Assembly (NCBI GenBank): GCA_019057385.1
Contig: JAHQJS010000006.1
Coordinates: 613,038 to 677,037 of the forward strand
DNA: 64,000 nucleotides
Origin: Candidatus Borrarchaeum weybense
GTDB taxonomy: Archaea > Asgardarchaeota > Sifarchaeia > Borrarchaeales > Borrarchaeaceae
Direction of reading: 5' to 3'
The notes beneath the pieces were generated by a model. The model saw only the letters and a program-made list of their open reading frames with translations, had not been told where the DNA came from and ran no database searches. Shown one piece after another: positions 1-64,000 of this stretch; position 1 is the stretch's first letter; every line of letters starts with the position of its first letter. Position numbers and translations under genes: made by a program.

Positions 1-525
1 GTCGAATTCGACTTCCTTTTGTTGCACATCTCTTGGGAGATCTATAAATACGGGTCCTGGACGTCCTGTTTGAGCAATTGCAAGGGCTTCTTTCATTACA
101 TAAGGGAGTTTATTGACATCTGTGACCTTATAGTTATGCTTTGTAACATTTAAGGTGAGTCCAAACATATCGGCTTCTTGAAACGCATCGGTTCCCATCA
201 TGGAAGTAGGAACTTGGCCTGAAACATAAAGACACGCTGAACTATCTAGAAATGCAGTGGCCATGCCCGTAAGAAGGTTCGTTCCTCCGGGACCACTCGT
301 CGAGAATCCGATTCCTACTTCTCCTAATGCTCGATAGTATCCGTCCGCTGCGTGGGCAACACCTTGCTCATGTCGGCATAAAACATGCCTCACGTTGCCA
401 GCATCAACCGCTGATAAAACTTCATCATAAAGTTCCATTACAGCTCCACCAGGAAACCCGAAAATAGCTTTTACACCATCGCTTTTTAAAGCTTCAAGAA
501 CTACTTTAGCACCTCTAATTTTCAT
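1..525 (-). CDS. ilvB: Acetolactate synthase large subunit, N-terminal part (runs off window)
   Basis: Reverse strand reads MKIRGAKVVLEALKSDGVKAIFGFPGG...RHEQG...TSGPGGTN; AAGGAGG RBS upstream; next to ilvC. Confidence 0.93.
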   Translation of the reverse strand, partial: MKIRGAKVVLEALKSDGVKAIFGFPGGAVMELYDEVLSAVDAGNVRHVLCRHEQGVAHAADGYYRALGEVGIGFSTSGPGGTNLLTGMATAFLDSSACLYVSGQVPTSMMGTDAFQEADMFGLTLNVTKHNYKVTDVNKLPYVMKEALAIAQTGRPGPVFIDLPRDVQQKEVEFD

Positions 526-995
526 TAAAATTCCTCCTTTTAGAATCTAGTTTGTATATTTCCCTACTATTGACTGAAAACAAAACATTGTTGTCATTAA
601 AAGCATTAAATTGTCTTAAAATGACTAAACTAATTTTATTAGAAAAATAGCTTTTATGCTTACCAAATGGAATATAATCTTGTTTCAAGAACAAGTCTAT
701 AGCTGGGAATAATTTTCTAGGTAGGTAACCCCCAAAATCCAAAAAGAATAATGTTTTGTTGCAAAGGCCTGTGTAACTAACAGATTTGATGATACCTCCA
801 GTTCATCTGCGGACCTCCGGTAACTTTTAGGGGGTTGAATTTGTACGCTTACTTTATACTAATCTTTTATAAGTCTTTGTTTTCAATCCGATCTTTTCAA
901 AAATAAGTATGATGGTTAACAAAGCTTGACCTTAACTTATAAAAGCGCATTCGTGTATTCGTCGAAAAAAAAGTAACAGCTTTGGAGGATTAAAT

Positions 996-1973
996 GTGGT
1001 AAAGATATATCATGAAAACGATGCGGATCTATCACTCCTAGATGGTAAAACGATTGCAATAATCGGTTATGGATTACAAGGGTCGGCGCAGGCAATGTGC
1101 ATGAAAGATACTGGCGTAAATGTCATAATTGGTGCACGTCCTAATGGTCCATCTTGGAATAAAGCAAGAGAATATGGTTTTGAAGTTTATGAAATCCCAG
1201 AGGCTTCAAAACGTGCCGAGATTATCTATCTTTTAGTACCCGATGAACATCACGAAAAAGTCTATAAAGAACAAATTGAACCTTACATGGAAAAATGTGA
1301 AGTATTTTGCGTTTCCCATGCATTCAGTATTGTCTTTGGGCAAGTAGTACCACCAGATAACGTAGATATAATCATGGTTGCCCCTAAAGCGCCAGGAAAG
1401 ATCGAACGTCGTCTTTATTGCGAAGGTTTCGGTGCACCTGCTCTTATCGCTGTTGAACAGGATGTAAGTAGAAAGGCAAAAGATATCGCACTTGCAATGT
1501 GCAAAGCAAATGGTTTTACACGTGCTGGAGTAATAGAGACAAAATTCTATGATGAAGTAACCAGTGATCTTTTCGGTGAGCAAGCGGTACTTTGTGGAGG
1601 TCTACACGAGCTTATTAAAACAGGTTTCGACTTGTTGGTTGAAAATGGATATGATCCAGTTCTCGCATATTTTGAATGTCTAAATGAATGTAAACTAATT
1701 ATGGATCTAATTTACGAGGGCGGTATTGAAGGAATGTGGAACAACGTTTCCAACACGGCAGAATACGGTGGCAGAACTAGAGGTGAAAGTGTAATAAATA
1801 AAGCAGCGATGGAAAAAATCCTAAAAGACGTTCAAAGCGGAAAATTTGCTCAAGAATGGATTTCAGAATACAAGGCGAATGCACCATCTCTTAAGGTTCA
1901 ACGAATTACTGGTGCTAAAGAAAACATAGAAGAAGTTGGAAAAGAAGTTAGAAAACTCTTTGAAAAGAAATAA
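996..1973 (+). CDS. ilvC: Ketol-acid reductoisomerase
   Basis: IAIIGYGLQG Rossmann motif, MVAPKAPG, DLFGEQAVLCGG, SNTAEYG; GGAGG RBS. Confidence 0.97.
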   Translation: MVKIYHENDADLSLLDGKTIAIIGYGLQGSAQAMCMKDTGVNVIIGARPNGPSWNKAREYGFEVYEIPEASKRAEIIYLLVPDEHHEKVYKEQIEPYMEKCEVFCVSHAFSIVFGQVVPPDNVDIIMVAPKAPGKIERRLYCEGFGAPALIAVEQDVSRKAKDIALAMCKANGFTRAGVIETKFYDEVTSDLFGEQAVLCGGLHELIKTGFDLLVENGYDPVLAYFECLNECKLIMDLIYEGGIEGMWNNVSNTAEYGGRTRGESVINKAAMEKILKDVQSGKFAQEWISEYKANAPSLKVQRITGAKENIEEVGKEVRKLFEKK

Positions 1974-1982
1974 ATAACCCCC

Positions 1983-1992
1983 TCTTTTTTTA
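1983..1992 (+). terminator. T-tract terminator after ilvC
   Basis: Poly-T run immediately after the stop codon. Confidence 0.55.
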
Positions 1993-2202
1993 TACTTCTT
2001 TGCACTTTCATGCCGTAATAGGTAAAAAACTTTCTTTTTATGTATGTATTTGAGAGATTCGCATTTTTATTACTTAAAAGTCTAAAAGACTTTTATAGAA
2101 GTTCTGTTACAATTTTTATGAAATGGGACTATTTGAGGGGGCTTCAGTTACTATACAAGGGGTATTTATTGGCATTTTTATTTATTCATAGGAGGGGTAT
2201 CA

Positions 2203-3144
2203 GTGATGGATGAAGACAAAGAAGACGACAATAAAGAAAATGAAAAAGAAGGGTTACTAAGAGAGTTGGGTGGACCAATAATCAATAGAATTGCAAATAA
2301 ACACAGTATCAAGCCAGGAAATACTGAAGAAAGATTACTTAGATTACTGGCGATGTTATCTCACACCAATGTGAAACAGGAGTATGAAAATTATATTGAC
2401 TGTAGATTGAAAGCACATTTTCTCTACTTATTAAGGCCTGATCACTTAGGCTTGGCTAAGAATGATTTTACTAAATTCTTAGAAAGTCACAACTTAACTG
2501 ATTATCTTTATTCTTCATCTAAAAACCCCCCTAAGACTAAAACGCCACAATTGGTGTTTATAAAACAAATGGAAGATTCTTGGTTCAAACTATATTATAC
2601 CTACCTAGATGAAAGTTCTGAATGGGACTATATAAAAAACAAACCAATAGTCTCTAAATACCCTTGTCTAGCAATAGCACTTATAGAACCTGAAACTGGA
2701 TTGTTAAGCATTAGAGTTCCTGGAATGGATCATAGAAACAGTGCTGATGTAATATTCAAAAAACTTAAACGTGGATTCTCAAAAGGTAATGGAATTGAAT
2801 TAAAATTTGATCAAAATCATCTGCTTAATTTATTTGGTTGGTCAGAGCAAAGACGAATTGCAACAGTTCTTCCAGTTTTTGACGATGCTGAAGAACAGGA
2901 AATAATAAATGACAAGAAATATAGGGCAAAAAGAGGAAAGGATTTCTACGAAAGTGAAAAACTTAAGAAAGAAATAGAGAGTTCCTTGAAAGGAGGTATT
3001 CATGTATTGAAAACCTTCGAAAAATCAAAGGTGGGTTTTAATACTAGCACTGGACCCGCGAGATTATCGTTTAGAACTAATATAGGAGAGAGGGCAATTA
3101 AATATGTCCTTAATTACATTAAAGAAATACTTGGAATATCCTAA
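2203..3144 (+). CDS. Hypothetical protein, first gene of a 3-gene accessory (possibly defence) operon
   Basis: 313-aa ORF, GGAGGGG RBS, overlaps next ORF. Confidence 0.75.
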   Translation: MMDEDKEDDNKENEKEGLLRELGGPIINRIANKHSIKPGNTEERLLRLLAMLSHTNVKQEYENYIDCRLKAHFLYLLRPDHLGLAKNDFTKFLESHNLTDYLYSSSKNPPKTKTPQLVFIKQMEDSWFKLYYTYLDESSEWDYIKNKPIVSKYPCLAIALIEPETGLLSIRVPGMDHRNSADVIFKKLKRGFSKGNGIELKFDQNHLLNLFGWSEQRRIATVLPVFDDAEEQEIINDKKYRAKRGKDFYESEKLKKEIESSLKGGIHVLKTFEKSKVGFNTSTGPARLSFRTNIGERAIKYVLNYIKEILGIS

Positions 3145-3517
3145 TAAAAAGGAAGAAAAGGATTTCTGTAGATTTATCGATTATTTAATGAACAATATTA
3201 CTACGATTACAGCTATTTCTCCAAGTTTCATTTCAGAAAAATTCAATATATCAAAAAGAGAAGCTCAAAAATTTCTTCAGCATGCTGTAAAAACTAACTT
3301 TTTTGAAGTTGAACAACAACTTATTTGTCCAAAATGTGCGTATACAATAGACGAGATCACAGATCCAAATAATCTACCAAAAGAAACAATAGTTTGTGAA
3401 GATTGCGGTCTTGAATTTACACCTAAAAAAGGAGATATATTTGTAATTTACAAGCTTTCAGAAGAAGCAAAGGAGGTGATCAATAAATTTTTTCGGAACA
3501 AAGGTAGACAAAATTGA
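3104..3517 (+). CDS. HTH-like plus zinc-ribbon protein
   Basis: CPKC...CEDC pairs preceded by an HTH-like segment (ISEKFNISKREAQKFL). Confidence 0.75.
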   Translation: MSLITLKKYLEYPNKKEEKDFCRFIDYLMNNITTITAISPSFISEKFNISKREAQKFLQHAVKTNFFEVEQQLICPKCAYTIDEITDPNNLPKETIVCEDCGLEFTPKKGDIFVIYKLSEEAKEVINKFFRNKGRQN

Positions 3518-3788
3518 TGAATTTAAACTACCGATTCAAGATTTTGAAGACCAAGGGATATCTTGGGACGCTTTTGCAGATTTTATACAAATTTATGGTA
3601 CACTAATTACCGGAATTATTTTTGCTGTATCTCTTCCTATTAATATTGTTCTAAACCATTTCAATATTTATGTTCCATACCTGGAGGAACTTTTCAATTT
3701 TCTCTCTGGCATGTCTCTATTGCTATTATTCGCACTCGGACTTTTCCTCATTGGAAGAGGTGCTAAGAGAAAAAAGAGTATTAAGTAG
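3483..3788 (+). CDS. 101-aa two-TM membrane protein, probable ATA start (not in ORF track)
   Basis: AAGGAGGTGATC RBS then open frame (I)NFFGTKVDKIDEFKLPIQ...LLLFALGLFLIGRGAKRKKSIK*; two hydrophobic segments. Confidence 0.6.
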   Translation: MNFFGTKVDKIDEFKLPIQDFEDQGISWDAFADFIQIYGTLITGIIFAVSLPINIVLNHFNIYVPYLEELFNFLSGMSLLLLFALGLFLIGRGAKRKKSIK

Positions 3789-4044
3789 TTCTCTTCTGCT
3801 AAATTGAAATCATTTAGTTTTTAATTCATGATATCAAAGGTACATAAGTTCCTAAAGATAAAAAATAATATCATTGCTAACTTCTCTAAAAGAAAAGTTT
3901 ACTTTGAATACAATTCATAACATTCTTATTTTGCATCTTTCATTGAGTTATTTGAAATATAAAACATAAAGTTCGTTCTTAGAATGAATTTAATCTCGAA
4001 AGTCTATGTCCCTTTTTTTAGATTAATTTACTTTCAATTACATA

Positions 4045-4056
4045 AAACTATATTTT
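4045..4056 (+). repeat. Candidate attL core AAACTATATTTT
   Basis: Same 12-mer at 63546-63557 just upstream of the integrase; AT-rich, so a chance match is possible. Confidence 0.45.
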
Positions 4057-4112
4057 AACCTTAATACTACTTCATGCTATCACATTCTTAGTCTCTGAAA
4101 ACTATTCCTTAA

Positions 4113-5241
4113 TACTTAGGTACTCAGGAACGGCTAATAAAACTTATATAGAAGTTCCTAAGCATACATTCTGCTCAAAAAACAAAATAGGAAAAAGAGG
4201 AAAAGGTTTCCATTTTGCGCTGGTGCCTTTCCCTCTTTGAAGGTAATCCCTATGGATTCTATTAGGAACTTTTCCGATAAAAAGTTTTCGCTCGCGGTTC
4301 ACGAAATTCTTTTGCAGTTGAAGTATAATTCGTATCCACACAATTATCTTGTTGCGAAAATTCAGGAAAGTCATGCTACTTTTTCAAGATCTCTTGTTGA
4401 AAAAGTGATACATTTTCTCTATTATAACGCGAAAAAATTAGGCAGAATTGTCATAGACTTTGAAGGGAAGGCTCTTCATTTCTATTACAATCTTGACATT
4501 TCTGAGGAAATTGCATTTCAGCGTGCAAAGAGTTTCATGGCAAATTACAGACTCTATCTTAAAAAGATGATTACGAATGACAAAAAGACAAATATTGTTG
4601 GCAGGATGGGTGAAGGAGCTGTAAGAGCTGTCTTACGGAAATTAGGTTTCACAGTCCTGCAACGAGTCAGAGCAGGGAAAGGTGATATTGACCTTATTGC
4701 AATGATTAAAAGTTTCAATTGGCGTATTTGCAAAGTAAAAGAATTCGTAATTGCTTTTGAAGTGAAGAATAGAGACAAAGAAGTAGAGTCATCTTGTCTT
4801 ACTAAATTTAATTATGCTTTAGATAAGTTTACTGCAAAAACAAACATCAAGATAGACCGAAAAATCTTAGTCGCCAAAAAATGTAGTTACAAGACGCAAA
4901 AGAGGAGTAATGGGGAGGGAATAGACATTGTTGAACTCATGCAAAAATATGTGCCGCATACTCCCTATGCAAAACCCTTTGGAAGCATATCAATCAAACA
5001 GTTTATGAGAAAAATTCTCAGGAAATTGATTAGTCTTTTTAGAGGTCTTACAGATCTCATCGAATATATTTATGCAAAAGGAATCATTTCAAACAGATTA
5101 GAACACTATAAGACTCTTCTTAATCAATTCGATTGGCTATTACTTGCTCAGTTTTTAAAAGATCATTCTCTATGTCCTGCAAAAATACGTGACTTCGTTT
5201 TAAAAATGAGGTTATCCGACTTGTTCCTGAGTACCTAAGTA
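4113..5241. repeat. 19-bp perfect inverted repeat (4113-4131 / 5223-5241) bracketing the endonuclease gene
   Basis: TACTTAGGTACTCAGGAAC versus GTTCCTGAGTACCTAAGTA. Confidence 0.9.
4237..5238 (+). CDS. PD-(D/E)XK restriction-endonuclease-like protein (Mrr-like catalytic domain)
   Basis: GEGAVRAVLRKLGF...GDIDLIA...FEVKN. Confidence 0.75.
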   Translation: MKVIPMDSIRNFSDKKFSLAVHEILLQLKYNSYPHNYLVAKIQESHATFSRSLVEKVIHFLYYNAKKLGRIVIDFEGKALHFYYNLDISEEIAFQRAKSFMANYRLYLKKMITNDKKTNIVGRMGEGAVRAVLRKLGFTVLQRVRAGKGDIDLIAMIKSFNWRICKVKEFVIAFEVKNRDKEVESSCLTKFNYALDKFTAKTNIKIDRKILVAKKCSYKTQKRSNGEGIDIVELMQKYVPHTPYAKPFGSISIKQFMRKILRKLISLFRGLTDLIEYIYAKGIISNRLEHYKTLLNQFDWLLLAQFLKDHSLCPAKIRDFVLKMRLSDLFLST

Positions 5242-5534
5242 CTTTCGTAGTGATCATAAGAAAAAACTATCACAAACTCATTACCTAAGTACTGAGGAAT
5301 ACATACCTTTATATAAGACTAAATCCCCATTTACCAATGTAAAAACTTGTGTGGTGGGATGACAAAGTGGGTGCCCTCAAATGTCCACGTTGCAATACGC
5401 AACTTTTCAAACAAAATGCTATTTATAGATGTCCTTGTTGTGGCTTTTGGGCTACGCATGAAGCACTTATAGCATCCCAAACCTCTTCTACTTTTATAAA
5501 AAATACCATAAAAGCAGTAGCATAAAAAAAAAGA

Positions 5535-5867
5535 TTATTTGAAAAGTTGAATAAGTGCAACGAATCTCTCTGTGACGTCTTTTCCTAATTTTGTAATAGT
5601 GTATTCCTCAAGGTTACGAGATTCATCGTAAACCTTTGCTTCTAAAACACCAAGTTCTACTAGAGAATCAATTCTACTACGAATTGTATTATAACTAAAT
5701 TTTCCAAATTCATTCTTAAACTCATGTAAAAGATCTGTGGTTCGCCAAGTCGTTTTCTTTTGAAACATCAAGAGCACTTCAACACTCTTTGATTTCTCGA
5801 AAGCATCTAACATTTGCATTGTTTTTTTGTTTTTGAGATCTGAAATGACTGACAATATCAACACCAA
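5535..5867 (-). CDS. Winged-helix transcription regulator (HxlR/ArsR-like), candidate repressor
   Basis: TIRSRIDSLVELGVLE...EYTITKLG; operator array upstream. Confidence 0.8.
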   Translation of the reverse strand: MVLILSVISDLKNKKTMQMLDAFEKSKSVEVLLMFQKKTTWRTTDLLHEFKNEFGKFSYNTIRSRIDSLVELGVLEAKVYDESRNLEEYTITKLGKDVTERFVALIQLFK

Positions 5868-5925
5868 CCAAAGTACCTAAGTAATAAGATATGATTTCCT
5901 CATACTAAAAACTACTTCATAAATC

Positions 5926-5981
5926 TTGTTATGACAGTTGTGATAACAAAATAAAGGTTTGGTCCTAAATTGTAATAACAA
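5926..5981. promoter_or_regulatory. Operator array, three TTGTNATNACAA-type boxes
   Basis: TTGTTATGACA, TTGTGATAACAA, TTGTAATAACAA; same layout at 26232-26319 (inverted) and 44941-45016. Confidence 0.8.
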
Positions 5982-5998
5982 CTTTATTCCTGGAATAC

Positions 5999-7312
5999 TT
6001 ACAGAAAATAAAGGTAGGCGAAGAATAATAGCCCTATTGTCGGTAAAATAAGAATAAATAGATTCATCGCTATTTTAATTATAGGCATTTTTTTGTAGAG
6101 TTGATAGATTGTAACAAAACATAGTAATACAATATTTAGAAGAGCACCAATTTTGAGGACCTGAACAAGCCGGGTGTGTGGAAGAAGTACTTTTGATTCA
6201 AATTTTTCTTTGAGGAACTGATAGGAGTTCCCTGATAACCTCTCAAAATTATAGATACTTACTCCATCGGCACTTAATCGAATGCTTTCAAGTTTTTGTT
6301 TCATTATGTTAATATCTTCAGGAATTATCGGCAAATATGTCGCCGAACGTAAGTCTATATTTCTTAGATAAGTGATAGTTTCTTGAAACGTCTTGAGATC
6401 GCCGTATTCCATCACCTTGTAAAAGTCCACAAAATTGTCCCATGAATCCCATTCCTGGAAGATTCCATATCCATCTGATCCATGGATACTTGGCCGCGTA
6501 AACACATTACATCCGATATATTTGAATTTGCTGTGGACTATTTTTGAAGCCTCTTTAACAAAGGTGGTGATGGTCTCAGTCATAAAGGTTTCCCATTTAG
6601 CCCACATTTGTGTATCTGCTTCATCAAAATCTAAAGGACTAACGCTGTAAGTTTCGGTGAATTTTTCTAAACTGTATGGATCATAGGACGGTTTATCTAA
6701 ATATCTGACGAAATCTAATATAATCCCGTCCACGCCTTTTGCAAGTATTTCTTCAATGATCGAAAAATAGAACTCACGGACTTCTGGAATCGCGGGTGAG
6801 AACCAATACTTGATCCACGAAGCTTGAGGAGTCACAGGATTGCCTTGTCTGTCCACTGCCCACCACTCACTATGGTTCTCACTACCCGTTCGTGAAGAAT
6901 AATCAATCCACAGGTCTACAATTGCATAGACTTTGAGTCCCTTTTCCTTTCCCTTTTGAATAAAATATTCCAGCACGTCAAAGTCATACGTAAAATCAGT
7001 GATAGAAATTTGACCTTGTGAAACTTCGCTGGGATAATACGTCAGAGATCCACCAACCGCTAAAGAAATTATGTTTGCGCCAAGTTGGTCAATTTGCCTA
7101 ATCTTGGCATCAATTTCTTCTTGAGTTTTATACTGACCGCTATCAAGTTTGATAGTAACGATTCTGCCTTCCTCATATTTGTTCTCTGCCGTTGTGATAT
7201 TGAAAGCAATTTGTATGAAAGCAGAACTGCAAATGATTACGAGCAATACTATGAATGCAATTCTCAAGTCGTCAGGTTTTGCCATTATTTTTTTCCTCTT
7301 CTTTTTTTTCAA
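5999..7312 (-). CDS. Membrane-anchored glycoside hydrolase-like protein (GHL10/DUF187-type TIM barrel)
   Basis: FDVLEYFI...GLKVYA, WFSPAIPEVREFY, GVDGIILDFVRY, QEWDSW; N- and C-terminal TM segments. Confidence 0.8.
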   Translation of the reverse strand: MKKKKRKKIMAKPDDLRIAFIVLLVIICSSAFIQIAFNITTAENKYEEGRIVTIKLDSGQYKTQEEIDAKIRQIDQLGANIISLAVGGSLTYYPSEVSQGQISITDFTYDFDVLEYFIQKGKEKGLKVYAIVDLWIDYSSRTGSENHSEWWAVDRQGNPVTPQASWIKYWFSPAIPEVREFYFSIIEEILAKGVDGIILDFVRYLDKPSYDPYSLEKFTETYSVSPLDFDEADTQMWAKWETFMTETITTFVKEASKIVHSKFKYIGCNVFTRPSIHGSDGYGIFQEWDSWDNFVDFYKVMEYGDLKTFQETITYLRNIDLRSATYLPIIPEDINIMKQKLESIRLSADGVSIYNFERLSGNSYQFLKEKFESKVLLPHTRLVQVLKIGALLNIVLLCFVTIYQLYKKMPIIKIAMNLFILILPTIGLLFFAYLYFL

Positions 7313-7394
7313 TTTCCTGTCTGATAACTTCTAAAACAGAACCACACAAGAAAAGTCCTCCTGATTATACTTAGGTAATGAAAAAAATAATTGA

Positions 7395-7640
7395 CTAGAG
7401 TTCAACAGGCAGTCGACTAACAATGTCCGCAATTGCTTTGGTATTCTTCTGTATGCTAGTTAACGTATGTTTCATCTTTGCTTCATGTTGTCCTATCTTA
7501 GAACACGCTTCTTTGTCGCCATGTACCTTGCATAAATGAACAACTTCCCTGAGTTCAGTTTGATTCTCAGCATACTCTTCTAAGTCTGCAACAAGAAACA
7601 AAATCCAACTATCGAGATTCAAAGGCATTGTTTCATGCAC
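7395..7640 (-). CDS. Small hypothetical protein
   Basis: 81-aa ORF with AAGGAG RBS, in the minus-strand gene run. Confidence 0.65.
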   Translation of the reverse strand: MHETMPLNLDSWILFLVADLEEYAENQTELREVVHLCKVHGDKEACSKIGQHEAKMKHTLTSIQKNTKAIADIVSRLPVEL

Positions 7641-7697
7641 ACTCCTTCTTCTTTTCTTTTTGATTATTTAAGTAGTCTAAAAGGCGACTTCTACTCA

Positions 7698-8378
7698 TTA
7701 TTTGGAGAACGATTTTTCATAATAGCTCTTCTTCCTTTTCTTGTGAATCAACGGGATCATAAGAATAAGTACAGTAATGATTACGCCGATCATAAGAATA
7801 AGTAGTTCATAACCACCGATGTAAAAGTATACATACCAAGACTCAGGATCCCAGAGTGAACTTCCCTCTTTTACTTGCGTCACAACTATTCTTTGGAAAT
7901 AACTCTCTTCTACTGTTGTCACGTAACTAATCGAATCGTGGATTCGTTGAAGCCTGAGATGGTTATTTGTATCTGAGAAATCCCATCGAATTATGTACAG
8001 ATTGATTTCAATGTAATTGAAAATGATTTCAACAGTCAGTACTACATGATGTCTCTGGTCGCCATTGAACTCATCTATGTCATATACAAGTTTTTGTGAA
8101 GTAGAAGTTACTTGAAACAAGTCAACTTTTTCTGAATTAAAGTCGAGCGTGTGTTGTTTTAAGCCGTTAGAATTGAACTCTTGAATGGCAACGTATTCGA
8201 GGTCATGTTTATTATTGATATTTTTGTACCAATAACGGAAGTGTACTTTATCGTTTCGGTAACTAAGACATATCTCCTCATTACTGATAGTATCAGTCGC
8301 GGCGACTGTTGGTTGAACAAGAACACCGACTAAGACAAGTGCTACAATTAGCGCACACATTGCTTGTTTATGATTCAT
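7698..8378 (-). CDS. Secreted, C-terminally anchored surface protein
   Basis: Probable start MNHKQAMCALIVALVLVGVLVQPTVAA (signal peptide); C-terminal TM and KKRKK tail. Confidence 0.75.
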   Translation of the reverse strand: MNHKQAMCALIVALVLVGVLVQPTVAATDTISNEEICLSYRNDKVHFRYWYKNINNKHDLEYVAIQEFNSNGLKQHTLDFNSEKVDLFQVTSTSQKLVYDIDEFNGDQRHHVVLTVEIIFNYIEINLYIIRWDFSDTNNHLRLQRIHDSISYVTTVEESYFQRIVVTQVKEGSSLWDPESWYVYFYIGGYELLILMIGVIITVLILMIPLIHKKRKKSYYEKSFSK

Positions 8379-8385
8379 TTTTTTC

Positions 8386-8700
8386 TTACTTCCCAATAAT
8401 TCTTTTAATGGTCGGAAAACCAAGTAGCGCAATACTTAGAAGTAAGCATAATGCCGCAACGACTAAGATTGCAATGTAAGGAAACCCTAGATACAATAGA
8501 TTTCCAACGATATTTTCTGAAGATGTAGTAAAGTATTGAAGAACATAGTCTTTAGCCTTAGTGACCCACAAATTAGCACCAACTGCATTAGCGATCCAAC
8601 CTCCAAGTGACCAGATCATACCTGATGCGATGAATAAAAACGCAACACCAACGAGATACCGCAATTTAGAAACTACCTTTTTGACCATTTTTCCTTTCAC
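8386..8700 (-). CDS. Small two-TM membrane protein
   Basis: Two hydrophobic helices and basic termini. Confidence 0.75.
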   Translation of the reverse strand: MKGKMVKKVVSKLRYLVGVAFLFIASGMIWSLGGWIANAVGANLWVTKAKDYVLQYFTTSSENIVGNLLYLGFPYIAILVVAALCLLLSIALLGFPTIKRIIGK

Positions 8701-8803
8701 CTTTTCTAATTACTTAGGTACTTTCGTAATATCTGTCACGCCAGGAATTGACGCAACACACGATTTATGAAAGCATTTGGGGATTTAGGCGGTGCAAATC
8801 TAT

Positions 8804-9550
8804 TCAGGGGGACATCAGCGCAAACATTTTCGAGAGTATATTATTTAATCTATGAACCCAGATTGACGCATAGAGTCCATACTTTGTTCTGATCGCAGCA
8901 AGTTCTATTCCTGCTACAACTGTAAACATGAGTAAAATTGCATTGAAGGCGTACGCTACACTATGCGCAATTCCAAAGAATAGTGTCGATGAAATCACGT
9001 ACGCAATCGCATACGCCGTTGTTTCATCAAACTTAAGAAATCGTTGCAGAACCCACTTGATAGGCTCAGGGTACGCATACCTGAAAAAAAGTTCTTCAGT
9101 CGGAGCGATCAAACAAACATGGAACATTATACTGACAAAAAACCCTTCAATTGGAGATAAGGTTTGCGTGCTTTCTAATAACAAGATTTCTGACGTTGGG
9201 GATACAGAAATCCCATAAAGCGGGCTTTCTGTGTCTACTATTGACAGACCAAGAGTGTTTTGAAAAGGTGCGAGCACATAACTAAAGATCACGTTCGTAA
9301 ATATCACAATAGTGACGCCTAAAGTAATACCCACGATAAAATTGGCTTTCTTTTCTCGCACACTTTTGTAAGAATAAAATGCATATACTGCGGCAACCGC
9401 TGAAAAGATAATCGCATAACTATAAAAAAGAAAAATTTGGAGATAGGTTAAGACGGCGAAACCAATTGTAAACATCAGTATCCCCATAGCGATAACGTAA
9501 TCTGCCGCACTGATTACAATATCTTCAGTAATAGCCTCTCTAGTTATCAA
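8804..9550 (-). CDS. CPBP/Abi (CAAX protease-like) intramembrane glutamic protease
   Basis: APTEELFFR (EExxxR), FFGIAH (FxxxH), WVHRLNN (HxxxN). Confidence 0.9.
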   Translation of the reverse strand: MITREAITEDIVISAADYVIAMGILMFTIGFAVLTYLQIFLFYSYAIIFSAVAAVYAFYSYKSVREKKANFIVGITLGVTIVIFTNVIFSYVLAPFQNTLGLSIVDTESPLYGISVSPTSEILLLESTQTLSPIEGFFVSIMFHVCLIAPTEELFFRYAYPEPIKWVLQRFLKFDETTAYAIAYVISSTLFFGIAHSVAYAFNAILLMFTVVAGIELAAIRTKYGLYASIWVHRLNNILSKMFALMSP

Positions 9551-12500
9551 CGAAATCTCCTCCTGTCACCTTTGAAGTACCTAAGCAGTATGATTCCAAA
9601 GATTACGATGAATGTAAAGAACCCATAGACACCGAATTGAGTGAGCATTTGTACTTCTACTGGTGCCTCTGCTACATTTAAAGCACCGATAGATCCTGCA
9701 ACAGCAATCAATAGCGAGAATAGACCCCCACCTGAAATAAGTCCGATGTGCCATTGGAAGTTGTGCTTCCTGTAAGACTCATAAACAGGACCCGCCTTAG
9801 CGACATGACTCCACAGGATCACAACAATTGCAACTGTGATTGGGACAAACGCAAATACAGGACTTGCTAAGTTAATTGCTGGTTTTCTAAATGTTACAGA
9901 CCATTCAGATATGTCGGTAAGTGACAAAACTCCTCCAAGTTGAGGTAAAAACAAGAATATAGCAAGTGTTACTCCAGCTGCACCGAAGATCGCTGTGTAA
10001 ACATAGAACGCATATTTCTGATAAAATTTCTTAACACGCGATACGTCTTTCGTACTTTGAACTACAACTATGCCTATTATTGAAATACTTAAAGCGTAGA
10101 TAAAAGGCTCTATTGTAAGCGTGTAAGTCTTTTCTTTGACATATCCCACAAGATACAGTGTTTGATCGGGTTCTATATTGATGCCATAAATGCTAATTGT
10201 TCCTTCGTAATCATTAGGCATAAATTCAACTGAATATCCGCTTTCTTCATTACTTAAGTAGTCTAAAAGAGTTGCACTTGCAGCAGAGGATATTTCGTTC
10301 TGTAATTTGCTGTCAGTGTATATTTTCCATGATTTTATGCTGTCTGTAGTGTAACCCGCCCAATATAGTTTTCGTATTGAAGGCAGGTCGATTCCAATAA
10401 TAGAGACATTCTCTCGTGCTATTTGAGTGTCTATATTCATCGTATAGACAGCTTTGTTATTATCAGCGTTTACCACAGCGGGACTAGAAACCTTTGGTTC
10501 AGTTTCATAGAAATAGATTTTGAAGGAAGCGTCTTCGGTAGGTGCTTCATCAAATTCAAGTGTGAGTTTCCACTTAGATCCTTCTGCTTTAAACTTTAAG
10601 TTAGTCACATTCTTTGTGCTTACAGCAACAGCAGTAACTAAGTCAAAGTCGTCACCTAGTTTTTCCTTGAATGAATTGCTTAACGTCTTGGTATAGACCA
10701 ATTGTGATTCGTGAATCGTTGCAGTGCACCAAAACATAAGATCTTCTGTGACGTTTCCACACTTTACTTCTTCAGGTTCGTGAAGTGAACCTAATTGAAG
10801 TCCATTCTCAGGGGTAGAATCTGCGAAGAATGTTATTGTTTCTTTTTCTGTGAGCCCATTAGTATTTTCTGCTCTGATCTGTAGTTTATAATCATCATCT
10901 TCATCAAAAAACGTGCTGTTTACCTCAAAAGAGCCCTCATAAACTCCTGTAGTAGTATTTCCTGATTCTAGGCTCATAGTTTGCCAGGCAGAATAAACCT
11001 CGTATTGCGTAATTTGTGATTCATAAGTGTATCTAAATTTCACTGAGGAGATAGTAGCAGCTTCTGATGATAATTGAGTAGCAGTACATTTTACTGTTAC
11101 AGTTTCAAAGTCTACTCTCTCGTTATGTGAGGGATCTACATTAGTAATAGAAACACCCTGATCGCATAGCCAATTACTAAAACTTAGAGTAGTGTTATGC
11201 CCTTCAAAATCCTCAGAAATAATAAAATCTAAGTCAGTATCACTACCTAAATTTACCTCAGAAATCTCCCAATGATCTGTATCCCATGTTGCCGTGAAAG
11301 AATCTCCATCTGTGGCAGATATATCTCCTGAATCAATGCCTGTAGTGTATGAAGGTGTGATAGTACCAGATTGTAAGTTTTCTGATGCTACCGCAAAAGT
11401 TCTTGAACTATCAAAGTAAATATTGTCAATGTATGCCTTTAAATTGATCTGTGAGGAATTATAATAGAATCCAATGTAATCAATATCATTCCAATTAGGA
11501 GAGCCCTGCTCACTCCATCCTGAACTACCAGAGCCTAACTCTATAGTTTCTACCTGCCATGTATTAGGAGTAGTTATGTCTACTGTTCGATAAAAATAAT
11601 TAGAATCACTATCATAAAGTCTTAACTCCAGAAATGAATGAGATTTAAGTTTAACAATATGTGCATCAGCATAATCAACATTATTTATCGGAAAATATAT
11701 ATAATCATCCGTTGGCTGAATAAACGAACTTGTTGGGCAACCTTCACCTGATCCGTATGTTACAAGATCTGTAAAGGTATCCTCTTTTATGTCATAATAT
11801 CCCACTCCACCAACGTACCAACCGTAGTATATAATATTGTTATCGTCATCGTAATATACACTTTCAAGTGTATAGGGATCTGAATAACCAATATAACCAA
11901 GATCATTAGTTGAATCCGTTGTTACGTTTAACTGATAAAGGTGCCCTGTAATTGATCTTCCAAAAAGAATTAAATCAGTACCATTCATTGTAGGACTAAG
12001 AGCTGTATCGCCAAGCGAACTAACTACTGTCTGTTCGTGTGACGTGAGATTCATTTTTTGAATCCCAACAGAGGCACCGCCAATATAAAGAAAATCTCCA
12101 ACATTAACTAAAGTTTGTGGGTCCTCATCGTTAGTGCCAACGGTAGAATACCACTCTTCTGCCCATTCATCAGTTTGAGCGTCAAAAGTTTTCCAACCCA
12201 TTTTAGCAGCTTCTCTCCAAAACGAGTAAAAAATATGTGATCCATTATACCAACAAGAAGATACTGCCCAAGTTGATGAAGTAAAAATGTCACCAACCAA
12301 TTCTATTGTACCATCAGAGATATCTAATTTACAAACTTGATGAGAAAAAGTTGGAGTGGTATTATAAGCTATAAAATAAATGAATTCATTATCAACATTT
12401 ATTAAACTTTGAATCGAGTCATAATGTGTTTCAAGTTCAGAGGGCAAAGTAACCTCAGTAACGGTATCTGTAGAGATGTTTAATTTGAATAGATTACAAA

Positions 12501-13194
12501 CATCTGTTAGTTCTCTATCTCCAAAATAAACAGAACCATCTCCATCATAAGCCATTCCTGTAAAGGAAGCATCTGATACTGATTTTGTGCCCGTCATAAT
12601 ACCAATATCTTCTATCTCAAAATAATAGCCTCCACTTTGATAGACTGCAAAGTTGAGATATTCATAGTAATTCTCACAATCTAATGAAAGGTTTTTAGAA
12701 GCATTATAATAAGCCACTCGATTATCTTCACCTGCTGTAGCAGTTGCATTAATCGAATAACTGCCTGTGTATTTTATATCTCCTTCATCAGATAACGTGA
12801 AATTATCACTTCCCCATGAACTTGCAGTATTTTCAGTCCACGAATCACCGCCTTCAGGAATTGCATAATAGTTGAGATCAGAAGGAGGATCACCGCCACC
12901 GCCATCGCCATTAGACAGAGTACCGATAGTAGGACCACTTGTTTTTTTTTCGTCTGGGATTTCAGGAGATTCTATATGTATATCTGGTTCTTTGGTATTA
13001 TGAAGTGTGGCCTGTGATGAGTCTGATATTTTCATAGCCACTTGTATGGCGAAAAGACACAGGCAAAAGATGATAAGCACTGATGTAATGTGACGGGCTT
13101 TAGGTCTGGGAACTAACCCTTTTATGATTTCTTTGGCTACTAATGGAACTAATTGTGTTTTCTTACGTTTAATCGGTTTACGTTTTATCCTCAT
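9547..13194 (-). CDS. 1215-aa membrane-anchored surface glycoprotein, candidate spike/adhesin
   Basis: N-terminal TM, acidic S/T/Y-rich beta-propeller-like repeats, many N-x-S/T sequons, several C-terminal TM helices. Confidence 0.8.
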   Translation of the reverse strand: MRIKRKPIKRKKTQLVPLVAKEIIKGLVPRPKARHITSVLIIFCLCLFAIQVAMKISDSSQATLHNTKEPDIHIESPEIPDEKKTSGPTIGTLSNGDGGGGDPPSDLNYYAIPEGGDSWTENTASSWGSDNFTLSDEGDIKYTGSYSINATATAGEDNRVAYYNASKNLSLDCENYYEYLNFAVYQSGGYYFEIEDIGIMTGTKSVSDASFTGMAYDGDGSVYFGDRELTDVCNLFKLNISTDTVTEVTLPSELETHYDSIQSLINVDNEFIYFIAYNTTPTFSHQVCKLDISDGTIELVGDIFTSSTWAVSSCWYNGSHIFYSFWREAAKMGWKTFDAQTDEWAEEWYSTVGTNDEDPQTLVNVGDFLYIGGASVGIQKMNLTSHEQTVVSSLGDTALSPTMNGTDLILFGRSITGHLYQLNVTTDSTNDLGYIGYSDPYTLESVYYDDDNNIIYYGWYVGGVGYYDIKEDTFTDLVTYGSGEGCPTSSFIQPTDDYIYFPINNVDYADAHIVKLKSHSFLELRLYDSDSNYFYRTVDITTPNTWQVETIELGSGSSGWSEQGSPNWNDIDYIGFYYNSSQINLKAYIDNIYFDSSRTFAVASENLQSGTITPSYTTGIDSGDISATDGDSFTATWDTDHWEISEVNLGSDTDLDFIISEDFEGHNTTLSFSNWLCDQGVSITNVDPSHNERVDFETVTVKCTATQLSSEAATISSVKFRYTYESQITQYEVYSAWQTMSLESGNTTTGVYEGSFEVNSTFFDEDDDYKLQIRAENTNGLTEKETITFFADSTPENGLQLGSLHEPEEVKCGNVTEDLMFWCTATIHESQLVYTKTLSNSFKEKLGDDFDLVTAVAVSTKNVTNLKFKAEGSKWKLTLEFDEAPTEDASFKIYFYETEPKVSSPAVVNADNNKAVYTMNIDTQIARENVSIIGIDLPSIRKLYWAGYTTDSIKSWKIYTDSKLQNEISSAASATLLDYLSNEESGYSVEFMPNDYEGTISIYGINIEPDQTLYLVGYVKEKTYTLTIEPFIYALSISIIGIVVVQSTKDVSRVKKFYQKYAFYVYTAIFGAAGVTLAIFLFLPQLGGVLSLTDISEWSVTFRKPAINLASPVFAFVPITVAIVVILWSHVAKAGPVYESYRKHNFQWHIGLISGGGLFSLLIAVAGSIGALNVAEAPVEVQMLTQFGVYGFFTFIVIFGIILLRYFKGDRRRFR

Positions 13195-13227
13195 CTACCT
13201 ACCTCACGATAACTGTCAATAGTTAAA

Positions 13228-13887
13228 TCACTCCATTTCCTTTCGGAGAAATACCAGATACATCCCTACTAGATTTAGTGCGACGAGTTTCAAAATAGCA
13301 ACAATTTCCGCTACAACGGCGTTAGCACCATACGCAACGGTAAATATTTGTTCAGGAGGAACTAAGTCTCCAAGTAGGAGCCAGAATGTCACACCAACGG
13401 TCAGAAAGATTATACCCACCGCAACAAGTTTTCTTCCGAAGAATACCAGAACCATACTTGCCCCAAAGACGAGTAAGAGCAGTGGAAAAAGCGTAGAATT
13501 CAATAATGATGAGGGGACGTCCACAAACGCCAATGAACGTGCGACTTGTTGTTCCTGATAGCCGAACAAACTTGCTATCTGTAAATCCAAGTCTAAGACA
13601 ACAAGTACGCCTAACATCATACCAATGAGATTGAGTAACATTCCGAGTGGACTTTGTTTTGAAAAATTGTAAAAAGTCCGTACCACCGTTCCCGTGATAA
13701 AGAGACCGATCATACCGTAGAACGAGATGTAAAACGGTATAAAGCGCACTACATAGAGTAATATGTCTATTACTGCTATAAGAATCAAGATTTCAAAGAA
13801 CGCTTTTTTGTAATCTCTTGTGAATATGCCGATGCGTGTGACTTCTAAGGCATTACTTATTTTGCGTTGTATTCTTGCCATTTCCAA
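13228..13887 (-). CDS. Polytopic membrane protein, putative virion membrane protein
   Basis: About six TM helices; C-terminal part resembles 15217-15948. Confidence 0.75.
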   Translation of the reverse strand: MEMARIQRKISNALEVTRIGIFTRDYKKAFFEILILIAVIDILLYVVRFIPFYISFYGMIGLFITGTVVRTFYNFSKQSPLGMLLNLIGMMLGVLVVLDLDLQIASLFGYQEQQVARSLAFVDVPSSLLNSTLFPLLLLVFGASMVLVFFGRKLVAVGIIFLTVGVTFWLLLGDLVPPEQIFTVAYGANAVVAEIVAILKLVALNLVGMYLVFLRKEME

Positions 13888-13945
13888 TTTTCTCCATTTT
13901 TTCTGTTTCTAATTACTTAGGTAGTTTGGATCAATGAGGCACAAT

Positions 13946-15187
13946 TTATCGAAATTTGAGGATTTTCCCTATTCTCTTTGCGCCTCTTGAGATACGCTCT
14001 CTCATAGTTCTTGAAGAACTACCAGAAGAGCCACTTCTTACCATAAAAGCAAGTGAACTGCCACTTGCCTTGCGCTCGGGGGGATTTTGTGCCTTTTTTG
14101 TCACTACATTCTTTATCCCTGCACCGAGTTTCCCAGCGGCATCATTTATTCTTTCAGACACAACAGAACGCAAACCATACTTGTCCGTGTAACTTATCGC
14201 CATGATGAGCCCCATACAGATCAGAGTGGGTATTCCAAACGCTGTAAACCATTCAAGGAGTGCGAAAATTAATGCTACGTATTGCGATACAGGAGGAAAC
14301 CAATCCGCCCACTCGATCCCAGCAGTAAAAGTTGCAGGTGCAGCAAGCATTATGACAATGCCAGCAATAAAGAATGAACCACTAATTTTTGCGAGTGTTT
14401 CAAGCAGATCAGTGCCTATGACAAAACTCAATGCAAAGAATATAAACGCAAGAAGGACAGTTACAAATGCGATGAACTCATGTACTTGGTCTGGGTGTAC
14501 GATCCACTCGAAAAAGTTTGGATAACCTTTCCATTCGTAGCCCGCACCAGGACTTTGATCTTCGTCTTCTACGTCTTCTGGTAAGCCTCTCCCTCCTTCG
14601 CCTTCCTCAGCGTTCCATTGAAAATTCTCATACGTTTCAGAACTACCGTACCAAAGATAGATTTTCCCGTAAAAGTCAGCGTTCTTCAAATCTTTATCTT
14701 GAAAATAGAGAACTGCCGTGAAGCTACCGTCATCAATTTTAATTTTATCACTTGTGTAGAGACTATTGTCGTCTATATCGAATATTTGTATTTGATACTC
14801 CGCGCCTCCATCGTTATCTTTTGGTAACTCATTGTCGTCAATTGAATCAACCAATTCTGGAGTCACGTCAGATACGGTAACCGTGTAAATAGTTCCCACT
14901 TGACTTATATCAAAATCAAGTTCTACTTCTGTGTTTGTACTTGAGATAGAGAGGTCCATCATGGACATTTTATTTGTGCCAATAAAAACACCAAATAGAA
15001 TCGCGTAGCCAACACAAAGGATCGCTAAATACTTATAGCCCTTTTGTGTTGCTAAAAGAACTGCTAAATAAAAAAAACCGAGAAATCCAATAAGAAAAAT
15101 GTATTGCCTAAAGATCCCAAGAACGATAGAAGGCACTATAATCGTAGAAACAACTGCTGTTGAGGTCCAGTTTGCTGTACGTTTCAT
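13946..15187 (-). CDS. Membrane protein with acidic extracellular domain and basic tail
   Basis: TM segments flanking an acidic beta-rich domain; R/K-rich C-terminus. Confidence 0.8.
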   Translation of the reverse strand: MKRTANWTSTAVVSTIIVPSIVLGIFRQYIFLIGFLGFFYLAVLLATQKGYKYLAILCVGYAILFGVFIGTNKMSMMDLSISSTNTEVELDFDISQVGTIYTVTVSDVTPELVDSIDDNELPKDNDGGAEYQIQIFDIDDNSLYTSDKIKIDDGSFTAVLYFQDKDLKNADFYGKIYLWYGSSETYENFQWNAEEGEGGRGLPEDVEDEDQSPGAGYEWKGYPNFFEWIVHPDQVHEFIAFVTVLLAFIFFALSFVIGTDLLETLAKISGSFFIAGIVIMLAAPATFTAGIEWADWFPPVSQYVALIFALLEWFTAFGIPTLICMGLIMAISYTDKYGLRSVVSERINDAAGKLGAGIKNVVTKKAQNPPERKASGSSLAFMVRSGSSGSSSRTMRERISRGAKRIGKILKFR

Positions 15188-15216
15188 AGATTATAAGCCC
15201 CCACTATCACTATTGG

Positions 15217-15948
15217 TTATCTTGTGGCGTTAATAATGGCTTTTCCGAGTCCTATCGGAACTACTGCAAAGAGTCCAACTGTAAACGCTTCGATCCAACC
15301 TGCCATTTCGCCAAGATTCAATGGTGCCCCAACAAACGTGTCGTCTGGCGGCATCCAGCCGAAAAACAGACTAACCACGATGATGATGAAGGGGATCATG
15401 GCCATTCCTGCGGCTTTTCGTCTACCTGTTGCGTATGCAAAAAGTGCCGTCATGCCACATATCGCACCGATCATCATTTTAGGCGCGGTCAAAATCGTTT
15501 GTATAATGTCAGTTTCGGTGTAAGTGGCGGAAGATAACGGTGTGAGGCTCAGATATGCCATAGCATTAGAGTCGGTCATGGACATTGTTGCGAGTGCCCC
15601 AAGTCCATTGGCTACTATGAACGTCAGAAGAAGAATGATTGCAAGATTAGCAACGATATGATAGCCCCGCAAATACTGAAAGTTCAGAATCATCTCAAAT
15701 ATAATCGCAACTATTCCGAACGCATAAAACGTCTTGAGGAATGTTCCAAGCGAAATACCAGACAAGAAACTGATGTCAGCAAATATTGTCACCAAGAATA
15801 AAGTGATCACAACAATTACAGCTAGTGCGTAGAAATAAAACACATTATTAACCATGTTTTGGATTTCTGCTGTTCTTCTGCTAGAAAAGACCTTTCTAGT
15901 AAATTTCTTAAAAGATATACCAAATGCCATTTTCCAAATTTCCTCCAT
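15217..15948 (-). CDS. Polytopic membrane protein, putative virion membrane protein
   Basis: About six TM helices; likely start at ATG 15930 after GGAGG. Confidence 0.75.
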   Translation of the reverse strand: MEEIWKMAFGISFKKFTRKVFSSRRTAEIQNMVNNVFYFYALAVIVVITLFLVTIFADISFLSGISLGTFLKTFYAFGIVAIIFEMILNFQYLRGYHIVANLAIILLLTFIVANGLGALATMSMTDSNAMAYLSLTPLSSATYTETDIIQTILTAPKMMIGAICGMTALFAYATGRRKAAGMAMIPFIIIVVSLFFGWMPPDDTFVGAPLNLGEMAGWIEAFTVGLFAVVPIGLGKAIINATR

Positions 15949-16012
15949 TTTTTTTCAAATTACTTAAGTAGTCGGGTACGGTTCAGATAAGGCACAAAAA
16001 AGCGTGCTAAAC

Positions 16013-16420
16013 TCATTTTCTACGGGATTCTAGTAGATCTGCGATGATAGCAGAAAACACAGTCGAAAACGCGGCGGCAACACTTGTAATGACATCGAAT
16101 CCAAAGAAACTGCCTGTGGTTGCGCTACCTCCACTGATTAATACAATTAATGCACCGATGAAAAAGCCGATAGCCGCACCTATTGCTAAAACTAAGATCT
16201 GGTGAAAATACGCTAAAAATAATGATTTTACAAGGAGTCGTTGTAATCCTGCGCCGAGTCCTGCCACATTGTCCATCTTAAATGCCAGCAAGAGTGTGAC
16301 AAAACCAATTGCCATAATAAGTATACTAGCAAAAAGATAAGGCGTAATAAATATGGCTAAAATACCGCAAGTTATCAGTACTGTCGCAATTATGTAGGTA
16401 ACGCCGCGTAGTGCAGTCAT
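16013..16420 (-). CDS. Small four-TM hydrophobic protein
   Basis: 135 aa, almost entirely hydrophobic; GGAGG RBS. Confidence 0.75.
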   Translation of the reverse strand: MTALRGVTYIIATVLITCGILAIFITPYLFASILIMAIGFVTLLLAFKMDNVAGLGAGLQRLLVKSLFLAYFHQILVLAIGAAIGFFIGALIVLISGGSATTGSFFGFDVITSVAAAFSTVFSAIIADLLESRRK

Positions 16421-16435
16421 AACATATTGAACCTC

Positions 16436-16654
16436 CTATACGTCTTTTGGGAGGTTCTTCTGTTCTTTGATACGTGCGATCTCTACGTCAAGTGGGCTAT
16501 CAAAAGTACCCATTTCCTCGAGCACTTTTGCGAATTCGTCTTTGGGATAACATTTTTCCCTACCGTCCTCTGTTATGAAACAAATCTGATCACCGCGTTC
16601 AACGATGTCTCTGCCGTGACCGTTATGAGTTTTGTCTCCTCGCCATTGAACCAA
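16436..16654 (-). CDS. Small hypothetical protein
   Basis: 72 aa, AGGAGG RBS before TTG. Confidence 0.65.
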   Translation of the reverse strand: MVQWRGDKTHNGHGRDIVERGDQICFITEDGREKCYPKDEFAKVLEEMGTFDSPLDVEIARIKEQKNLPKDV

Positions 16655-16725
16655 CTTTTAGACCTCCTAATTTAAAGTAAAAAAAGGGTGCGGGGTGCTC
16701 TGTATCTAGTGAAGTCAAATTCGGC

Positions 16726-16971
16726 TTATTTGCAACCAAATTCGTCAGAAACTTCTTTTGGAAGACCTTCTATACTGCAAATACCATTTTTCCAAGCGTC
16801 AGGTCCAGCAGTTTTCAGACCTTTAGCGTAGTTTCTGTCCATCTTTGCGGTGTCGGTGGCATTGATGTCGTTAAGGAAGTCCTCTTCGGTAACATTGGCG
16901 ACATTATCTTTCCACTTTGCAATCGTGGATTTTTTTGTCATTTTTGCCTTCCAAGGGCCAGAAATTACCAT
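16726..16971 (-). CDS. Small protein with basic N-terminus, paralog 2; candidate nucleocapsid protein
   Basis: Aligns with 17026-17298: IS.PWK.KMTK.STI.KWK.NV..V.EEDF...I.ATD...MD.N.A.GL...W...IC.I.GLP..V.D.FGC. Confidence 0.8.
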   Translation of the reverse strand: MVISGPWKAKMTKKSTIAKWKDNVANVTEEDFLNDINATDTAKMDRNYAKGLKTAGPDAWKNGICSIEGLPKEVSDEFGCK

Positions 16972-17025
16972 AGTTTTTCCTCCACATTTTTCGTTTTTTT
17001 TAAAACCAAACCAAAAGAAGTAACG

Positions 17026-17298
17026 CTACCAGGTCCTTTTGACATCGATGCAACCAAATGCGTCTCTGACGTCCTGTGGTAATCCGTCTATTCGACAGAT
17101 CGCAGCTGCCCATGGGGCACCATATTCTGATTTATGTACTTTGATAAGTCCGTCTGCCCAATTCTTGTCCATTTCGACAGAATCAGTGGCAGCTATACTG
17201 ACGTTAAAGTCCTCTTCAGAAACCGCATTGACATTTTCCTTCCACTTTTTGATAGTAGAAGACTTAGTCATTTTGTTCTTCCAAGGTTCTGAAATCAT
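17026..17298 (-). CDS. Small protein with basic N-terminus, paralog 1; candidate nucleocapsid protein
   Basis: First gene of the leftward module, TATA-like TTTATATA upstream; paralog of 16726-16971. Confidence 0.8.
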   Translation of the reverse strand: MISEPWKNKMTKSSTIKKWKENVNAVSEEDFNVSIAATDSVEMDKNWADGLIKVHKSEYGAPWAAAICRIDGLPQDVRDAFGCIDVKRTW

Positions 17299-17401
17299 AG
17301 AATCAAATCTTTGGTATTGGTTATTGGTTTTTGATACTCATGTTTTTATATATAAATTGTGAGGATTACTTATACAGGAAACATACATTTTCCGCTATGG
17401 G

Positions 17402-17614
17402 GTGTTTATGAGGTTGCAATTGTATGGAATACCAACTTTAACGATAGTGAACGAAGACCTACTTTATTTACCCGCTGAACTTAGAAAACGATATAAGCTT
17501 ACAAAAAATGAAAAAATCCTCGCTGTCACACAGATGGATGATGACGGCTTTTTTGTTCGAGTCATTGATAAACAACAAAGAGAGACTATAGCGAATTTAC
17601 CTACTTTGGGGTGA
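17402..17614 (+). CDS. AbrB/SpoVT-like DNA-binding protein
   Basis: LYLPAELRKRYKLTKNEKI. Confidence 0.65.
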   Translation: MFMRLQLYGIPTLTIVNEDLLYLPAELRKRYKLTKNEKILAVTQMDDDGFFVRVIDKQQRETIANLPTLG

Positions 17615-17618
17615 GACT

Positions 17619-18401
17619 ATGGCTTCGGAAACTAAGAGTGAGGCTCCAAAAACAGAAGCCATCGCGTCTGATGATGTTAAACAGCCGACACAACCTAAAA
17701 TGATCGATGACTCGCTTCCACTCTGGGAAAGAATGCGTAAAGCCGCTTTCAACTATATTAATATGATGGTAAGTCTGATTAAACCTTCGGCTATTGATCC
17801 CGATTTTGCCGATGCGTGTCAGAAATTGACGTATATTGACGCAATGACTGTTTTTTCGACGTATATGTATGCTACCGCACAAATTTGCGCTGAAGCACTT
17901 GGTATTCTTGAAACATCGGCACGTGCAAGAGAAATTATCAAACGAGAGCCACAGCAAATTCATCCTATCATGCGAGCATTGGGTAGACTTGCCCAAATAT
18001 CGAAACAAATTGATTACGCCAGCAGTGCGGTAATGGGTGTATATCCCCATCAAATGAAACAACTATTAAATGAAGTTCATTACGGTCTTTTCGCAGGTTC
18101 AGGAACGATCCGATGTATTGAAATGAATGGCAAAGGACGTGAAGTAACAGAAGAGAAAAAAAAGATCCCTGACTCCGCGTTCCAACTGCTTAAAATGTTA
18201 GTTGAACGTGATGAAAACGAACAAGGATTATTACAAAGCGATTTGAAAGATTTAATGACGTACAACGAAAGAACTATCCGACAACAAGTTTCGTTCCTCT
18301 TGGAAGAGGGATGCATAGATAGAGATAGAGAGAGTCGTACCTTTCGGCTTTCCCTCACTGATAAGGGAAAATTGGTATATGACAACGGAGGGCATCTATA
18401 G
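17619..18401 (+). CDS. Protein with C-terminal MarR-like winged helix
   Basis: QSDLKDLMTYNERTIRQQVSFLLEEGCIDR...LSLTDKG. Confidence 0.8.
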   Translation: MASETKSEAPKTEAIASDDVKQPTQPKMIDDSLPLWERMRKAAFNYINMMVSLIKPSAIDPDFADACQKLTYIDAMTVFSTYMYATAQICAEALGILETSARAREIIKREPQQIHPIMRALGRLAQISKQIDYASSAVMGVYPHQMKQLLNEVHYGLFAGSGTIRCIEMNGKGREVTEEKKKIPDSAFQLLKMLVERDENEQGLLQSDLKDLMTYNERTIRQQVSFLLEEGCIDRDRESRTFRLSLTDKGKLVYDNGGHL

Positions 18402-18506
18402 GTGTCGTATATCGCAATTTTGCTTTTGACAGGGGTAGGTTGTGCACCTTCATTCGTGACTACCTAAGTATTCATGTAGGAATTGGTAGATTGGTGAGCG
18501 AAAAGT

Positions 18507-18905
18507 ATGACACGAAAATCATTATTTTTTAGAGGCACACTCAAGTACTATTTTCATCACAGCTGCGAACACTGCATGCAGTTTATCGAGTCTGCCGCTT
18601 TCACTGATGTAAAAACATACTGCCGCAATAACAAAATCAGGTTCATTATGTTGGACATAGGGAAAGAATCACATCTTATGGAGTTCCTGGCCGCAGGATT
18701 CGAGGGAACTCCAACACTAATTCTTGGCGATGAGACAGGTCTCCCAATTGTAGTCGAAGGGTTCAAACCTCAGAGTTCAGAAGAGATATTATCGATCTTG
18801 AAGGGAAGTGGTATCTCAGAAACAGTTCACGAAATTCAAAAATCCCGTATTTTAGAGGGATTAAAAAAAGATTTTTGGACACAATTCGCTAATAAAAAAC
18901 TTTAG
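18507..18905 (+). CDS. Thioredoxin-fold protein
   Basis: CEHC motif and GTPTLIL cis-Pro loop. Confidence 0.8.
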   Translation: MTRKSLFFRGTLKYYFHHSCEHCMQFIESAAFTDVKTYCRNNKIRFIMLDIGKESHLMEFLAAGFEGTPTLILGDETGLPIVVEGFKPQSSEEILSILKGSGISETVHEIQKSRILEGLKKDFWTQFANKKL

Positions 18906-18918
18906 GAGGAATGTAAAC

Positions 18919-19731
18919 GTGCAATTTATTACAATGACCCCACAACAGTTCTATACATTATGCGGGGTCTTGGTAGGAATACCAACGGTTATTGCGGTAT
19001 TAATTTACCTAAGAATGAAATTTAGGGGAGATCCTCTCCTAATACAGTACAGAAATGAACATGGCTTATGTGAAACCGATTGGACTACCTTAATCGAGTA
19101 CAGTCCAAACGGGAAAAAATTAAAACTCAGACGTGGATGGCGTGTAGTGGAATATTTACTAAGTAGAGGAACTTTAGGTAAATTTCTTGAAGAAGATAAA
19201 TACGGAAATAAGTTCTTGGAAGTTGCTGACATCTACGAAAAAGACGACACAAATATAATTGAGCCGTGGGTGGAAATCAAAAATAAATCATTATTGGCAA
19301 AGAATGAACTCGCGGTGCATAAACTTGAGTCTATTTATTCGAGGGAGATCGCTAATGCCAATCAGGAAATCATGAATGAACGTAAAAAGAGATTAGAGGC
19401 GGGACGGAAATTGACAAAAGAACTAAATGAACAACAAACAATGATCGACAAAGTGAACATTGACTCGATAACAATGCCGAGAAAACTTGTTGCCACATAC
19501 TTAGCTGGAAAAGTAGGGACTGTAGACTTGGAACACATCAAATCGACAGTCGTAGATAAACTCTTGCAGGATACGAAGGGAAGTTTTATAGAAGTCATTG
19601 AGTCATTAGATAAACGCATAGAACTCGTTGGCGTCAGTTTAAAACAGTTCTCAAAACAATTCGTACCTGTCATAAATGCAATGGCGAATAAACTCAATAT
19701 CAAACCTGTAAAAGTAATAGAACAGTCATAA
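18919..19731 (+). CDS. N-terminally anchored coiled-coil membrane protein
   Basis: Single TM then heptad-rich region; AGGAGG RBS. Confidence 0.75.
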   Translation: MQFITMTPQQFYTLCGVLVGIPTVIAVLIYLRMKFRGDPLLIQYRNEHGLCETDWTTLIEYSPNGKKLKLRRGWRVVEYLLSRGTLGKFLEEDKYGNKFLEVADIYEKDDTNIIEPWVEIKNKSLLAKNELAVHKLESIYSREIANANQEIMNERKKRLEAGRKLTKELNEQQTMIDKVNIDSITMPRKLVATYLAGKVGTVDLEHIKSTVVDKLLQDTKGSFIEVIESLDKRIELVGVSLKQFSKQFVPVINAMANKLNIKPVKVIEQS

Positions 19732-20220
19732 TTAATACTGTAGCTCGAGATTTACTTTTAAATCCCTTATTATTTTTAGATTTTCAAGTGTGTTGTCGTT
19801 AAATTCGTGGATTACCGCTATCTGTTTCGCTCGATTTTTTTCATTCTCTTCTGTAGCAAGTACTTTGAGAATTGCCTCTATTTCTTTCATATTTTTTGCA
19901 ATAACACGGAAATACGGCTTAAGTTCCTTAGAAGCAACACCTTTTACTTGTTCCTCACTACTTACGTAATATTCTAATCGTTTTTTACCTCTTTCAGTTA
20001 TAATGTACTCGTATATCGGTTTCTTGCTTTCTTCAATGTGTTTTTTATCACGATCGACAAGCCCTTGTCTATAGCACCGAAGTAGTATCACACAAACCAA
20101 CTCCCGGTCCTTCCCTAAGGCATCACTTATCACCTTTGATGTGTTGTTTCCTTTACTTACTTCCTTCAATATTCTTTGTTTGACTTCAGAGAAGCCTGTA
20201 AGCGTTTTTGACATATTCAT
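19732..20220 (-). CDS. Winged-helix transcription regulator
   Basis: ISDALGKDRELVCVILLRCYRQGLVDR...YIITERG; divergent from operon 1. Confidence 0.8.
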   Translation of the reverse strand: MNMSKTLTGFSEVKQRILKEVSKGNNTSKVISDALGKDRELVCVILLRCYRQGLVDRDKKHIEESKKPIYEYIITERGKKRLEYYVSSEEQVKGVASKELKPYFRVIAKNMKEIEAILKVLATEENEKNRAKQIAVIHEFNDNTLENLKIIRDLKVNLELQY

Positions 20221-20320
20221 CTCCAGAGAGGGGATTTTAGTTTTTAGATAAGAATATGAGAGTACTGCTATTTAAATTTAACGCTAGCGTTTAAATAAGT
20301 CAATTTGCGGAGAAATTTAC

Positions 20321-20336
20321 CACAAAATATATATAA
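20321..20336 (+). promoter_or_regulatory. Probable promoter of operon 1 (CACAAAATATATA)
   Basis: BRE/TATA-like; same 13-mer at 26341. Confidence 0.65.
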
Positions 20337-20426
20337 AAGTAGTGACATTGTTTCTATTAACAAGCTTTGAAGGATGGTGATGTATGGATACGTTAGTAGC
20401 TAAGTCGCTGTGTTCAATCGGGCGCG

Positions 20427-20450
20427 TAGTCGCATAGTCGCATAGTCGCG
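20427..20450 (+). repeat. (TAGTCGCA)x3 octamer array
   Basis: Tandem octamers; also at 21062-21085 and degenerate at 26646-26669. Confidence 0.9.
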
Positions 20451-20527
20451 CAGTTTTTGGACGCACCCACCCCACCAAATAGGACGGGCAAGAGCTATTC
20501 TACTTGTTAAAGACAACGTCAATTGAT

Positions 20528-20600
20528 GGAGCTTATACCATCAACTCAACTCCTGGAGAGCCAACTTATACTTGGGGGGTCACACCCCCCGAGCTCCACC
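20528..20600 (+). ncRNA. tRNA-like element 1 (acceptor stem plus T-arm mimic, no clear D or anticodon arm)
   Basis: GGAGCTT (20528) pairs with GAGCTCC (20591-97), followed by ACC; GGGGG-7 nt-CCCCC arm directly before; tRNA-sized. Confidence 0.6.
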
Positions 20601-20645
20601 CTTAAAAAATTCACTTTTGTATATGGAGCTCATGCTCAGGAGTTT

Positions 20646-20966
20646 ATGAAATTGTATTTGTGTTCTAAATGTGGAACAACTCGCCACACACCCAATTTAT
20701 TTGAAGGTAAACCATACTGTCGTAAGTGTTACAAAAAAGTGATTCAGAAGCCAAAAGGTTGTTCTATCCCTTTAGGGATACCCCCTAAAAATAGAGGTAA
20801 CTATCGAAAAAGTCAGGGTTTACGTAAAAGAAGAATCTGGCGAGTAGTCAGAAATCAATCTGGTGAGATTATAGAAGAAGAGAGAATACCAAACCGCAAA
20901 GGACGTTTTAACCGTCATATCTCTCTAAATATGAAGGATAAACTCACCCCTCAACCCAATCATTAA
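20646..20966 (+). CDS. Zinc-finger protein with basic tail (start revised from 20523)
   Basis: CSKC...PYCRKC; leader motif and AGGAG precede ATG 20646. Confidence 0.7.
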   Translation: MKLYLCSKCGTTRHTPNLFEGKPYCRKCYKKVIQKPKGCSIPLGIPPKNRGNYRKSQGLRKRRIWRVVRNQSGEIIEEERIPNRKGRFNRHISLNMKDKLTPQPNH

Positions 20967-21002
20967 TCTTTTTTTTGTGGAGCTTGGCTCTAAGGTGGCT
21001 AA

Positions 21003-21080
21003 ATGAACCAAAGAGTAATTCTTGAGACCTTACTGAATTTCATTACTCTTGTTGTGGCTATTAGTCGCATAGTCGCATAG
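21003..21080 (+). CDS. 25-aa hydrophobic peptide MNQRVILETLLNFITLVVAISRIVA
   Basis: Preceded by a leader and RBS identical to those of the 23392 gene. Confidence 0.5.
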   Translation: MNQRVILETLLNFITLVVAISRIVA

Positions 21081-21085
21081 TCGCA
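21062..21085 (+). repeat. (TAGTCGCA)x3 octamer array
   Basis: Three exact tandem copies upstream of MCM. Confidence 0.9.
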
Positions 21086-21302
21086 CAAAAAGGAGAGATA
21101 CACCTTGCAAGACAAATTTAATAAGAAAAACGTAACTCTCCGCCTTGTCTTGTGGTATTTTGCAATACACCAAGACGCGAGACTACTAAACTTTGTGGTC
21201 GCGGCGTAATTTGTTCAAGACTACTTAAGTACTTAGGTACATAGGTATCGTCATACCTAAGTAGTCCTCTTTTTTGGAGCTCTAAGGCTCTGGAGTGAAA
21301 TT

Positions 21303-23045
21303 ATGACTGAAGCAATAGAAGAAGCCACAAATCCTGAAAAGGAATGGCTAAAAACTTTAGTTCGAGCGGATTTTGAAAAAACTAAAGAGGATGAAGAACT
21401 TAAACTAAAACCCATAACCTCAGGGATACAATCACTAATCCTTGAATTCTACCAGCGGTTATCCTCGACAGATACACCAGACGAATTCGATCAGTTTTAC
21501 AGTGAAAGACTGAAACAGTATAAAGCAATGCATTTGTTCATCAGTTTCCTTAATGAATATGCGGTTAAATTGGGGTTATCTCCCCGACCAACGGCACCAG
21601 AGTTTTACAGGAATTCACAAGAAGTAGAAAAGTATCTCTTTGAGATTACTGAAGCTACTCTCGGAGAACCACAGACACTTAAAACCTTGCAAGATCAGAT
21701 CAGTGCAAAATATCCCGATCTACTCAGTCAAATCATTAAAAATGAAATTGACAAAACGAACGGGAAATATGAAGATTTTGTCAACAACGAAATGACAGAG
21801 ATTGAGGAGAAAATTGATTTAGGGGTCGAAATAGAACTTGATCCCGTCATCAGTAAACAATTGCAATTAATCGAGGAATCTAAGGGAAAAATTCAGCAAA
21901 TTTCAGCAGAATTAAACAAGATGATTATTCTCGGTGAAACGGTATGGGAATATCTCATCTATGCAATGGTGAGCCCGCACTGCCCACCCTTTTACATCAA
22001 TGGTCTTAAAAAACGTGCTAATTTGCACGTACTTCTGGTGGGCGATATTTCTACAGCAAAGTCAGAAATCATCGACGTTACTGATGAAATAGCCTTTAAG
22101 AGTTTTAAAATAGACGATAGCACACGCGCCGCTATGGAAGGAAAATATACTACTGAAGGAATCGAAGCTGGGGTTATCGACCATGCTAACAATGGCTTGC
22201 TCTGTATTCACGAATTCGATAAAGCCTTGAAGGAGTTTAAATTACTCCGAAGGTGTCTCGATTGCAGAGATTTTACAATTGCGAAAGGCGAGCACATGAA
22301 AATCACTAACATCAACATGACACTTTTCTGTGGAGCCAACCCAACCGATGATTTTTTCCATAAAGAATGTTATCGGGATCAGATCCCCTTTTCAGAGGGG
22401 CTTCTGAGCAGGTTTGATATAACATTGCCCCTCCAATCTACCCCACTACGTAATAACCTCATGCTTGATCGTTTAGACCTCTTTTCCGAAGATAAAATCG
22501 TTGATATTACAAAAACCAAAGAAATCTTAGCAACTTTAATTCATGGCATACAGAAACTCAAAGGCGTTAAAATCGAACAAGAACACCAAAAAATGATAAA
22601 AGAAGTCTTTCGTCTGTATAACATTCGTTTACCACGCCGCCCCTTTGTAATCCTTCGAGACCTCGAAACCATTGCCCGATTTGTCAATGTAATAGCGTCT
22701 GCCAACTTTTATAATAGACAGGTAAAAGACGGCTACGTGTATGCTATAAAAGAGGACATTGAGAAAGCAATTTCCCTATGGGAGGACTTAATGCACCGCC
22801 GCCGACAACTGTACGAAGAAACAGGCGCAAAGAAAGAATTGACAAGCATTGATGACATAATCAAGAAAGAAATCATCATGCACGGTAAAGACCACATTAA
22901 AAGTACGGATCTTTATGAGATAATCGTGGAAAAACTCCATATATGTCACAAAGCGACCTTCTATAGAGCACTAAATCGCATGGAAGCGCAGGGAAAAATA
23001 CAACGTAAAGGCAGGAAAAACGCAACAATCATCCTCAACTCCTAA
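21303..23045 (+). CDS. mcm: MCM-family helicase, divergent
   Basis: HVLLVGDISTAKS (Walker A), LCIHEFDK (Walker B variant), GANP, LLSRFD, RDLE, C-terminal wHTH. Confidence 0.85.
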   Translation: MTEAIEEATNPEKEWLKTLVRADFEKTKEDEELKLKPITSGIQSLILEFYQRLSSTDTPDEFDQFYSERLKQYKAMHLFISFLNEYAVKLGLSPRPTAPEFYRNSQEVEKYLFEITEATLGEPQTLKTLQDQISAKYPDLLSQIIKNEIDKTNGKYEDFVNNEMTEIEEKIDLGVEIELDPVISKQLQLIEESKGKIQQISAELNKMIILGETVWEYLIYAMVSPHCPPFYINGLKKRANLHVLLVGDISTAKSEIIDVTDEIAFKSFKIDDSTRAAMEGKYTTEGIEAGVIDHANNGLLCIHEFDKALKEFKLLRRCLDCRDFTIAKGEHMKITNINMTLFCGANPTDDFFHKECYRDQIPFSEGLLSRFDITLPLQSTPLRNNLMLDRLDLFSEDKIVDITKTKEILATLIHGIQKLKGVKIEQEHQKMIKEVFRLYNIRLPRRPFVILRDLETIARFVNVIASANFYNRQVKDGYVYAIKEDIEKAISLWEDLMHRRRQLYEETGAKKELTSIDDIIKKEIIMHGKDHIKSTDLYEIIVEKLHICHKATFYRALNRMEAQGKIQRKGRKNATIILNS

Positions 23046-23140
23046 TTTTTTTCTCATTACTTAAGTACTTGTAAATGGAGCTTACTTCCAGGAGTAATAT
23101 TTTTAACATAGTCACTACAAAAGTATATACGGTGTTTATA

Positions 23141-23356
23141 TTGATCGAAAAAAAGAAAGTTTATAGATCAGGCAACTCAAAAGCCGTCCTCATACCCGCC
23201 TCTACATTTAAAGCGATGGAGAAACCCGATAAGGTATCAGTTGCTTTTAACGAGGTTATGATAGTTTTTAATGAGGATATGGACATTGAGATGATTAAAT
23301 CTGACATCTTAAACCTTCTCAAGTCAATAGAACTGCGTTATGGGAAGGTTACATAA
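23141..23356 (+). CDS. AbrB/MazE-like protein (start revised from 23075)
   Basis: KKVYRSGNSKAVLIPA. Confidence 0.75.
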   Translation: MIEKKKVYRSGNSKAVLIPASTFKAMEKPDKVSVAFNEVMIVFNEDMDIEMIKSDILNLLKSIELRYGKVT

Positions 23357-23391
23357 TTCTTTTTTGTGGAGCTTGGCTCTAAGGTGGATTT

Positions 23392-23646
23392 ATGGTAATT
23401 AAAGGCGAAGCGCAAACCATGCACCAAGCATGGCAAAAAGCCTTTGTGAATCTCGAAGAAACTATTAAAGAACGAGAAGTCGAACTTAAAAGACTACAAA
23501 CGGCTAAAAAAGAATGTCAGAAAAAACTCACAAAGGCGAATAAACAAACGGTTCTTGAACTAATTGAGACACGAATTGATTACTTACAGAAAAAACTCGA
23601 AAGCGAGAGAAGTATGCTCAATAGTTTAGAACCTTACAACTCTTAA
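23392..23646 (+). CDS. Coiled-coil hypothetical protein
   Basis: Leader motif and RBS; heptad pattern. Confidence 0.75.
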   Translation: MVIKGEAQTMHQAWQKAFVNLEETIKEREVELKRLQTAKKECQKKLTKANKQTVLELIETRIDYLQKKLESERSMLNSLEPYNS

Positions 23647-23692
23647 CCTTTTTTTCCCTTCTTGTGGAGCTATAAGGCTCTGGAGTGAAAAC

Positions 23693-24184
23693 ATGACCTT
23701 AGAATACAAAGGGTTTTTTAAAAACGTAAACTACGAACCCGAAAAGGGAGATTGGATCGAGGTTTTTGCAAGCGATTGGAACAAAGACTATTGGGCATTC
23801 TACGCATACATTCCATTCGAGAACTATGAACAAGGAATTCAAGTGATCAATGACTTGATCGGCGAATTGAATTGGCGAGACGGGGACGTATATATTGAGT
23901 TAATTAATATGAGTCCTGGTCTTGAAAAATTGTATAACAAACTCTACGATGACGGCTATTTTGCTCATTGGTCGGCTCTTAATCCCGACAAATGGCGCGA
24001 ATATTTAGAGGAAATCGAAGAGGAAGAAGCCGAAGAATTTTCCGACTTCAAAGATCAATATTTTAGGAAAAACTGTCAAACAAAATCAATTGAAGAGTGC
24101 GATGAAACGTCTTGCAATGAATCTTGTATAGATGAATGGGCGTATCCTCAACGACCAGATCCATCCCTGTATTACGACCAATAA
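23693..24184 (+). CDS. Acidic hypothetical protein with Cys-rich tail
   Basis: Leader motif and RBS. Confidence 0.75.
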   Translation: MTLEYKGFFKNVNYEPEKGDWIEVFASDWNKDYWAFYAYIPFENYEQGIQVINDLIGELNWRDGDVYIELINMSPGLEKLYNKLYDDGYFAHWSALNPDKWREYLEEIEEEEAEEFSDFKDQYFRKNCQTKSIEECDETSCNESCIDEWAYPQRPDPSLYYDQ

Positions 24185-24229
24185 ATCTCCACCTTTTTTT
24201 TCTTTCATGGAGCTAACAAAGGCTCAGGA

Positions 24230-24619
24230 GTGTTTACTATGAATGTCGAAATCAATTCTTTCGCGGATCTTATATACGTCCTATCTGAATTCGCAAAAGT
24301 TGATAAAAACTACGAATGGCACGTCAGTGAAGACGATGAACGTGTGTATTTAACACATTTCAGATGTGAAACTTCAGAAGCACCAGAATATTTTGTAAAT
24401 GACAGGAAACAAGACTTCAAAAAGTTGTGGGACACCGCATATCAGTACACCTTACGGTGTGCGACTTCTAAGGAAGAACCGAGTTTTGAGGCTCTTTGTA
24501 ATGCGATAAAGAAACAGAACATCGAAATCAGAACGTCGACGGATGAGGAACGGCTTTCCTATGTAGATCGAATCACTGAAATGGACGCTAATATGGAAGA
24601 AGAACTTGCTATGGAGTGA
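24230..24619 (+). CDS. Acidic hypothetical protein
   Basis: Leader motif and RBS; likely start at ATG 24239. Confidence 0.75.
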   Translation: MFTMNVEINSFADLIYVLSEFAKVDKNYEWHVSEDDERVYLTHFRCETSEAPEYFVNDRKQDFKKLWDTAYQYTLRCATSKEEPSFEALCNAIKKQNIEIRTSTDEERLSYVDRITEMDANMEEELAME

Positions 24620-24641
24620 AGATCAGAATTAGGGTGTTTAC

Positions 24642-24776
24642 ATGACAGAAGAACGCGAATTTAGTGTATTTGTCATCTTAAGAAAGATGGCGACAGACCG
24701 CCAAGACGCTTTAGATAAAGTAGATCAGGACATACTCGATAAAGATTTCGAAATTTACGATGTCATTGAATCTTAA
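24642..24776 (+). CDS. 44-aa acidic protein MTEEREFSVFVILRK...
   Basis: GGGTG RBS, open frame, fills the gap between neighbours. Confidence 0.55.
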   Translation: MTEEREFSVFVILRKMATDRQDALDKVDQDILDKDFEIYDVIES

Positions 24777-24869
24777 ACGAGACTACTTAGGTAATTAGGT
24801 ACTTAGGTAATTCCAAACATCTCCTATTTTTTTATGTGTGGAGCTTCAAAAGGCTCTGGAGTGAACAAT

Positions 24870-25814
24870 ATGGTACAAATCAAATTTGATAGTGCAAAAC
24901 TTTGGTCTTCTCTTGTGAAGGGTGTAAATGCTCTCATAAAAGAAGCCGAATTTGAGACCACTAAAGAAGGACTACATCTTCGAGCAATTGATGACGCGCA
25001 CATTGCCATGATCGACTTGGACATACCAAGCGATTCTATGAAAGAATACTCTTTTACTCTTCATGACAAAGAGGCAGACTTCGCGAAATTCGGCATAAAT
25101 ATTACTGAAATGGCTACAATAATGCGACGTATCCCCATTGGAGAAAAATTGACGCTGACATTGGATTCACAAAAAAGCAAATTTCATGTCGTAGCAGACT
25201 CTTTATACACAAAACGACGATTTTCAATTCCTCTCCTAGGTTCAACTTCCGCTGAAGACATTCCTGTACCGAAGATAGACTTTACAACAAAAATCAAACT
25301 TAAAGCAAAGTACCTCAAAGAGGCAATTAAAGACGCCGCTGTGATGGGTGACTATTTAAAACTCAAGACGACTGCCGATAAATTTTCTTTATGGGCAGAA
25401 GGCGATACAGGAAACGTCAGCATAGACTATGAATATGGAGAATCAATCTCTCTTGAGAAACGCGGTGACGCTGTTGGAATTTATGCTTTAAAGTACTTAG
25501 ACGATATGACCGATCCTATCCCTGGCGAATCTGAGGTAAGTATTGAGTTCTCAAATGATATGCCTCTGAAACTTACGTGGATGTTAAACGGCTCAAAACT
25601 AGATTACTACTTAGCTCCACGTATTCCACCCTCGGATGAAGAACCACCAAAAAAAGAGGAAAAGGAACAAGAAAAAACTAAGGATGACACAGAAGAGGAA
25701 AAAGAAACGCACGAAGAAACTAAGGAATTCCCTTGTGACGAGTGCGGAAAGACCTTTACTAGCCAAAGAGGACTTAACACACACATGCGCGTACATAAAG
25801 ACTCTGATGAATAG
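24870..25814 (+). CDS. pcn: PCNA sliding clamp fused to an acidic linker and C2H2 zinc finger
   Basis: GLHLRAIDDAHIAMIDL, YALKYL, DMPLKL, YYLAPRI, then CDECGKTFTSQRGLNTHMRVH; start revised from 24834. Confidence 0.92.
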   Translation: MVQIKFDSAKLWSSLVKGVNALIKEAEFETTKEGLHLRAIDDAHIAMIDLDIPSDSMKEYSFTLHDKEADFAKFGINITEMATIMRRIPIGEKLTLTLDSQKSKFHVVADSLYTKRRFSIPLLGSTSAEDIPVPKIDFTTKIKLKAKYLKEAIKDAAVMGDYLKLKTTADKFSLWAEGDTGNVSIDYEYGESISLEKRGDAVGIYALKYLDDMTDPIPGESEVSIEFSNDMPLKLTWMLNGSKLDYYLAPRIPPSDEEPPKKEEKEQEKTKDDTEEEKETHEETKEFPCDECGKTFTSQRGLNTHMRVHKDSDE

Positions 25815-25883
25815 TCCTTCCTCTATTTTTTCTCGTTACTTAAGTAATTTTTTAAGGAGCTTCTGACTCCAGGGTGTATTTAC

Positions 25884-26168
25884 ATGAACGGATGGAAAAA
25901 AATATGGGATACCGAAGAAAAAGGACTCTACAAAGACAATTCTTTCTCGTTCGTTGATTTTGAGAAAGAGGACTTATATCTATTGATACAAAAGTCTGGT
26001 CCGAGTGGTTGGTATCTTTATTTATTTGAACACGGTAGCCCAAGAACTGTTGGATGGGCTACTACAAAAGAAAAAGCCTTAGAGATAGCTAAGTTTATGA
26101 TGGAAACAGATAATTTCCCACCAGCACATAAGTACTTCAATGCGGATCTTGAACTTTGTAAGTCCTAA
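25884..26168 (+). CDS. Hypothetical protein
   Basis: Leader motif and RBS. Confidence 0.75.
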   Translation: MNGWKKIWDTEEKGLYKDNSFSFVDFEKEDLYLLIQKSGPSGWYLYLFEHGSPRTVGWATTKEKALEIAKFMMETDNFPPAHKYFNADLELCKS

Positions 26169-26231
26169 CATCCTTTTTTTCTAATTCTGTCTGCAAAGTG
26201 CTGCAGGGGCTCAAACCTCCAGGATCAGAAT

Positions 26232-26319
26232 TTGTTATTACAATTCAGGCCCTTACTTTCATTTTGTTATCACATTTGTAATAACATTCTACACCCGGCA
26301 ACTTATTTTGTGATGACAA
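26232..26319. promoter_or_regulatory. Operator array, four TTGTNATNACAA-type boxes upstream of the operon 2 promoter
   Basis: Boxes at 26232, 26264, 26276, 26308; reverse complement matches the 5926-5981 layout. Confidence 0.8.
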
Positions 26320-26340
26320 ATTATAACCTAATAACTGAGA

Positions 26341-26353
26341 CACAAAATATATA
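26341..26353 (+). promoter_or_regulatory. Probable promoter of operon 2 (CACAAAATATATA)
   Basis: Identical to the 13-mer at 20321. Confidence 0.65.
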
Positions 26354-26376
26354 ATTGAGTTCTTATAATGTAGTTC

Positions 26377-26625
26377 ATGAGACACACACGAAATACATCT
26401 ACAAGGTCGCACCCTTGCTGACCTATTATGTCTCAGAAAAGGAAGGGTCTCCTGCCGCGGGAGTTTGAAACGTCACTCACTTCCCTCCGTGAGTAAGCGG
26501 GCGTGGTCACGACTCGAAATGTGGGTAAAAGTCGTGTAGTGAAGTCAGTGAAACAGAAAACTCATAAAAAGAAAAAACCCTCCTGAGGTAGAAGAACGGG
26601 GGTTCGATTCCCCCAAGCTCCTCCC
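26377..26625 (+). ncRNA. Structured leader RNA ending in a canonical T-arm and acceptor 3' strand (tRNA-like element 2)
   Basis: GGGGG-TTCGATT-CCCCC (26598-614) then AAGCTCC (26615-21); hairpins TGAGACA/TGTCTCA, ACTCAC/GTGAGT, CACGACT/AGTCGTG; possible cis 5' strand GGAGTTT at 26460. Confidence 0.65.
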
Positions 26626-26748
26626 TCAAAAATTAAAGACTAGCGTAGCCGCATAGTCATATAGTCGCAAATATTATTTATACGTGGAGCTTAATAAATT
26701 TAATGGAACGGGAGTTTTTACTTCAGAACTACTTAGGTAGTGCGAAAT

Positions 26749-27690
26749 ATGTCCTTAGTGCACTTTTTGCAGAAAAACCCTGACTACCTCTCAGGTGTCA
26801 GAAGAATCCTCGAATATGAAGAGGACCATAAAGACGATCAGTATTTCAAGGACTTAGGGTGGTCTTGGGATGATATTAGACTTTCAGGACCACACTTGAA
26901 TCAGTTAGTTTTGGCGGGAATAATTCAAATTGTGTATAAATCCCGCAAGAATCGCGGCTATTTGTTAGTAGATCGAGAAAAAACAAAGAAAGAGATCGAA
27001 CTATACGAAGCACAATTAAATTATAGTCCAGAGACAGACGAAGAGATTGAATTCTCAGAATCTATCTTTGATGACATTATAGGCTATAACGATGTGAAAA
27101 AACTCTTTAAACGGGCGTTGCGGAGTGAAGAACCGATACATATCCTCATGATTGGACCACCCGCCAGCGCAAAGAGTATGTTTCTTTTTTGTCTTGCACG
27201 TTTAGATGGGGCTCATTATTCTCTTGGCTCATCGAGTACCAAAAGCGGATTATCTGATTTTCTTATTGAGTATTCTCCGCGCATATTATTGATCGACGAG
27301 TTGGACAAAATGAACACACCTGACTACTCCGTACTGCTCTCCTTATGTGAGAGTGGACTTGTGGGAGAAACAAAATACAAGAGAGTACGAAGTGTTCAGT
27401 TGAAATGTTCTGTATTCGCGGCTGCCAATGATGACAAAAAAATTCCGCGAGAAGTTAAAAGTCGATTTATTGCACTTCGATTTAAGGAGTATTCAAAAGC
27501 AGATTTTATAGAAACTGCCGTAAAACTTCTTATGCGGGAAGGAAAAGACCATGACTTAGCCACCTATATCGCTGAAAAAGTATGGCACTTTAAAAACCGC
27601 GATATAAGAGACTGCATACAGATAAGCCGCTTAGGAGATACACAAGAAGAGATCGACTCAACCCTGAAAACACTTCAGAAGTATTCGTGA
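26749..27690 (+). CDS. AAA+ ATPase (MCM/RuvB-like) with N-terminal wHTH
   Basis: HILMIGPPASAKS, LLIDELDKM, AAAN, SRF. Confidence 0.85.
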   Translation: MSLVHFLQKNPDYLSGVRRILEYEEDHKDDQYFKDLGWSWDDIRLSGPHLNQLVLAGIIQIVYKSRKNRGYLLVDREKTKKEIELYEAQLNYSPETDEEIEFSESIFDDIIGYNDVKKLFKRALRSEEPIHILMIGPPASAKSMFLFCLARLDGAHYSLGSSSTKSGLSDFLIEYSPRILLIDELDKMNTPDYSVLLSLCESGLVGETKYKRVRSVQLKCSVFAAANDDKKIPREVKSRFIALRFKEYSKADFIETAVKLLMREGKDHDLATYIAEKVWHFKNRDIRDCIQISRLGDTQEEIDSTLKTLQKYS

Positions 27691-27742
27691 GTACCTAAGT
27701 ACTCATGTTTGTTTTATTTTTTCTTTTCATGGAGCTTCAATC

Positions 27743-29461
27743 ATGAAGGCTCTACCACAAACAGGAGGAATTCAAATTTCGTGGATACATGAATTTTTTG
27801 AGAAATATCGTGCCCAAATAACACCCCTCAGTATCACACATTTCAATATCGAGGATTTCCCGCAACTTTTTACTGCAAAAGTAAATGGGAAAACTCTTCC
27901 TGGATATTTTGAATTCGTAATTGAGTATGATATTGGATCGGGGTTATGTCCTTTTGAACCACAAAAAACAGACTCTGAACAACTTACAACAGATGAAGAC
28001 AGCTCTGAACAAATTACAATGACCGACAAACTACGTCAAGAATATGCGAAGTTTATACAGTCAGACGAAGTTTATGAACTACCTGTTGATCCCGTAGAAA
28101 CGCTGAACTTTATCCGCTATTTATTCCGCGAATATAAGGGGCTTTTTGTTCTTTATGATTGCGAAACAATAGCACCTGACAGTTCGGCGGCACACATGAC
28201 GCTACAGGATCGTCAATGTTCGCAACTACTTAAAAATTTAGCATTAGACCACAAAATTCGCAAAAAAGGAAGCGCAATCATAGTGACTGCCGAGAGGCTT
28301 GAGGATATTGCCCAAAAAGTCCGAAAGGTAGCTAATATCATTGAAATTCCGCTTCCTGACGATACATCACGAAAGAAAGTGTTTGAACAAGCAACTGAAA
28401 AAGTCGCTTATAATCCTAAGGACTTGGATCAATGGGTAGTCGGATCGAAAGGTTTGACAATCAAAGAACTTAAGTCGATCATAGTTGAACTTTATCAGAA
28501 AGACACCACAATTATGTTAGGTGACTTCTATGATCAAAAAGCGAAAAAGTTAGAGAAGTACGACATGGTCTCTTTAGAGAATCCAAAGTTCGGATTCGAG
28601 GGCTTAGTTCTACCAGACTACTTAAGTACTTTCCTTAAGACCTTCATAATAAAGCCATATCAACAAGCTATGCAAATTCGTCCAAAAGGGATCTTGTTCA
28701 CAGGACCACCAGGCACAGGGAAATCAGTGTTGGCGGAAGTAATAGCCTACGAACTTAACAGACCGTTGATTACCGTTGACGCAAGTAATTTACTCTCTCA
28801 ATATGTCGGGGAGAGTGAGAAACGGACTGCTCAATTTTTCCGAGTAATCAGACAATTTGGTGAGGCAGTTGTCCTTATTGATGAAGCCGAAGAATTACTC
28901 AGCGAGCGATCTACAGCAGTCAACACTGATAGCGGTGTGACATCCAATTTGAAGGCAACCTTTCTTCATGAAATGGCGAGAGATCATGGAGTATTGTTTA
29001 TACTCAATACTAATTATCCAATGAAACTCGATGCTGCCATGGTTCGTGTGGGCAGAATTAATTACAAAATACCACTTTTGCCACCATTTACCGCTGAAGA
29101 ACGGGCTAAAATACTTCGTGTGGTGTTAGATGTTCAATTAAAAGTCCCATACGATAAGAACATAGATTTTGAAGCAATTGCCGCAACACTTCAGGGATAC
29201 ACAGGCGCAGAATTACGAGAATTAGCAAGTGTAGCATGGGCTATTGCTTGTGTTGAAAATGACAAAGAAAAAACCGAGCAGGAAGATTTTGATGTCGCAA
29301 AAACGGTGTTTCTACCCGATACGCGAAAGATCAAAGAAATGACCGCCGACGCACTTTCAGTAGTGAATGACAAAAGGCTTTTGCCGCCACAACTCCACAA
29401 AGAAAAAGAAAAGAAGGTTCAAGAGTTTCAAGAAGGCACTTGGGATTCACTCTTTCAATAA
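27743..29461 (+). CDS. AAA ATPase, Ycf46/Cdc48-like (degenerate N-terminal plus active C-terminal AAA)
   Basis: GILFTGPPGTGKS, YVGESEK, VLIDEAE, LDAAMVRVGR; true start may be ATT 27776. Confidence 0.88.
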   Translation: MKALPQTGGIQISWIHEFFEKYRAQITPLSITHFNIEDFPQLFTAKVNGKTLPGYFEFVIEYDIGSGLCPFEPQKTDSEQLTTDEDSSEQITMTDKLRQEYAKFIQSDEVYELPVDPVETLNFIRYLFREYKGLFVLYDCETIAPDSSAAHMTLQDRQCSQLLKNLALDHKIRKKGSAIIVTAERLEDIAQKVRKVANIIEIPLPDDTSRKKVFEQATEKVAYNPKDLDQWVVGSKGLTIKELKSIIVELYQKDTTIMLGDFYDQKAKKLEKYDMVSLENPKFGFEGLVLPDYLSTFLKTFIIKPYQQAMQIRPKGILFTGPPGTGKSVLAEVIAYELNRPLITVDASNLLSQYVGESEKRTAQFFRVIRQFGEAVVLIDEAEELLSERSTAVNTDSGVTSNLKATFLHEMARDHGVLFILNTNYPMKLDAAMVRVGRINYKIPLLPPFTAEERAKILRVVLDVQLKVPYDKNIDFEAIAATLQGYTGAELRELASVAWAIACVENDKEKTEQEDFDVAKTVFLPDTRKIKEMTADALSVVNDKRLLPPQLHKEKEKKVQEFQEGTWDSLFQ

Positions 29462-29558
29462 TTTCCTCTTTTTTTTCTTTATCACTACTTAGGTAATTGT
29501 GTTCATTTTTAGAGGGGCTTCTTCTCCAGGAAGCTACTAACTTTAATGAGGAAAAAAG

Positions 29559-30059
29559 TTGAGTAAATATCTCGAAGTAAAAACTCAATTCAAAAGTATG
29601 GCACATCTTATCGAGGCATTAACATCAATCTATGGCTACGGTACAGTCAAAGCGGGTAAAAATTTACCTCTCAAGGATTATCTTGGCAATATACGACCAG
29701 AAAAGGCAGATATCGTAGTACCAAGACGCTTCATTCATCCAGCGTCAAACGATCTTGGATTCAAGAAAAATGAAAACGGTGTTTATACCATGATTATCTC
29801 AGAATTTGACGAAGTAGTAGCATCAATGACTCCCCAAAGACTCGCTAATGAACTTAATTTGTATGGTCCGCCATATTCGACTCAATGCAAAGGAATTCCG
29901 AATACTGAGATAAAGAAACAATACAATCTCAGTTTTATCAGAGACTTTGCCAAGAAAAACCGTTGGAATCTGTCATTGACAGACAAAGAAACTCATTTTG
30001 AAGTTCGTTTGAAACGAAGAGTGACTGTTTCCGCAAAAGCAAGGAGGTCTGCCAGATGA
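29559..30059 (+). CDS. DUF1257 (Ycf35)-like protein
   Basis: MSKYLEVKTQFK...LIEAL...ADIVV...NDLGFKKNENGVY; follows a Ycf46-like ATPase. Confidence 0.75.
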   Translation: MSKYLEVKTQFKSMAHLIEALTSIYGYGTVKAGKNLPLKDYLGNIRPEKADIVVPRRFIHPASNDLGFKKNENGVYTMIISEFDEVVASMTPQRLANELNLYGPPYSTQCKGIPNTEIKKQYNLSFIRDFAKKNRWNLSLTDKETHFEVRLKRRVTVSAKARRSAR

Positions 30060-30262
30060 CACAAGAAGAGCAGATCTTCTTCAAAATCGACAAAAAGACA
30101 GGTAACTTGACAATCGAAGGCAAAGGATTCGAAGGACCGATCTGTGAAGACGTTTTAAAGTCATTTGAAGAGTTAGGAGAGATAACACATGACAAAAGAA
30201 CACCAGAGTACTATAAAAAACCTCGACAAGTCCAAACAACCCGCCAACGACTTAGACATTAA
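30056..30262 (+). CDS. DUF2997-like protein
   Basis: GKGFEGPIC...EELG...TPEYY. Confidence 0.75.
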   Translation: MTQEEQIFFKIDKKTGNLTIEGKGFEGPICEDVLKSFEELGEITHDKRTPEYYKKPRQVQTTRQRLRH

Positions 30263-30448
30263 AATAAAAACAATAATTCGCATTGAGGACGATGGAACAG
30301 TCATTTTTTGCGATATTCCAACTGAGTTAATCCCTTTAGCCTTAGCATTGCGGGGCGATTAATTTCTCTTTTTTTTCTTATTATTTAGGTAATTCGTTAG
30401 GATGGAGCTTCTTCGTTGAGAGGCTACCAACTTCAGGAGAAAACCAAG

Positions 30449-31591
30449 ATGTCAGATACGAAAAACATTTCCATTTCTGTTAATGAAATGGATGTTCTTC
30501 TGAATGGTCAACGAATAGATCTTCATATCTCGTCAGGAGATATGTTTAGTCAATCTAAGTTGAATAAATTGCTCTACAAAGGATATAAAAGGCTTTCATC
30601 AACAATGGTGAAAACTTATACAAACGGCGATACTCTCACGCTTGATTCAATCAAGACAAAAGCACATGAACTAAGGCAGAAATACTGTTTCAGGTTATTT
30701 GAAAACAGCGTTGAAGACAACAGAGGGGCTGTATATTTTTGTCCCGAGTCTCTGACCGAAAAGTTGCGCAAAGACCTACGGGAACTCAAAAAGGAATATA
30801 AAAAGACACTTGAGTTTATTGGCAAAATCAGAGATACTTTGAATGAAGAAATCTTTAGTTTTTACAGTGAGCATTGTATTTATTGCGGGCGACCTGTGAA
30901 AGAAGAAAAGGCGGGAAAGATCATAAAATTGCGATGCACAGGCGATGATTCGCATATATTCACTAAAAAACTCATGGATCATTGGTTAGAACAAAATAAG
31001 TCGGTGATAGAAGTACCCTCGTTAGAGGAGATTAAAGCGCGAAAGAGATTTTATTATCGCTTCAGCAAATATTTTTTCCCCACTGAAGAACTCACTGACA
31101 ACTTAGTTGATACACAACTTAAACAGCAAAAGCAAAAAATGTATCAGGCAGAATTATCTACATGCAAGTCTGCAATAAAAAAACAGTTATGGCAAAAGAT
31201 GAAGTTAATCCTTGAATACATAGATGATCGGCTTTCAAAAAGAGAAAAACTTCGTGCAGACCAACTTGATAAAATCAAGAATGATTTAGATGCATTAGAA
31301 GAACTAAATAAAAGCACCTTCAAAATTCCTCAGATTTCTAATTCTATAGACAATCTCAATGCACAGATTGCAGACAAAGAAGCTGCACTGAAAGTTTTGA
31401 CAAACATCTCGAAGAACATCGAAAAGAAAATCAAAGAAGCTGAAGAAAATGAAAATATTGCGATGGATCTAATAGACAAATTAGAGGACATCGACATAGA
31501 AATTGGTACAGAAACGCTTGAACTAGAACAAAAAGAAGCAGTTGAAATTGAACTTGGTGACCAGAAAGAAGAGATTTTTTCTACAAATTAG
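30449..31591 (+). CDS. Coiled-coil protein with zinc-ribbon insert (possibly DUF3150-like)
   Basis: GAVYFCPE, CIYC...C..H; start revised to the ATG after AGGAG. Confidence 0.7.
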   Translation: MSDTKNISISVNEMDVLLNGQRIDLHISSGDMFSQSKLNKLLYKGYKRLSSTMVKTYTNGDTLTLDSIKTKAHELRQKYCFRLFENSVEDNRGAVYFCPESLTEKLRKDLRELKKEYKKTLEFIGKIRDTLNEEIFSFYSEHCIYCGRPVKEEKAGKIIKLRCTGDDSHIFTKKLMDHWLEQNKSVIEVPSLEEIKARKRFYYRFSKYFFPTEELTDNLVDTQLKQQKQKMYQAELSTCKSAIKKQLWQKMKLILEYIDDRLSKREKLRADQLDKIKNDLDALEELNKSTFKIPQISNSIDNLNAQIADKEAALKVLTNISKNIEKKIKEAEENENIAMDLIDKLEDIDIEIGTETLELEQKEAVEIELGDQKEEIFSTN

Positions 31592-31682
31592 TTTAAATCA
31601 AATCTTAGTACCTAGGTACTAAGAAATATTTTTCAATTTTTTATTTTTATGTGGGGCTTCATGGCTCAGGGGTGAACAAACT

Positions 31683-31880
31683 ATGCCTATAGATTCATGG
31701 CAAGAGTTCATTGAAACGATCAAAGGGCTTCTAATTGGTTGCGGTATAGATATTATTATTGTGTCTTTCTATATTCCAGAAGTCCGCAATGATCTCAATT
31801 ATTGGGTTCTCACACCAATACTCATCATCTTAGACTTTCTTGTGCGCTTTGTGAGAACCTTTTTTATTTTTTTATTATGA
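31683..31880 (+). CDS. Small two-TM protein
   Basis: Leader motif and GGGGTG RBS; hydrophobic. Confidence 0.7.
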   Translation: MPIDSWQEFIETIKGLLIGCGIDIIIVSFYIPEVRNDLNYWVLTPILIILDFLVRFVRTFFIFLL

Positions 31881-31930
31881 GGGGCTTCTTCTCCAGGAAG
31901 AACGCTACCAACTTTTTGTGAGGGATTAAT

Positions 31931-32221
31931 ATAAGACAACGAAAAAAGATTCAACTTCTGAGGGTCTCTCCAGTCACACGAATGAGACTTGTCAAAAAGT
32001 TCTTGAGAGAAAACGCGCCTACCGCGTTCACAGCACAAGAGTTAGCAATGGAGTTCAATGTTTCCGTGTCGCTAATGAGGAATATTTTAGTTCCACTTTT
32101 CATGGATAACGATGAAATCGAACGCTTAAGTGAGAAACGCTTTTACAAGTATAAATGCGTTGAAAAAACGACAGAAGGACAAGAACCCGAAACACAAGAA
32201 GAAGTAATCACGACTACTTAA
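31931..32221 (+). CDS. Small winged-helix protein (probable ATA start; ATG at 31982)
   Basis: FTAQELAMEFNVSVSLMRNIL; stop codon lies inside TACTTAAGTA. Confidence 0.7.
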   Translation: MRQRKKIQLLRVSPVTRMRLVKKFLRENAPTAFTAQELAMEFNVSVSLMRNILVPLFMDNDEIERLSEKRFYKYKCVEKTTEGQEPETQEEVITTT

Positions 32222-32547
32222 GTACTGACGTAAGTTCCACCCGAAAGATAAGTTCGTGTGGAAATAGACGTATATCTTTTAGCACGTTCGCAGAAATAAT
32301 ATTCTCCTTAGTTTTTATGGGCGAGTGGACTCATACCTAACTCCCTATTATTTCGACTGGAGACCTATTTTTTAGGTTTTGTGTATTACTTTTTAAGTAT
32401 CAAGAACTAATCCCTTATTTTTTCTTTTTCTCATCGGTTGTTAATTGCATTTTGGGAGATCGTAGAGGAGAGAGGAGATAAGAGAGTAAAATAAGTGAGG
32501 GGCTTTTCCCATTGTGGGATTGGCTACTAAAATCAGGAGGAAACGCT

Positions 32548-32838
32548 ATGGCAACACAAATTGAAGTTCCAAAATCCATGAATATATGGATGCGTATAGA
32601 CGTTGCGTGTTGTGCAGACTTAACGAAAGAAGAAAACAAGTGTGCAATGTGCGGAGAATCTGATAAACGTCTCGCGGTGTTCGAGTTTAGGACAACGAGG
32701 CATCATGGACACATTGACGACAAAGGATCTTCCTGGAATATTCCTTCGAGGGGCTTAATCTGTGAAGGATGTTCTAACGAGATCGAAATAGAGATCGTAC
32801 AAGTGCTCAAGAAGTATCTGTGGCAAAAGGAGGACTAA
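32548..32838 (+). CDS. Zinc-finger protein
   Basis: CAMC...ICEGC; AGGAGG RBS. Confidence 0.7.
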   Translation: MATQIEVPKSMNIWMRIDVACCADLTKEENKCAMCGESDKRLAVFEFRTTRHHGHIDDKGSSWNIPSRGLICEGCSNEIEIEIVQVLKKYLWQKED

Positions 32839-33389
32839 CATTGCCGATGATGAGTTTTACTGAATACAAGTTGCTACCAAATCTACTGCTGAGAACGAAA
32901 TGTCAAACCATTCGACCAGAACGACTGAAATGGGACTTACATGTGGGTGACTTGGTCCATAATTACTGGGAGGTACGTCGCTCACTTGAAACAAAAATAA
33001 TTGCCGGGATTCCACACTTCTTAGGATTCTCACAGATTACATCGTTGTCCAAAAAACGAATTAAAGACATGGATGATGAAATAGCGAAGAAAGATGGCTT
33101 CAGTTCTTACAATGAGATGATAGAGTGGTTTACAAACAAGTACAAAAGAAGGTTTGGCGAACTCTACTTATTAGACATCCCTTTTCAGATTATTGAGTTC
33201 GACTGGTTACACGTCTTCATACCTGAATGGCAACACTATACGAGAGAAAAAATCTGGGAACTAAGACGCAAACACGTCAAGAAGAATAAGAAAGGCGGAG
33301 GCTACGTCTTTGTAGAAGAACCTACGCTGGAGGTCAAGATCAACAAAAGACCCACGCCATATAGCGGCGGCTACCCCATTCCGTTTTAA
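32820..33389 (+). CDS. ASCH (PUA-like) domain protein
   Basis: KCQTIR...VGD...IAKKDGFSSYNEMIEWF. Confidence 0.8.
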   Translation: MAKGGLTLPMMSFTEYKLLPNLLLRTKCQTIRPERLKWDLHVGDLVHNYWEVRRSLETKIIAGIPHFLGFSQITSLSKKRIKDMDDEIAKKDGFSSYNEMIEWFTNKYKRRFGELYLLDIPFQIIEFDWLHVFIPEWQHYTREKIWELRRKHVKKNKKGGGYVFVEEPTLEVKINKRPTPYSGGYPIPF

Positions 33390-33402
33390 AGTGGTGAACA
33401 CA

Positions 33403-33564
33403 ATGCGACAAAGACGAATAACCGAACTATATGCCACCCCTATCCAAGTAAAAGAACCATGCCCCATTTGTGGGGGTCGATTCATACCTGGATTTGCAAT
33501 GTGGTGGCCTCATACCCCACAAATACTGATTTGTACCTCGTGTTGTTTCATAAAGAACCTATAA
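33403..33564 (+). CDS. 53-aa zinc-ribbon protein
   Basis: GGTGA RBS; CPICGG...CTSC. Confidence 0.6.
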   Translation: MRQRRITELYATPIQVKEPCPICGGRFIPGFAMWWPHTPQILICTSCCFIKNL

Positions 33565-33676
33565 TCCCTTTTTTTATTTTTTAATGAATATTCGTGACTA
33601 CTTAGGTAATTTCGTTCATTTTTAGAGGGGCTTCTTCTCCAGGAAGCTACTAATTTTCCCAGGAGGAAAATACACG

Positions 33677-35488
33677 GTGACTAAGATAAACGAGTCATTT
33701 AGACAAACGATTCGTAGGGCTATAAAAATAAAAATAGAGACAGAGAAAATCGACAAAGAAGAAGGCTTACCACAGACATTTGACAAAGTGCCTTACAAGT
33801 TCTTAAATGCGCTTTTAGACCTAAAACTGCCACCAGACCGACCTTTCATCTGGAAAGAAAACGAATCGAATTTACATTTGTACCCTTTCTTATTTGAGAA
33901 AGGACAGTTATCCATTGCTGGCCTTCGATGTCTGACGCTTATTGATGAATACATGAACTGTAAGACCGTACAGAAACCTAAAAAACTCAGAACTATTAAA
34001 ACAAGTCTTTTTTATAATATGTTCAAACCACTACTAAGTAGATTTGGACTGCTAACACCAAAACGGCTGACTACGAAGTGGACAGAAAATCAGTACAGTG
34101 CTGTGACGGGTACACTGAGCCAATTAGTTATGCTTGGTGCTTTAGGGATCAACTATGATGACATGATGATTAATAAGGACACCGACGTTAAATACCGCCT
34201 AGACTATCCTATATTTCGAGAGAAATACAAGGATAACGTAGTAAAGTACACTAAATTAACGGGGAGAAATTTTTGTGTGCTTACACCAGAGCACCTACAG
34301 AAGCCTTCGACACGGCAACCATTCAAAATACCAATAGTCTTCCTAGAAAAACGCGGTCAGTATGAAAACGCAATCAGCATAAGCAATCTATTCTCAGTCA
34401 GCATGTTTGCTACCAAAGGCATGTCACCGACCACTTTCCTGTGTCATCTTAATGAATACTTAGATGACCAGTATGACCATGTGCTGTTAGTAATTAGTGA
34501 CTACGACCCCAGTGGTGAAAAAGACATACCAAATTCATTGAAAAAACGCGCTGAAATTCTTGAAATGCCTATCAGTGAAGTTAAAAGGATAGGTATTTTC
34601 AGAGATCAAATAAGCGATAAAGAATATCTGGAAAAGAGAGTTCTTATACCTCTCTCAAAGAAAAAATGGATAGAAGAAAAAGCCATTGAGACTGAAGAAA
34701 TTGTTGAAAATAAGAAAACACATCTCTATGGGTACGGACTTCAAATGGATGCACTAGGCGAAGAACGGTTGCGGAAAATAGCAGCCGAAGGAGTACAAGA
34801 ATATTTATCACAGGAACTATATGTAGACTTCATTAAACAACAACAAAGAGATGAATTTAATGCATGGGAAGTTGTAAGTGGCATCGCAACATATATTTAC
34901 AACGTCGATCCTGTCATAGTTAATTTTGAAAGACAAATCACAGGAATCAAACACAGAATCTACAATCTGACAGACGAAAAAGATGAGAAGACATTAGATA
35001 TTAGATTAGCAGTGGAGAGCATAGAAGACGAACTACAACGACTTAAAGATGATTATTACTCAAAAATAGAACGTCTTAATGAACTTGCAGATGAAAGAAC
35101 TGCTGATTTAACTGTAGACATAGAAGTGCTGCGTGAAAAGAAACAAGAAAGAGTAGTGATGTCTGAAGAACATAAATACGACCTACAGGAACGTCTAAAA
35201 ATGATTGTAAAAACGCTTGCAAATATAGACGGGTATGATGACCGTATATGTGTAAAATCTATGGTAGAACAGGCTGTCAAAGACAATGAAACATTTAATC
35301 ATGGTCTTAAAATCGTAGACTTATATCCAAAACTAAAAAGTGACATTTCCAGAGACTTCAATCATCCTAACATCTGTCCATTTTGTAATACCGTATCTAA
35401 CTGTTATCTTGTGATAGACGGAAAACAAATACGGTATTGTGAAGACTGTGATACTGAAATCATAAAACTTAGTGATCTGTTAGCCTAA
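33677..35488 (+). CDS. Topo VI-A/JetD-like TOPRIM protein with coiled coil and C-terminal zinc ribbon
   Basis: VFLEK, TKG, SDYDPSG, KRIGI, QMDAL; CPFC...CEDC. Confidence 0.78.
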   Translation: MTKINESFRQTIRRAIKIKIETEKIDKEEGLPQTFDKVPYKFLNALLDLKLPPDRPFIWKENESNLHLYPFLFEKGQLSIAGLRCLTLIDEYMNCKTVQKPKKLRTIKTSLFYNMFKPLLSRFGLLTPKRLTTKWTENQYSAVTGTLSQLVMLGALGINYDDMMINKDTDVKYRLDYPIFREKYKDNVVKYTKLTGRNFCVLTPEHLQKPSTRQPFKIPIVFLEKRGQYENAISISNLFSVSMFATKGMSPTTFLCHLNEYLDDQYDHVLLVISDYDPSGEKDIPNSLKKRAEILEMPISEVKRIGIFRDQISDKEYLEKRVLIPLSKKKWIEEKAIETEEIVENKKTHLYGYGLQMDALGEERLRKIAAEGVQEYLSQELYVDFIKQQQRDEFNAWEVVSGIATYIYNVDPVIVNFERQITGIKHRIYNLTDEKDEKTLDIRLAVESIEDELQRLKDDYYSKIERLNELADERTADLTVDIEVLREKKQERVVMSEEHKYDLQERLKMIVKTLANIDGYDDRICVKSMVEQAVKDNETFNHGLKIVDLYPKLKSDISRDFNHPNICPFCNTVSNCYLVIDGKQIRYCEDCDTEIIKLSDLLA

Positions 35489-35624
35489 GTACACAGATCA
35501 CATTTTGTATTTCCTTCTTTTTTTCCATATCTAACTACCTAAGTATTTTTGATTATTTTTGGAGGGGCTTATCTCCTGCTCTACAATTACAGGAGAAGGT
35601 CACTAATCTCCCAGGAGGAATACT

Positions 35625-35987
35625 ATGATCGTATGTGATGGCTGTGATGGCGAAATAGACATCACAGTTGAAAGATTCGTAGAAGAACTACAACCTACAG
35701 GCGAAGGAGAAAAAATGTGGCATGACCATTGTTATATCAAAGTTAAACCGAAAGCAAAACGAGGTAATATCATGCTTGTCAGAGATTATAGATTAAAATG
35801 GAGACAAATAGAACTTTGTACCAAAGAAAAGGAAGGATACTTCCCTTTATGGGCATCTCCTACACTTATGGGTATTGCAAAGCGATTACATAAATTAGCA
35901 GGATATACATGGCTAACAACTGAAAAATTTATAGAAACTGCGCTAATAGAAGGCTTGACATATTTCAAAAATAAATATGCTCAATAA
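35625..35987 (+). CDS. Zinc-binding protein
   Basis: CDGC...HDHC; leader motif and RBS. Confidence 0.7.
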   Translation: MIVCDGCDGEIDITVERFVEELQPTGEGEKMWHDHCYIKVKPKAKRGNIMLVRDYRLKWRQIELCTKEKEGYFPLWASPTLMGIAKRLHKLAGYTWLTTEKFIETALIEGLTYFKNKYAQ

Positions 35988-36134
35988 AACTTTCTTCTTT
36001 CATCAATAGAAGTCAAATTGACTTCTACTATGAAATCCTCAATTTTTTTTAGTGGATGTTCGTAAGTACCTAAGTAGTCGGAAAGCAATTGAGTTTTTAA
36101 AGTAAAAGAAAATATTAGTATACGGTGAGTCTCT

Positions 36135-36404
36135 ATGGAATTTGGATTTATTGTAGGTCTGTCTTATGCCGCTAAATACGTGCTAAAATATGCAATAACC
36201 AATCTTTTAAATACAGGCTTCAAAAGAAGAAATATTAAGCGCATATCTAGATTGAGTGACAAGAAAGTCTCAAAAGCTCTACAGAAATTAAAAGAGTATG
36301 GTCTAATCACATATGATCGCGGAACAAAAGAATGGTATCTTAGTGACACTGTAAGAATTGGTTCCGATATAATTCTCTCTAAACTTGTGGATATCACTCT
36401 TTAA
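36135..36404 (+). CDS. Winged-helix protein
   Basis: RLSDKKVSKALQKLKEYGLI; flanked by two TACCTAAGTA sites. Confidence 0.75.
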   Translation: MEFGFIVGLSYAAKYVLKYAITNLLNTGFKRRNIKRISRLSDKKVSKALQKLKEYGLITYDRGTKEWYLSDTVRIGSDIILSKLVDITL

Positions 36405-36489
36405 AACGAGAGCAGTGTTCCACGCTTTCCACTATCATTCAAAAGTACCTAAGTAGTCAGGAATAAAGTTTTAAAAAAATGAAGTGGAG

Positions 36490-37326
36490 TTAGGTATAAT
36501 CTCCTAAATTAACGAGTGTTTTTGATTTTCCCTGAAGGATTGAAAGTACTGTTTCTATGATTTCTGTGTCTTTGTAGGATTTCTTGACATATCTGTTAAA
36601 AACCGACGCCACTACTCTTGGATCTAACTCAAAGAAATACTCCACAAATGCCGTAAAGTATTTCCTTTCGGCATTACGATATCCTGAAATTCCAAATTCC
36701 TCAGCAAATTCTAACCATACTTGGCGGCCACTAAGCTTGTATTTGACGGCATACGTCCTAATGAGATTCTGAATTATGTAAGTATGCTGCGAGGTGAATT
36801 TTTGCTCGCCTTTGAGGTATTCAATCTGCTGATCGAGTTTCTTTTGAGTCTCTTGAATCTGAACAAACATGGTGCTAAACTTCTGTAAAAGAGGATTGCC
36901 TTTTAAAACCGCAGCGATATTCTCCGTAACTTGTGTGAGAACCTGGTTCTGTAGTTTGGTTACATCGTCTTGTGTTATTATCCTATGTTCACCAGTTCTA
37001 ACTTTGCTGATGTGTTCCATAATCCTGTTCATTTCAGTATTGTTCTTCAAAGCACGTACATAGAGCCTTAGTTGGTCAAGTGCTTCTGGAACTTTCAAAA
37101 ATAAACGTCTACGCCCTACTGAATTTTTCTTACTTTTCAAGAATTTTTTTATAAAAGGTGCGAAGATTTTCTTCTTTTTGTATAAATGGTTGGTGATTGT
37201 TTTATAGGGTACATTGGTATGGTACGCTATGGTTTCTAAACACCAAAACTCACCTTCAGGAGTCTGTATGCGTTTGTATTTCTTCCCATCAAGATCAAGG
37301 ATTTCTACTTTCTTTACTTCGTCCAT
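36490..37326 (-). CDS. Antirepressor-like protein (ORF6C-like C-terminus)
   Basis: N-terminal DNA-binding-like region, coiled coil, VWLEFAEEFGISGYRNAERKYF. Confidence 0.6.
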   Translation of the reverse strand: MDEVKKVEILDLDGKKYKRIQTPEGEFWCLETIAYHTNVPYKTITNHLYKKKKIFAPFIKKFLKSKKNSVGRRRLFLKVPEALDQLRLYVRALKNNTEMNRIMEHISKVRTGEHRIITQDDVTKLQNQVLTQVTENIAAVLKGNPLLQKFSTMFVQIQETQKKLDQQIEYLKGEQKFTSQHTYIIQNLIRTYAVKYKLSGRQVWLEFAEEFGISGYRNAERKYFTAFVEYFFELDPRVVASVFNRYVKKSYKDTEIIETVLSILQGKSKTLVNLGDYT

Positions 37327-37332
37327 ATATGG

Positions 37333-37731
37333 TCACTTCCATTTCTCTAAATCTCCGCTGAATTCCAAACTCGTCCAATCTAACCAATCCCTGAGTTTTT
37401 GATGTCTCTTAGCGATATGCGTTTCACATTTAATGAACTTGCTTCCGTACCGATCCTCAGCGCATGGTTCATTACAGCCTGGTTCTCTGCAAATATCGGG
37501 CATGTTTAACAAGGCGAATCCTATTGTAATATTGACCAAGCAGTCTTGATTGTCACACTCATATTGACATACGTTGTAAAATGTGTCAATAAGTTCTTCT
37601 ACAGACATACCGAGTAATATTGCGTCCAGTAGCCTCTCGGGGTGTATATCCCAGTCTTCGAGATTTTTTACTACAGAGTCAATTACGTCAATCATTGACT
37701 CACCTTCAACTTCATTAAACCTAAAACTCAA
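37333..37731 (-). CDS. Cys-rich hypothetical protein
   Basis: ORF with several Cys/His pairs; GGTGA RBS before an internal ATG. Confidence 0.65.
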   Translation of the reverse strand: MSFRFNEVEGESMIDVIDSVVKNLEDWDIHPERLLDAILLGMSVEELIDTFYNVCQYECDNQDCLVNITIGFALLNMPDICREPGCNEPCAEDRYGSKFIKCETHIAKRHQKLRDWLDWTSLEFSGDLEKWK

Positions 37732-37846
37732 GTCCTAAAACTTGGTTACTAATTTATACAAGAAAACTATATAAACTTGGTGTCATTAGTGAGAAATATG
37801 GGAACAGTGCCACTATTTACACGGATAATAGAGTAGGTGAGTTCAG

Positions 37847-38005
37847 ATGGCAAAAGCATACACAAACAAAATTGGTGCTAAAAAGCGTGTTAGTTTACCA
37901 GATGAAGTCATGGACGCATTAGAGGCTAAAATAGGCGATACACTTGTGTTTGAAGTCTATGAAAATAATGAAGTAAAAATCAGGGTTCTAAAAGTCGAAG
38001 GATAA
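37847..38005 (+). CDS. 52-aa AbrB/SpoVT-family regulator (below ORF-track cutoff)
   Basis: MAKAYTNKIGAKKRVSLPDEVMDALEAKIGDTLVF; AGGTGA RBS. Confidence 0.8.
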   Translation: MAKAYTNKIGAKKRVSLPDEVMDALEAKIGDTLVFEVYENNEVKIRVLKVEG

Positions 38006-38049
38006 GTGGTGCTTTCCCACTATGAACCAATACCCATGGAAGTGAGTGA

Positions 38050-38232
38050 ATGGCTCAAAAAAGTGAGAAAGTTTCACCTACAGACAACTGTAGGGTATGT
38101 GGAAATAAAAACGTTTCTCCCTTAGGTCTGTGTGAGGAATGTCACGACATCTTTACTGTAGTTGTCGTTGACTGCATACAGAACTATCAGGACGCCAAAC
38201 AAAATGCGAAGAGGGTTATGGCTTCACTGTAA
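38050..38232 (+). CDS. Small zinc-finger protein
   Basis: CRVC...CEEC. Confidence 0.65.
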   Translation: MAQKSEKVSPTDNCRVCGNKNVSPLGLCEECHDIFTVVVVDCIQNYQDAKQNAKRVMASL

Positions 38233-38259
38233 CTTTCTTCCGTTCTTTTTTTGATTGAT

Positions 38260-38313
38260 TGTTCGTGACTACTTAGGTAGTTAGGATGTTCGTGACTACT
38301 TAGGTAGTTAGGA
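38260..38313 (+). repeat. Exact 27-bp tandem duplication containing TACTTAGGTA
   Basis: TGTTCGTGACTACTTAGGTAGTTAGGA x2. Confidence 0.92.
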
Positions 38314-38410
38314 TTAGTGATTTCAAGAATTTGAAAATTTTGAAACTACTATCTAAGTAGAGGGATAAACTTATTTTGGAAATCCTGTGATATTTATAGG
38401 GGATGATTAG

Positions 38411-39595
38411 ATGCACCCCAGAACTAATGCTTCTGTTTTGACATTAATTGTTTTTGTGATCATTTCAGTGGTTATTCTCGTCTTAACTTTGAGTGTTGGG
38501 TTGTCTCTACCTCAGATTTTCGATATATTTCCTAAACTCATCTCTATATTTGCGTTTGTACTTGCATTTCTCGCCTTATATTATGCGCACTTAAAGGGGC
38601 CCGATATTGATCTGATTAACCAAAAAGAAATAAAATTCGAGTTAGTTGATATAAGTGATGACCCTAAAGAAATTCGGAACAAAAGCAATATTACAAGATC
38701 ATTACGGTTACAGCCTTTTACCTTAATTTTTGTTAATGAAGGAAGTAGAACAGGAGTTATTAAAAGATTAAAACTAACTTTCACACAAAGCAATGAGTTT
38801 AGTTCGTTCTATGTTAAGTTAGACCCTTCGTTTAAGAACCCTGATGTATCAGAAACTAAAACACCATTCCCTATTAAAAATGGCGAAGTTCGTCTTGTAA
38901 ACCTGGCGACTCGTATAGAAATTAAGAACTTTGATTCAGTTAAAGAAATAAATCTACCGAACAATATTGAAGATGCGGATGTTATCGCATTTATCAAGGA
39001 AGTAAATACGGCTAATAAAAGAAACCTTGAAGCTTTTATTAGTTTTCTCAGACGTCGTATGACTTTAGGGAGATGTTCTCTTCAGTGGAGTACTACGAAT
39101 CGTGAAGAAGAGACTGAATTAGATGTGACAGGCACCTATAATCAGATAATTGAGTGGTATAATAGTGCACTTCAAAAATATGACGAATTGCCCCCATCAG
39201 TTATTAAAAGAATAGACGATGTGAAAGAATTTCTAAAATCTCGTATCAGTACGTTAGAAAATAATTTGGACTATATTCGGGATTTTGAGAAGAGTCCACC
39301 TCTTGATCTACTTTTCAATAAACATAGATCCGAGGGATATTATCTCGTTTTAAAGTGGAAAAACAAATTAATAGGCGATCTTGAGAGCCTTAATACGTAT
39401 TTTATAAAATTTAATGATAAGCGAAGCGAATATTTTAGACGAGGACGTGACGAAATAATGAAACGACACCTTTTCAAAGATCTAGAAGAACAAAAAAACG
39501 AATTAGAGCCACAAATAAATGAGATACTGAAAGAATTAAAAGAAACTCACGATGCAATCCTTCACTCATTAAAACAATTGGAAATTAAAAAATAA
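38411..39595 (+). CDS. Cargo membrane protein (two N-terminal TM, C-terminal coiled coil)
   Basis: 394-aa ORF. Confidence 0.75.
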   Translation: MHPRTNASVLTLIVFVIISVVILVLTLSVGLSLPQIFDIFPKLISIFAFVLAFLALYYAHLKGPDIDLINQKEIKFELVDISDDPKEIRNKSNITRSLRLQPFTLIFVNEGSRTGVIKRLKLTFTQSNEFSSFYVKLDPSFKNPDVSETKTPFPIKNGEVRLVNLATRIEIKNFDSVKEINLPNNIEDADVIAFIKEVNTANKRNLEAFISFLRRRMTLGRCSLQWSTTNREEETELDVTGTYNQIIEWYNSALQKYDELPPSVIKRIDDVKEFLKSRISTLENNLDYIRDFEKSPPLDLLFNKHRSEGYYLVLKWKNKLIGDLESLNTYFIKFNDKRSEYFRRGRDEIMKRHLFKDLEEQKNELEPQINEILKELKETHDAILHSLKQLEIKK

Positions 39596-39791
39596 AACGT
39601 CTAAAGCGGAGATATTACACATAACATTGTAGAACAATTAATTCTAGAGGCACATAAAACCAATTTGAAAATTTTGAATTTGGTCGTTTTCTTACACAAA
39701 AAAGAGGTGTAAGGGGATTGTAAGAGAAAAGAGGTGTATGGCAAACAAAATCCTTCCTATGTACAAAACCCTTATTTTTAAGGGGATGTTC

Positions 39792-40076
39792 TCACCCATG
39801 CCTTTGTGTACGATCCTCATTTACTCCATGCTGGGAATGGTTCACTTCTGAGGAATAATGCAAAAAAGTTTTCTGCAGGTCTTCTTTTGAATACCACCCG
39901 GATTCGTAGGCCTCCACAGCTATATGGAGTAACTCAACTTTGGCGATGTTGTTTTCGTGATTGCCTTGTTCGTCAACATTATTCCAATAGAGAGAGAAAC
40001 AATCCTTAATGGTAGAAAGAGGGACTCCTCCTTGTAGGAATTTATTCAATTCGTTACATAATTCCGAATAGTGCAT
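39792..40076 (-). CDS. Hypothetical protein
   Basis: 94 aa, GGAGG-rich RBS. Confidence 0.6.
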   Translation of the reverse strand: MHYSELCNELNKFLQGGVPLSTIKDCFSLYWNNVDEQGNHENNIAKVELLHIAVEAYESGWYSKEDLQKTFLHYSSEVNHSQHGVNEDRTQRHG

Positions 40077-40352
40077 GTCGTTCTCCCTTCCTCCTATGTT
40101 TCCAGTCTACGAATGTGTAGACCACGATCTAGTGCCCCAGCTTCGAGTGCGAATAGCAACTCTCTACCTGTCGACCATTACAACTGCTACCACTAAAAAG
40201 TCTTGAAAGTATGATAGTTCTTCTTTGAAAGAGTGTCTTAACTTCAGAGATTCTGTTTCGTCGTATGAACGATGTATTTACTTATTTATGTAATAGAACA
40301 CGCTTGTCGGTGTCTTAAATAGTTTGTAGAAAAATTCTACGCATATTCTAAG

Positions 40353-40462
40353 ATGGTACAAAAAGAGAAGTGTACCATTCGCGAAGTGAAGCAATTCGAG
40401 TGGCTGTTAGAGACCTGTTGAAGCGCGAAGTTTGGGAGAAGGGTGCGCCTCCAAGTTCCTGA
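40353..40462 (+). pseudogene. CopG/RHH regulator remnant
   Basis: Frame reads VYHSRSEAIRVAVRDLLKREVW, with an upstream in-frame stop and no N-terminal strand. Confidence 0.6.
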
Positions 40463-40781
40463 CTTTTTCTAACAATTTATTTTTCTTAATTAATAATGGA
40501 TTCTCTGTAGAGGAGTTTATACATGATGACAGCCAAATTATTTCATTTAAATGTGGAACTGGAAAAGTTACGCCAATAATACTACCATATTCAACACCAG
40601 GATAACAATTTTACAAAAAAAGCAAAGTTTTTTTATAAATTGATATTTGCCTATAAATATTAGTTACGGTCTATTATTCCTTAAGACCGAGATATGACAT
40701 TGGTTATATTGCCAATGAGTTTAACAAGTTTGCTTAGCTTAAAATCCAAATAAATGAATAATTTGGCTTGTCAGTTGTTAT

Positions 40782-42647
40782 GTGAGTTATCCTGCAATTA
40801 AAGGATGTGAAAAAGTGTCGGAAAGAAAGACAACAGATGATGATGATGAGGAATTAGAAGTAATTCCTGCAGGTAAAATAAAGTGTTTCATTACAGGTAA
40901 ATTAAGAAAAGACACACCAGAAGAGAGAATACGACAAGATGTAGCTAGAAGTCTTGTAGAAGAGTATGGTTATGAAAAAAGTGATATTGAAGTCGAATTC
41001 TCTGTTAAAATGGGACGTGCAAGGAAGCGAGCAGATATTGTAATCTTTTATGAAAAGAAGGCTCACACCCAAGAAAACGCTTATATAATTATCGAAGTAA
41101 AAACGGAAAAAGTGAAGCCATCAGATAGAAAAGAGGGAATAAACCAACTTAAGACTTATGTGGCAGCTTGTCTTAATTGTTCATTTGCACTTTGGGTAGG
41201 TAACGAGAGATTAGCGTTTAAAATTATAAAAGTGAAAGGAAAAAGAGATATTGAGGAAATCTCTGATATACCTAAAAGAGGAGAAACAACTGCTCCCAGA
41301 TACACAAAAGGAACACTCGTCCCTGCAGTGGAATTAAAGCAGGTGTTTAAGCGAACTCACAATTATATTTATGCCAATCAAGGTCTCCAAAAGGATAAGG
41401 CCTTTGAAGAGTTACAAAAACTCATTTTCATAAAAGTTTATGACGAACAATATAGTCCGCGATTGCAGTTTTACATCTCAGATGATGAAGAAACCTCTGA
41501 TCTGAGGGAGCGATTAACTGAAGTTTTCAAGAAGGTGCAAAGCCGTTATAAATATATCTTTAAGGGCGACGAAAAAATAGAATTGAATGATACTATACTT
41601 AGATATATTGCGAAAGAACTACAAAGATTTAGTCTTGTAGAGACGGAGACGGATATAAAAGGCGAAGCGTACGAAGAAATAGTAGGTCCTAATTTAAGGG
41701 GGGACAGAGGAGAATTTTTTACAGCAAGAAATGTTTGCAAAATGACCATAGGAATGCTCTTTTCGCTGTTTCCTGAAGAAAAAGTAACAAGCCCTGGTGC
41801 ATTAAAACTCCTTGATCCTGCTGTAGGAACAGGAGGTTTTTTAATAGCGAGTGTACAAAAGATAAAACAGTTAACGGAAAAACGTGGATTCAAATATGAT
41901 CGATTGAGGGACTTAGTTAGAGAAGTATCAAATACTAACCTTTTTGGTATAGATTTTAATCCATTCTTAGTAAAGGTTGCCCAGATGAACATGGTTATGC
42001 ATGGAGATGGTTCCGCAAACATATTTCAAACTAATTCTCTTGAAAATCCATCCAACTGGAGAGATGATGTGAAGAATGCAATTAAATTTGAAGAATTTGA
42101 TATAGTCGTAACTAATCCTCCATTTGGTACTCAAGCATTAATAGACAACACTGATATACTGGATCAATATGAATTAACCAAAATTGACGCGAAATCTCCA
42201 AGAACATCACTTCCACCAGAACAATTGTTTATCGAACGATGCTTGGATTTCCTGAAACCAGGTGGTTTTTTGGGAATAGTTCTTCCCGATAGTATTTTGA
42301 GCAATCCTGGGCTAACATGGATCAGAAAATGGATACTTAAAAAAACTTACATGATTGCAAGCGTAGATTTGCCAGGAGAAACTTTTGAGCCCCATACTGG
42401 AACGCAAACAAGCATTCTTATACTGAAAAAGAAAAAAACAGAGCAAGAAAAAATAACAGAGGATTATGAGGCTTTTATGGCGCTACCTGAAAAAGTAGGC
42501 CACGACCGAAGAGGCAATCCATTGATAAAAACTACACCAGATGGAAAGAGAATATTAGATACTAATAATAACCCTGTACTTGATGATCATCTTCCCATAG
42601 TAACTCAAAAATTTGAAGAGTGGGTTAGAAGGAAGGGAATGGCATAA
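40782..42647 (+). CDS. N6-adenine methyltransferase with N-terminal HsdR_N-like nuclease domain (fused R-M subunit)
   Basis: RADIV...IIEVK; GEFFT; LDPAVGTGGFL; NPPF. Confidence 0.9.
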   Translation: MSYPAIKGCEKVSERKTTDDDDEELEVIPAGKIKCFITGKLRKDTPEERIRQDVARSLVEEYGYEKSDIEVEFSVKMGRARKRADIVIFYEKKAHTQENAYIIIEVKTEKVKPSDRKEGINQLKTYVAACLNCSFALWVGNERLAFKIIKVKGKRDIEEISDIPKRGETTAPRYTKGTLVPAVELKQVFKRTHNYIYANQGLQKDKAFEELQKLIFIKVYDEQYSPRLQFYISDDEETSDLRERLTEVFKKVQSRYKYIFKGDEKIELNDTILRYIAKELQRFSLVETETDIKGEAYEEIVGPNLRGDRGEFFTARNVCKMTIGMLFSLFPEEKVTSPGALKLLDPAVGTGGFLIASVQKIKQLTEKRGFKYDRLRDLVREVSNTNLFGIDFNPFLVKVAQMNMVMHGDGSANIFQTNSLENPSNWRDDVKNAIKFEEFDIVVTNPPFGTQALIDNTDILDQYELTKIDAKSPRTSLPPEQLFIERCLDFLKPGGFLGIVLPDSILSNPGLTWIRKWILKKTYMIASVDLPGETFEPHTGTQTSILILKKKKTEQEKITEDYEAFMALPEKVGHDRRGNPLIKTTPDGKRILDTNNNPVLDDHLPIVTQKFEEWVRRKGMA

Positions 42648-44058
42648 AATGGAAAATGGTAACCCAATTATCTTTGAAGTAGAATCCCAATGGTTAATGG
42701 AAGATGAGATGAGGCTTAACGCCTCTTCATTTTCTCCAGATGCTGCCAAAGCCTTGGTGTTGATTGATGAATTAAAGAGTAAAGGTGTAAACATCGCTGT
42801 AGTCGATAATATTGTAAAGGATGTCTTCTATCCCACAAGGTTTAAAAGAATATACGCAAAAGAAGGAACAAGTTTTTTATCATCTAAGGATATTTTTGAT
42901 CTAGTACAAGTAGGTAAAAGGATAAAAAACGCAACAGAAGAATACCTAATAAAGCCCAACTGGATTTTAGTAACACGATCTGGAAGCGTTGGAAGAGTTT
43001 TAATTTCAAATAAATATATCAGCAAGGCAGCTATCTCAGAACACGTAATAAGGGTTGTCCCCGATAAAAATACGCCTATAGGTTATCTTTATGGCTATTT
43101 ACTCTCAACAATAGGACAATCACTATTAATCAAGAATATTTTTGGTGGTGTTGTTGATGAAATTGAACCCCATCATATAAAATCAATTCCTATCCCTAGA
43201 ATCCAAGAATTAGAAGAAAAAATAAATCAGAAAATCCTTGATGTTTGTAAATTAAGGGAAGAAGCACAAAAGCACCTTTTAAAGGTAGAAAAAATGTTAT
43301 ACGCAGAGTTAGGGTTGCCAGAACTGAAGAGGGAGGAGGTTGAATATTTTGGTGGAGAGGACGGCAGAATTATTAGAAGTTTTGAGATCAAAGCAAGCGA
43401 ACTAGACTTACGTTTAGATGCTTCCTATCACTTGCCATTATTTCATTTAGCGATGCAAAAATTAAGAAACGTAAAATCAGGAATTTTCAGAAGGTTAAAA
43501 GATGTTGCTAATTCATTTGTTCCACCAAGGTTTAAAAGAGCGTACGTTAAAGATATGTCCAAAGGTATTCCTTTACTTCAAGGAACACACATCCCCCAAA
43601 TAAAACCCCTGGATATTAAGTATCTGTGGAAAAAGATGAAAAATTTAGAAAAATATATTGTCAAAAAAAATTGGATTCTTTTAACTAGTTCAGGAACTAT
43701 TGGAAGACTTTCACTAGTTAGAAATCAATGGGATGGATGGACTTCAACAAATCACCTTTTAAGGATTATACCCAATGAAAGAGAAATACATCCTGGTTAT
43801 CTAACTGCTTTTTTACATAGTACTTACGGACAAATTCAATTTCAACGATTGATCTATGGTGGTGTTGTTGATGAAATTGGAGAGGCAGGAGAACTATTCA
43901 ATGATGTCCTAATATTAAAGCCCAATGATGAAAATATTGAGAAGAAGATTGGCAAACTTGTTTTTGAGGCTTATGACAAAAGAGATAAAGCAAATCGAAT
44001 TGAACACAAAGCAATAAAACTACTTGAAAAAAGACTAGAAGAGCTTGCTAAGGGATAA
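42613..44058 (+). CDS. Type I-like specificity (S) subunit with two TRD repeats
   Basis: Duplicated RL(N/D)AS...RFKR...NWIL.T.SG..GR...GGVVDEI. Confidence 0.88.
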   Translation: MKSGLEGREWHKMENGNPIIFEVESQWLMEDEMRLNASSFSPDAAKALVLIDELKSKGVNIAVVDNIVKDVFYPTRFKRIYAKEGTSFLSSKDIFDLVQVGKRIKNATEEYLIKPNWILVTRSGSVGRVLISNKYISKAAISEHVIRVVPDKNTPIGYLYGYLLSTIGQSLLIKNIFGGVVDEIEPHHIKSIPIPRIQELEEKINQKILDVCKLREEAQKHLLKVEKMLYAELGLPELKREEVEYFGGEDGRIIRSFEIKASELDLRLDASYHLPLFHLAMQKLRNVKSGIFRRLKDVANSFVPPRFKRAYVKDMSKGIPLLQGTHIPQIKPLDIKYLWKKMKNLEKYIVKKNWILLTSSGTIGRLSLVRNQWDGWTSTNHLLRIIPNEREIHPGYLTAFLHSTYGQIQFQRLIYGGVVDEIGEAGELFNDVLILKPNDENIEKKIGKLVFEAYDKRDKANRIEHKAIKLLEKRLEELAKG

Positions 44059-44622
44059 AGGCAATAGTCTATCTGAAAAGACTAAAAGACTAAAAGATTT
44101 AAAATCCTCCCTGACACCCCCAGGTAAACATAGGGGTAGAATTTTGCATTTTTTTGCCTGAAAGGCGATTTCCCCCTCACTAAGGTTTTTTAACCCCTTC
44201 TGTTCCAATTTTTGGTCTCAATTTCACTCATCTCTCATATAGTATTTTTATCGGAGATGTTTTATTGGAAATTGTTGGAGAGATACTGATATGAAATGAG
44301 TCGGAAGCAGTACAGGTCACACGCGATGTCGAGTATATTCAGGACATACTTATTGTGCTGGGAATATCGTGTGTGCTGGTGCTCATCTACGTTATGTATC
44401 ATTTTAAAAGTACTTAGGTACTGATGAACATTCTCAAACAAAACTTCTTAAGAAATAACTTTGTTAGTAGTACGTGGTGAACTAAATGGGAAACCGTGAA
44501 GAATTGACCAAAAGTTTGAGAGAGGCAGTTGCAAGAGTTAAAGCATTATCACCAGAAGAGATGGCAGAACGAGGCAAGAAAGCGACATTAGCATTTATGA
44601 AACTACGCAAGGAGGGTGTTAT

Positions 44623-44838
44623 TTGAACGAAAATGAGCGTAGAGAAGCATGCGCACTTTTAAATCGGATTGAAGCAACCCAATTTCGTAATCTCGCTAAT
44701 GCTTGGGAGGACGGCCAATTAGAACAATTCTGGAGTACAGTCTCGGGTTTGCAGCGGATTTCAGAAGTAGAAGAACGGGTCTGCAAGAACGTAGAGGGGT
44801 ATATATGCCTCGTAAATAATCTCCCCAGTCAAGAGTGA
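44623..44838 (+). CDS. Hypothetical protein
   Basis: GGAGGGTG RBS. Confidence 0.6.
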   Translation: MNENERREACALLNRIEATQFRNLANAWEDGQLEQFWSTVSGLQRISEVEERVCKNVEGYICLVNNLPSQE

Positions 44839-44940
44839 ACTGAGTTTAATTTCTTTTTGTCTAATTTCTCTTTTTTCTTATTACCTAAGTAGTCATATAC
44901 TAAAAACCAAAAACTAAGACATAAAACTTAAATATTAAGT

Positions 44941-45016
44941 TTGTTATTACAAGTGTAATAACAAAGTAGTAAGTTGTGATAACGAAATAGTTCCTGGTCC
45001 AGAATTGTTATCACAA
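44941..45016. promoter_or_regulatory. Operator array, four TTGTNATNACAA-type boxes
   Basis: Boxes at 44941, 44953, 44974, 45005; shares the TGGTCC-AATTGT spacer with 5926-5981. Confidence 0.8.
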
Positions 45017-45031
45017 ATTGGGGTGTATATT

Positions 45032-45328
45032 TTGAGACGTAAATGGGGCGAAAAGGACAGTTATATCAATTTTCGGATAGAACAAGAAAAGAAAAAAGCT
45101 TGGAAAGATGAGGTAGAGGACGATCCTAAAACAAAATCACTAACAGAGTTCATAACCCGCCGTGTAGATTCATACGACAAGTTACGGAGAGGATTCAAAA
45201 TTCTTAACGAGTCGTTAGCAAAATTGCCCCAATCTGCACTGAAAGTCTTAGCAAAAGAACTCTCCGATGAAGAGAGGCAGTTTATAGAACTTATTGAGGA
45301 GGAGTTTTTACATAATGGCACTAAGTAG
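45032..45328 (+). CDS. Ribbon-helix-helix-like protein
   Basis: SYINFRIEQEKKKAWK...SLTEFIT; start revised to the TTG after GGGGTG. Confidence 0.65.
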   Translation: MRRKWGEKDSYINFRIEQEKKKAWKDEVEDDPKTKSLTEFITRRVDSYDKLRRGFKILNESLAKLPQSALKVLAKELSDEERQFIELIEEEFLHNGTK

Positions 45329-45821
45329 GGCATTAAAAGAGGCGGAAGAATCCGAAGAAGAACCTATTCTGCCACCTGAACTTAAAACTGAACTAAAGGA
45401 TACCATAGAAATAAAAAAGAATGACTTAAAACGATACGAGACTCAAAAAAAAGAACTTAAGAAACTTAAGAAGGATTTAGAACACTACAAAAAACAAGAA
45501 GCCGAACTTGAAACCCTCAAAAAGCAGTTATCGAAATTGGAAACAAAGGCGCAACAAGAGGTAACTTCAGAATTAGAGGATCGAATTAACCACTTGGAGA
45601 CCAAAATAGCAAGTTTATCAAAAATACAGAGGACATCAAAACTAGAGATCCCTCCTTTGGAGGAATTCATATCTTGGCTCAAAGAGAATCGAGGTATTCG
45701 TTCCGCACCCTATATGATTAAGAGATTGACGGGTGAGGGAACGAAACACGGAGAAGCAAAATCAGCGGCAGAAATACGTACTGCATTTGATCTTTTGAGA
45801 GTTATGCTTTCTCAATCCTAA
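45315..45821 (+). CDS. Coiled-coil protein
   Basis: Heptads; GAGGAGGAG RBS before ATG. Confidence 0.75.
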   Translation: MALSRALKEAEESEEEPILPPELKTELKDTIEIKKNDLKRYETQKKELKKLKKDLEHYKKQEAELETLKKQLSKLETKAQQEVTSELEDRINHLETKIASLSKIQRTSKLEIPPLEEFISWLKENRGIRSAPYMIKRLTGEGTKHGEAKSAAEIRTAFDLLRVMLSQS

Positions 45822-46065
45822 TCTCTTTTTCTAATCACATTAATATGATAAATTTTTTATTTTTTCCAAATATTTGTATTAATCTCCTAATTTTGTCGGA
45901 TAGCATCCCACTCCAATTGAGTTTATTATTAAGTATTAGTTCTCAAAATATAACTTTTATGACTCAGTTTTTGTGTATGAGATAAGTTATAATACCTAAA
46001 AACTAAATAATACTAACGTTTATAAATTTTGAACCTTTTAAATGGAACACAGATAGGTATAACGA

Positions 46066-47307
46066 ATGTCATTAGAAAAGATCTTACGAGGAATACTTTC
46101 AAATCAAAAGATACAAAACCTCGGTTTACCTTTGATAAGTTGGATAAAAGACTCAAATAGAAGACGCTCTATTTTCCTAGTACCTATAGGATTAATTAAC
46201 ATTCTAGTTTCAATTCTGACATATCAAAAGTATGTCTTATCACTTGTTTTTTTTCTATGCATTATAATAAGCGTTATTATAATAAGTATTATCTTAACTT
46301 CAGGGGGTCTAAAATATTCAAACACATTAACGAAAAAGGGTTCTTCAGAAAATGTGCTAATGTTTTTGAATATAGGGAAGTATACTTTTCTTGATAGAAT
46401 TACAGAAATAGCACTTAAGCCGTATAGCCTTCTTCTAGGACTACTAATACTCGTTACTTTGTTAAGACAGATAGTAAATCCCTATTATGTGAATATATTT
46501 ATTCCTTACGAATTTTTAGATATATCATTTCATGTTTTGGTAAACATTTTAGTCTTCTCAATGATTCTAATTATGTATTCCACAATTAAAGACCCTTTTA
46601 GACCTAATCCTCAAGAGGGATCCCTCTATTGCCTTTTAGGAATAGATTCTTATTTAGACGATCTAATAAAAGAAACTCCAACACTTCAAAAAACTAAAGT
46701 TGAATGGGATAAGCTCATTGAAGAAAGAGAGAAAAAAGAAAACTCAAATAAAGAAATTAAGCGATTAAAAAAATTCGGAGAGGTTCTTTTCGAGGGAAGA
46801 GAACTCAAATCTGAAGAAGATAAATTGGACTTCGCCACAATTTTTCGCCCCATACTTCTTAGTCAAGCTCTGAAACACCCCTTAAGAGTAAGAAAAAGTC
46901 GAGAAACTGAAAAACATTTCATCCTATTAGAAGAGTTTTATAGATATATGAAGGGATATTTTTCTTTTTTTGACTCATTACTTGACGAAGGAGAGGAATT
47001 CACTAATTGCATTGGAACTATGTATTTAATTATAAGATACGGCAATTTAGAAGAAAGAAAAGAACTATCGTCTCTCCTTTATAAGATTATAGTATATCTA
47101 TTTATGGATATGATCCCTGAAACTTTAGAATGTTTTAGTAAAATAATGGATGCTGCACCAAGACTGAGCAACTTAAAAGGGATTGTTAATACTCACTTTG
47201 AGAAAATCAAGAAAAGACCATGGAAAGAACCGTATACTTCAAGTTCAAATATTTTAACGATCCTTACCTTTATTGGTATGACTATTCTCTCAATTCTACT
47301 GGCATAA
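46066..47307 (+). CDS. Cargo polytopic membrane protein
   Basis: 413 aa, several TM segments, AT-rich. Confidence 0.75.
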   Translation: MSLEKILRGILSNQKIQNLGLPLISWIKDSNRRRSIFLVPIGLINILVSILTYQKYVLSLVFFLCIIISVIIISIILTSGGLKYSNTLTKKGSSENVLMFLNIGKYTFLDRITEIALKPYSLLLGLLILVTLLRQIVNPYYVNIFIPYEFLDISFHVLVNILVFSMILIMYSTIKDPFRPNPQEGSLYCLLGIDSYLDDLIKETPTLQKTKVEWDKLIEEREKKENSNKEIKRLKKFGEVLFEGRELKSEEDKLDFATIFRPILLSQALKHPLRVRKSRETEKHFILLEEFYRYMKGYFSFFDSLLDEGEEFTNCIGTMYLIIRYGNLEERKELSSLLYKIIVYLFMDMIPETLECFSKIMDAAPRLSNLKGIVNTHFEKIKKRPWKEPYTSSSNILTILTFIGMTILSILLA

Positions 47308-47614
47308 AGATAAATACCTGTTAAAGAGGGAGTCCCAATAGGATGAGCATAGGTTGTAATAAATGTAACAAAGTATATTTTTAAATTATTTGAGGTAAAT
47401 TTCTCCTCACATTTTTTGGGAAAATAAAAAAAAGGAGAAAAGTCGGCTTCTTTTACCGTAATCCTTTTGTAGTAAGACGTACAACTGTTGTCTTAGCGCG
47501 AAGCTTATCTATCGAGGGAGTCCCGATGACATTCCTTTTTGGGACGTATCGGGGTGAGGTAGGTAGGCGTGAAACATTTTTTTTAACTACCTTCCTCGGT
47601 GATAGATAAACGCT

Positions 47615-47788
47615 TCAACTCTCTTTCTCTACTGCATCTATAGCGTTGTCTACTATTTTATCTTCGATTTCCTTTTCGAGTGTATCTAATTTTTCTTCTG
47701 TCTTCATTGATTCATCTTTAGTGATTTTTCGTACTAACTTAAGCATATCTGCAAAAGCGAACTGTTTCCCTGTAGTAAATGCGTTTAT
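47615..47788 (-). CDS. 57-aa protein, probable ATA start
   Basis: AAGGAGGTG RBS; (I)NAFTTGKQFAFADMLKLVRK... Confidence 0.5.
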   Translation of the reverse strand: MNAFTTGKQFAFADMLKLVRKITKDESMKTEEKLDTLEKEIEDKIVDNAIDAVEKES

Positions 47789-47954
47789 CTACTCCACCTC
47801 CTTTTAATATATTCGGTTTGCTCTCACAATGAGCTGTACTTGTATTTAAAAAGAGGGAGGCGTCTTTACAACTAAAAAAGTGAAACTATACGTTCAAACG
47901 TATTATACACCCTTACTTGATCAAAACTAAAAAAAGAGAAAGAAACTGAGAGCA

Positions 47955-48086
47955 CCACAGGGGGGGAGTTTTTCAGTCAGCAGGAAAATAGTTCTCTGGA
48001 TTCCCCTAGCAAAGCAGGACTTCGCTAGGGGATCTACTATAACTCCTGTAGAGGATTTCCTGACCGACTTATGAAATCCCCTGTGG
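47955..48086 (-). ncRNA. Structured non-coding RNA candidate (nested helices)
   Basis: CCACAGGGG/CCCCTGTGG, CAGGAAA/TTTCCTG, ATAGT/ACTAT, TCCCCTAGC/GCTAGGGGA; mismatches become G-U pairs on the minus strand; TATA upstream and T-tract downstream on minus. Confidence 0.55.
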
Positions 48087-48319
48087 CTACCATTACAGTA
48101 GCTGTCTGGTAGACCTCTTTCTTATATCTTATATTTATATTTTTAGGTCTCATTCCTTAGTACTTAGGTACTTAGGAAGAAGTCTATCGAAAAAGTTGTC
48201 ATTGTTACCTGGTAAAACAAACATCGCTCTTAGACTAAAAAATATTTGAGTTTCGATATAATAAGATCAAAAATAATTGAATGAAAATAAAACTATAGTC
48301 TTATTTTCATTAGTGAGAT

Positions 48320-48808
48320 CTAATATGATTGAGTCGCAATCACAAGCCAAGGCTCCATGAAAGTAAAAATGGTAATTTGTAAATCAGAAGAGCCTCTCCT
48401 TAGTAAACCTTGTAAAAGTTCCAGACGACCCTGTTCGAGAAAAATTAGGTCGATATTTACCGTGTTATTCTTCATAGTTCGAAAATCAATGAAAACTAGC
48501 CCGTCGAGTTTTTTAGACTTAAATGGTTCGTAAAGCCTCCTTTCTACATCCTTCGGAATACCATGCGTTATGATAGTATGCATTCCTTTGAAATCAGAGA
48601 GTTTCTGAAATTTAATCCATTCTTGAAGTCTAGAAAGACGAAATAAACCGCTCGTATGATAGGAACTATGCAAGTCGGTTTCTGGAAAAGAAATAGCAGG
48701 TCCTAAATAAATACTTCCATCTCTCGCTTGTTTGATCCAAACGACTCTCCATAATTCATCTCCATCATCAGTAACCACTACTTCAACATGCCTTTTCTCG
48801 GTTTCCAT
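48320..48808 (-). CDS. Hypothetical protein
   Basis: 162-aa ORF directly downstream of the HIT gene. Confidence 0.7.
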   Translation of the reverse strand: METEKRHVEVVVTDDGDELWRVVWIKQARDGSIYLGPAISFPETDLHSSYHTSGLFRLSRLQEWIKFQKLSDFKGMHTIITHGIPKDVERRLYEPFKSKKLDGLVFIDFRTMKNNTVNIDLIFLEQGRLELLQGLLRRGSSDLQITIFTFMEPWLVIATQSY

Positions 48809-48817
48809 TTTTAATCA

Positions 48818-49468
48818 TCATTGAGAGATCTTTTCAATTGTCGCTTTAATCTCTTCGATGAATTTTTCCCGTTCTTCATTGGGTCTTGCCCATTTATTCG
48901 ACGAAAGTAGTTTCTTATGGTCATTCAAAATACCTTCCGCAGTTTTGATTTTATGATTTCCCTTGCGGATCTTATCTTCTTTCTGATCTTCCTCTGTCAT
49001 CCCTTCTTTTCGATCTTTCTCTACAATCCAGCGTGCTTCTTCAAACTCCTTTTCAAAAAGGAACATGTGCCCAGTCTCGTCTCCTTCAAATCTTGGGATT
49101 AAATGAAAATGAAAAGGAAAATTTTTTGTTTCGCATTCACTTACTACGTAGACTCTCACACACTTGTTTCCTTCTGAATCAGTCAGAAAATCTTGCATTT
49201 TCCGAGTTACGTCACGTATCACTTCCATTATTTCTTGCATATGGTTTTCGTCTTCAAACAATCCTTCATCGGTTATGTCTCCATAACCTTTCCATGAGAT
49301 TACGAGCAAGTGCCCAGAGTTGGCAGGTTTGTCAGGAACTATAACCCAATAACTCTCATTCTTGCAATCTCTTTTGATCTTTCTCGGACGAAGTTTATTC
49401 TGCCAATCGAGCACCCAATCAGATGTGGTCTCACTCATAAGTCCATTCCCCCCTCTATCCAAATGCAT
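48818..49468 (-). CDS. HIT-family nucleotide hydrolase
   Basis: PANSGHLLVI and HFHLIPR. Confidence 0.8.
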   Translation of the reverse strand: MHLDRGGNGLMSETTSDWVLDWQNKLRPRKIKRDCKNESYWVIVPDKPANSGHLLVISWKGYGDITDEGLFEDENHMQEIMEVIRDVTRKMQDFLTDSEGNKCVRVYVVSECETKNFPFHFHLIPRFEGDETGHMFLFEKEFEEARWIVEKDRKEGMTEEDQKEDKIRKGNHKIKTAEGILNDHKKLLSSNKWARPNEEREKFIEEIKATIEKISQ

Positions 49469-49594
49469 CGTATGCTATAAGGAGCTATCACCCTAAAAAA
49501 TCTAATTACTCATTTTGAACTACCTAAGTACTAAGATTTGAGTTTACAGTAATGAGAATAGTAAACTAAAAAAAAAGAGAGAGGTGTGGTGTCG

Positions 49595-50248
49595 TTAGTC
49601 TCTATCCAACTCTACATATGTCTCTTTGTATTCTGGATAATCTCGATGCACCCTCTTACGGATTGTCTCAGGGTCTAATGGGAAAATTACTTCCTTGACT
49701 TTTAAGGTTACCTCTTTGAATGGTTCGGGGAGTACAGTCCATAGTTTTTCAGCAATAGACAAACCAAATGGTGTCAGTTCCGTAAGCAGTGAGGCTTGTT
49801 TAGGGTGTTTTCCCCACGGTTTATACTTAAGCGTGACCATTCCTTTTTTCTCTAGTCGTTTAAGGTCATCAGACAAGTTTTTGGGAACAGGTCCTCGCGG
49901 TGCAGGTTCAAATTCGTCATGAGGGAAAGTCTCCCCTATGTCTAGGTGTACCATTTTCTGCCATTGATAGAAAAGCATCTTGTTCAAATGATATTTGTAA
50001 TGTACTTGTCCTTCTTTGAAAACACCAGGTTTAACGAAGAGCATCATTAACCACGCGATATCTCTGGGTTCCAGATCGTATTGCGCTGCCAACATCCTAA
50101 ACTCTGCTGTCGCAACGTCTGATGGATAAACTCGAATTCTACCAGTTTTCACATTTTTGATTGCAGGGACATCTTTCAAGTGGATAGTATTCCCTCGCCA
50201 ATCGACTGAATCCATATCGATGGCTATTGGTATCCAGTTACCTTCCAA
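49595..50248 (-). CDS. SocA/Panacea (DUF4065)-like antitoxin
   Basis: LNKMLFY...FEPAPRGP...LTPFG. Confidence 0.65.
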   Translation of the reverse strand: MEGNWIPIAIDMDSVDWRGNTIHLKDVPAIKNVKTGRIRVYPSDVATAEFRMLAAQYDLEPRDIAWLMMLFVKPGVFKEGQVHYKYHLNKMLFYQWQKMVHLDIGETFPHDEFEPAPRGPVPKNLSDDLKRLEKKGMVTLKYKPWGKHPKQASLLTELTPFGLSIAEKLWTVLPEPFKEVTLKVKEVIFPLDPETIRKRVHRDYPEYKETYVELDRD

Positions 50249-50285
50249 TTTTATCTCACCTTAATTCTTCAATTGAAATATTTAT

Positions 50286-50549
50286 TCATTTCCTCTTCGG
50301 AGGACCTACGGGTTTACCTCTTTTCAGTTGTTGTACGCCTATTATTACGATTTTATCATCTTCCTCTTTCTGACAATCTACCGCGTAGCGCGGTCCCGCA
50401 CTCAGGTACACGATTTCTCGCCATTTCCTTTTTGCTTTTGGTCTTGTAGGGGCGGAATCTCTCAACATTTTTTTACGTATTTGCTCAATAATTGTTGGAT
50501 GGACCTTTGACTTAAAAGGGACTTTAGGATCAATGATGATATCTAACAT
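50286..50549 (-). CDS. Small basic protein, possible RelE-like toxin
   Basis: 87 aa, basic, C-terminal KIVIIGV strand, upstream of the antitoxin-like gene. Confidence 0.45.
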   Translation of the reverse strand: MLDIIIDPKVPFKSKVHPTIIEQIRKKMLRDSAPTRPKAKRKWREIVYLSAGPRYAVDCQKEEDDKIVIIGVQQLKRGKPVGPPKRK

Positions 50550-50909
50550 TGACGATCAACCCTGTCAAAAGTGTTAAACTTTTGTCAAGCAAAAATGTAA
50601 TCTGAACTTCAGATTCGCCAAAAAGTGTAATATGTACTGCTGTTTCTTATATTTTGCTGGCAATCCATCCAAAAAAAGTGTCTATAATGGCGTTATTTTA
50701 TTTCATTTCAGATTACCTAATTATCATATACATACATATATCTTAAAAGTTTTCTGTAGCAACAGTAATATTGCTAGATAGTATATATACCTCTCTCAAA
50801 AAATGCTCATATAGAGACTCTCTATAAACTAATTGCTCGTTTTTAGTTACCTAAGTACTAAGATTTGAGTTTACAGTAATGGGAATAGTAATAATTAACC
50901 CTTCGCGTT

Positions 50910-51203
50910 TTACGGAGTTATTCTAAACTTCTTCTTCTGCATTGATTTTTTGTAATAGTCACTCGGATTTGCCATACACTCCCATTCACCATTAAAAGAT
51001 ATAACAACAGACAATCCTAACTGACTAAATGCTCTTATCATCTTATGCTGATTTTTAGTTAAATAGGTCCCGTCTTTTTTTACTTCAACAAAGAAGGGGT
51101 CACCTTCTGGTGGGATTACTAAGAAATCGGGATAACCTCCTCTAAGAACTTCGCAACCACGTCTTTTTGCTTCTTCTTTAAATTTTTTTTCTAATTCATT
51201 CAT
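50910..51203 (-). CDS. VRR-NUC domain nuclease
   Basis: GYPDFLV...FFVEVK...LTKNQ. Confidence 0.85.
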   Translation of the reverse strand: MNELEKKFKEEAKRRGCEVLRGGYPDFLVIPPEGDPFFVEVKKDGTYLTKNQHKMIRAFSQLGLSVVISFNGEWECMANPSDYYKKSMQKKKFRITP

Positions 51204-51972
51204 CTTTATTCACCTTTTCCCAAACTTCTTCTGGAATAATTTTCGGAATACACTCTGGATGTGCTGCGTGCCACTTTCCTAACCAATAGAAATATCCGCA
51301 ATAAGTTTTGTTTTTGAGAATGCGAGAAACCTTTACAAGCCCTAGATTCATATCCTTTGCAATGTGGTATTTTGATTCATTTTTGGCTCTTCTCTTAAAG
51401 ATTTTCTCTACAAGTTCTTTTTCCTGTTCAACGATTTCAAAAATAGCAACTTCTCTACCAATCGAGGGAATAACTCGTTTTTTGTTTCGATAACCAAAAG
51501 GAGCTCTACTTTGAGGGATTCCCATTGTGATGTTAAATTTTTTTGATGTTTTGCTTTTGCTAATTTCTTCCTTTTTCTTTTCTGAGTCAGCGTAAGCGTC
51601 AATTGATTCGAGTAAATACGTTTTAGGATCGTTAAGATCGACTTTTGTTGTACCCTTCCAGACTTCTACACCAATCTCATCCAAAAGCCAAAGATTTTTC
51701 ATGCGGATCTTATGATCTCGCCCAAATCGACTTAAATCAGTGACAAAAATCGCAGTAAATTTACCTTGCCGGGCATCTTCGATCATTAGATTGAAGTTTG
51801 TCCGTTTAGAGGTATAACCACTTGCTGCTTTTTTGGCATCATCATAAAATCGCAGAAAATTATATCCCATGGCATCTATATTTTCCTTAATAATGTCTTT
51901 TTGGACCTCTGGACTTGTTTTGTCTTCTTGTCCAGAGGTACTTACTCTTATGTACCCTACGGCTTTTTTCAT
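51196..51972 (-). CDS. Serine recombinase (resolvase plus recombinase domain)
   Basis: YIRVSTSGQ, SG...R, DLSRFGR, PFGY, ILKNKTYCG. Confidence 0.92.
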   Translation of the reverse strand: MKKAVGYIRVSTSGQEDKTSPEVQKDIIKENIDAMGYNFLRFYDDAKKAASGYTSKRTNFNLMIEDARQGKFTAIFVTDLSRFGRDHKIRMKNLWLLDEIGVEVWKGTTKVDLNDPKTYLLESIDAYADSEKKKEEISKSKTSKKFNITMGIPQSRAPFGYRNKKRVIPSIGREVAIFEIVEQEKELVEKIFKRRAKNESKYHIAKDMNLGLVKVSRILKNKTYCGYFYWLGKWHAAHPECIPKIIPEEVWEKVNKDE

Positions 51973-52084
51973 GGAATCCTCTCTGATTACAGTTATACCT
52001 ACAAGTGTAACTAATAACTTATATATAATTTTTACTACCTAAAACTTTATACTAAATTTATAGGTATGAAAAACCAATACTTAG

Positions 52085-52300
52085 GTGATAAAAATTTCTG
52101 ATACAGGAACTAAAACCTATAAGGTTAGAGTCAAAAAAGTTCCTTACCCGACTAAAGAAGGCATAAAATACTCCACGCAACATGAAATTACTATTTCCAG
52201 CGATTTAGCAAAAGCCTTCGGTTTAAAAAAAGGAACTGACTGCTTTTGGGAGTTCACAGCGACGGGAGGCGGAGGATTAGTTCTTAGAAAATTAAAATGA
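52085..52300 (+). CDS. AbrB-like protein
   Basis: EITISSDLAKAFGLKKGTDCFW. Confidence 0.7.
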   Translation: MIKISDTGTKTYKVRVKKVPYPTKEGIKYSTQHEITISSDLAKAFGLKKGTDCFWEFTATGGGGLVLRKLK

Positions 52301-52321
52301 ATTAAAGGAGGTCTTAAAAGA

Positions 52322-52705
52322 ATGTCGGTATCTTTGCCTTTGGTAAAAATCGAATGTCTTGAATGCGGGAGTCCCTTGCCCCGTATTCCAACAATAGAGA
52401 AGCCTGTTGAATGTATTTGTGGCTCAATTTGGGTTGGATACATTCTTGATGGAAAACTAATTTTAGCAAAACCAGAAGAAATAGTGAAAGAAAAAGTTGT
52501 GGTCAAAGAGGTTATTAAGGTCGTTGAAAAGCCCGTAGTTATACCAAACCCGAATCCAAGAACCGTGCCTGTACCACGATACCCTGACGTAACATCTCCA
52601 TGGAAAGACTGTACATATCCCTTTCGCAAATGGAAGGATCATGTGACCGTTGCAAGTGTACTATGGAAGAATGGGCTTAGTAAGGGTGTATCGTGGACTA
52701 AATAA
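52322..52705 (+). CDS. Zinc-ribbon protein with (V/I)VKE repeats
   Basis: CLEC...CIC; EIVKEKVVVKEVIKVVEK. Confidence 0.7.
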   Translation: MSVSLPLVKIECLECGSPLPRIPTIEKPVECICGSIWVGYILDGKLILAKPEEIVKEKVVVKEVIKVVEKPVVIPNPNPRTVPVPRYPDVTSPWKDCTYPFRKWKDHVTVASVLWKNGLSKGVSWTK

Positions 52706-52720
52706 AGGAGGCGTGATCGC

Positions 52721-53173
52721 ATACCGTATTATTGTGAAAACTGTGGATTCTACCTGGATAAGGATAGCGGGGCACCATACGAATGTACCGAATGTAAGGC
52801 ACTAGGGTCTTACAAAAGATGTGAACCTTTAAGCCCTGAATTAGTTGATATAGCTACTTGGAAAAAACCATATTTATTCGTAAACAGGTCAGAAATAGAC
52901 GATCTGAAAATGGAGAGGATTTTAGCAAAAGTACCTGTGTACGGACATCATACGAATCACATGATTCAAGACCTTTGGGATCATGCAATACGAAAGATCC
53001 AAGAAATTACAGAAGTCTCTCAGGAAAAGCCTGGAAAAGAAACACTTCGTAAGTTTTTAATGAAAACTATTGACGCGATAAACTGTCTCGAAATGCAAGT
53101 AGACAACATTCTGTCTGTAATCTATGGCGATCAGGAAGGTAAAGAGGACTTTGAAACGCAAGTACCTAAGTAA
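52721..53173 (+). CDS. Zinc-ribbon protein, extended to an ATA start
   Basis: GGAGGCGTGA RBS; (I)PYYCENCG...YECTEC in frame with 52910-53173. Confidence 0.65.
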   Translation: MPYYCENCGFYLDKDSGAPYECTECKALGSYKRCEPLSPELVDIATWKKPYLFVNRSEIDDLKMERILAKVPVYGHHTNHMIQDLWDHAIRKIQEITEVSQEKPGKETLRKFLMKTIDAINCLEMQVDNILSVIYGDQEGKEDFETQVPK

Positions 53174-53194
53174 TGAGGAAGGAGGTGACTTAAT

Positions 53195-53536
53195 TTGGGA
53201 GATGTTGAATTAAGTGTTGGCTCAATAAGTTTTATTGTGATGTTATGGCTTACAATGAATTTTATTATTGGCTGGGCAGTTGGAGGAACTCTGATACACG
53301 GTGCTAAGTACTGCGGATTCGCGTTTATCTCAGGGTTCATACTGATTCCCTTTATAGGAATTGGCGCAGTGTTATATCTCTTCTTCGCACATCATCTTTT
53401 TACCTATACGGCTTTATTGAACTTCGTTGGATTAAAACCGAATCTCTGGCTGGCAATCGTGTTCTGGTTAGATGTAATCGGCGGCGTGGTTTTCACAAGT
53501 GCAATAATATTATTTTTGAGATGGCTACTTAGGTAA
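53195..53536 (+). CDS. Three-TM membrane protein
   Basis: GGAGGTGA RBS; bounded by two palindrome copies. Confidence 0.75.
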   Translation: MGDVELSVGSISFIVMLWLTMNFIIGWAVGGTLIHGAKYCGFAFISGFILIPFIGIGAVLYLFFAHHLFTYTALLNFVGLKPNLWLAIVFWLDVIGGVVFTSAIILFLRWLLR

Positions 53537-53865
53537 TGAGGTATGATCGAATGATCTCACAAGTAAAAAGTGTTTTTCTATTTTTTTACGAAAATGATCT
53601 ACTTGTGTTGCATATTGCGGTAGTTCTAACCGTCGCCTTCTTCTTGATTATCGGATTTTTGGTAGGGGCTATACTTGTCCTTCTTATTTTAGTCCTTTCA
53701 GATCTTAATATTTACAGGCTTAAGAAAAAAATCAAAGAACTCAATGATATACGTGAAAAGATTGAGCGATATAGACTTGAATTAAAGAAGAGACTTGCAG
53801 AACAACAACTGCCTGAACTACTCTTGAAAGAGATAGAACAATTGAAAGTTGAGGATGGGTTATAA
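53536..53865 (+). CDS. TM plus coiled-coil protein
   Basis: TAATG overlap with the previous gene. Confidence 0.7.
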   Translation: MRYDRMISQVKSVFLFFYENDLLVLHIAVVLTVAFFLIIGFLVGAILVLLILVLSDLNIYRLKKKIKELNDIREKIERYRLELKKRLAEQQLPELLLKEIEQLKVEDGL

Positions 53866-53970
53866 GTAATGATATCGGTAAAGAACTTAGAAAAATTAAT
53901 TAACAATCAAAAAGAAGAAAAGAAGGAATTTAAAGGAGTGTTTGCACCATTATAAGCCTTAATTTTCCCA

Positions 53971-54846
53971 TCAAAAGTAAATAAATAAATCTCCCGTTTT
54001 TTCGAAAAGTACGAGGTTAAAAAACATCAACCAGATATTAATGATTGCTAAAAATCTGATATAAATATTTATCACTGAAAAATATAACATTATTAGTATG
54101 AGACCTGTTAAGATGAGGCAAGTCAATATTAAAACTACATTTAGGATCGTTATCGTTCTGGCTAATTTTGGCTTCTTAATTGGTTCCTTATAGATATCAA
54201 GTCGATTCATATAATATTTGCTCCTTTTTTCAAAATAAAACCAGCACACCAAAAATGGTGATATAAGATCAAATAAAAAAATTAATAATACATTGAATTC
54301 TAATGGGGAAAAAGTCACAAGTGCATAGTAGTACGGAAATGTAATAAAGAAGGCGATGATAAAGCCAGAAAATGACATAACTGCTATAAATGTGCAAGAC
54401 ATTGCCATAGATTCTACGTTTGATAGTTTGTAGTTACAAATTTTAGAAATCTTTCTAACTATAGTGTCTTTCCATATCCTAACTAAGAAGATAATGGGAA
54501 TCATAAAAATGACCATTATTATCACGGAGAAGAATCTAACGATTAAAGCCATAGATAAAGTGGTAATAGACATAATAATGCCCAGAATCAAATATAACCA
54601 CCCTCTACATCTCTCAACAACGGAATCTCCTAATCCTCCTTTAATATATCCTACATAGAATGGAATAATCCAACCCAAGAAAAATAAAGGTAAGAAATAT
54701 ATCAGGGCACCAACTCCGCCAATAAACACTTGTATGAGTGCAAAAATGATAGTTATGGACGAGGAAAGAAATAACAACGCTGAATCGAGTTTTCCAATCC
54801 TTAACTTAACATCAAGATAATGTTTCAGGTCACTTTTGTCATTCAT
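53971..54846 (-). CDS. Cargo polytopic membrane protein
   Basis: About eight TM segments. Confidence 0.75.
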   Translation of the reverse strand: MNDKSDLKHYLDVKLRIGKLDSALLFLSSSITIIFALIQVFIGGVGALIYFLPLFFLGWIIPFYVGYIKGGLGDSVVERCRGWLYLILGIIMSITTLSMALIVRFFSVIIMVIFMIPIIFLVRIWKDTIVRKISKICNYKLSNVESMAMSCTFIAVMSFSGFIIAFFITFPYYYALVTFSPLEFNVLLIFLFDLISPFLVCWFYFEKRSKYYMNRLDIYKEPIKKPKLARTITILNVVLILTCLILTGLILIMLYFSVINIYIRFLAIINIWLMFFNLVLFEKTGDLFIYF

Positions 54847-55339
54847 TTCTTTTCACATTCTCTAAATCTTTATCCAAATAATTATTCAATTTCATCTATT
54901 AAACATACTACATTGTGAAAGGCGCAAAAATAAAAGTAATGCAGTCTCCTTGTGGCGTTGGTAGTTGTGGGGATTCACATTTTTATGATGAGGGCGATGA
55001 TTTCTTCGAGGATCCCTCTGACTTTTAGTAACATTCTCTTTTATTTTTTTAGATATCAAAGGACGTTAGTTTTTTATCTCTCGCATCATATACCAGATTG
55101 CAGTATCCAGAGTTGATCAACGAAGAAACAGGAATATTTCTAGCAATCAGAACGGGAGTATTTAGTTCATTTTTAGTAGAAAATATTGGTGGTAATTACG
55201 TATTTTCTCATTCTGGAAGATTAAAGACAAAATTTACAGGAGATATAAGCTTATCATCGGAAAAGATTCACATAGTTTATTGCTTCGAAAGAGTATCAGA
55301 TTTATTTTGGTAGGCAAAATAAAATAAAGTAATTGAGTG

Positions 55340-55445
55340 CAATCAAAAAGTTTTAGAGATCAATCCTGAGGATAAAAAAGCAAAGATTATTTTAAAGCGA
55401 TTGAGAGTTATGTAAGAGTGGTTGAACTCGATCCTAAGTTTGAAC
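55340..55445 (+). pseudogene. Possible TPR-protein remnant
   Basis: Broken frames QKVLEINPEDKKA and KAIESYVRVVELDPKF. Confidence 0.35.
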
Positions 55446-55452
55446 GAGGGGA

Positions 55453-56403
55453 TTGAACATAAAGAATGAAACAATAACAATCATTTTAAAGAAATTAGCA
55501 GACTTGTATCCTAATTCTATGTTCAAGGAACAATTGAAACAATATATTTCTCTTTCAGACAGTGATTTGTCAAGATATATCCATTACATTGCGGAAAAGG
55601 GCTATATTAGAAAATCAAATGGTCCTCTTTTCAAAATAACCGCTGCTGGAATTCGGTATATTGGCGAAGAAATAGTTGATAATGAAACTCTTATGATCAT
55701 ACTTGAACAACTAAACAAGAATTATCCTAATTACGTAGAGAATATATTTTTTCAAGAATTCTTAGATATGGATGATTTTTCCTCAAGACGAATATTTTCA
55801 TATCTAGAAGAAACTGGCCTTGTTGAAATAAACTGGTTTGCAGGAAAAAGATTCGACATTAAGATCACTAGTTATGGTATTGATCAACTAGTTCCTGAAA
55901 AAAATAAACTTGCGAAAGAAGATACAATTTCCATGCCAAATGAGATAGAGATGGCGCTTGAGACCCCTTTTACGAATATAACTAAAGTTTCTGAATTAAT
56001 GCAAAAACTCAAAGGAGATATCCTTTTAATTGAGAAACACTTTGATCAAAAAGGCTTTAAGTTTGTAAAAAAACTCAATCCCTTGTTTGTAAGTAATGTG
56101 AAAATCTTAATGAGTACAGATCATTTAAGTAGAGATTTTAAGGATATATTTAAAGCCTTTAAAACCGAGATGGACAATAAAGGAATAACTGTAGAACTTA
56201 GAATTCTTGATGAAAAGGATGTTGAAAGAATACATGATAGATATATTTTAAGTGAAGAAAATTGTTATAATATTCCGCCGATGAATATTATTCATAAAAA
56301 GCTAGGAGACATCAAAAGAATCCAAGATGTTGAAAGTAAAAAAGCCTATTTTAAGAAATGTTGGGCTAGAGCAACTAATATTATAAAAATTAGCACAAAA
56401 TGA
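55453..56403 (+). CDS. Tandem wHTH plus PLD-like (HDR) C-terminal domain protein
   Basis: KITAAG and KITSYG wings; IHDRYIL. Confidence 0.7.
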   Translation: MNIKNETITIILKKLADLYPNSMFKEQLKQYISLSDSDLSRYIHYIAEKGYIRKSNGPLFKITAAGIRYIGEEIVDNETLMIILEQLNKNYPNYVENIFFQEFLDMDDFSSRRIFSYLEETGLVEINWFAGKRFDIKITSYGIDQLVPEKNKLAKEDTISMPNEIEMALETPFTNITKVSELMQKLKGDILLIEKHFDQKGFKFVKKLNPLFVSNVKILMSTDHLSRDFKDIFKAFKTEMDNKGITVELRILDEKDVERIHDRYILSEENCYNIPPMNIIHKKLGDIKRIQDVESKKAYFKKCWARATNIIKISTK

Positions 56404-56421
56404 AGCCACTGTTGAATAGAA

Positions 56422-56979
56422 TCACTTGCCATACTCCTCGTTCCAACCCTTTTCTTTTGCTTCCTGAATTGAAAGTTCATTATCTACTTCAAGAAGAGTT
56501 GTTGCTAATTTTAGAAAAGTATCCATAAATTTCTTGTCATGTGCAGTCTCATAAGTTAGACCATCCGAAGAAGTGTACCGATCCTTGCTTACGATATGTG
56601 TGTATTCATGGGCAAAAAGGATCTGTGCACCAAGATCAATCAATGCTTTTATGGTATTTTTCCATTTGGGAAATCTTAATACAAAGAATATTTGTTTTTT
56701 CTTAGTAGTTTTATAGCGTTGAATTGTCATGTCTGCTCTGATATTCTCATCCTTGACGTTTTCTTGCTGATTAAGAACCAAGAAAAAAGGAGTTTTAATA
56801 TTAAACACCTTTCTTAGTCGATTTAGAGCAGTAAGAACATAATGAAACATTTGATCTTGGCAAATATCACATACGGTAAGATCAGAGCCGTTATTGGGCT
56901 TGTAATATATGTGGACCTTGTAACTGTCACATTTGAAAATATAATCATCTTCCCATTCTTTAGGCTCAGGTACTTTCAT
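56422..56979 (-). CDS. Zincin (HEXXH) metallopeptidase-like protein
   Basis: FAHEYTH...AHDKKF. Confidence 0.75.
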   Translation of the reverse strand: MKVPEPKEWEDDYIFKCDSYKVHIYYKPNNGSDLTVCDICQDQMFHYVLTALNRLRKVFNIKTPFFLVLNQQENVKDENIRADMTIQRYKTTKKKQIFFVLRFPKWKNTIKALIDLGAQILFAHEYTHIVSKDRYTSSDGLTYETAHDKKFMDTFLKLATTLLEVDNELSIQEAKEKGWNEEYGK

Positions 56980-57404
56980 CCTTTAGCCTCCTGCAACAGG
57001 GAAATTTTACGAGATTGACCTGATTCTTTTTTATAACAGTTTGCTAACGCCTCTAAGGATCGTGCAATTCTCTTTCGTGCGGGCCAATCAATTTCTCCTC
57101 TGAGTGTTTCTTCGGCGAGTCTTAAACCGTATCCGCCAAAGATTAAACGTATCAGAGGGATGATTTCTCTCTGATGAACGCCATGTTTTTTTAGATCATC
57201 AAAGATTTTCCCTGCTTTAGGTGTCAAATCTTCTGTTTCTACATGATCGAACTCTTCAATGGCACAAACGGTCATACAACAATGCACACACCGCCCCCAC
57301 TCACATATATTCTCTTTTTCGAAATATCCATCACAAACATTGCATTGTTTCCATTCGTCGGGGTCTAATTGAATATATTTTGTTTTTTCCGTCATTTTAA
57401 ACAC
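56976..57404 (-). CDS. Cys-rich protein
   Basis: CNVC...C...CVHC. Confidence 0.7.
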   Translation of the reverse strand: MFKMTEKTKYIQLDPDEWKQCNVCDGYFEKENICEWGRCVHCCMTVCAIEEFDHVETEDLTPKAGKIFDDLKKHGVHQREIIPLIRLIFGGYGLRLAEETLRGEIDWPARKRIARSLEALANCYKKESGQSRKISLLQEAKG

Positions 57405-57435
57405 CCTTAATCATATCAAACATCATTTCAAGTAA

Positions 57436-57642
57436 TTACATTGTCAATTTTTTTTGCTGATGCTTTCCTTTTGATGTTTCTTTAAGTTCAGAATATAATC
57501 TCGCATATAGATCTGGGTTAATACAATCATATTCAGCCATGCTATCAGCTACCTCTAATAACAGGCGTTCAAGTCGTTTAACACGATCTTCTATTTTCAT
57601 AATATCAACTCCGTCAAAGTCTCTCACTTCATAGGAAACCAT
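57436..57642 (-). CDS. Small hypothetical protein
   Basis: ORF within the minus-strand gene run. Confidence 0.6.
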   Translation of the reverse strand: MVSYEVRDFDGVDIMKIEDRVKRLERLLLEVADSMAEYDCINPDLYARLYSELKETSKGKHQQKKLTM

Positions 57643-57853
57643 TCTAAACTCTCATCAAGTTTTTTATCTTCAGCAATCTCTTTAGAGATTATAAACATCT
57701 GATAAATAAATCTCTTTTTTCCCTTAATCGGTTGGTTGTTATTTGCGCTCAATAGTAAAAGAATCCATTTTTCAATGGGTTTAATCATTTTACATCAAAA
57801 CATCCAATTACGTCAATGGTTAATTTCATACACAATAACTTGTAATTAGTGTT

Positions 57854-58273
57854 TTAGCACGCCTCTCCAACAAGATGTTTAGCCAATTTTTTGTTTAAAC
57901 CAATTTTTGTTAACTTTCGATACGTTCTACTTCCAATATTGCCTTTTCTTTCTTTTTTACAAAGTTTCATGGCTTCGAGTAATTCCCTTCTTTCCCTCTC
58001 CCATACTTTGAGATCTGCTTTTGCTTTGGTTAGTATCTCATCCGCTTGCTTTTTTGCATCCCTGATAATTTTTCTCGCTCGTTTTTGAGCTTCTTCTAAT
58101 TGTGCACGTGCCTTTTGAAGTGCTTTCATATTTTCTTTTAATAATTGATTGTATTCTTCGATGAGTTCATCCGCTCCGTCCTTTTCGTACTGTTCACGAT
58201 CTAAGATTTCTTTAACTTGCTTTTTAGCCTCAGTAATTAATGTTGCATGATGTTTTTGGTTTTTCATTCTCAT
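57854..58273 (-). CDS. Coiled-coil protein
   Basis: A/K/E-rich helices; start abuts a palindrome copy. Confidence 0.7.
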   Translation of the reverse strand: MRMKNQKHHATLITEAKKQVKEILDREQYEKDGADELIEEYNQLLKENMKALQKARAQLEEAQKRARKIIRDAKKQADEILTKAKADLKVWERERRELLEAMKLCKKERKGNIGSRTYRKLTKIGLNKKLAKHLVGEAC

Positions 58274-58423
58274 TACCTAAGTAGTTTTAATTTTGGTGGG
58301 ATAGGAGACGCCTAATCCATTCAGGACTTTTATAAAAATGACCAGTCTGTTACAAGATGCAGTTTTTTGATCGCGGCATTCATCTCTGTATTCTCGTGTC
58401 TCCTATCCTTTCACCACAATTAA

Positions 58424-58603
58424 TTAGTGGTCCGTTAACCCCATTGCAATTCCTTCTTCTACTACTGCGTTGTCAACGTACAATTTTATTGCTTCGATAC
58501 CCGCTTTTTTCAAATGACCACGCTTTTTTCCGAACTTGTGTATAGCAACGTCTCGAAACTCATTTTCTAAATCGTCTGGAATTTCAACAGTGATTTTTCC
58601 CAT
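58424..58603 (-). CDS. 59-aa ribbon-helix-helix regulator (below ORF-track cutoff)
   Basis: MGKITVEIPDDLENEFR...GHLKKAGIEAI; AGGTG RBS. Confidence 0.75.
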   Translation of the reverse strand: MGKITVEIPDDLENEFRDVAIHKFGKKRGHLKKAGIEAIKLYVDNAVVEEGIAMGLTDH

Positions 58604-58721
58604 TGGTTACACCTTATAAGATAATCGAATATCTTATATACCATCTACCAATATATAATTTATGGTACTCAATTTTTAGGTATTATAACATGAGTACTTA
58701 AGTAATTAGGAAGGTGAAAGA

Positions 58722-59609
58722 TTGGCAAAACTCATTGAGTTTTTTGACAAAACACCAGAAGGGATTGTTTGTCCGCACTTCTGGATGTTGAAATTTGCCC
58801 GAGGGTGCAGATATGGTTGTTCGTACTGTTATCTCGCCCTTACTTATCGAATACAGGGCGTCAAGCCACATCTGTATTCTTGGAATCAACTAAAAGACGA
58901 CTTTTGTAATTTTTGTGAAAAAGTAGAATATCCTACTCTTCTCAATGCAGGGGAATTGACTGACTCTTTCTTGATGGAAAACACGGATAATCCGTTTTCA
59001 ACATTTATTGTGCCACTTTTTGAGTCACAGAACGTACATAAAATACTTTTCTTGACGAAATCAAATAACCTTCGCAATTTTCGGTTTTTATTTGAGCAAG
59101 GCAACGTGACACAAACAATTCTTTCCTGGAGTGTCAATATTCCGAAGGTGGCCCATCAATGGGAAAAAGGCGCACCAAGTCCTATAAGACGAATACATGC
59201 ATTTGGCAACGCCACTTATTGTATTCCAGGATCGACACGAATACGAATAGATCCCATGCTTCCTGTAGAAAATTGGAAAACGAAATATGAGGATTTACTA
59301 AAGAATATTTTTGACTTTGGCTTTCCTGAGAGAATAACTCTTGGAACTCTTCGCTATTTTCCTTCGCTTCCCTCAAGGTTGAAGAAGTTAGAACGAGACA
59401 CTTCCTTATTTGACCTCTTTCCAGCAGAACGCTGTGCTGAGGATGGGAGGTATCGCTTAACGGATCGAGAAGAAATCTATCGTCACATGATCCGCTTATT
59501 AGAAGAAAAATTTGGCTATTCTCGATATGCACTTTGTAAGGAGACTCAGGACGTATGGGATAATCTGGGTCTTGATTCTAAGAGATGTCTGTGTAACTGT
59601 CAACTATAA
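58722..59609 (+). CDS. Spore-photoproduct-lyase-like radical SAM protein
   Basis: GCRYGCSYCYL, GELTDS, LTKS, RIDPM, TLGTLR, LCKE. Confidence 0.82.
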   Translation: MAKLIEFFDKTPEGIVCPHFWMLKFARGCRYGCSYCYLALTYRIQGVKPHLYSWNQLKDDFCNFCEKVEYPTLLNAGELTDSFLMENTDNPFSTFIVPLFESQNVHKILFLTKSNNLRNFRFLFEQGNVTQTILSWSVNIPKVAHQWEKGAPSPIRRIHAFGNATYCIPGSTRIRIDPMLPVENWKTKYEDLLKNIFDFGFPERITLGTLRYFPSLPSRLKKLERDTSLFDLFPAERCAEDGRYRLTDREEIYRHMIRLLEEKFGYSRYALCKETQDVWDNLGLDSKRCLCNCQL

Positions 59610-59627
59610 TTTGAGGAGGGTTAAGAA

Positions 59628-60026
59628 ATAACAAGCCGTGAAATTGAAAAGAAAATCTATCCGCTAACCATAGACCGCGATTTGATTCCTTTAAACCAAC
59701 TAGAGGTAATTTTAGGGGCTAAAATTCGTGAATTAGACTACATACGGATCTGCCCCAACTGTGAGAATGTCTATTTTACGTGTAAAAACTGCTCTTATGA
59801 TTCTCCGATAGTGTGTCGAGGTTATTATTTATCGCGTAGATCGGTGGAAGAAATACCGAAAAAATATGATGTTACTCGATGTCGAGACTGCCGCACAATT
59901 CATCTTCTAAGACATACAGAGGTCATAAATTTTGAAGACGCACTCTTTAAAGAGATACCATTTGAGCAATTTTGTGGGCTATGCAGTGAACACTTTGCTT
60001 ACGAGGACGATGAGGAGGAGGGATAA
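59628..60026 (+). CDS. Multi-zinc-finger protein (probable ATA start)
   Basis: CPNC, CKNC, CRDC, CGLC; GAGGAGGG RBS before ATA 59628. Confidence 0.7.
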   Translation: MTSREIEKKIYPLTIDRDLIPLNQLEVILGAKIRELDYIRICPNCENVYFTCKNCSYDSPIVCRGYYLSRRSVEEIPKKYDVTRCRDCRTIHLLRHTEVINFEDALFKEIPFEQFCGLCSEHFAYEDDEEEG

Positions 60027-60028
60027 AC

Positions 60029-60514
60029 ATTCCAAGAACTTCTGTACTTATTGGTGAAGAAGGCATCGAAATTGCCAAAGAAAAACTAGCAGAACTAAAG
60101 ATCTTTGCAACCAATGGTACGGGGACGTGGGGTCAGGCAGACATAGTTGCATCCTTTAACGAACGTCCTCTCTATATCGAAGTTAAATATAGTCGTTTGT
60201 GGAACTACTACGTTCATAACGGGAAAAAATGGAAGCGTTTAGCAAATATCCACATCACTAAAGTACAATTAGAGGGGCTACAAGAGGCAGAACGGAATGG
60301 AATTTTTTCGATATTCCTCTTTCTTTTAAAAACACAGCGCAAAGTTATTACAAAGTTTTTGTTCCCTTCAGAAGTCCTCTTGAGTTCCAATGATAAGAAA
60401 GAATATGGCAAAGTAGCCATAACAGAAATTCTTGATATAGGACGCCCGTTAAGAGATTTACCTCTTCTTTTGTCAATGAAGGAAACAGACATAATACAGA
60501 AGGCGATCAGGTAA
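60029..60514 (+). CDS. PD-(D/E)XK nuclease (Hjc-like), extended to an ATT start
   Basis: The in-frame upstream extension holds the catalytic motifs IGEEG...QADIVA...YIEVK; GGAGGAGG RBS. Confidence 0.7.
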   Translation: MPRTSVLIGEEGIEIAKEKLAELKIFATNGTGTWGQADIVASFNERPLYIEVKYSRLWNYYVHNGKKWKRLANIHITKVQLEGLQEAERNGIFSIFLFLLKTQRKVITKFLFPSEVLLSSNDKKEYGKVAITEILDIGRPLRDLPLLLSMKETDIIQKAIR

Positions 60515-60515
60515 A

Positions 60516-61526
60516 ATGAACCAATTTTGGCGGTTTTACGAATATGCAGCATTAGCAGCAGTTGCACAATCGGTAGGACCTATTTTTACTAATGTGAGAT
60601 TCGGCGATTCTACAAGTCCTGAATATGACGGACTTTCCCTTGATGGTCAAACTGTTGTAGAAGTGAAATCGTATCCTCTTTCCAGAGATGATTGTAAAAA
60701 ACTTGTAGAAAAGACAAACAAGCACTTTGAAAAACTGATTATAATTGCGCCAGGATTCAAAAACAAATATCTTGAGAAGGGACAGGATATTTGGATTGAA
60801 TATATGACCTTTACGACTGAAAATTTTCCTTCCCGGCTACAACAATTTTACCAGGAATGGGAACCACAACTACCTAAGTATTTTGAAACACGTTTAGGGT
60901 GGCATCATTTTTCATACGTCATGTCCAGCGGTAGATTCAGAAACCAAATTGACAAGAGAATTTCAAACACAGAAAAATTGAAGCGTGAAGTCACCAAAAG
61001 AGTCGTTTTTCCTCTTAGAATTTTTGTTTCGATCTCAAAGTGGCGAGATCCAAAGCAGTTATTTTTTAGAAAAAATTCAAACACTCTCTTAGATTCGATA
61101 TTAGCTTTTGATATTGATTGTAGCGATCTGCATGTGCCATGTCTCCTGACTCAAAGTGGTATATGCGAAATTGGACTAGACCATGTAAAACACGAAACGA
61201 TGAAGTTATTTGATTTTTGCGAGGATAAATTAAGTTTAACTGACTTTATGATTTATTTTAGTGGAAGAAAAGGCTTTCATGTTTATTTTTGCGATTATAA
61301 TTCTTCAAAATCATTCAAAAAAGAACTTGAGTTCCGAAAAGACCTCGTTGAGAAATTAAAAGAAAACAACATTCGAGCAGATAGTTCAATCACAGAACAC
61401 CCCAAAGCGATGGTTGGGCTCCCAAGTTCTTTACATGGCTACACGATGAGGGAAATCTGCCTTGTCGGTAGAAGCCGAAAGAGGATAACCTCTTTTCGTC
61501 CACCTAAGCCTTTCAATAGGCGATGA
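60516..61526 (+). CDS. PD-(D/E)XK-like domain fused to an archaeo-eukaryotic primase (PriS-like) domain
   Basis: EYDG...VEVKS; LAFDID, FSGRKGFHVY, LPSSLH. Confidence 0.82.
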   Translation: MNQFWRFYEYAALAAVAQSVGPIFTNVRFGDSTSPEYDGLSLDGQTVVEVKSYPLSRDDCKKLVEKTNKHFEKLIIIAPGFKNKYLEKGQDIWIEYMTFTTENFPSRLQQFYQEWEPQLPKYFETRLGWHHFSYVMSSGRFRNQIDKRISNTEKLKREVTKRVVFPLRIFVSISKWRDPKQLFFRKNSNTLLDSILAFDIDCSDLHVPCLLTQSGICEIGLDHVKHETMKLFDFCEDKLSLTDFMIYFSGRKGFHVYFCDYNSSKSFKKELEFRKDLVEKLKENNIRADSSITEHPKAMVGLPSSLHGYTMREICLVGRSRKRITSFRPPKPFNRR

Positions 61527-61706
61527 GGACCTAATATCGTGCGTTACGGGAATTCTATAGTGTGATGATCGTGGTGGAGTGAGCAGAATCCCGTAATACG
61601 ACGACTGAAAGGTGATGAGGAATTGTATTTTACAAATGGTATCTCAGTCGTGATGATTGCGGTGGAATGAGCGGAGTGCCATAATAAGAGAAAAAGGGGT
61701 GATAAG

Positions 61707-62054
61707 TTGGGAAGGAAGAAAATAAAGATCACAGATGAGGAATTAGAACTAGAATCACAAGAATACACGTTAGAAGATTACAAAGAAACATTACATAGAG
61801 GGCAACTGTGTTTTGCAGTATTTAATGTCTGTCTTACAATCGTTACCATTGGAGTTTTATTACTAACATTAAACCTTGAGTACATAGCTCTACTAAGTTG
61901 TATTAATTTCTTCTTTGCATTCGTGTTATTTTTATCTCTCTTTGAATATCGCAAGAACGAAAGTATCGAAAGCAGTTACACCAAATTCTTAAAACGTAGA
62001 GCATATCGACGTAGACAAAATAAAAATGTTCCTCGCGGATGGATCCGCCTGTAA
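61707..62054 (+). CDS. Two-TM protein
   Basis: GGGGTGA RBS; hydrophobic core and basic tail. Confidence 0.7.
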   Translation: MGRKKIKITDEELELESQEYTLEDYKETLHRGQLCFAVFNVCLTIVTIGVLLLTLNLEYIALLSCINFFFAFVLFLSLFEYRKNESIESSYTKFLKRRAYRRRQNKNVPRGWIRL

Positions 62055-62308
62055 CATACCTTTTTCTTTCTTTTTTTGAAAACTTAATATTAGTACTTAG
62101 GTAATGAGGATCAATTAGTAAAAGATATAAAGTAGTTCTTGGTTCTATAGAAGACTGTACAATGGTGATTGTTGTGACATCAGTTTTATCGACAAAAGAA
62201 GTCTCTGTCGAAAAAGGAAGAGAAGAGGAAAAGACGGTCTCTCAACTCGCTCTTGATGGTCTAAAATTAATTAAAGAATGTAAAGAAATCATCAAGTCGT
62301 AAATTCAC

Positions 62309-63484
62309 TTATTTTTTAGTTTCTTTTTCAAGTATTTTAACGAAAAGTCCCTCTAATATTTCAAAACGATTAGTGAGAGCCTCTAATTTTTCTTGTTGCA
62401 CATCTCGTTCCTGTGTTGTCGATTTCAATCTTTCTTCTAACTGTTTAACAAGTTCACTTTCTTCGCGTACCTGTTCTTCAAGTTCTCTGGTATCTATAGA
62501 GATCGAGAGATATGGTTCTGCATTTTTGAAGTTTTTAATCATTTCTTTTTCAGTGTATTCATCATACGCGCCATCATAAGGTAGTGTCTGTCCCATACTC
62601 ATTTTTACTTGTTCAAAAGGCATCCATTGTTTTGCAACGCTTGAGAAGGCTTTTCTTATCGCGTGGAAGCCATACGGGTTAAATTTCCCATATTCTTTCA
62701 GTTCTTGAAACGTGACTATTTTTCCTTCGTATTTGGTCGACGGTATTCCTGCTTTAACGATCGTTTTTCGCATCTCTAATTGAGCGGTTCTTTTGGAAAT
62801 TCGTGCTCTTACTTTAAGATTACGAACAGAACCAAACAGAGGACTTTCAAAGAAAAGTTCTTCTCCTCTTTCTCTCTGCCATCGAACATATTGACGGAGT
62901 GTATCAATAGAATCTTTGCCTATCACTGCTTTTGCTTTTGTTTTTGTCTTAGAGCGCGTATATTCTATTACATGATACTGTTTGTCATTCTCTATTGCGG
63001 CACTCACATCTCCGTAATTAAGCCTGAGCATCGAACTTATATCCATCCCGGTCTGAAACGCGAGGATAATGAGGGTTTTTCCCCGCCAATCAGGGGAGGC
63101 CTCATAAAGTTTTCTGATCTCTTCTTTTCTATATACTGCCCTCTTATATTTTCGTGCGTTAGAACGTCGTTGTGATTTAATTCGAATTTCGTGGTAAGTT
63201 AAAAACGATTTGACTGCGTCTTCGTGGTTTGAAGCGGTTTTATCTGAGAGCCCTTGATCGAGTAAGTGTTTATAGAATATATTGAGTTTTGTTTTCGTTT
63301 TAACTTTGTTCTTTTTTGCTTCTTCGAGGAATTCATAAGGAGAAATCCCAAAAAAATGAAAGAATTTCTTGAGTTTGGTCCGATATTGTTTCTTAGTTGA
63401 TTCTTTCCTCCCCGCGAGAAACTCCTCTACATTTTCATACTTTTTAACCCATTCTTTAGAACTTACTTCTGTAATGGCAGTCAT
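62309..63484 (-). CDS. Tyrosine recombinase / integrase
   Basis: SAM-like N-terminal domain, R.KT, HAIRK, MGQ, GAY; C-terminal coiled coil. Confidence 0.9.
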   Translation of the reverse strand: MTAITEVSSKEWVKKYENVEEFLAGRKESTKKQYRTKLKKFFHFFGISPYEFLEEAKKNKVKTKTKLNIFYKHLLDQGLSDKTASNHEDAVKSFLTYHEIRIKSQRRSNARKYKRAVYRKEEIRKLYEASPDWRGKTLIILAFQTGMDISSMLRLNYGDVSAAIENDKQYHVIEYTRSKTKTKAKAVIGKDSIDTLRQYVRWQRERGEELFFESPLFGSVRNLKVRARISKRTAQLEMRKTIVKAGIPSTKYEGKIVTFQELKEYGKFNPYGFHAIRKAFSSVAKQWMPFEQVKMSMGQTLPYDGAYDEYTEKEMIKNFKNAEPYLSISIDTRELEEQVREESELVKQLEERLKSTTQERDVQQEKLEALTNRFEILEGLFVKILEKETKK

Positions 63485-63545
63485 AAATACTTCTTCATGA
63501 GAAACTTGGTATTTAAATTTTATTCACGCATATACTATAGTAGTT

Positions 63546-63557
63546 AAACTATATTTT
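63546..63557 (+). repeat. Candidate attR core AAACTATATTTT
   Basis: Matches 4045-4056; lies between the integrase and the host gene. Confidence 0.45.
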
Positions 63558-63599
63558 CACGCAGCTCATTTTGAAAGAGTAATAAAAACCACCAAAATC

Positions 63600-64000
63600 T
63601 CAAGCGATCTCAATAACATCTGCTCTACACTGTTTGCAGTGTCGGAATTGAGGAATTATTTTTTCGCAAGCATTTCTTGCATTGATTATTTCGCTACATG
63701 AAGGTTTTCTAACATTCTCAAATAAAGCTAGTGGGATTAATGGAGTTATATTCTGGAGATGTGCACCTCTTTTCTTCACTTCAGCCGCAATTTCCGCTAT
63801 ATGCATGTCGTTTATTCCTGGGATCAGAATGGTATTTATTTTCGTAACTATCCCTTGTTTAACAACTTCGCTTAGCCCTTTCAGTTGTTTTTTTATCAGG
63901 AGTCGGACTCCCTCGTTCCCATCATATCTAATACCTTTGTACATTACATAGGAGTATATCTTAGCTCCAATTTTTGCATCTAAGCAGTTAATGGTTATTG
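63600..64000 (-). CDS. nifB: NifB-like radical SAM protein, C-terminal part (host)
   Basis: KINTILIPGIND, NITPLIP, FRHCKQCRAD. Confidence 0.8.
   Translation of the reverse strand, partial: ITINCLDAKIGAKIYSYVMYKGIRYDGNEGVRLLIKKQLKGLSEVVKQGIVTKINTILIPGINDMHIAEIAAEVKKRGAHLQNITPLIPLALFENVRKPSCSEIINARNACEKIIPQFRHCKQCRADVIEIA

What the first reader, a model, noticed from the sequence alone, without database searches (positions are those of the whole stretch)
4113..62103. Element-wide 10-bp signature TACYTARGTA (40 copies) punctuating gene boundaries
Seen: 40 exact copies (TACTTAGGTA 16, its reverse complement TACCTAAGTA 15, TACTTAAGTA 8, TACCTAGGTA 1) plus one-mismatch variants (7665, 21238, 24792, 30382, 38350, 52078). 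A rough hand estimate at about 35% GC gives fewer than one copy by chance. Most are intergenic. Four overlap gene ends or stop codons (5232, 32215, 53163, 53526) and three lie inside long genes (10251, 28619, 60871), which suggests selection for spacing rather than promoter function alone. None were seen in the short host flanks. The asymmetric form dominates (31/40). Inference: binding site of an element-encoded protein that marks the whole genome (matS/parS-like organisation, selective encapsidation or global silencing), or a crossover core for cassette exchange. The two symmetric forms are what crossover at the central TA between inverted sites would produce.
Basis: partly seen in the sequence, partly recalled or inferred. 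Interest (0 to 1): 0.88.

Follow-up and report, generated by a model that had tools for sequence, protein, structure and literature searches.

The report
Palindromic docking sites across Asgard element
A 61-kb mobile element integrated in an Asgard archaeon (Borrarchaeum-like) carries 40 copies of a 10-base palindrome that is almost absent from the rest of the host genome; the copies sit at the joints between its genes, and are most likely landing sites for one of the element's own DNA-binding proteins that controls, probably silences, the whole element.

Summary
TACYTARGTA occurs 40 times in the window, against 0.36 expected. Only 8 more copies lie in the other 4.1 Mb of the genome, where 11-15 are expected. 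With its conserved flanks (A.core.T) the count is 33 against 1.

All copies lie inside an integrated element of about 61.5 kb (window ~1998-63555), which I delimited against empty sites in sister genomes.

The real unit is a ~26-bp palindrome made of three 8-bp boxes. It shows no base-pair covariation, which points to a protein site rather than a hairpin. Of the 40 copies, 35 are intergenic or overlap a gene end. They mark junctions between genes, often just after an oligo-T tract.

A second strain carries the same element with 34 sites. Whole gene cassettes have been swapped between conserved sites, and two joints lie at the core edge. Gene order is otherwise unchanged.

Best reading (about 0.45): a genome-wide operator or roadblock network for an unidentified element-encoded protein, resembling stoperators or KorB sites. 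The sites may secondarily serve as joints for cassette exchange. A dedicated recombination site is the main rival.

This scan has noted similar element-wide palindromes on other archaeal mobile elements.

The parts
1998..63555 (.). Integrated mobile element of about 61.5 kb that holds all 40 sites
   Evidence: Homology of the left flank with G004 and G001 ends at window 1997. The right flank resumes at 63609 (G004) or 64541 (G001). Homology with strain B ends at 63555. A 9-bp direct repeat ATACTTCTT at 1992 and 63487 is a weak att candidate.
4113..4122 (.). site TACTTAGGTA
   Evidence: It lies 114 nt upstream of the Mrr-like gene at 4237 and 20 nt upstream of a TATA-like CTTATATA.
5232..5241 (.). 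site TACCTAAGTA
   Evidence: It overlaps the stop of gene 4237-5238. It is degenerate in strain B.
5282..5291 (.). site TACCTAAGTA
   Evidence: It lies 16 nt upstream of TTTATATA and 57 nt upstream of the Zn-ribbon ORF at 5349.
5874..5883 (.). site TACCTAAGTA
   Evidence: It lies 18 nt upstream of the ATG (5855) of the HxlR-like wHTH gene on the minus strand.
7368..7377 (.). site TACTTAGGTA
   Evidence: In the direction of transcription it follows a T7 tract, 55 nt before the start of the GH-like gene at 7312. Strain B has a 2-bp deletion in it.
8711..8720 (.). site TACTTAGGTA
   Evidence: It lies 10 nt upstream of ORF 8386-8700 (minus strand).
10251..10260 (.). site TACTTAAGTA inside the 1215-aa gene
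13914..13923 (.). site TACTTAGGTA
   Evidence: It lies 26 nt upstream of 13228-13887 (minus strand).
15961..15970 (.). site TACTTAAGTA
   Evidence: It lies 12 nt upstream of 15217-15948 (minus strand), with a T6 tract 25 nt before it in the direction of transcription.
18461..18470 (.). site TACCTAAGTA
   Evidence: It lies 36 nt upstream of the gene at 18507.
21222..21263 (.). Array upstream of the MCM gene: exact sites at 21222, 21230 and 21254, plus a one-mismatch site at 21238, all in 8-bp register
23058..23067 (.). site TACTTAAGTA
   Evidence: The whole 29-nt spacer reads T7 tract, site, 7 nt, ATG.
24784..24809 (.). Array upstream of PCNA-C2H2: exact sites at 24784 and 24800, plus a one-mismatch site at 24792, in 8-bp register
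25837..25846 (.). site TACTTAAGTA
   Evidence: It follows a T6 tract and lies 37 nt upstream of the gene at 25884.
26730..26739 (.). site TACTTAGGTA
   Evidence: It abuts the MCM-like ORF at 26740.
27692..27701 (.). site TACCTAAGTA
   Evidence: It lies 1 nt after the stop of 26740-27690 and 41 nt before the AAA gene.
28619..28628 (.). site TACTTAAGTA inside the AAA gene, at about residue 293, just before the AAA domain (residue 317)
   Evidence: Its left flank resembles the module at 21188-21234 (family D6).
29486..29495 (.). site TACTTAGGTA that starts a 61-nt leader module shared with 33597
   Evidence: family D12, 95% identity.
31609..31618 (.). site TACCTAGGTA, the only CC form
32215..32224 (.). 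site TACTTAAGTA
   Evidence: It overlaps the stop of the HTH-like ORF 31982-32221.
33599..33608 (.). site TACTTAGGTA, the left joint of a swapped cassette
   Evidence: Homology with strain B ends at 33611. A contig of run X2 ends at 33608 and continues with unlike sequence.
35536..35545 (.). site TACCTAAGTA inside the window-specific cassette
36067..36076 (.). site TACCTAAGTA, the right joint of the swapped cassette
   Evidence: Homology resumes at 36043, 24 nt before the core.
36446..36455 (.). site TACCTAAGTA in a convergent spacer
   Evidence: On the minus strand a T7 tract lies 17 nt before it.
38270..38306 (.). Two sites (38270, 38297) within a 27-bp tandem repeat; strain B has one copy
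44411..44420 (.). site TACTTAGGTA
   Evidence: It lies 189 nt from the right end of the swapped restriction-modification cassette.
44882..44891 (.). site TACCTAAGTA
   Evidence: It follows a T6 tract.
48161..48170 (.). site TACTTAGGTA within a near-perfect 26-bp palindrome; its centre is flipped to CTAA in strains B and C
49521..49530 (.). site TACCTAAGTA in a 75-nt module duplicated at 50817
   Evidence: family D10.
50848..50857 (.). site TACCTAAGTA, the right joint of a swapped cassette
   Evidence: Real homology begins at the left edge of the core.
53163..53172 (.). site TACCTAAGTA at the end of a gene
53526..53535 (.). site TACTTAGGTA at a gene junction
58274..58283 (.). site TACCTAAGTA, the only site in a divergent spacer
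58695..58704 (.). site TACTTAAGTA
   Evidence: It lies 17 nt upstream of the gene at 58722 and downstream of TATA-like words.
60871..60880 (.). site TACCTAAGTA inside the primase gene, encoding part of PQLPKYFE
   Evidence: It resembles the module at 35533 (family D4).
62094..62103 (.). site TACTTAGGTA, the last site, between the body of the element and the integrase gene
   Evidence: It follows a T7 tract.
5535..5855 (-). HxlR/MarR-like wHTH protein, the candidate binder I rank first, though only weakly
   Evidence: Pfam HxlR, E 5e-5. It is 92% identical in strain B. A site lies 18 nt upstream of its ATG. It has no other relatives in the database.
19732..20220 (-). pRN-like wHTH protein, a candidate binder
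   Evidence: Weak Pfam hit to Sulfolobus_pRN, E 0.0026. It lies in a block identical between the strains.
36135..36404 (+). 89-aa wHTH (TrmB-like) gene flanked by sites 36067 and 36446, a candidate binder
   Evidence: The gene is replaced in runs X3 and X4.
24834..25814 (+). PCNA fused to a C-terminal C2H2 zinc finger, a speculative reader of the sites
   Evidence: Its closest PCNA is the host's own, at 47% identity.
37847..38005 (+). AbrB/MazE-like 52-aa protein, an unlikely binder
   Evidence: The alleles in the two strains are 37% identical, although the motif is the same.
51196..51972 (-). Serine recombinase of 258 aa, the enzyme the rival explanation would need
   Evidence: Pfam Resolvase plus Recombinase domains. 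It is present in strain B.
62309..63484 (-). Tyrosine integrase at the right end of the element

Best explanation
The motif is the strong central box of a ~26-bp palindromic protein-binding site, consensus TTCCTnAS-TACYTARGTA-STnAGGAA. This can be read as three 8-bp boxes of the type ACYTARGT.

An as yet unidentified DNA-binding protein encoded by the element recognises each half-site by sequence. It probably binds as a dimer. Further dimers can add at 8-bp steps where boxes are repeated.

The sites are placed at about 30 junctions between genes or small operons. Typically a site lies a few to about 30 nt after the oligo-T tract that ends the upstream gene, and 7-130 nt before the next start codon. 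When the sites are occupied, the protein blocks RNA polymerase that initiates at the junction or reads through it. One factor thereby controls, and most likely silences, nearly the whole integrated element. Only a few palindrome-free promoters with ordinary TATA boxes stay independent.

Because the site is the one sequence shared by all junctions and by related elements, it also serves as the island of identity at which gene cassettes are exchanged.

Shown here: the motif is specific to the element; its anatomy; the lack of covariation; its placement at junctions; its conservation in other strains; cassette joints at sites.

Inferred: that a protein binds; which protein; and whether the effect is repression, roadblock or activation.
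For: Specificity:
- 40 copies in the element against 8 in the other 4.1 Mb, which is chance level there.
- The 14-bp form occurs 33 times against 1.
- No enrichment was found in 60 related genomes.
- A host factor is therefore unlikely, because it would have no host targets.

Anatomy:
- Conservation extends from -8 to +17. A at -2 and T at +11 each occur in 28 of 31 sites, and G at +15 in 21 of 31.
- Both halves fit the consensus ARGTAnTnaGGWA.
- Complementarity between the flanks equals what the single-position frequencies predict at every position. This is sequence recognition, not a stem.
- Arrays in exact 8-bp register occur at 21222/21230/21238/21254, at 24784/24792/24800 and at 48161/48169, as expected for cooperative binding.

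Placement:
- 35 of 40 sites are outside ORFs or at ORF ends, in an element that is 82% coding.
- Site orientation is unrelated to gene direction, 13 against 11.
- Sites occur in 25 of 47 tandem spacers, 4 of 6 convergent spacers and only 1 of 7 divergent spacers.
- A T5 or longer tract precedes the site in 22 of 32 gene-end regions that contain a site.

Conservation:
- Strain B has 34 sites in about 53 kb of the element and none in the 10 kb beyond the integrase.
- 27 of 30 aligned sites are unchanged.
- Cassettes found only in strain B bring their own copies of the site.

Independence from restriction-modification: the two strains carry different restriction-modification systems but the same motif.

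Known precedent for such networks: cluster A mycobacteriophage stoperators, 20-30 sites per genome (PMC6550527).
Against: - No binding protein has been identified. Pfam finds only weak wHTH candidates, an AbrB whose alleles differ between strains, and a truncated RHH.
- The distance from the site to start codons and to TATA-like words is not fixed. Presence of a site shows no association with presence or absence of a TATA-like word (odds ratio 0.69, p 0.77). Repression and activation therefore cannot be told apart.
- Purifying selection on the core is not demonstrable with the data in hand: 5 differences in 300 core positions against 223 in 6818 other intergenic positions.
- A simple homodimer model does not explain the significant excess of the asymmetric centre TTAG/CTAA.
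Confidence: 0.45

Rival explanations
1. The sites are dedicated crossover sites of a site-specific recombinase. The likely enzyme is the element's 258-aa serine recombinase, less likely the tyrosine integrase. Gene cassettes would be exchanged, inserted or deleted through these sites, as in an integron or shufflon. The 26-bp site, made of two 12-bp arms around a central TA, has the layout of hix, gix or res site I.
For: - A serine recombinase is encoded and is conserved in strain B.
- The site has a 12-2-12 palindromic layout with a central TA.
- Three cassette replacements between strains are bracketed by conserved sites. The joints lie 3 nt after core 33599, at the edge of core 50848, and 24 nt before core 36067.
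- In strain B the right flank of the 33599 site is a paralog of the flank at 38297. This is a new junction made exactly at the core.
- The centre of site 48161 is flipped in strains B and C, together with a flank identical to that of site 53163.
- Sites inside genes resemble intergenic modules.
- Contigs from other metagenome runs break at or next to sites.
Against: - Gene order is fully collinear across about 53 kb in strain B, and in the pieces of a third strain. There is no inversion or deletion between any two sites.
- Forty near-identical sites with no consistent orientation would scramble the element.
- Four sharp changes in strain-to-strain identity (14785, about 31.5-31.7 kb, 36158, 51994) lie 80-860 nt from any site.
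- One indel uses a different 17-bp direct repeat.
- Given that breakpoints are intergenic, their nearness to sites is not significant by my estimate.
- Tandem arrays in 8-bp register have no role in crossover.
- The TT and CC forms are not equal in number: 8 against 1.
- Contig breaks in unitig assemblies are expected at repeats regardless.
Confidence: 0.2
2. The site is a class-specific promoter element. An activator encoded by the element binds it and recruits the host transcription machinery to junctions that lack an ordinary TATA box. This would resemble MotA boxes or the late-gene activator sites of phages. The 60-90-nt modules of core plus leader would be portable promoters.
For: - About 30 sites lie 0-131 nt upstream of a start codon.
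- In paralogous modules the conserved part runs from the core downstream through the leader, while the upstream part is not conserved (families D10-D12).
- Most junctions with a site have no TATA-like word: 21 of 26.
Against: - Divergent spacers, which contain only promoters, almost never carry a site (1 of 7). Convergent spacers, which contain none, often do (4 of 6).
- Site presence and absence of a TATA-like word are not associated (p 0.77).
- The distance from site to start codon varies from 0 to 131 nt.
- Pfam finds no TBP, TFB or RNA polymerase gene in the element.
Confidence: 0.15
3. The sites mark the element's DNA for replication, segregation or packaging. For example they could be docking or parking sites for the PCNA-C2H2 clamp, priming sites for the element's primase, or centromere-like sites.
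For: - The element encodes MCM, an MCM-like protein, a PriS-like primase and a PCNA fused to a C2H2 finger.
- A double site lies directly upstream of the PCNA-C2H2 gene.
- Sites are spread over the whole element with a median spacing of 1.3 kb.
Against: - Pfam and PHROGs find no ParA, ParB, terminase or packaging ATPase.
- The strong preference for intergenic positions and gene junctions is not needed for such roles.
- Nothing links the zinc finger to this sequence.
Confidence: 0.1
4. The motif acts in RNA as a hairpin or processing signal, or it is a REP-like selfish palindrome.
For: - It is palindromic and lies between genes transcribed in the same direction.
- Its distribution, common in tandem and convergent spacers and rare in divergent ones, resembles that of REP elements.
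Against: - There is no covariation in the flanks.
- The core alone gives only a 3-bp stem.
- It is not spread through the host genome: 1 extended copy outside the element against 33 inside.
- Pfam finds no RAYT or IS200-type gene.
Confidence: 0.05

Closest known systems
Stoperators of cluster A mycobacteriophages (L5, Bxb1), as described in PMC6550527 and PMC9283540
   Same: Both have dozens of copies of one short site spread over a temperate element of about 50-60 kb, mostly in short spacers between genes rather than in classical promoters. Both sites are specific to the element. One protein is thought to control the whole genome.
   Different: Stoperators are asymmetric 13-mers bound by a monomer and are oriented with transcription. 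This site is a 26-bp palindrome with no orientation bias (13 against 11). It forms tandem arrays in 8-bp register. It lies in an archaeal element. Its binding protein is unknown.
KorB OB and KorA OA global operator network of IncP-1 plasmid RK2. This comparison comes from my own knowledge and from earlier scan note e1-2581716; I did not read the papers here.
   Same: Both have palindromic operators repeated around a mobile element at varied distances from promoters, giving one regulator control over the element's backbone.
   Different: RK2 has 12 and 7 sites, against 40 here. KorB is a ParB-family protein, and Pfam finds no ParB-like gene in this element.
MetJ met boxes and omega-repressor heptads, which are ribbon-helix-helix operators built from tandem 7-8-bp boxes (from my own knowledge)
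   Same: The operator is built from short boxes repeated head to tail at 8-bp steps, with one strong box and weaker neighbours. Arrays occur at key genes.
   Different: The only RHH reading frame in the element is a truncated remnant (40370-40462). There is no evidence on the fold of the binding protein.
hix, gix and res site I crossover sites of small serine recombinases, and the dispersed recombination motif of Sulfolobus conjugative plasmids of the pNOB8/pING type (recalled from memory; not found in the paper library)
   Same: Both are palindromes of about 26 bp with 12-bp arms around a central dinucleotide. A serine recombinase is encoded in the element. Variable regions between strains are bordered by the motif.
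   Different: No rearrangement between sites was seen in three strains. There are far more sites than in any known invertase or resolvase system. The arrays in 8-bp register have no counterpart.
Unclassified Asgard mobile elements of Atabeyarchaeia (PMC11529989)
   Same: These elements have a similar gene content: many membrane proteins including giants of 1200-1400 aa, a CAAX protease, PCNA and a type IIG restriction-modification gene. They cannot be classed as virus or plasmid.
   Different: A term search of that paper found no mention of palindromes or binding sites. No sequence relatives of this element were found outside its own species.

Membership tests
Stoperator network (cluster A mycobacteriophages) | 20 or more copies of one site dispersed over the element, mostly outside promoters | tested here: met
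   There are 40 copies. 25 of 47 tandem spacers and 4 of 6 convergent spacers carry one, but only 1 of 7 divergent spacers.
Stoperator network (cluster A mycobacteriophages) | [quoted passage not shown] | tested here: not met
   The site is a palindrome. The orientation of its asymmetric centre relative to the downstream gene is 13 against 11.
Stoperator network (cluster A mycobacteriophages) | An immunity repressor binds the sites and blocks elongation | not testable with these tools
KorB/KorA-type global operators | Palindromic operator repeated around the element's backbone | tested here: met
KorB/KorA-type global operators | A ParB-family (KorB) protein is encoded | tested here: not met
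   No ParB_N or ParA hit in any ORF of 60 aa or more or in PHROGs.
Serine-recombinase crossover site (hix, gix, res site I) | Imperfect palindrome of about 26-28 bp around a central 2-bp crossover | tested here: met
   The layout is 12-2-12 with a central TA.
Serine-recombinase crossover site (hix, gix, res site I) | A serine recombinase is encoded nearby | tested here: met
   Gene 51196-51972, with Resolvase and Recombinase domains.
Serine-recombinase crossover site (hix, gix, res site I) | Inversions or deletions between sites are seen among copies or strains | tested here: not met
   All homology blocks with strains B and C are collinear. The source run shows no alternative junctions at sites, though contigs give only weak evidence on this.
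Integron attC cassette array | The site's structure is conserved but its sequence is not; length 57-141 bp; fixed orientation at the 3' end of each cassette | tested here: not met
   Here the sequence is conserved, there is no covariation, the site is 26 bp long and it has no orientation.
REP/BIME elements | Spread through the host chromosome and linked to a RAYT transposase | tested here: not met
   One extended copy lies outside the element against 33 inside. No Y1 transposase was found.
RHH tandem-box operators (MetJ, omega) | Boxes of 7-8 bp in tandem register | tested here: met
   Arrays at 21222-21263, 24784-24809 and 48161-48178. The flanks are degenerate copies of the central box.
RHH tandem-box operators (MetJ, omega) | An intact RHH protein is encoded | tested here: not met
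   Only a C-terminal remnant exists at 40370-40462, matching RHH_1 model positions 24-39.

The most novel reading that the evidence does not exclude
The palindrome is the shared punctuation mark of an Asgard mobile element organised as an array of exchangeable cassettes. One element-encoded reader parks on every junction. It silences or insulates each cassette and also defines the joints where cassettes are swapped between related elements. This would be an archaeal system that combines stoperator/KorB-like genome-wide control with integron-like modularity.
Probability: 0.12. Interest if true: 0.85.

Novelty: new variant of a known kind. Interest (0 to 1): 0.6.

Why it matters
Mobile elements of Asgard archaea are almost entirely uncharacterised, and nothing is known about how they are regulated. 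This element offers a clean, testable handle. A single 26-bp site repeated 40 times should pull down its reader protein in one DAP-seq or EMSA experiment.

If the site network silences the integrated element, it would be the first genome-wide operator or roadblock system described in archaea. It would also be an independent invention of the logic seen in mycobacteriophage stoperators and in plasmid KorB.

The strain comparison also shows the element evolving by swapping whole cassettes between these sites. This bears on how genes move among the closest prokaryotic relatives of eukaryotes.

Tried and rejected
- RNA evidence: no RNA holder was listed for this DNA, so transcript starts and ends could not be examined.
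- Relatives elsewhere: IMG/VR scans with the 603-aa and PCNA-C2H2 proteins found nothing.
- MCM homologues: the nearest outside the species are 41% identical or less, and their contigs (L005, L007) carry no repeated motif.
- Pattern scans: scans of viral and genome collections for paired sites returned only chance hits and unrelated tandem repeats.
- Sister genomes: same-genus genomes lack the element.
- PCNA search: a phylum-wide search only showed that the element's PCNA is closest to the host's own.
- Host promoter consensus: attempts to derive it from ORF upstreams and from tRNA upstreams were too noisy to use.
- TATA test: whether sites replace TATA boxes showed no association.
- Restriction avoidance: avoidance of CTTAAG or CCTAGG as the cause of the asymmetric centre is rejected, because these words are not avoided in the host.
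- Host depletion: depletion of the motif in the host is rejected, 8 observed against 11-15 expected.
- Third-strain contigs: two Logan contigs could not be fetched.
- HxlR-like protein: it has no relatives beyond strain B, so co-variation of regulator and site could not be tested.
- Strain B record: it is not held for whole-record searches.
- Literature: searching for the motif words gave only unrelated primers.

Full report
**1. The observation**

There are 16 TACTTAGGTA, 15 TACCTAAGTA, 8 TACTTAAGTA and 1 TACCTAGGTA. Dinucleotide-preserving shuffles give a mean of 0.36 and never more than 3.

The whole 4.18-Mb assembly holds 48 copies, so only 8 lie outside the window. Markov models of order 2 to 5, trained on the genome without the window, expect 11-15 there. 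The host therefore carries the word at chance frequency, and the element carries it at roughly 340 times that density.

With the two best-conserved flanking bases added (A.TACYTARGTA.T), the count is 33 in the window against 1 elsewhere. Twelve one-mismatch variants all lie inside the element. None of 60 related genomes shows any enrichment.

**2. What carries the sites**

The window holds an integrated mobile element.
- Nucleotide homology of the left flank with two same-genus genomes stops at window 1997, just after the ketol-acid reductoisomerase gene.
- The right flank resumes at 63609 in one genome and at 64541 in the other. In one genome the two flanks are only 143 bp apart.
- A second strain of the element stops matching at 63555.
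- A 9-bp direct repeat, ATACTTCTT, sits at 1992 and 63487. It is only a weak att candidate.

The element is thus about 61.5 kb. Its recognisable genes are:
- MCM, an MCM-like protein and an AAA ATPase;
- a PCNA fused to a C2H2 zinc finger;
- a PriS-like primase;
- a tyrosine integrase, and a 258-aa serine recombinase next to a VRR-NUC nuclease;
- a BcgI-like restriction-modification pair;
- a block rich in membrane proteins, including a 1215-aa protein and a CAAX protease.

No capsid, terminase, ParA or ParB was recognised. No known virus or plasmid is close.

Proteins of the second strain are labelled Candidatus Borrarchaeum sp. in public records. That genus belongs to the Asgard archaea.

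**3. Anatomy of the site**

I aligned the 31 asymmetric sites in one orientation. Conservation runs from -8 to +17:
- A at -2 in 28 of 31 sites;
- T at +11 in 28 of 31;
- G at +15 in 21 of 31;
- T-rich at -8 and -4.

Pooling the 80 half-sites gives the consensus ARGTAnTnaGGWA, read outward from the dyad. The unit is therefore a ~26-bp palindrome, TTCCTnAS-TACYTARGTA-STnAGGAA. It can be read as three 8-bp boxes of the type ACYTARGT, a strong central box flanked by weaker copies.

Three loci carry longer arrays in exact 8-bp register: 21222/21230/21238/21254 upstream of MCM, 24784/24792/24800 upstream of PCNA-C2H2, and 48161/48169.

At every flank position, complementarity between the two sides equals what the single-position frequencies predict. 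Each half is conserved as sequence, and the two halves do not co-vary. This argues for recognition by a protein and against an RNA or DNA stem.

The asymmetric centre (TTAG or CTAA) is over-represented: 31 observed against 19.4 expected, chi-square 14.35, p 1.5e-4. Avoidance of restriction sites does not explain this, because CTTAAG and CCTAGG are not avoided in the host. I have no explanation for this preference.

**4. Placement**

The element is 82% coding, yet 33 sites are fully intergenic, 2 overlap stop codons and 5 lie in ORFs (binomial p 3e-21). About 30 sites lie 0-131 nt upstream of a start codon, on either strand. The orientation of the asymmetric centre is unrelated to the direction of the downstream gene, 13 against 11.

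The sites are not simply promoter elements. They occur in 25 of 47 spacers between co-directional genes and in 4 of 6 convergent spacers, but in only 1 of 7 divergent spacers. In 22 of 32 gene-end regions with a site, a T5 or longer tract precedes it. Archaeal RNA polymerase usually terminates at such tracts, which is established knowledge.

The shortest example is the 29-nt spacer at 23046-23074, which reads T7 tract, site, 7 nt, ATG. In the replication arm (21-36 kb), 12 of 19 gene junctions carry a site. The other junctions have the same T-tract and GGRGCTT leader without a site.

The position of the site relative to the few canonical TATA-like words varies. It lies upstream of them at 4113 and 5282, and downstream at 58695. 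Presence of a site is not associated with presence or absence of a TATA-like word. The data therefore place the sites at junctions between genes, but they do not show whether the sites repress, block or activate transcription.

**5. A second and a third strain**

Exact-sequence look-ups found near-identical proteins on two contigs of another assembly, which I call strain B. One contig is 63.7 kb and the other 27.8 kb. A Logan contig represents a third strain, strain C.

Strain B is collinear with the window over about 53 kb. It has 34 exact sites in the element and none in the 10 kb beyond the integrase. Of the 30 window sites that can be aligned, 27 are unchanged.
- Site 5232 carries a substitution.
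- Site 7368 carries a 2-bp deletion.
- Site 48161 has its centre flipped from TTAG to CTAA, with a right flank identical to that of site 53163. This looks like gene conversion between sites.

Core positions differ at 5 of 300, against 223 of 6818 for other intergenic positions. This is lower, but not significantly so.

The two strains carry different restriction-modification systems, BcgI-like in the window and a 960-aa MmeI-like enzyme in strain B. They share the same motif, so the motif is not the target of those enzymes.

**6. Cassettes and joints**

Three blocks are completely replaced between the strains.
- 33612-36042: the window has a 603-aa and a 120-aa gene here; strain B has an HNH nuclease and an M48 peptidase.
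- 40369-44221: the restriction-modification systems.
- 48283-50823: four genes in the window against five in strain B.

The conserved sites that bracket these blocks are 33599 and 36067, 38297 and 44411, and 48161 and 50848. The joints lie as follows:
- 3 nt after core 33599;
- 24 nt before core 36067;
- 112 nt after core 48161;
- at the left edge of core 50848;
- 189 nt before core 44411;
- one joint is far from any site.

A contig of an independent metagenome run also ends exactly at 33608 and continues with unlike sequence.

In strain B the sequence to the right of the 33599 site is a paralog of the leader that follows site 38297. Strain-specific cassettes carry their own sites inside 60-90-nt modules that recur in front of different genes. 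Within the window, too, module families begin at the core and extend downstream through the leader (families D10-D12).

There is evidence on the other side.
- Four sharp switches between identical and 5-20% divergent sequence lie 80-860 nt from any site.
- One 1.3-kb indel is flanked by its own 17-bp direct repeat.
- No inversion or deletion between two sites is seen in any strain.
- Once one allows for breakpoints being intergenic, their nearness to sites is not statistically significant. This is my estimate.
- Contig breaks in unitig assemblies are expected at repeats in any case.

**7. Which protein?**

Pfam finds the following candidates:
- an HxlR/MarR-like wHTH protein (5535-5855, minus strand), with a site 18 nt upstream of its ATG;
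- a weak pRN-like wHTH protein (19732-20220);
- a 79-aa HTH protein whose stop codon overlaps site 32215;
- an 89-aa TrmB-like wHTH protein flanked by sites 36067 and 36446;
- an AbrB/MazE-like 52-aa protein (37847-38005);
- several Zn-ribbon ORFs;
- the PCNA-C2H2 fusion.

The AbrB alleles of the two strains are only 37% identical although the motif is the same, which argues against AbrB. The HxlR-like protein is 92% conserved between the strains, but it has no other relatives, so co-variation of protein and site cannot be tested. The only ribbon-helix-helix frame is a truncated remnant at 40370-40462. The binder is therefore not identified. The HxlR-like protein is my first guess, held at low confidence.

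**8. Explanation and rivals**

The best-supported reading is a network of binding sites for one sequence-specific protein encoded by the element. The sites are placed at about 30 gene junctions, so that one factor controls nearly the whole element. Silencing or roadblock of the integrated element is the most likely mode, because of three features: the link to gene ends, the palindromic form without orientation, and the arrays in front of the replication genes.

The sites probably also serve, passively or actively, as the joints where cassettes are exchanged.

The main rival is a dedicated recombination site for the serine recombinase. Its favourable points are the 12-2-12 layout around a central TA and the joints at core edges. 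Collinearity of the strains, the sheer number of sites and the arrays in 8-bp register count against it.

A class-specific activator site, a replication or segregation mark, and an RNA-level or REP-like element are less likely, for the reasons given under each rival.

**9. Comparison with known systems**

The closest functional analogues are the stoperators of cluster A mycobacteriophages. These are 20-30 asymmetric 13-bp sites per genome, oriented with transcription, bound by the immunity repressor to stop elongation (PMC6550527). The KorB/KorA operator network of plasmid RK2 is a second analogue, cited from my own knowledge and from an earlier scan note.

The site studied here fails the defining features of both. 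It is palindromic and has no orientation bias, and no ParB-family gene is present. It may work like them, but it is not a member of either family.

Its tandem 8-bp boxes recall MetJ and omega-repressor operators, but no intact RHH protein is encoded.

A term search of the Asgard mobile-element papers I opened found no mention of such a motif.

Earlier notes of this scan report comparable element-wide palindromes on other archaeal mobile elements: a Pyrodictium provirus and Conexivisphaera-type elements. The phenomenon may therefore be more general.

Noticed in passing
window 20427-20449, 21062-21084, 26645-26668: A second element-specific repeat. Three arrays of about three tandem 8-bp units (TAGTCGCA) flank gene 20523-20966 and precede the MCM-like gene. 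The 15-mer TAGTCGCATAGTCGC occurs 4 times in the genome, all within these arrays. These may be iterons of the replication origin, or the operator of another regulator.
   Followed up: partly
window 39672-40371: A repeat of about 700 bp with copies at 87-90% identity on two other contigs of the genome (C7:367773, C4:957638) and weaker copies in a sister genome. It is probably a small mobile element. It abuts a truncated RHH gene remnant at 40370-40462.
   Followed up: partly
window 38328-38344 and 39662-39678: A 17-bp direct repeat, AATTTGAAAATTTTGAA, flanks the 394-aa gene 38411-39595. Strain B lacks this gene and keeps one copy of the repeat.
   Followed up: yes
window 5927-5984 and 26229-26286: A 58-nt inverted repeat, 83% complementary, links the left arm to the non-coding region 26.2-26.7 kb, where other readers noted a tRNA-like RNA.
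   Followed up: no
window 24834-25814: PCNA with a C-terminal C2H2 zinc finger. Its PCNA part is closest, at 47% identity, to the host genus's own PCNA, which suggests capture from the host. The 400-genome search aligned only the PCNA part (through about residue 310) and does not show whether any other PCNA carries a finger.
   Followed up: partly
window 40782-44058 versus L264:14654 onward and L266: Two strains of the same element carry different restriction-modification cassettes at the same position. The window has a BcgI-like methylase-nuclease with an S subunit. Strain B has a 960-aa MmeI-like type IIG enzyme.
   Followed up: yes
window 11617-13224: The N-terminal third of the 1215-aa surface-like protein is replaced by unrelated sequence in strain B, where the protein is 1375 aa. 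The rest of the gene is 93% identical. This pattern fits a variable host-recognition domain.
   Followed up: partly
window 20966-36135: Every gene junction of the replication arm carries a T-tract followed by a GGRGCTT-containing leader before the ribosome-binding site, whether or not the palindrome is present. When the palindrome is present, the leader starts 19 or 28 nt after the start of the core.
   Followed up: partly
window 16726-16971 and 17026-17298: Two adjacent small paralogous genes on the minus strand, 71% identical over 89 nt (family D9).
   Followed up: no
L079:4478-4557 (IMG/VR contig of 5.4 kb): An unrelated viral contig with five TACCTAAGTA copies, most 14 bp apart. They look like iterons. 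This is probably a coincidence of sequence.
   Followed up: no

Follow-up and report, generated by a model that had tools for sequence, protein, structure and literature searches.

The DNA analyzed here (the window) comprises 64,000 nt of Candidatus Borrarchaeum weybense (GCA_019057385.1, contig JAHQJS010000006.1, positions 613,038–677,037 of the forward strand). At positions 5999–17298 of the window lies a block of 13 ORFs, all on the minus strand, that cover about 95% of the interval (Table 1). The layout described by the first-pass annotation, a co-oriented block of ~11 kb with paralogs, polytopic proteins, a 1215-aa protein, a CPBP protease, an anchored protein and a hydrolase, was recovered with every component in its place. 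Membrane proteins, with transmembrane (TM) segments counted by a crude hydropathy scan, account for 9 of the 11 block ORFs that pass the ORF filter and enter this test, as against 5 of the 75 ORFs in the rest of the window (Fisher P = 2e-7). The only known families within the block are those of the GHL10 glycan hydrolase and the CPBP protease.

Table 1. Features of the block, in transcription order, and of the element that carries it (positions in the window)
Feature	Position	Strand	Basis
Signature BRE/TATA-like promoter CACAATTTATATA	17349..17361	-	~50 nt upstream of first block gene
90-aa soluble protein, paralog A, basic N-terminus and conserved Cys pair	17026..17298	-	comparison with paralog B
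81-aa soluble protein, paralog B	16726..16971	-	sequence comparison
72-aa acidic soluble protein, without known family	16436..16654	-	100% identical in second copy
135-aa protein, 4 TM segments	16013..16420	-	hydropathy; 100% identical in second copy
243-aa polytopic membrane protein, ~4 TM segments	15217..15948	-	hydropathy; 100% identical in second copy
413-aa membrane protein, 6 TM segments	13946..15187	-	hydropathy; ortholog comparison
219-aa polytopic membrane protein, ~4 TM segments	13228..13887	-	ortholog 85% identical, dN/dS 0.17
1215-aa surface glycoprotein candidate	9547..13194	-	hydropathy and ortholog comparison
248-aa CPBP (Rce1-like) glutamic intramembrane protease	8804..9550	-	PF02517
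104-aa basic protein, two hydrophobic helices	8386..8700	-	hydropathy
244-aa type-I-like membrane protein	7698..8432	-	hydropathy; ortholog 96% identical, dN/dS 0.17
81-aa soluble protein, without known family	7395..7640	-	Pfam search, ortholog comparison
437-aa membrane-anchored GHL10-type (TIM-barrel) glycan hydrolase	5999..7312	-	PF02638
110-aa HxlR-like winged-helix regulator, directly downstream of block, co-oriented	5535..5867	-	PF01638; conserved in second copy
Tyrosine integrase, right end of element	62309..63484	-	PF00589
Integrated mobile element, ~59.6 kb	4016..63608	.	synteny breaks, homology to second copy, palindrome

Proteins of the block

The two paralogs at the head of the block share 54% identity (E 1e-27). 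Paralog A has a single outside match, a 93% identical copy, and its weak AF2 model (pLDDT 62.7) is all-alpha and found no match in BFVD. The 135-aa protein gave no match in Pfam, PHROGs or phage tblastn, the last of which was also negative for the 104-aa protein, and the 243-aa protein found no usable match in the ESM Atlas. The 413-aa protein is arranged as three TM segments, an acidic outer loop of 158 aa (pI 4.1), three further TM segments and a cytoplasmic tail of 88 aa that is Ser/Gly-rich and basic (pI 11.5); its ortholog in the second copy is 94.6% identical (dN/dS 0.19), and an exhaustive phmmer search against 1.84 billion representatives returned only the protein itself. The 244-aa protein combines a signal-like N-terminus, an ectodomain of about 150 aa, a C-terminal TM segment that serves as anchor and a basic tail.

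In the 1215-aa protein, a single N-terminal TM segment is followed by an acidic ectodomain of ~960 aa (pI 4.1), which holds all 17 of its N-x-S/T sequons, and by five C-terminal TM segments. It can be divided into an N-terminal signal/anchor, a variable, repeat-containing head (residues ~60–520), a stalk (520–1020) and a five-helix C-terminal anchor. Alignment with its 1375-aa ortholog revealed 96–100% identity over residues 765–1215 and about 68% over residues 522–765, while residues 1–520 share ~20–25%, with an indel of ~160 aa and a rearrangement of domains. Judged from this alignment, the replacement of a distal head upon a conserved stalk and five-helix anchor is the pattern of receptor-binding proteins. 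Searches of 400 Asgard genomes, IMG/VR, a collection of 5.8 billion proteins, the PDB and the ESM Atlas gave no homolog, and AF2 modeled the head poorly (pLDDT 34.5).

The start of the CPBP gene overlaps the stop of this giant gene by 4 nt. Its 248-aa product scores 35.2 bits against the Rce1-like/CPBP profile PF02517 (cut-off 22) and keeps intact the motifs EExxxR (EELFFR at 152), FxxxH (FGIAH at 192) and HxxxN (HRLNN at 233); a weak match to the myxosortase core (E 7.7e-4) was also seen, and the ortholog in the second copy is 99.6% identical. The 437-aa protein belongs, by profile score, to the GHL10 family (PF02638, 52 bits, cut-off 28, E 7.4e-14; DUF4015 and GHL6 also match) and is a predicted glycan hydrolase, with an N-terminal anchor, two C-terminal TM segments and weak PDB matches to GH114 and to an exosialidase. 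No close relative turned up among proteins of near length (240–765 aa) except its ortholog in the second copy (87% identity). The first-pass annotation suggested that it could act on S-layer glycans; what the sequence shows is its family. Both enzymes are members of their families by HMM score, from which they stand apart as membrane-anchored copies on a mobile element.

The mobile element and its second copy

Synteny with two genomes of the same genus ends at 1997, after ilvC, and restarts at 63609, the 3' end of a radical-SAM gene, so delimiting a variable island (1998–63608) in which homology to the second copy begins at 4016. The tyrosine integrase lies 124 nt from the right-hand break. 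Of the 48 copies of the palindrome TACYTARGTA in the whole genome (4.18 Mb), 40 fall in the element, between 4113 and 62103 (0.36 expected), and six of these 40 lie in the block. The promoter motif CACAAWWTATATA has three perfect matches in the window, one at the block promoter and two at the heads of plus-strand replication operons (20321 and 26341). The block, which makes up ~19% of the element, is a core part of a ~60-kb mobile element inserted in the Sifarchaeia/Borrarchaeum chromosome.

The island encodes MCM, PCNA (as a PCNA-C2H2 fusion), primase, a Topo-mini-A-like protein, a VCP/Cdc48-like AAA ATPase, two recombinases and accessory genes for restriction-modification (R-M), an Mrr-like nuclease and a HIT protein; one of its proteins matches a PHROG topoisomerase family. 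The AAA ATPase (27743–29461, in a replication operon) carries the sole canonical Walker A motif among the plausible genes of the window. Many further ORFs are unannotated, for example ORFs of 391, 394 and 413 aa and a cluster at 48–50 kb. The 48 spacers of the genome's own CRISPR array did not match the window. Outside the block, the island resembles a large integrative plasmid no less than a provirus.

The block was not found in four genomes of the same genus or in 400 Asgard genomes. A second full copy, which brings the known total to two, a narrow basis for comparison, is present in the Borrarchaeum MAG GCA_019058535.1 at the same ilvC site, with the block conserved gene by gene, and near-identical promoter-proximal block genes are seen on short, fragmentary contigs of two other read-set assemblies. 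Apart from the hydrolase and the protease, the block proteins searched are orphans among billions of proteins, near-identical element copies excepted. Most block genes have dN/dS values of 0.15–0.27 against their orthologs in the second MAG, which shows that they are real genes under purifying selection. Over a 5.5-kb tract (14.8–20.35 kb) the two copies agree completely (100% identity), whereas the adjacent host flank is 95.6% identical; therefore the element moved or recombined after its hosts diverged, a recent exchange between strains.

Possible roles of the block

The first-pass annotation had recognized no capsid, portal, terminase, FtsK/HerA or VirB4 genes, and indeed none was matched in Pfam, PHROGs or NCBIfam by the block or the larger island ORFs. 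PHROGs and BFVD searches were blank, and in the searches run no protein of the block or island was detectably related to a virion, vesicle or fusion protein. Neither a packaging/assembly nor a DNA-translocating ATPase was found in the island; relaxase, coupling protein, VirD4 and VirB6/TrbL gave no Pfam or NCBIfam matches, and a HAP2/fusexin domain is absent by Pfam and PDB sequence search. A match to a type IV secretion system (T4SS) or to an ordinary cellular complex, which had been named as evidence to the contrary, was sought and none was found. The earlier reading of the block as a virion or vesicle module gains from its location on a mobile element, its absence from the same-genus and Asgard genomes, its share of the element's palindrome and promoter, the want of capsid, packaging or T4SS genes and the receptor-binding-like variation of the giant protein, and loses from the lack of a structural homolog among virion proteins and of a packaging/assembly ATPase. 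Because these are missing and the island is equally plasmid-like, "virion-like" is one of several live readings, and we regard it as possible.

The block probably serves the spread of the element or surface display. As a tentative best explanation, it may be a "late" surface and membrane operon, building an assembly embedded in the host membrane for passage from cell to cell in a membrane-bounded carrier. In the arrangement that we infer, both for the individual roles and for any particle, the carrier would be either a pleomorphic virion without a capsid or a plasmid vesicle. The 1215-aa glycoprotein would act as an exchangeable receptor-binding spike, with a swappable head upon its conserved stalk and anchor, that the translationally coupled CPBP protease may mature or release, while the anchored GHL10 hydrolase could cut surface glycans during entry or exit. 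The membrane scaffold would consist of the four polytopic proteins together with the small two-TM protein, the 413-aa protein might tether DNA or cargo by its basic cytoplasmic tail, and the two small paralogs could be soluble adaptors or regulators. Against dissemination of this kind stands the fact that the only ATPase candidate is the VCP-like protein of a replication operon, whereas an ATPase for morphogenesis or packaging generally belongs to the gene set of spindle-shaped viruses, pleolipoviruses and pR1SE-like plasmids.

The same missing motor would be expected if the block were accessory cargo, its adhesin, glycan hydrolase and "immunity-type" CPBP protease altering the host surface so as to exclude superinfection, bind partner cells or form biofilms rather than to move the element. 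We consider such a role only slightly less probable than the carrier. R-M, nuclease and other accessory genes on the island speak for it; moreover, CPBP/Abi proteases often function in immunity or exclusion, and cellular surface proteins, too, have variable adhesin heads. A cargo role fits less well with a block that takes up 19% of the element under one of its only three signature promoters and that the only other full copy retains gene by gene, under purifying selection. Nor would a simple adhesin cassette readily account for the three or four small soluble proteins and the four polytopic orphans. Rather improbable is a particle-free transfer upon contact, in which the giant adhesin and the hydrolase would join cells and the membrane proteins form a site of fusion or bridging. 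The variable adhesin, the glycan hydrolase, the many membrane proteins and the recent exchange between strains would all suit it, and passage via fusion has been proposed for fusexin-carrying archaeal elements, but the HAP2/fusexin domain is wanting here, as are a VirB4, HerA or FtsK motor, a relaxase and a coupling protein. An analogous proposal exists for an Atabeyarchaeia plasmid (PMC11529989).

The absence of a DNA-translocating ATPase also disfavors classical conjugation, an unlikely role for the block. The VirB6-like, VirB3-like or pilin-like parts of a T4SS might look much like several of the polytopic proteins and the small two-TM protein, and a wall or glycan hydrolase commonly accompanies such a system; yet an archaeal conjugation or DNA import system (T4SS-like, Ced or Ted) diverged beyond recognition is the least probable reading of all, with a VirB4/CedB/TedB-type ATPase missing island-wide and no match to VirB6/TrbL, VirD4 or relaxases. 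Hardly more probable is the late module of a conventional capsid virus, its capsid and packaging genes hidden among the other unannotated ORFs. Many island ORFs have no detectable family, and Asgard virus proteins often escape sequence detection (Medvedeva et al., bioRxiv 10.1101/2021.07.29.453957). In the literature, however, profile methods do recognize the capsid (HK97 and DJR), portal and terminase proteins that known Asgard viruses encode, and here Pfam and PHROGs were empty and no second P-loop ATPase was seen.

Comparison with known systems

For the favored reading of a membrane-bounded carrier, spindle-shaped viruses (His1, SSV1, wyrdviruses) and Pleolipoviridae offer modules that likewise lack a classical capsid fold. 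Such spindle-shaped and pleomorphic archaeal viruses spread by budding without lysis. In layout only, the block resembles His1 (annotation of AF191796), with a small two-TM protein, several proteins of 2–3 TM segments and large anchored proteins. It differs from these viruses in having neither a B251-type nor a VP8-type ATPase and no PHROGs match, the element is 3–6 times larger, and hhalign of the 104-aa two-TM protein with His1 VP21 and SSV1 VP3 gave a probability of 0.1%, that is, no homology.

Among Asgard elements, the "enigmatic" MGEs 10H_0, 7H_42 and Ga0114923_10000127 (44–85 kb, unclassified) encode PCNA, Topo mini-A-type proteins and numerous Zn-finger proteins but lack an identifiable capsid protein, and whether they are viruses or plasmids was left open (Medvedeva et al., bioRxiv 10.1101/2021.07.29.453957). 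The island is of similar size, likewise has an Asgard host and no detected capsid, and encodes a PCNA-C2H2 fusion, the protein with a PHROG topoisomerase match and MCM; it differs in being integrated, in its host class (Sifarchaeia) and in a membrane operon without a described counterpart there. No sequence relationship to these MGEs was detected, the scan of IMG/VR with the 603-aa protein and the search of 400 Asgard genomes both being negative. The 20.8-kb Atabeyarchaeia plasmid, with seven TM proteins and a CAAX-like protease, and the "Guacar" MGE-9917, with 14 or more TM proteins, two of them orphan giants (1402 and 1202 aa), have been classed neither as virus nor as plasmid (Valentin-Alvarado et al. 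2024, PMC11529989). Compared by description only, they too are Asgard MGEs rich in TM proteins, but are much smaller (20–26 kb), circular and from a different Asgard class; exhaustive searches with proteins taken from the block found no relatives.

The pR1SE-like haloarchaeal plasmids (apHPVs; ~50 kb, MCM or Cdc6 replication) spread in plasmid vesicles and have a core cluster of orphan proteins present in those vesicles, together with a conserved VirB4/HerA-like ATPase (ORF25) and an S8 serine protease, a protease being part of the core (PMC10818511). Their hosts are Halobacteria, no sequence similarity to the block is known, and the present element has a CPBP protease and no ORF25-like ATPase. 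ORF6, their largest core protein, varies strongly at its N-terminus, often a beta-propeller, and is conserved at its C-terminus (PMC10818511), and the giant protein of the block likewise joins a variable head to a conserved C-terminus and is encoded beside a protease.

Composition of the membrane-protein operon

The operon is made of 13 tightly packed ORFs on the minus strand, referred to here by their length in residues. Its anatomy as described in the first-pass annotation, with small paralogs, polytopic proteins, a 1215-aa protein, a CPBP protease, a second anchored protein and a GH-like hydrolase, proved correct and the 13 ORFs were confirmed. Membrane proteins make up 9 of the 11 ORFs of the operon that were kept in the count, against 5 of 75 in the rest of the window (P = 2e-7).

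Coordinates of the features, with the ORFs of the operon in the direction of transcription
Feature	Window position	Strand	Description
Extra segment	1996-4015		2 kb between ilvC and the shared element
Variable island	1998-63608		between the two ends of synteny
Mobile element	~4016-63608		carries the operon
12-mer AAACTATATTTT, left copy	4045-4056		
Palindrome TACYTARGTA	4113-62103		40 sites, among them 5874, 7368, 8711, 13914, 15961, 21222, 38270/38297
HxlR-like protein	5535-5867		candidate regulator
Membrane-protein operon	5999-17298	minus	13 ORFs
90 aa		minus	soluble; 54% identical to the next ORF
81 aa		minus	soluble paralog of the 90-aa protein
72 aa		minus	soluble
135 aa		minus	polytopic membrane protein
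243 aa		minus	polytopic membrane protein
413 aa		minus	polytopic membrane protein
219 aa		minus	polytopic membrane protein
1215 aa (giant protein)	9547-13194	minus	
248 aa	8804-9550	minus	CPBP/Rce1-like protease; gene start overlapping the giant gene's stop
104 aa		minus	two hydrophobic helices
244 aa		minus	signal-like N-terminus and C-terminal anchor
81 aa (second)		minus	soluble
437 aa	5999-7312	minus	GHL10-type hydrolase; membrane segments at N- and C-terminus
Tract of 100% DNA identity	14800-20347		~5.5 kb, against contig JAHPYX010000244.1 of GCA_019058535.1
CACAAWWTATATA, third copy	17349-17361	minus	50 nt ahead of the operon's first gene
wHTH protein	17619-18401		candidate regulator
PCNA with C-terminal C2H2 zinc finger	24834-25814	plus	
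VCP/Cdc48-like AAA ATPase	27743-29461	plus	572 aa, in a replication operon
603-aa protein	33677-35488	plus	C-terminal Zn ribbon
Segment shared with relatives	~39700-40550		beside R-M genes
75-nt direct repeat	49490-49564 and 50817-50891		85% identical, palindrome included
12-mer AAACTATATTTT, right copy	63546-63557		62 nt outside the integrase start

The giant protein shows a basic cytoplasmic N-terminus, followed by an acidic ectodomain of ~960 aa that contains all 17 N-glycosylation sequons and by five C-terminal helices that leave the basic C-terminus on the cytoplasmic side. A second basic region is found in the 413-aa protein, whose cytoplasmic tail of 88 aa (pI 11.5) may be a candidate DNA tether.

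Two enzymes could be assigned to families. The 248-aa ORF matches PF02517 with 35.2 bits (gathering score 22.4), and the EExxxR, FxxxH and HxxxN/D motifs are all present (EELFFR at 152, FGIAH at 192 and HRLNN at 233). The 437-aa ORF is a predicted glycan hydrolase of the GHL10 family, matching PF02638 with 52 bits (cut-off 27.9) over residues 57–276, which correspond to the TIM-barrel domain in Pfam, while its matches to PDB sequences are marginal. No other family was found on the proteins of the operon with Pfam (relaxed thresholds included), PHROGs, NCBIfam or PADLOC.

Apart from near-identical copies, the block proteins that were searched are sequence orphans. The 413-aa protein returned itself alone in an exhaustive phmmer search of 1.84 billion representatives, and the homology search with the 90-aa paralog gave one copy, 93% identical. 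No relatives of the giant protein were seen in 400 Asgard genomes, IMG/VR, PDB sequences or the ESM Atlas, and its conserved C-terminal half retrieved just the ortholog from a set of 5.8 billion proteins. The scores of the 243-aa protein in the ESM Atlas (≤0.84) were unusable. For the 90-aa paralog, AF2 gave a model with a pLDDT of 62.7, and the BFVD search was blank at E ≤ 0.001.

The surrounding mobile element

The ilvB and ilvC genes at the left edge of the window are cellular. Synteny with two genomes of the same genus ends at position 1997 and restarts at 63609, and the sequence in between is therefore an inserted or variable island. The intergenic region between ilvC and the radical-SAM gene is an insertion hotspot; in one of these two genomes (G308) the same site is occupied by a single gene, coding for a 723-aa LRR protein. 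The extra segment next to ilvC is missing from the second copy of the element, in the Borrarchaeum MAG GCA_019058535.1, where the element begins ~100 bp from the ilvC flank. Its ORFs code for a 313-aa protein without known family and a 137-aa Zn-ribbon protein with a TackOD1 match below threshold (22.7 bits, cut-off 32).

The promoter motif CACAAWWTATATA occurs in exactly three perfect copies, two of which head plus-strand operons. The third is placed at the head of the membrane-protein operon, which is therefore one of the three main operons of the element and not host DNA. A 10-nt palindrome, TACYTARGTA, is present at 40 sites of the element (0.36 expected), out of 48 copies in the whole 4.18-Mb genome. 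Six copies lie in the operon, mostly just 5' of genes, and most sites are intergenic, after a T-tract and 10–25 nt ahead of the next start codon. The palindrome probably serves a regulator encoded by the element as operator or processing site, the HxlR-like and wHTH proteins being the candidates.

The rest of the island codes for two MCM-type helicases, the PCNA-zinc-finger fusion, a primase-like protein, a type I-like R-M pair, nucleases, a serine recombinase and a terminal tyrosine integrase. The 603-aa protein matches a PHROG annotated as 'DNA topoisomerase' (E 5e-7) and is possibly Topo mini-A-like; no relatives were found in IMG/VR or 400 Asgard genomes. In the 572-aa protein, the only AAA protein of the island, a 300-aa N-terminal region of no known family precedes a single VCP/Cdc48 D2-like domain (E 1e-45 to VAT and p97). 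This was the only plausible gene with a canonical Walker A motif in a scan of the island, and its product may act in replication, in host takeover or in the handling of membrane proteins.

No convincing att direct repeat was found at the ends of the element, and neither tRNA genes nor Rfam families were found in the window. As an att core, the 12-mer AAACTATATTTT, present near both ends, is a weak candidate that may reflect chance in AT-rich DNA. The segment beside the R-M genes is 69–75% identical to several short contigs of one relative (G305), as well as to two others (G307 and G308), and looks like a repeated or mobile sequence. Two small genes on the minus strand, immediately downstream of that for the serine recombinase, lie between the copies of the 75-nt repeat, which may represent either duplication of a promoter unit or the two termini of a nested mini-element. 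The genome also has a CRISPR array, outside the window on contig C4:148434-152094, in which 48 spacers of 38–46 nt alternate with a 37-nt repeat. None of the 48 matches the window, and none of the short DNA matches in relatives was located in a CRISPR array.

Divergence between copies and the head of the giant protein

Searching with GHL10 identified a 27.8-kb contig of GCA_019058535.1 that carries the whole operon in identical gene order, again beside ilvC, with divergent regulatory genes; the database label of the closest copy is Candidatus Borrarchaeum sp. The promoter-proximal genes, from the paralogs to the first polytopic proteins, are also present in two short assemblies of different read sets, again with divergent regulators. 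Values of dN/dS against the second copy are 0.15–0.27 for most genes, so that these genes are real and constrained. The 72-, 135- and 243-aa proteins are 100% identical to their orthologs, followed by the CPBP protease (99.6%), the 413-, 244-, 104- and 81-aa proteins (about 95–96%), GHL10 (87%) and the 219-aa protein (85%), whereas the giant protein reaches 65.5% (1215 vs 1375 aa). At the DNA level, a tract of the operon and its upstream region is identical between the copies, while identity is 95.6% in the host ilvC flank of that contig and 73–97% elsewhere in the operon. Barring assembly artefacts, the identical tract beside a more divergent flank points to recent movement or recombination between strains, and the two copies appear as a recombination mosaic, implying recent exchange.

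A closer inspection of the giant protein showed that its divergence is concentrated at the distal end. Residues 765–1215, which include the membrane-proximal stalk and the anchor, are 96–100% identical to the ortholog and residues 522–765 ~68% identical, but the distal ~520 residues show 20–25% identity, an indel of ~160 aa and a rearranged domain order. Both heads contain about seven repeats of ~45 aa with a beta-strand-like pattern, suggesting on inspection a beta-propeller. This fold assignment is kept provisional because a repeat HMM built from one head recognized the other weakly (six periodic hits, whole-sequence E 6.5) and the AF2 model of the head, with a pLDDT of 34.5, was unusable. 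The head-swapped protein is a clear candidate for a host-range determinant.

Possible roles and comparison with known systems

In agreement with the first-pass annotation, which had recognized no HK97, jelly-roll, terminase, FtsK/HerA or VirB4 motifs, searches of the ~50 island ORFs with Pfam and PHROGs gave no HK97 or jelly-roll (DJR/SJR) capsid, portal, terminase or A32/FtsK-type ATPase, and no HerA, VirB4, VirD4 or relaxase family was detected in the island. No Walker A protein beyond the VCP-like one is available as a packaging ATPase of the tailed or jelly-roll type, or as a morphogenesis AAA+ ATPase of the SSV1 B251 or pI-like type. Spindle-shaped viruses (Halspiviridae, Fuselloviridae and wyrdviruses) are recognized by a VP21/VP1-VP3-type major capsid protein of ~80–100 aa with two hydrophobic helices. 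The 104-aa protein aligned to His1 VP21 and SSV1 VP3 with an hhalign probability of 0.1%, in a comparison of low power (2 sequences per side); PHROGs was also blank, and neither the 104-aa nor the 135-aa protein had a tblastn match among 50,697 records of phages and archaeal viruses. With respect to the Pleolipoviridae, PHROGs and Pfam gave no match of the block proteins to a VP4-type spike, a VP3-type membrane protein or a VP8-like NTPase, and the operon contains no NTPase. Pfam showed no HAP2/GCS1-type class II fusogen, the defining protein of integrated elements with fusexin (Fsx1), in the giant or the 244-aa protein, and a phmmer comparison of the giant protein with PDB chains brought up no relevant match. 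Conjugation or T4SS components, to which the first-pass annotation had opposed its own proposal, were looked for by sequence in the 64-kb window, and no VirB4/TrbE/CedB/TedB-type ATPase, coupling protein or relaxase was found.

The facts would be best accommodated by a module showing a receptor-binding complex on the host membrane for dissemination of the element, because a conserved, promoter-driven operon at the core of an integrating element codes for nine membrane proteins and no DNA motor, and because a giant glycoprotein with a swappable head on a conserved anchor is accompanied by a coupled intramembrane protease of intact motifs and a predicted, anchored glycan hydrolase. The ranking of the more specific readings follows from two considerations: every conjugation or DNA-import machine known to us needs a VirB4/HerA-type ATPase, and membrane-bounded carriers can dispense with a capsid. 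A budding carrier, either a pleomorphic virion or a plasmid vesicle, thus comes first, although only tentatively, since the searched block proteins lack similarity to any virion protein, the ATPase general to spindle-shaped viruses, pleolipoviruses and pR1SE-like plasmids is missing and no targeting of the window was seen in the CRISPR array of the genome (48 spacers). The virion-like or vesicle module initially proposed is supported in part, as an element-borne, conserved surface operon with a swappable head, and its virion-like character is one of several possible readings. Behind it, accessory remodelling of the cell surface, or exclusion, is a possible role of the same surface proteins, and transfer through contact or fusion, for which the fusogen searches were blank, is rather unlikely. 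A conventional capsid virus hidden in the island appears very improbable in view of the searches for capsid, portal and terminase, and classical conjugation (T4SS/Ced/Ted) even more so, having been set aside as improbable for lack of the motor ATPase. That the operon belongs to the host cell was rejected, as the block is missing from same-genus genomes and has the motifs of the element.

The dissemination reading can be carried further, to an operon that would encode everything needed to form particles in a new family of membrane-bounded elements with neither capsid nor packaging ATPase, either pleomorphic viruses or plasmid vesicles encoded by the element itself. In such a family the swappable spike head would set the host range and the dedicated CPBP protease would mature the spike. 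This proposal is doubtful in its full form; if true, the element would be the first of its kind in Asgard archaea, where tailed, jelly-roll and spindle-type viruses and a few unclassified elements are known. The locus offers a concrete and well-bounded case, in a near-complete genome, for studying how large capsid-less Asgard elements move between cells, with an orphan membrane operon of 13 genes tied into the promoter system of the element itself and two predicted enzymes that can be assayed. The formation of vesicles or enveloped particles would mean that genes are transferred in a new way among the closest relatives of eukaryotes and bear on ideas about membrane trafficking and virus origin, while mere surface cargo would show a mobile element remodelling the Asgard cell surface.

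Judged by every defining gene that could be tested, the element belongs neither to a known virus family nor to the T4SS/Ced/Ted systems, the apHPVs or the elements with fusexin, and the likenesses that follow indicate a possible way of working, not a family assignment. In layout, the operon is similar to the morphogenetic region of His1 and to the core cluster of the pR1SE-like plasmids (apHPVs) of haloarchaea, which form vesicles. These plasmids share ten core genes, including ORF6, the S8 protease ORF7 and the VirB4/HerA-like ORF25 (PMC10818511); neither an S8 peptidase nor a VirB4/HerA-like ATPase was found with Pfam and PHROGs, and the giant protein resembles the largest protein of the apHPV cluster, by analogy only, in its variable N-terminus on a conserved C-terminus beside a protease (PMC10818511). 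The island is alike in host and overall gene content to the large, unclassified Asgard mobile elements of Medvedeva et al., which carry PCNA, Topo mini-A and Zn fingers and no capsid protein (bioRxiv 10.1101/2021.07.29.453957): the PCNA-C2H2 fusion is present, a capsid protein is not, and a Topo mini-A is suggested only by the PHROG match of the 603-aa protein. No sequence link to the published contigs of that study was found. Similarity is also seen to an Atabeyarchaeia plasmid with 7 TM proteins and a CAAX protease, and to 'Guacar', from the same group, with 14 TM proteins and two orphan giants (PMC11529989). The operon is a sequence-orphan form of a loosely known class, the large capsid-less archaeal and Asgard mobile elements with membrane-rich modules, within which it is distinguished by being without any transfer or packaging ATPase and by its head-swapped giant protein.

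Follow-up and report, generated by a model that had tools for sequence, protein, structure and literature searches.

A strand-specific leader cassette and its inverted copies in the replication block of an integrated archaeal element

Closest described systems

Viruses and mobile elements carry stereotyped promoter or leader cassettes repeated before genes of one expression class, and bacteria use 5′ untranslated regions that sequester the ribosome site as well as leaders with alternative pairings. Mitochondrial tRNA punctuation is said to have been described by Ojala et al. in 1981, and RNase P external guide sequences and archaeal split and permuted tRNA genes were reportedly treated by Forster and Altman in 1990, Randau et al. 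in 2005, and Chan, Cozen and Lowe in 2011. Plant mitochondrial t-elements are contiguous folds that were detected along with mapped RNA ends (PMC1920247). U-tract-dependent termination and functional internal operon terminators have been described in archaea (PMC8716108, PMC10450193).

We analyzed a 64,000-nucleotide stretch of Candidatus Borrarchaeum weybense DNA (the window), which lies in an archaeal host genome of 4.2 Mb. An archaeal mobile element of ~60 kb is integrated in this genome, and the region considered here is its DNA-replication block, which encodes an MCM, a fusion of PCNA with a zinc finger, an ATPase resembling clamp loaders, an AAA ATPase, and a protein resembling topoisomerases. 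Host ilvC and a tyrosine integrase form the edges of the element, and ~45 copies of the palindrome TACYTARGTA mark it. Strain variants of the element are ~95% identical – too alike to give covariation.

Like viral and mobile-element cassettes, the leaders of this block are short sequences, specific to strand and element, that precede most genes of a single module and have been duplicated whole and swapped between genes. They differ in combining a T-tract with a constant 6–7 nt box at the start of a stem-loop and with a ribosome site, and in having inverted copies at the block heads. We know of no description of this T-tract/GGRGCU motif. Distant MCM/PCNA elements (contigs L028, L029, and L031) also have stereotyped leaders of their own. 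The T-tracts (T5–T8, directly 3′ of stop codons in co-oriented gene arrays) resemble archaeal U-tract terminators that act with aCPSF1/FttA, including internal operon terminators; they differ in occurring in almost every gap and in being tied to a fixed downstream box (PMC8716108, PMC10450193).

A sense-strand, element-specific leader cassette

The leader cassette is specific to the sense strand and to the element. Between positions 20528 and 35564, GGRGCT occurs 25 times on the plus strand, and 20 of these copies fall in spacer (2684 nt), where 0.61 are expected (Poisson p ~1e-23); the remaining five, within genes, are roughly at chance level. Three matches lie on the minus strand of the same interval, both head pieces described below among them. 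Among the 19 gaps of at least 29 nt (20.2–35.7 kb of the window), 18 contain a copy, 17 of these after a T-tract, and the gap copies also have a stem partner nearby and a Shine-Dalgarno site. A genome-wide search found T-tract+GGRGCT matches concentrated in the window, and the pattern GGRGCT...CTCY...RGG has seven matches in the window region and four isolated ones elsewhere in the genome. These counts agree with the initial annotation, which reported a constant leader box, GGRGCU(Y), in 20 copies confined to the plus strand; the 20 are the spacer copies, mostly after a T-tract. Its further claim that the seventh position tracks the operon holds as to the counts (six T, three C, and two A in operon 1; nine T in operon 2), but the tracking is weak (Fisher p = 0.038 in a post hoc test, with T the commonest base in both operons).

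All leaders are on the plus strand. Type A leaders precede the first gene of block 1 (leader 1, 20625–20645) and recur at 20979–21002 (with a strain change in the loop), 21276–21302 (before the MCM gene, with a 6-bp local hairpin that includes two G-U pairs), 23077–23098 (where the start codon is uncertain), 23368–23391 (in a 35-nt gap), 23666–23692, 24209–24238 (two strain changes, both in the loop), 24840–24869 (before the PCNA-zinc-finger gene), and 25856–25883 (with a CUCC partner). An orphan GGGGCT leader with no clear gene after it (26206–26231) lies 5′ of the palindrome array of head 2. The first gene of block 2 has its leader at 26686–26748, followed by type A leaders at 27731–27742 and 30404–30448 and type B leaders at 29514–29558 (GGGGCU, in a duplicated ~60-nt cassette), 31653–31682, 31881–31981 (adjoining the preceding stop codon), 33627–33676 (the second copy of the ~60-nt cassette), and 35564–35624 (the last of the block). 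An atypical GGGGCT copy without a T-tract occupies 32499–32511.

The box lies within a local helix in 17 of 19 leader folds, and 10 of the 19 minimum-energy folds pair all of G1–G4 (mean 4.5 and maximum 9 over 300 shuffles). GGRG has its own cis partner in every leader except 26686–26748, the sole one without a strong local partner (local fold −1.1 kcal/mol). These partners vary – GGCUCU, GCUC, CUCC, GGCUaCC, and AGGAAGCU, which is the 3′ arm of an 8-bp local hairpin in leader 29514–29558 – and some form G-U pairs, which fit sense RNA only. Strain variants show loop changes, retention of the G1 pair (a C to U change opposite G1 in leader 30404–30448), or replacement of the whole partner with GGAGCT kept: in strain contig L036, the GGCTCT partner and ribosome site of leader 23666–23692 have become CTCC and AGGAA without any change in the T-tract or GGAGCT. 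The box is more constant than the stem requires, which points to a protein, an RNA, or a polymerase that reads this sequence specifically.

Block heads and inverted leader copies

Both heads carry a TATA-like 13-mer, CACAAAATATATA, on the plus strand (20321–20333 and 26341–26353), and direct reading of the sequence bears out the earlier report of this shared element. The 13-mer has only four copies in the genome, two of them at these equivalent sites, and resembles the TTTAWAA boxes 5′ of host tRNA genes; a strain variant of the head-2 copy has one A-to-T change that keeps its AT-rich character. Head 1 contains three tandem 8-nt GCRTAGTC repeats (20424–20447, plus strand), and the repeat recurs in head 2, which has three tandem copies of its own (GCGTAGCC, GCATAGTC, and ATATAGTC; 26643–26666, plus strand); both sets are invariant in the strain variants. 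An array of TTGTnATnACAA-like palindromes, putative operator sites, lies 5′ of promoter 2 (26228–26319, plus strand).

Downstream of the 13-mer, each head carries an anti-leader module on the plus strand. Module 1 (20550–20609) comprises CUCCUG, a G6/C6 hairpin (20574–20590), GAGCUCC (20591–20597), ACCC, and A6, with 20574–20601 reading GGGGGG-TCACA-CCCCCC then GAGCTCC-ACCC. Module 2 (26578–26632) comprises CCCUCCUG, a G5/C5 hairpin with a UUCGAUU loop (26598–26614), AAGCUCC (26615–26621), UCCC, and A5, with 26598–26625 reading GGGGG-TTCGATT-CCCCC then AAGCTCC-TCCC. The modules are mutually homologous, and their reverse complements align to whole leaders – T-tract, GGAGCT, and CAGGAG ribosome-site box – apart from the inserted hairpin. 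What had been taken for two tRNA halves are inverted copies of the leader cassette.

The acceptor-like strand of each module can pair with more than one partner. Upstream and in normal order, a GGAGCUU box (20528–20534, plus strand) can pair with 20591–20597 (fold of 20528–20600, −26.7 kcal/mol, z −3.4, with a local 7-bp hairpin competing), and a GGAGUUU box (26460–26466, plus strand) can form seven pairs, one of them U-G, with 26615–26621, as in the fold of 26455–26625 (z only −0.3). Downstream, the fold of 20520–20660 pairs both the box and the ribosome site of leader 1 with module 1 (−47.8 kcal/mol, z −5.5). Leader 26686–26748 pairs 7/7 with 26615–26621 in a 111-nt fold; longer folds of head 2 skip this pairing, and their z-scores are near zero. 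A double change, G:C in head 1 and A:U in head 2, is compatible with the first-leader pairing. Strain divergence is 0.6–1.4% in the heads (one change in 158 nt at 20500–20657, four in 296 nt at 26455–26750) versus ~3–8% in the flanks (3–6% and 7–8%, respectively). The heads are like bacterial sequestering and alternative-pairing leaders in that the first gene's ribosome site pairs with an anti-Shine-Dalgarno stretch upstream of it, CUCCUG, and in that both have three mutually exclusive pairing partners; they differ in their archaeal host and in that the head 2 folds are not significant.

Competing readings and a proposed mechanism

Our best explanation, to which we assign about an even chance, is a sense-strand RNA leader cassette combined with anti-leader modules in two long 5′ regions. 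The alternative that survives best, which we nevertheless consider unlikely, places the signal in DNA: the T-tract and GGRGCT would belong to a promoter or initiator peculiar to the element, or would be a site for one of its DNA-binding proteins, and the head modules would be inverted-repeat sites surrounding the first promoter or a replication origin beside the MCM-type genes. In its favor, the box is invariant and its RNA partners vary, and the module-leader pairs are Watson-Crick throughout, so that an inverted repeat at the DNA level would explain them just as well. The ~60-nt cassette (palindrome, ATTTTTAGA, and GGGGCT) has been duplicated whole, the heads bear iteron-like 8-nt repeats and palindrome arrays, and many T-tracts resemble weak TATA boxes 27–36 nt 5′ of type A start codons. 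However, almost all boxes are followed at the correct spacing by a ribosome site, which a transcript starting ~25 nt past the T-tract would lack. The sequence 5′ of the T-tracts is pyrimidine-rich, unlike the purine-rich context of host TATA boxes; spacing is variable (0–11 nt from T-tract to box, 19–44 nt from palindrome to box); the G-U pairs of the local stems have no meaning in DNA; and GC skew gave no origin signal.

A second alternative, compatible with the RNA leader reading and in our view quite improbable, reads the type A box as a start codon followed by two more codons (RUG-GAG-CU, Met/Val-Glu-Leu), opening a mini-ORF of 3–18 codons after whose translation ribosomes would reinitiate at the main start. 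NT precedes 13 of 14 GGAGCT copies, so that ATG, GTG, or TTG ends at G1, although the T at position −1 may just belong to the motif. In five type A leaders of differing lengths the mini-ORF stop overlaps the main start (ATGA/TTGA), as it does in the frame of one type B leader; the resulting 6/17 has a binomial p of ~0.0015 at a chance rate of 0.08, which we estimated ourselves. Three further stops fall 4–7 nt inside the main ORF. Against this, type B leaders lack a start codon at that place, two mini-ORFs stop after three codons, ~20 nt 5′ of the gene, and there is neither a ribosome site before RUG, so a leaderless 5′ end would be needed, nor a TATA box at −26.

A third alternative, very unlikely in our estimation, confines cleavage to the two block heads, where it would occur in cis in the manner of t-elements. 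With the G/C hairpin stacking on a 7–8 bp RAGCUCC/GGAG helix, an acceptor/T-arm minihelix would form that host RNase P and RNase Z cut, freeing the mRNA body from its long 5′ region. This shares with tRNA punctuation and t-elements the idea that RNase P or RNase Z is drawn to an acceptor/T-arm-like fold beside an mRNA end, and plant mitochondria supply the precedent (PMC1920247). The hairpin adjoins the 7-nt strand without a spacer in both modules, and module 2 has the geometry of a T-arm on top of a 7-bp helix, with a canonical UUCGAUU loop. Both heads offer an upstream partner (normal order) and a downstream one (permuted order), the first-leader pairing is kept by the double change, and the host has a full-length RNase P RNA of the normal archaeal type. 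Unlike t-elements, however, the helix here would be built from distant or permuted strands, and one module lacks a T-loop. ARAGORN and Rfam searches found no tRNA and no tRNA or tmRNA model at threshold; a permuted-tmRNA model matched weakly at module 2 (18.6 bits against a threshold of 47, E 0.08). NCCA tails are absent (ACCC in module 1, UCCC in module 2), and the modules also hold a complement of the ribosome-site box that a minihelix does not need. Since the modules are duplicates, their common geometry counts as one event.

The initial annotation had gone further, proposing that each head piece pairs in trans with every leader and supplies the 3′ half of a split tRNA mimic, in effect a natural external guide, with RNase P and RNase Z cutting the polycistron gene by gene. 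Its coordinates are all correct, and several of its observations stand: GAGCTCC at 20591 and AAGCTCC at 26615 are where it placed them and complement the leader box, and a G5/C5 arm with a 7-nt loop is present in module 2 (UUCGAUU), while module 1 can be drawn as 6 bp with a 5-nt loop or as 5 bp with a 7-nt loop. Contrary to its statement, the arms do not open the transcripts but lie ~250–270 nt 3′ of the TATA-like boxes, and the first piece lacks the T-loop consensus. The head pieces share with external guides and split tRNAs an acceptor-like 3′ strand able to pair with a 5′ strand outside the piece, but they have no free NCCA, D arm, anticodon arm, or tRNA model match, and inspection of them by eye found no bulge-helix-bulge junction. 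Only one of the two loops is T-loop-like, and the tRNA-mimic inference is not supported. Position 3 of the box can pair with U of the head pieces, as claimed, and pairs with U of each leader's own hairpin as well. Leaders have cis partners of their own for GGRG(CU), kept or swapped in the strain variants, so that trans pairing is superfluous for explaining either R3 or the box.

We regard the trans model as hardly credible: all 19 leaders can form 6–7 pairs with either piece (−9.7 to −14.8 kcal/mol), the position-7 trend agrees with it, and host RNase P RNA is present, but every objection to the cis version applies, every leader except 26686–26748 has a competing cis partner (type B leaders carry their own AAGCU arm), the pieces are embedded in long predicted RNAs, and the complementarity follows from the inverted-repeat origin of the pieces, which predicts, as a split tRNA does not, that their reverse complements align to whole leaders. 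A split-tRNA cutting system is therefore unsupported.

One portable cassette stands before nearly every gene, in the order T-tract, box (T/A)GGRGCU(Y) opening a short stem-loop whose partner is only a few bases downstream, Shine-Dalgarno site, and start codon. Under the RNA leader reading, transcripts probably span several genes. The U-tract may act as a leaky internal termination or 3′-end signal; the role is argued from other archaea, since after long host ORFs T5+ tracts occur only slightly more often than A5+ tracts (35% versus 31%). The stem-loop would then mark and protect the 5′ side of the next cistron and present its ribosome site. Each block would begin at one of the twin TATA-type promoters with a long, almost invariant 5′ region, in which the anti-leader – CUCCUG, G/C hairpin, and RAGCUCC, an inverted cassette – may switch between the upstream GGAGYUU box and the first downstream leader. 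On the first leader it would cover the box and, in block 1, the ribosome site, and so may control whether the first gene of that block is translated or processed.

An integrated element and its repeated leader

In the window (C6:613038–677037 of a host genome of 4.18 Mb in 8 contigs) we identified an integrated mobile element of ~60 kb (window about 3500–63500), which lies between the host ilvC gene on its left (996–1970) and a tyrosine integrase at its other boundary (62309–63481). Its cargo includes an Mrr-like nuclease (4237–5238), a type I/IIG restriction-modification pair (40782–44058), a serine recombinase (51196–51972), and a primase small-subunit-like gene (60516–61526). No capsid or terminase was recognised in the element, a phage comparison gave no match, and neither did viral contigs with its MCM.

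The replication block of the element (20.2–35.7 kb) encodes the MCM (21303), a PCNA with a C2H2 zinc finger fused to its C-terminus (24870–25814), a clamp-loader/MCM-like ATPase (26749), an AAA ATPase (27743), a DUF1257/DUF2997 pair, an ASCH protein, and a topoisomerase-like protein (33677), with a winged-helix regulator (19732–20220) divergent from the block. The element PCNA is ~47% identical to the host PCNA (contig C8) and to same-genus PCNAs, and host PCNAs were the closest relatives in our search – a level of sequence identity that suggests capture from the host lineage.

Host small-subunit rRNA matched the archaeal model across 2.7 kb. The 16S rRNA gene (L001, G000:C5:332562–335234) is ~2.7 kb long against a 1.48-kb model, implying large insertions (introns), and a 133-nt tRNA lies upstream of it. 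Host tRNAs are intron-rich and have an encoded CCA; unlike them, a tight group of six tRNAs on contig C1 (19435–19896) has neither introns nor an encoded CCA and may stem from contamination (estimated at 7%) or belong to another mobile element. Judging by the intron-rich 16S and tRNA genes and a predicted pyrrolysine tRNA, the host is probably an Asgard-type archaeon.

Two upstream signals recur within the element. The palindrome TACYTARGTA, which frequently extends to TTCGTGACTACTTAGGTARTTAGGA, is present in ~45 copies at 4113–62094 that mark one element; 80 of the 96 copies genome-wide fall in this 80-kb neighbourhood, and no enrichment was seen in 40 related genomes. Mostly located in gaps preceding genes, on both strands, it is probably an operator for an element-encoded dimeric regulator. 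Four TTGTnATnACAA-like palindromes at 26228–26319, immediately 5′ of the second of two TATA-like boxes in the block, look like an operator array.

The second signal is the leader, in which a T-tract precedes a GGRGCU box that opens a stem-loop, followed by a ribosome site; its box lies at a varying distance (19–44 nt) from the palindrome. Plus-strand GGRGCT occurs 20 times in the 2684 nt of spacer at 20221–35624, against 0.61 expected, while five further copies within genes are at chance level. Of the 19 gaps that measure 29 nt or more, 18 contain a copy, 17 with a T-tract ahead. Type A leaders (13–14 copies) read (T)GGAGCU, 3–12 nt, GGCUCU/GCUC/CUCC, then GGAGUGA or CAGGAG; type B leaders (6–7 copies) read (A)GGGGCUU followed by CUCC and/or AGGAAGCU. 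A ~60-nt unit that combines a palindrome, ATTTTTAGA, and a type B leader is present twice (29486 and 33599). The leader has the properties of a repeated mobile-element cassette: it precedes most genes of the module, is strand-specific, and is absent from the remaining genome, in which a search with the fuller pattern gave four isolated matches outside the window region. On the minus strand (5999–16420), genes for membrane and surface proteins form a co-oriented block with a different upstream grammar (palindrome, A-rich stretch, ATG) and no GGRGCT leader, which argues that the leader is specific to the replication block.

Pattern scans identified no other carriers of the leader or of the two related head modules described below. 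The module pattern had no match in metagenome and viral contigs, the leader pattern gave scattered single chance matches in unrelated organisms only, and both motifs were absent from MCM homologues (at most 41% identical). We observed that three distant metagenome contigs with an MCM of 34–39% identity each carry a repeated leader of their own before several genes: a T-tract and CTTAA followed by ACATAGTATAATATAGGTG (L028); CCTCTG, ~14 nt, and CAGAGGAA, with a hairpin that pairs CCUCUG with CAGAGG (L029); and a covarying hairpin followed by GAGCAGGTGAAAAA (L031). Since these distant MCM/PCNA contigs have stereotyped leaders of their own, a repeated leader seems typical of this class of element, with a sequence private to each. 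Among known ideas, the closest parallels are repeated viral leader/promoter cassettes, leaders that mask a ribosome site, and archaeal internal terminators.

The leader box and its local partner

In folds of 32 nt starting at the first box position (G1), G1–G4 are all locally paired in 10 of 19 leaders; in 300 trials with shuffled leader tails, this number averaged 4.5 and never exceeded 9. The box takes part in a local helix in 17 of the 19 leaders (−2.7 to −12 kcal/mol). The partners vary in sequence, and G-U pairs occur in the stems of both types (type A, G1-U and U6-G; type B, G3-U), so that the helix is meaningful only in sense-strand RNA. The purine at position 3 lies opposite U in these cis stems. 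The restriction of this position to A or G, which the initial annotation had attributed to a partner acting in trans, is therefore explained without one.

Strain variants recovered through protein clusters (L032/L033, L034, L036, and L037, ~94–96% identical; L035, 98.7%) cover 11 leaders, and GGRGCT is unchanged in all of them. Changes at 20979 and 24209 are in loops, and at 30404 the C opposite G1 is replaced by U. At 23666 the entire 3′ part is swapped (GGCTCT/GGAGTG to CTCC/AGGAA), with the T-tract, GGAGCT, and a partner kept. The box is more constant than the stem requires, so something reads it. We sought this reader among the small proteins of the block (Pfam, PHROGs, and Atlas) and found no RNA nuclease or RNA-binding candidate, the sole RNA-linked match being an ASCH domain with a borderline score.

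We also observed mini reading frames within the leaders. In 13 of 14 type A copies (20623–30419), G1 is the last base of an ATG, GTG, or TTG, giving a frame that reads Met/Val-Glu-Leu (RTG-GAG-CT), and in five type A leaders, at differing lengths, its stop overlaps the main start (ATGA or TTGA). The type B leader at 29514 has the same overlap in frame but no start codon. The total of 6 in 17 (p ~0.0015 at a roughly estimated chance rate) hints at translational coupling, a reading to which the missing start codon in type B leaders runs counter.

Conserved head regions and inverted leader copies

The long 5′ regions of blocks 1 and 2, here called heads 1 and 2, each lie behind a shared TATA-like 13-mer (20321 and 26341). 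Relative to the 94–96% identical strains, 20500–20657 contains one change in 158 nt and none in its last 144 nt, and the 296 nt of 26455–26750 contain four changes, of which two fall within an A-rich linker; divergence in the flanks of the heads is ~3–8%. Judged by this sequence conservation, the heads are functional. A coding reading was considered for 20526–20645, where the frame is open and some assemblies annotate a 146-aa protein; the variants show zero changes there. Common to both heads, besides the 13-mer, are three tandem 8-nt GCRTAGTC-type repeats, which precede the module in head 1 (20424–20447) and follow it in head 2 (26643–26666). These repeats are invariant in the strains and may serve as iterons or as an array bound by a protein.

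Each head also contains a module that includes a G/C hairpin and the strand RAGCUCC (20574–20597 and 26598–26621). A scan of the window for a T-tract plus GGRGCT on the minus strand gave exactly two sites, which are these modules; the reading frames that follow them there extend only 2 and 6 codons. Their reverse complements align with real leaders, the match taking in the T-tract, GGAGCT, and the ribosome-site box (C)CAGGAG, with the G/C hairpin as an insert within the leader loop. For an inverted leader copy, complementarity of the 7-nt ‘acceptor’ strand to the leaders is necessarily present. The two modules align with each other as CUCCUG, hairpin, and RAGCUCC-WCCCUYAAAAA; as they are homologous, their common geometry reflects one evolutionary event and not two coincidences.

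The heads further share a pairing triple of an upstream GGAGYUU (20528 and 26460), the module RAGCUCC, and the first leader (20625 and 26686). Module and first leader change in step from one head to the other, the pair being G and C in head 1 but A and U in head 2. In the minimum-energy fold of head 1 (−47.8 kcal/mol, z −5.5), ACUCCUG pairs with CAGGAGU of the first gene and GAGCUCCA pairs with UGGAGCUC. A 111-nt fold of head 2 pairs AAGCUCC with GGAGCUU; longer folds lack this helix and have z near zero. Masking of the ribosome site is recovered in the fold of head 1 and not in that of head 2.

Proposed working and alternatives

In archaea, the first genes of transcripts are often leaderless. 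The ribosome sites ahead of every gene here suggest that the genes are internal to longer transcripts, and we propose two transcription units that would start ~25 nt after 20333 and 26353. The T-tracts would act as graded U-tract termination or 3′-end signals, a step that we infer; such signals have been shown in Methanococcus (PMC8716108, PMC10450193). In the host, T5+ follows 35% of long ORFs, against 31% for A5+, which is little excess. The GGRGCU stem-loop, at the 5′ side of the following cistron, would guard against 5′-to-3′ decay and keep the ribosome site open. In the heads, the module would act as an anti-leader that either masks the first leader or is held by the upstream box, forming an alternative-pairing gate on the first gene. 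We give this composite of termination, protective stem-loop, and gate about an even chance of being correct.

A serious rival is a signal at the DNA level, with the leader as a promoter element or protein site and with inverted repeats at an origin. The 8-nt repeats of the heads fit such a system, while the G-U pairs of the leader helices would have no meaning in DNA; we consider this reading less likely than the composite. GC skew gave no sign of a replication origin, as it tracks gene orientation alone.

Far less probable, in our view, is a role for the modules as released guide RNAs, for which t-elements (PMC1920247) and external guide sequences are the nearest known ideas. The hairpin plus RAGCUCC would pair with each GGRGCU and CUCCUG with the ribosome-site box, so that host RNase P/RNase Z or another structure-specific nuclease would cut the transcripts into gene-sized mRNAs – a trans-assembled tRNA punctuation. 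An in silico external-guide test gave 6–7 pairs with all leaders, but the same complementarity is expected from the inverted-copy relation. Host RNase P RNA is present, and a t-element-like fold is possible in both heads (z −3.4 in head 1, −0.3 in head 2). An unpaired NCCA is absent from the guide 3′ ends: the tails are ACCC and UCCC, running into A-tracts within a longer region. If RNase P were indeed guided in this way, the system would be a natural counterpart of a tool so far confined to the laboratory.

All sequence features listed in the initial annotation are present in the window, and its interpretation holds up in part: there is support for the pairing of modules with leaders. For the tRNA mimic that was built on it there is none, given the NCCC tails and the lack of any tRNA model match. 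Module 2 has the form of a T arm, with a 5-bp stem, a 7-nt UUCRANY loop, and an acceptor-like 7-nt strand directly after it; its loop, UUCGAUU, is a perfect T-loop (~1 in 1000 for a random loop, by our own estimate). Module 1, with the loop UCACA, lacks the T-loop consensus. Both modules also hold the complement of the ribosome-site box, which would be superfluous for a tRNA half. ARAGORN found no tRNA gene and no tmRNA in the window, Rfam returned no family at gathering score in the window and no tRNA match to E = 10 in either head, and the combination of T-loop and RAGCYCC matched no host tRNA or other genomic site. A tRNA gene or a split or permuted half is not supported: there is no cloverleaf model match, and by eye no D-arm pairing, as expected of a matching 5′ half, follows GGAGCTT at 26686. 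Neither is a two-piece or permuted tmRNA, in view of the ARAGORN result, the archaeal host, and a sub-threshold match to RF04321 (18.6 bits, where the gathering score is 47; E 0.08) that covers the T arm and acceptor only; a match to RF00023 covers just 18 nt. An integration remnant was also dismissed, since the 3′ half recurs in none of the host tRNAs and the element ends lack direct repeats of 15 nt or longer.

To our knowledge, the organisation of gene expression in mobile elements of Asgard-type hosts is almost undescribed. The leader box and TACYTARGTA are handy markers for spotting this element in metagenomes. Under the composite reading, one cassette before 18 genes, together with two ultra-conserved heads, would govern termination, the protection of mRNA, and the start of translation in this group by a grammar that is compact and open to testing.
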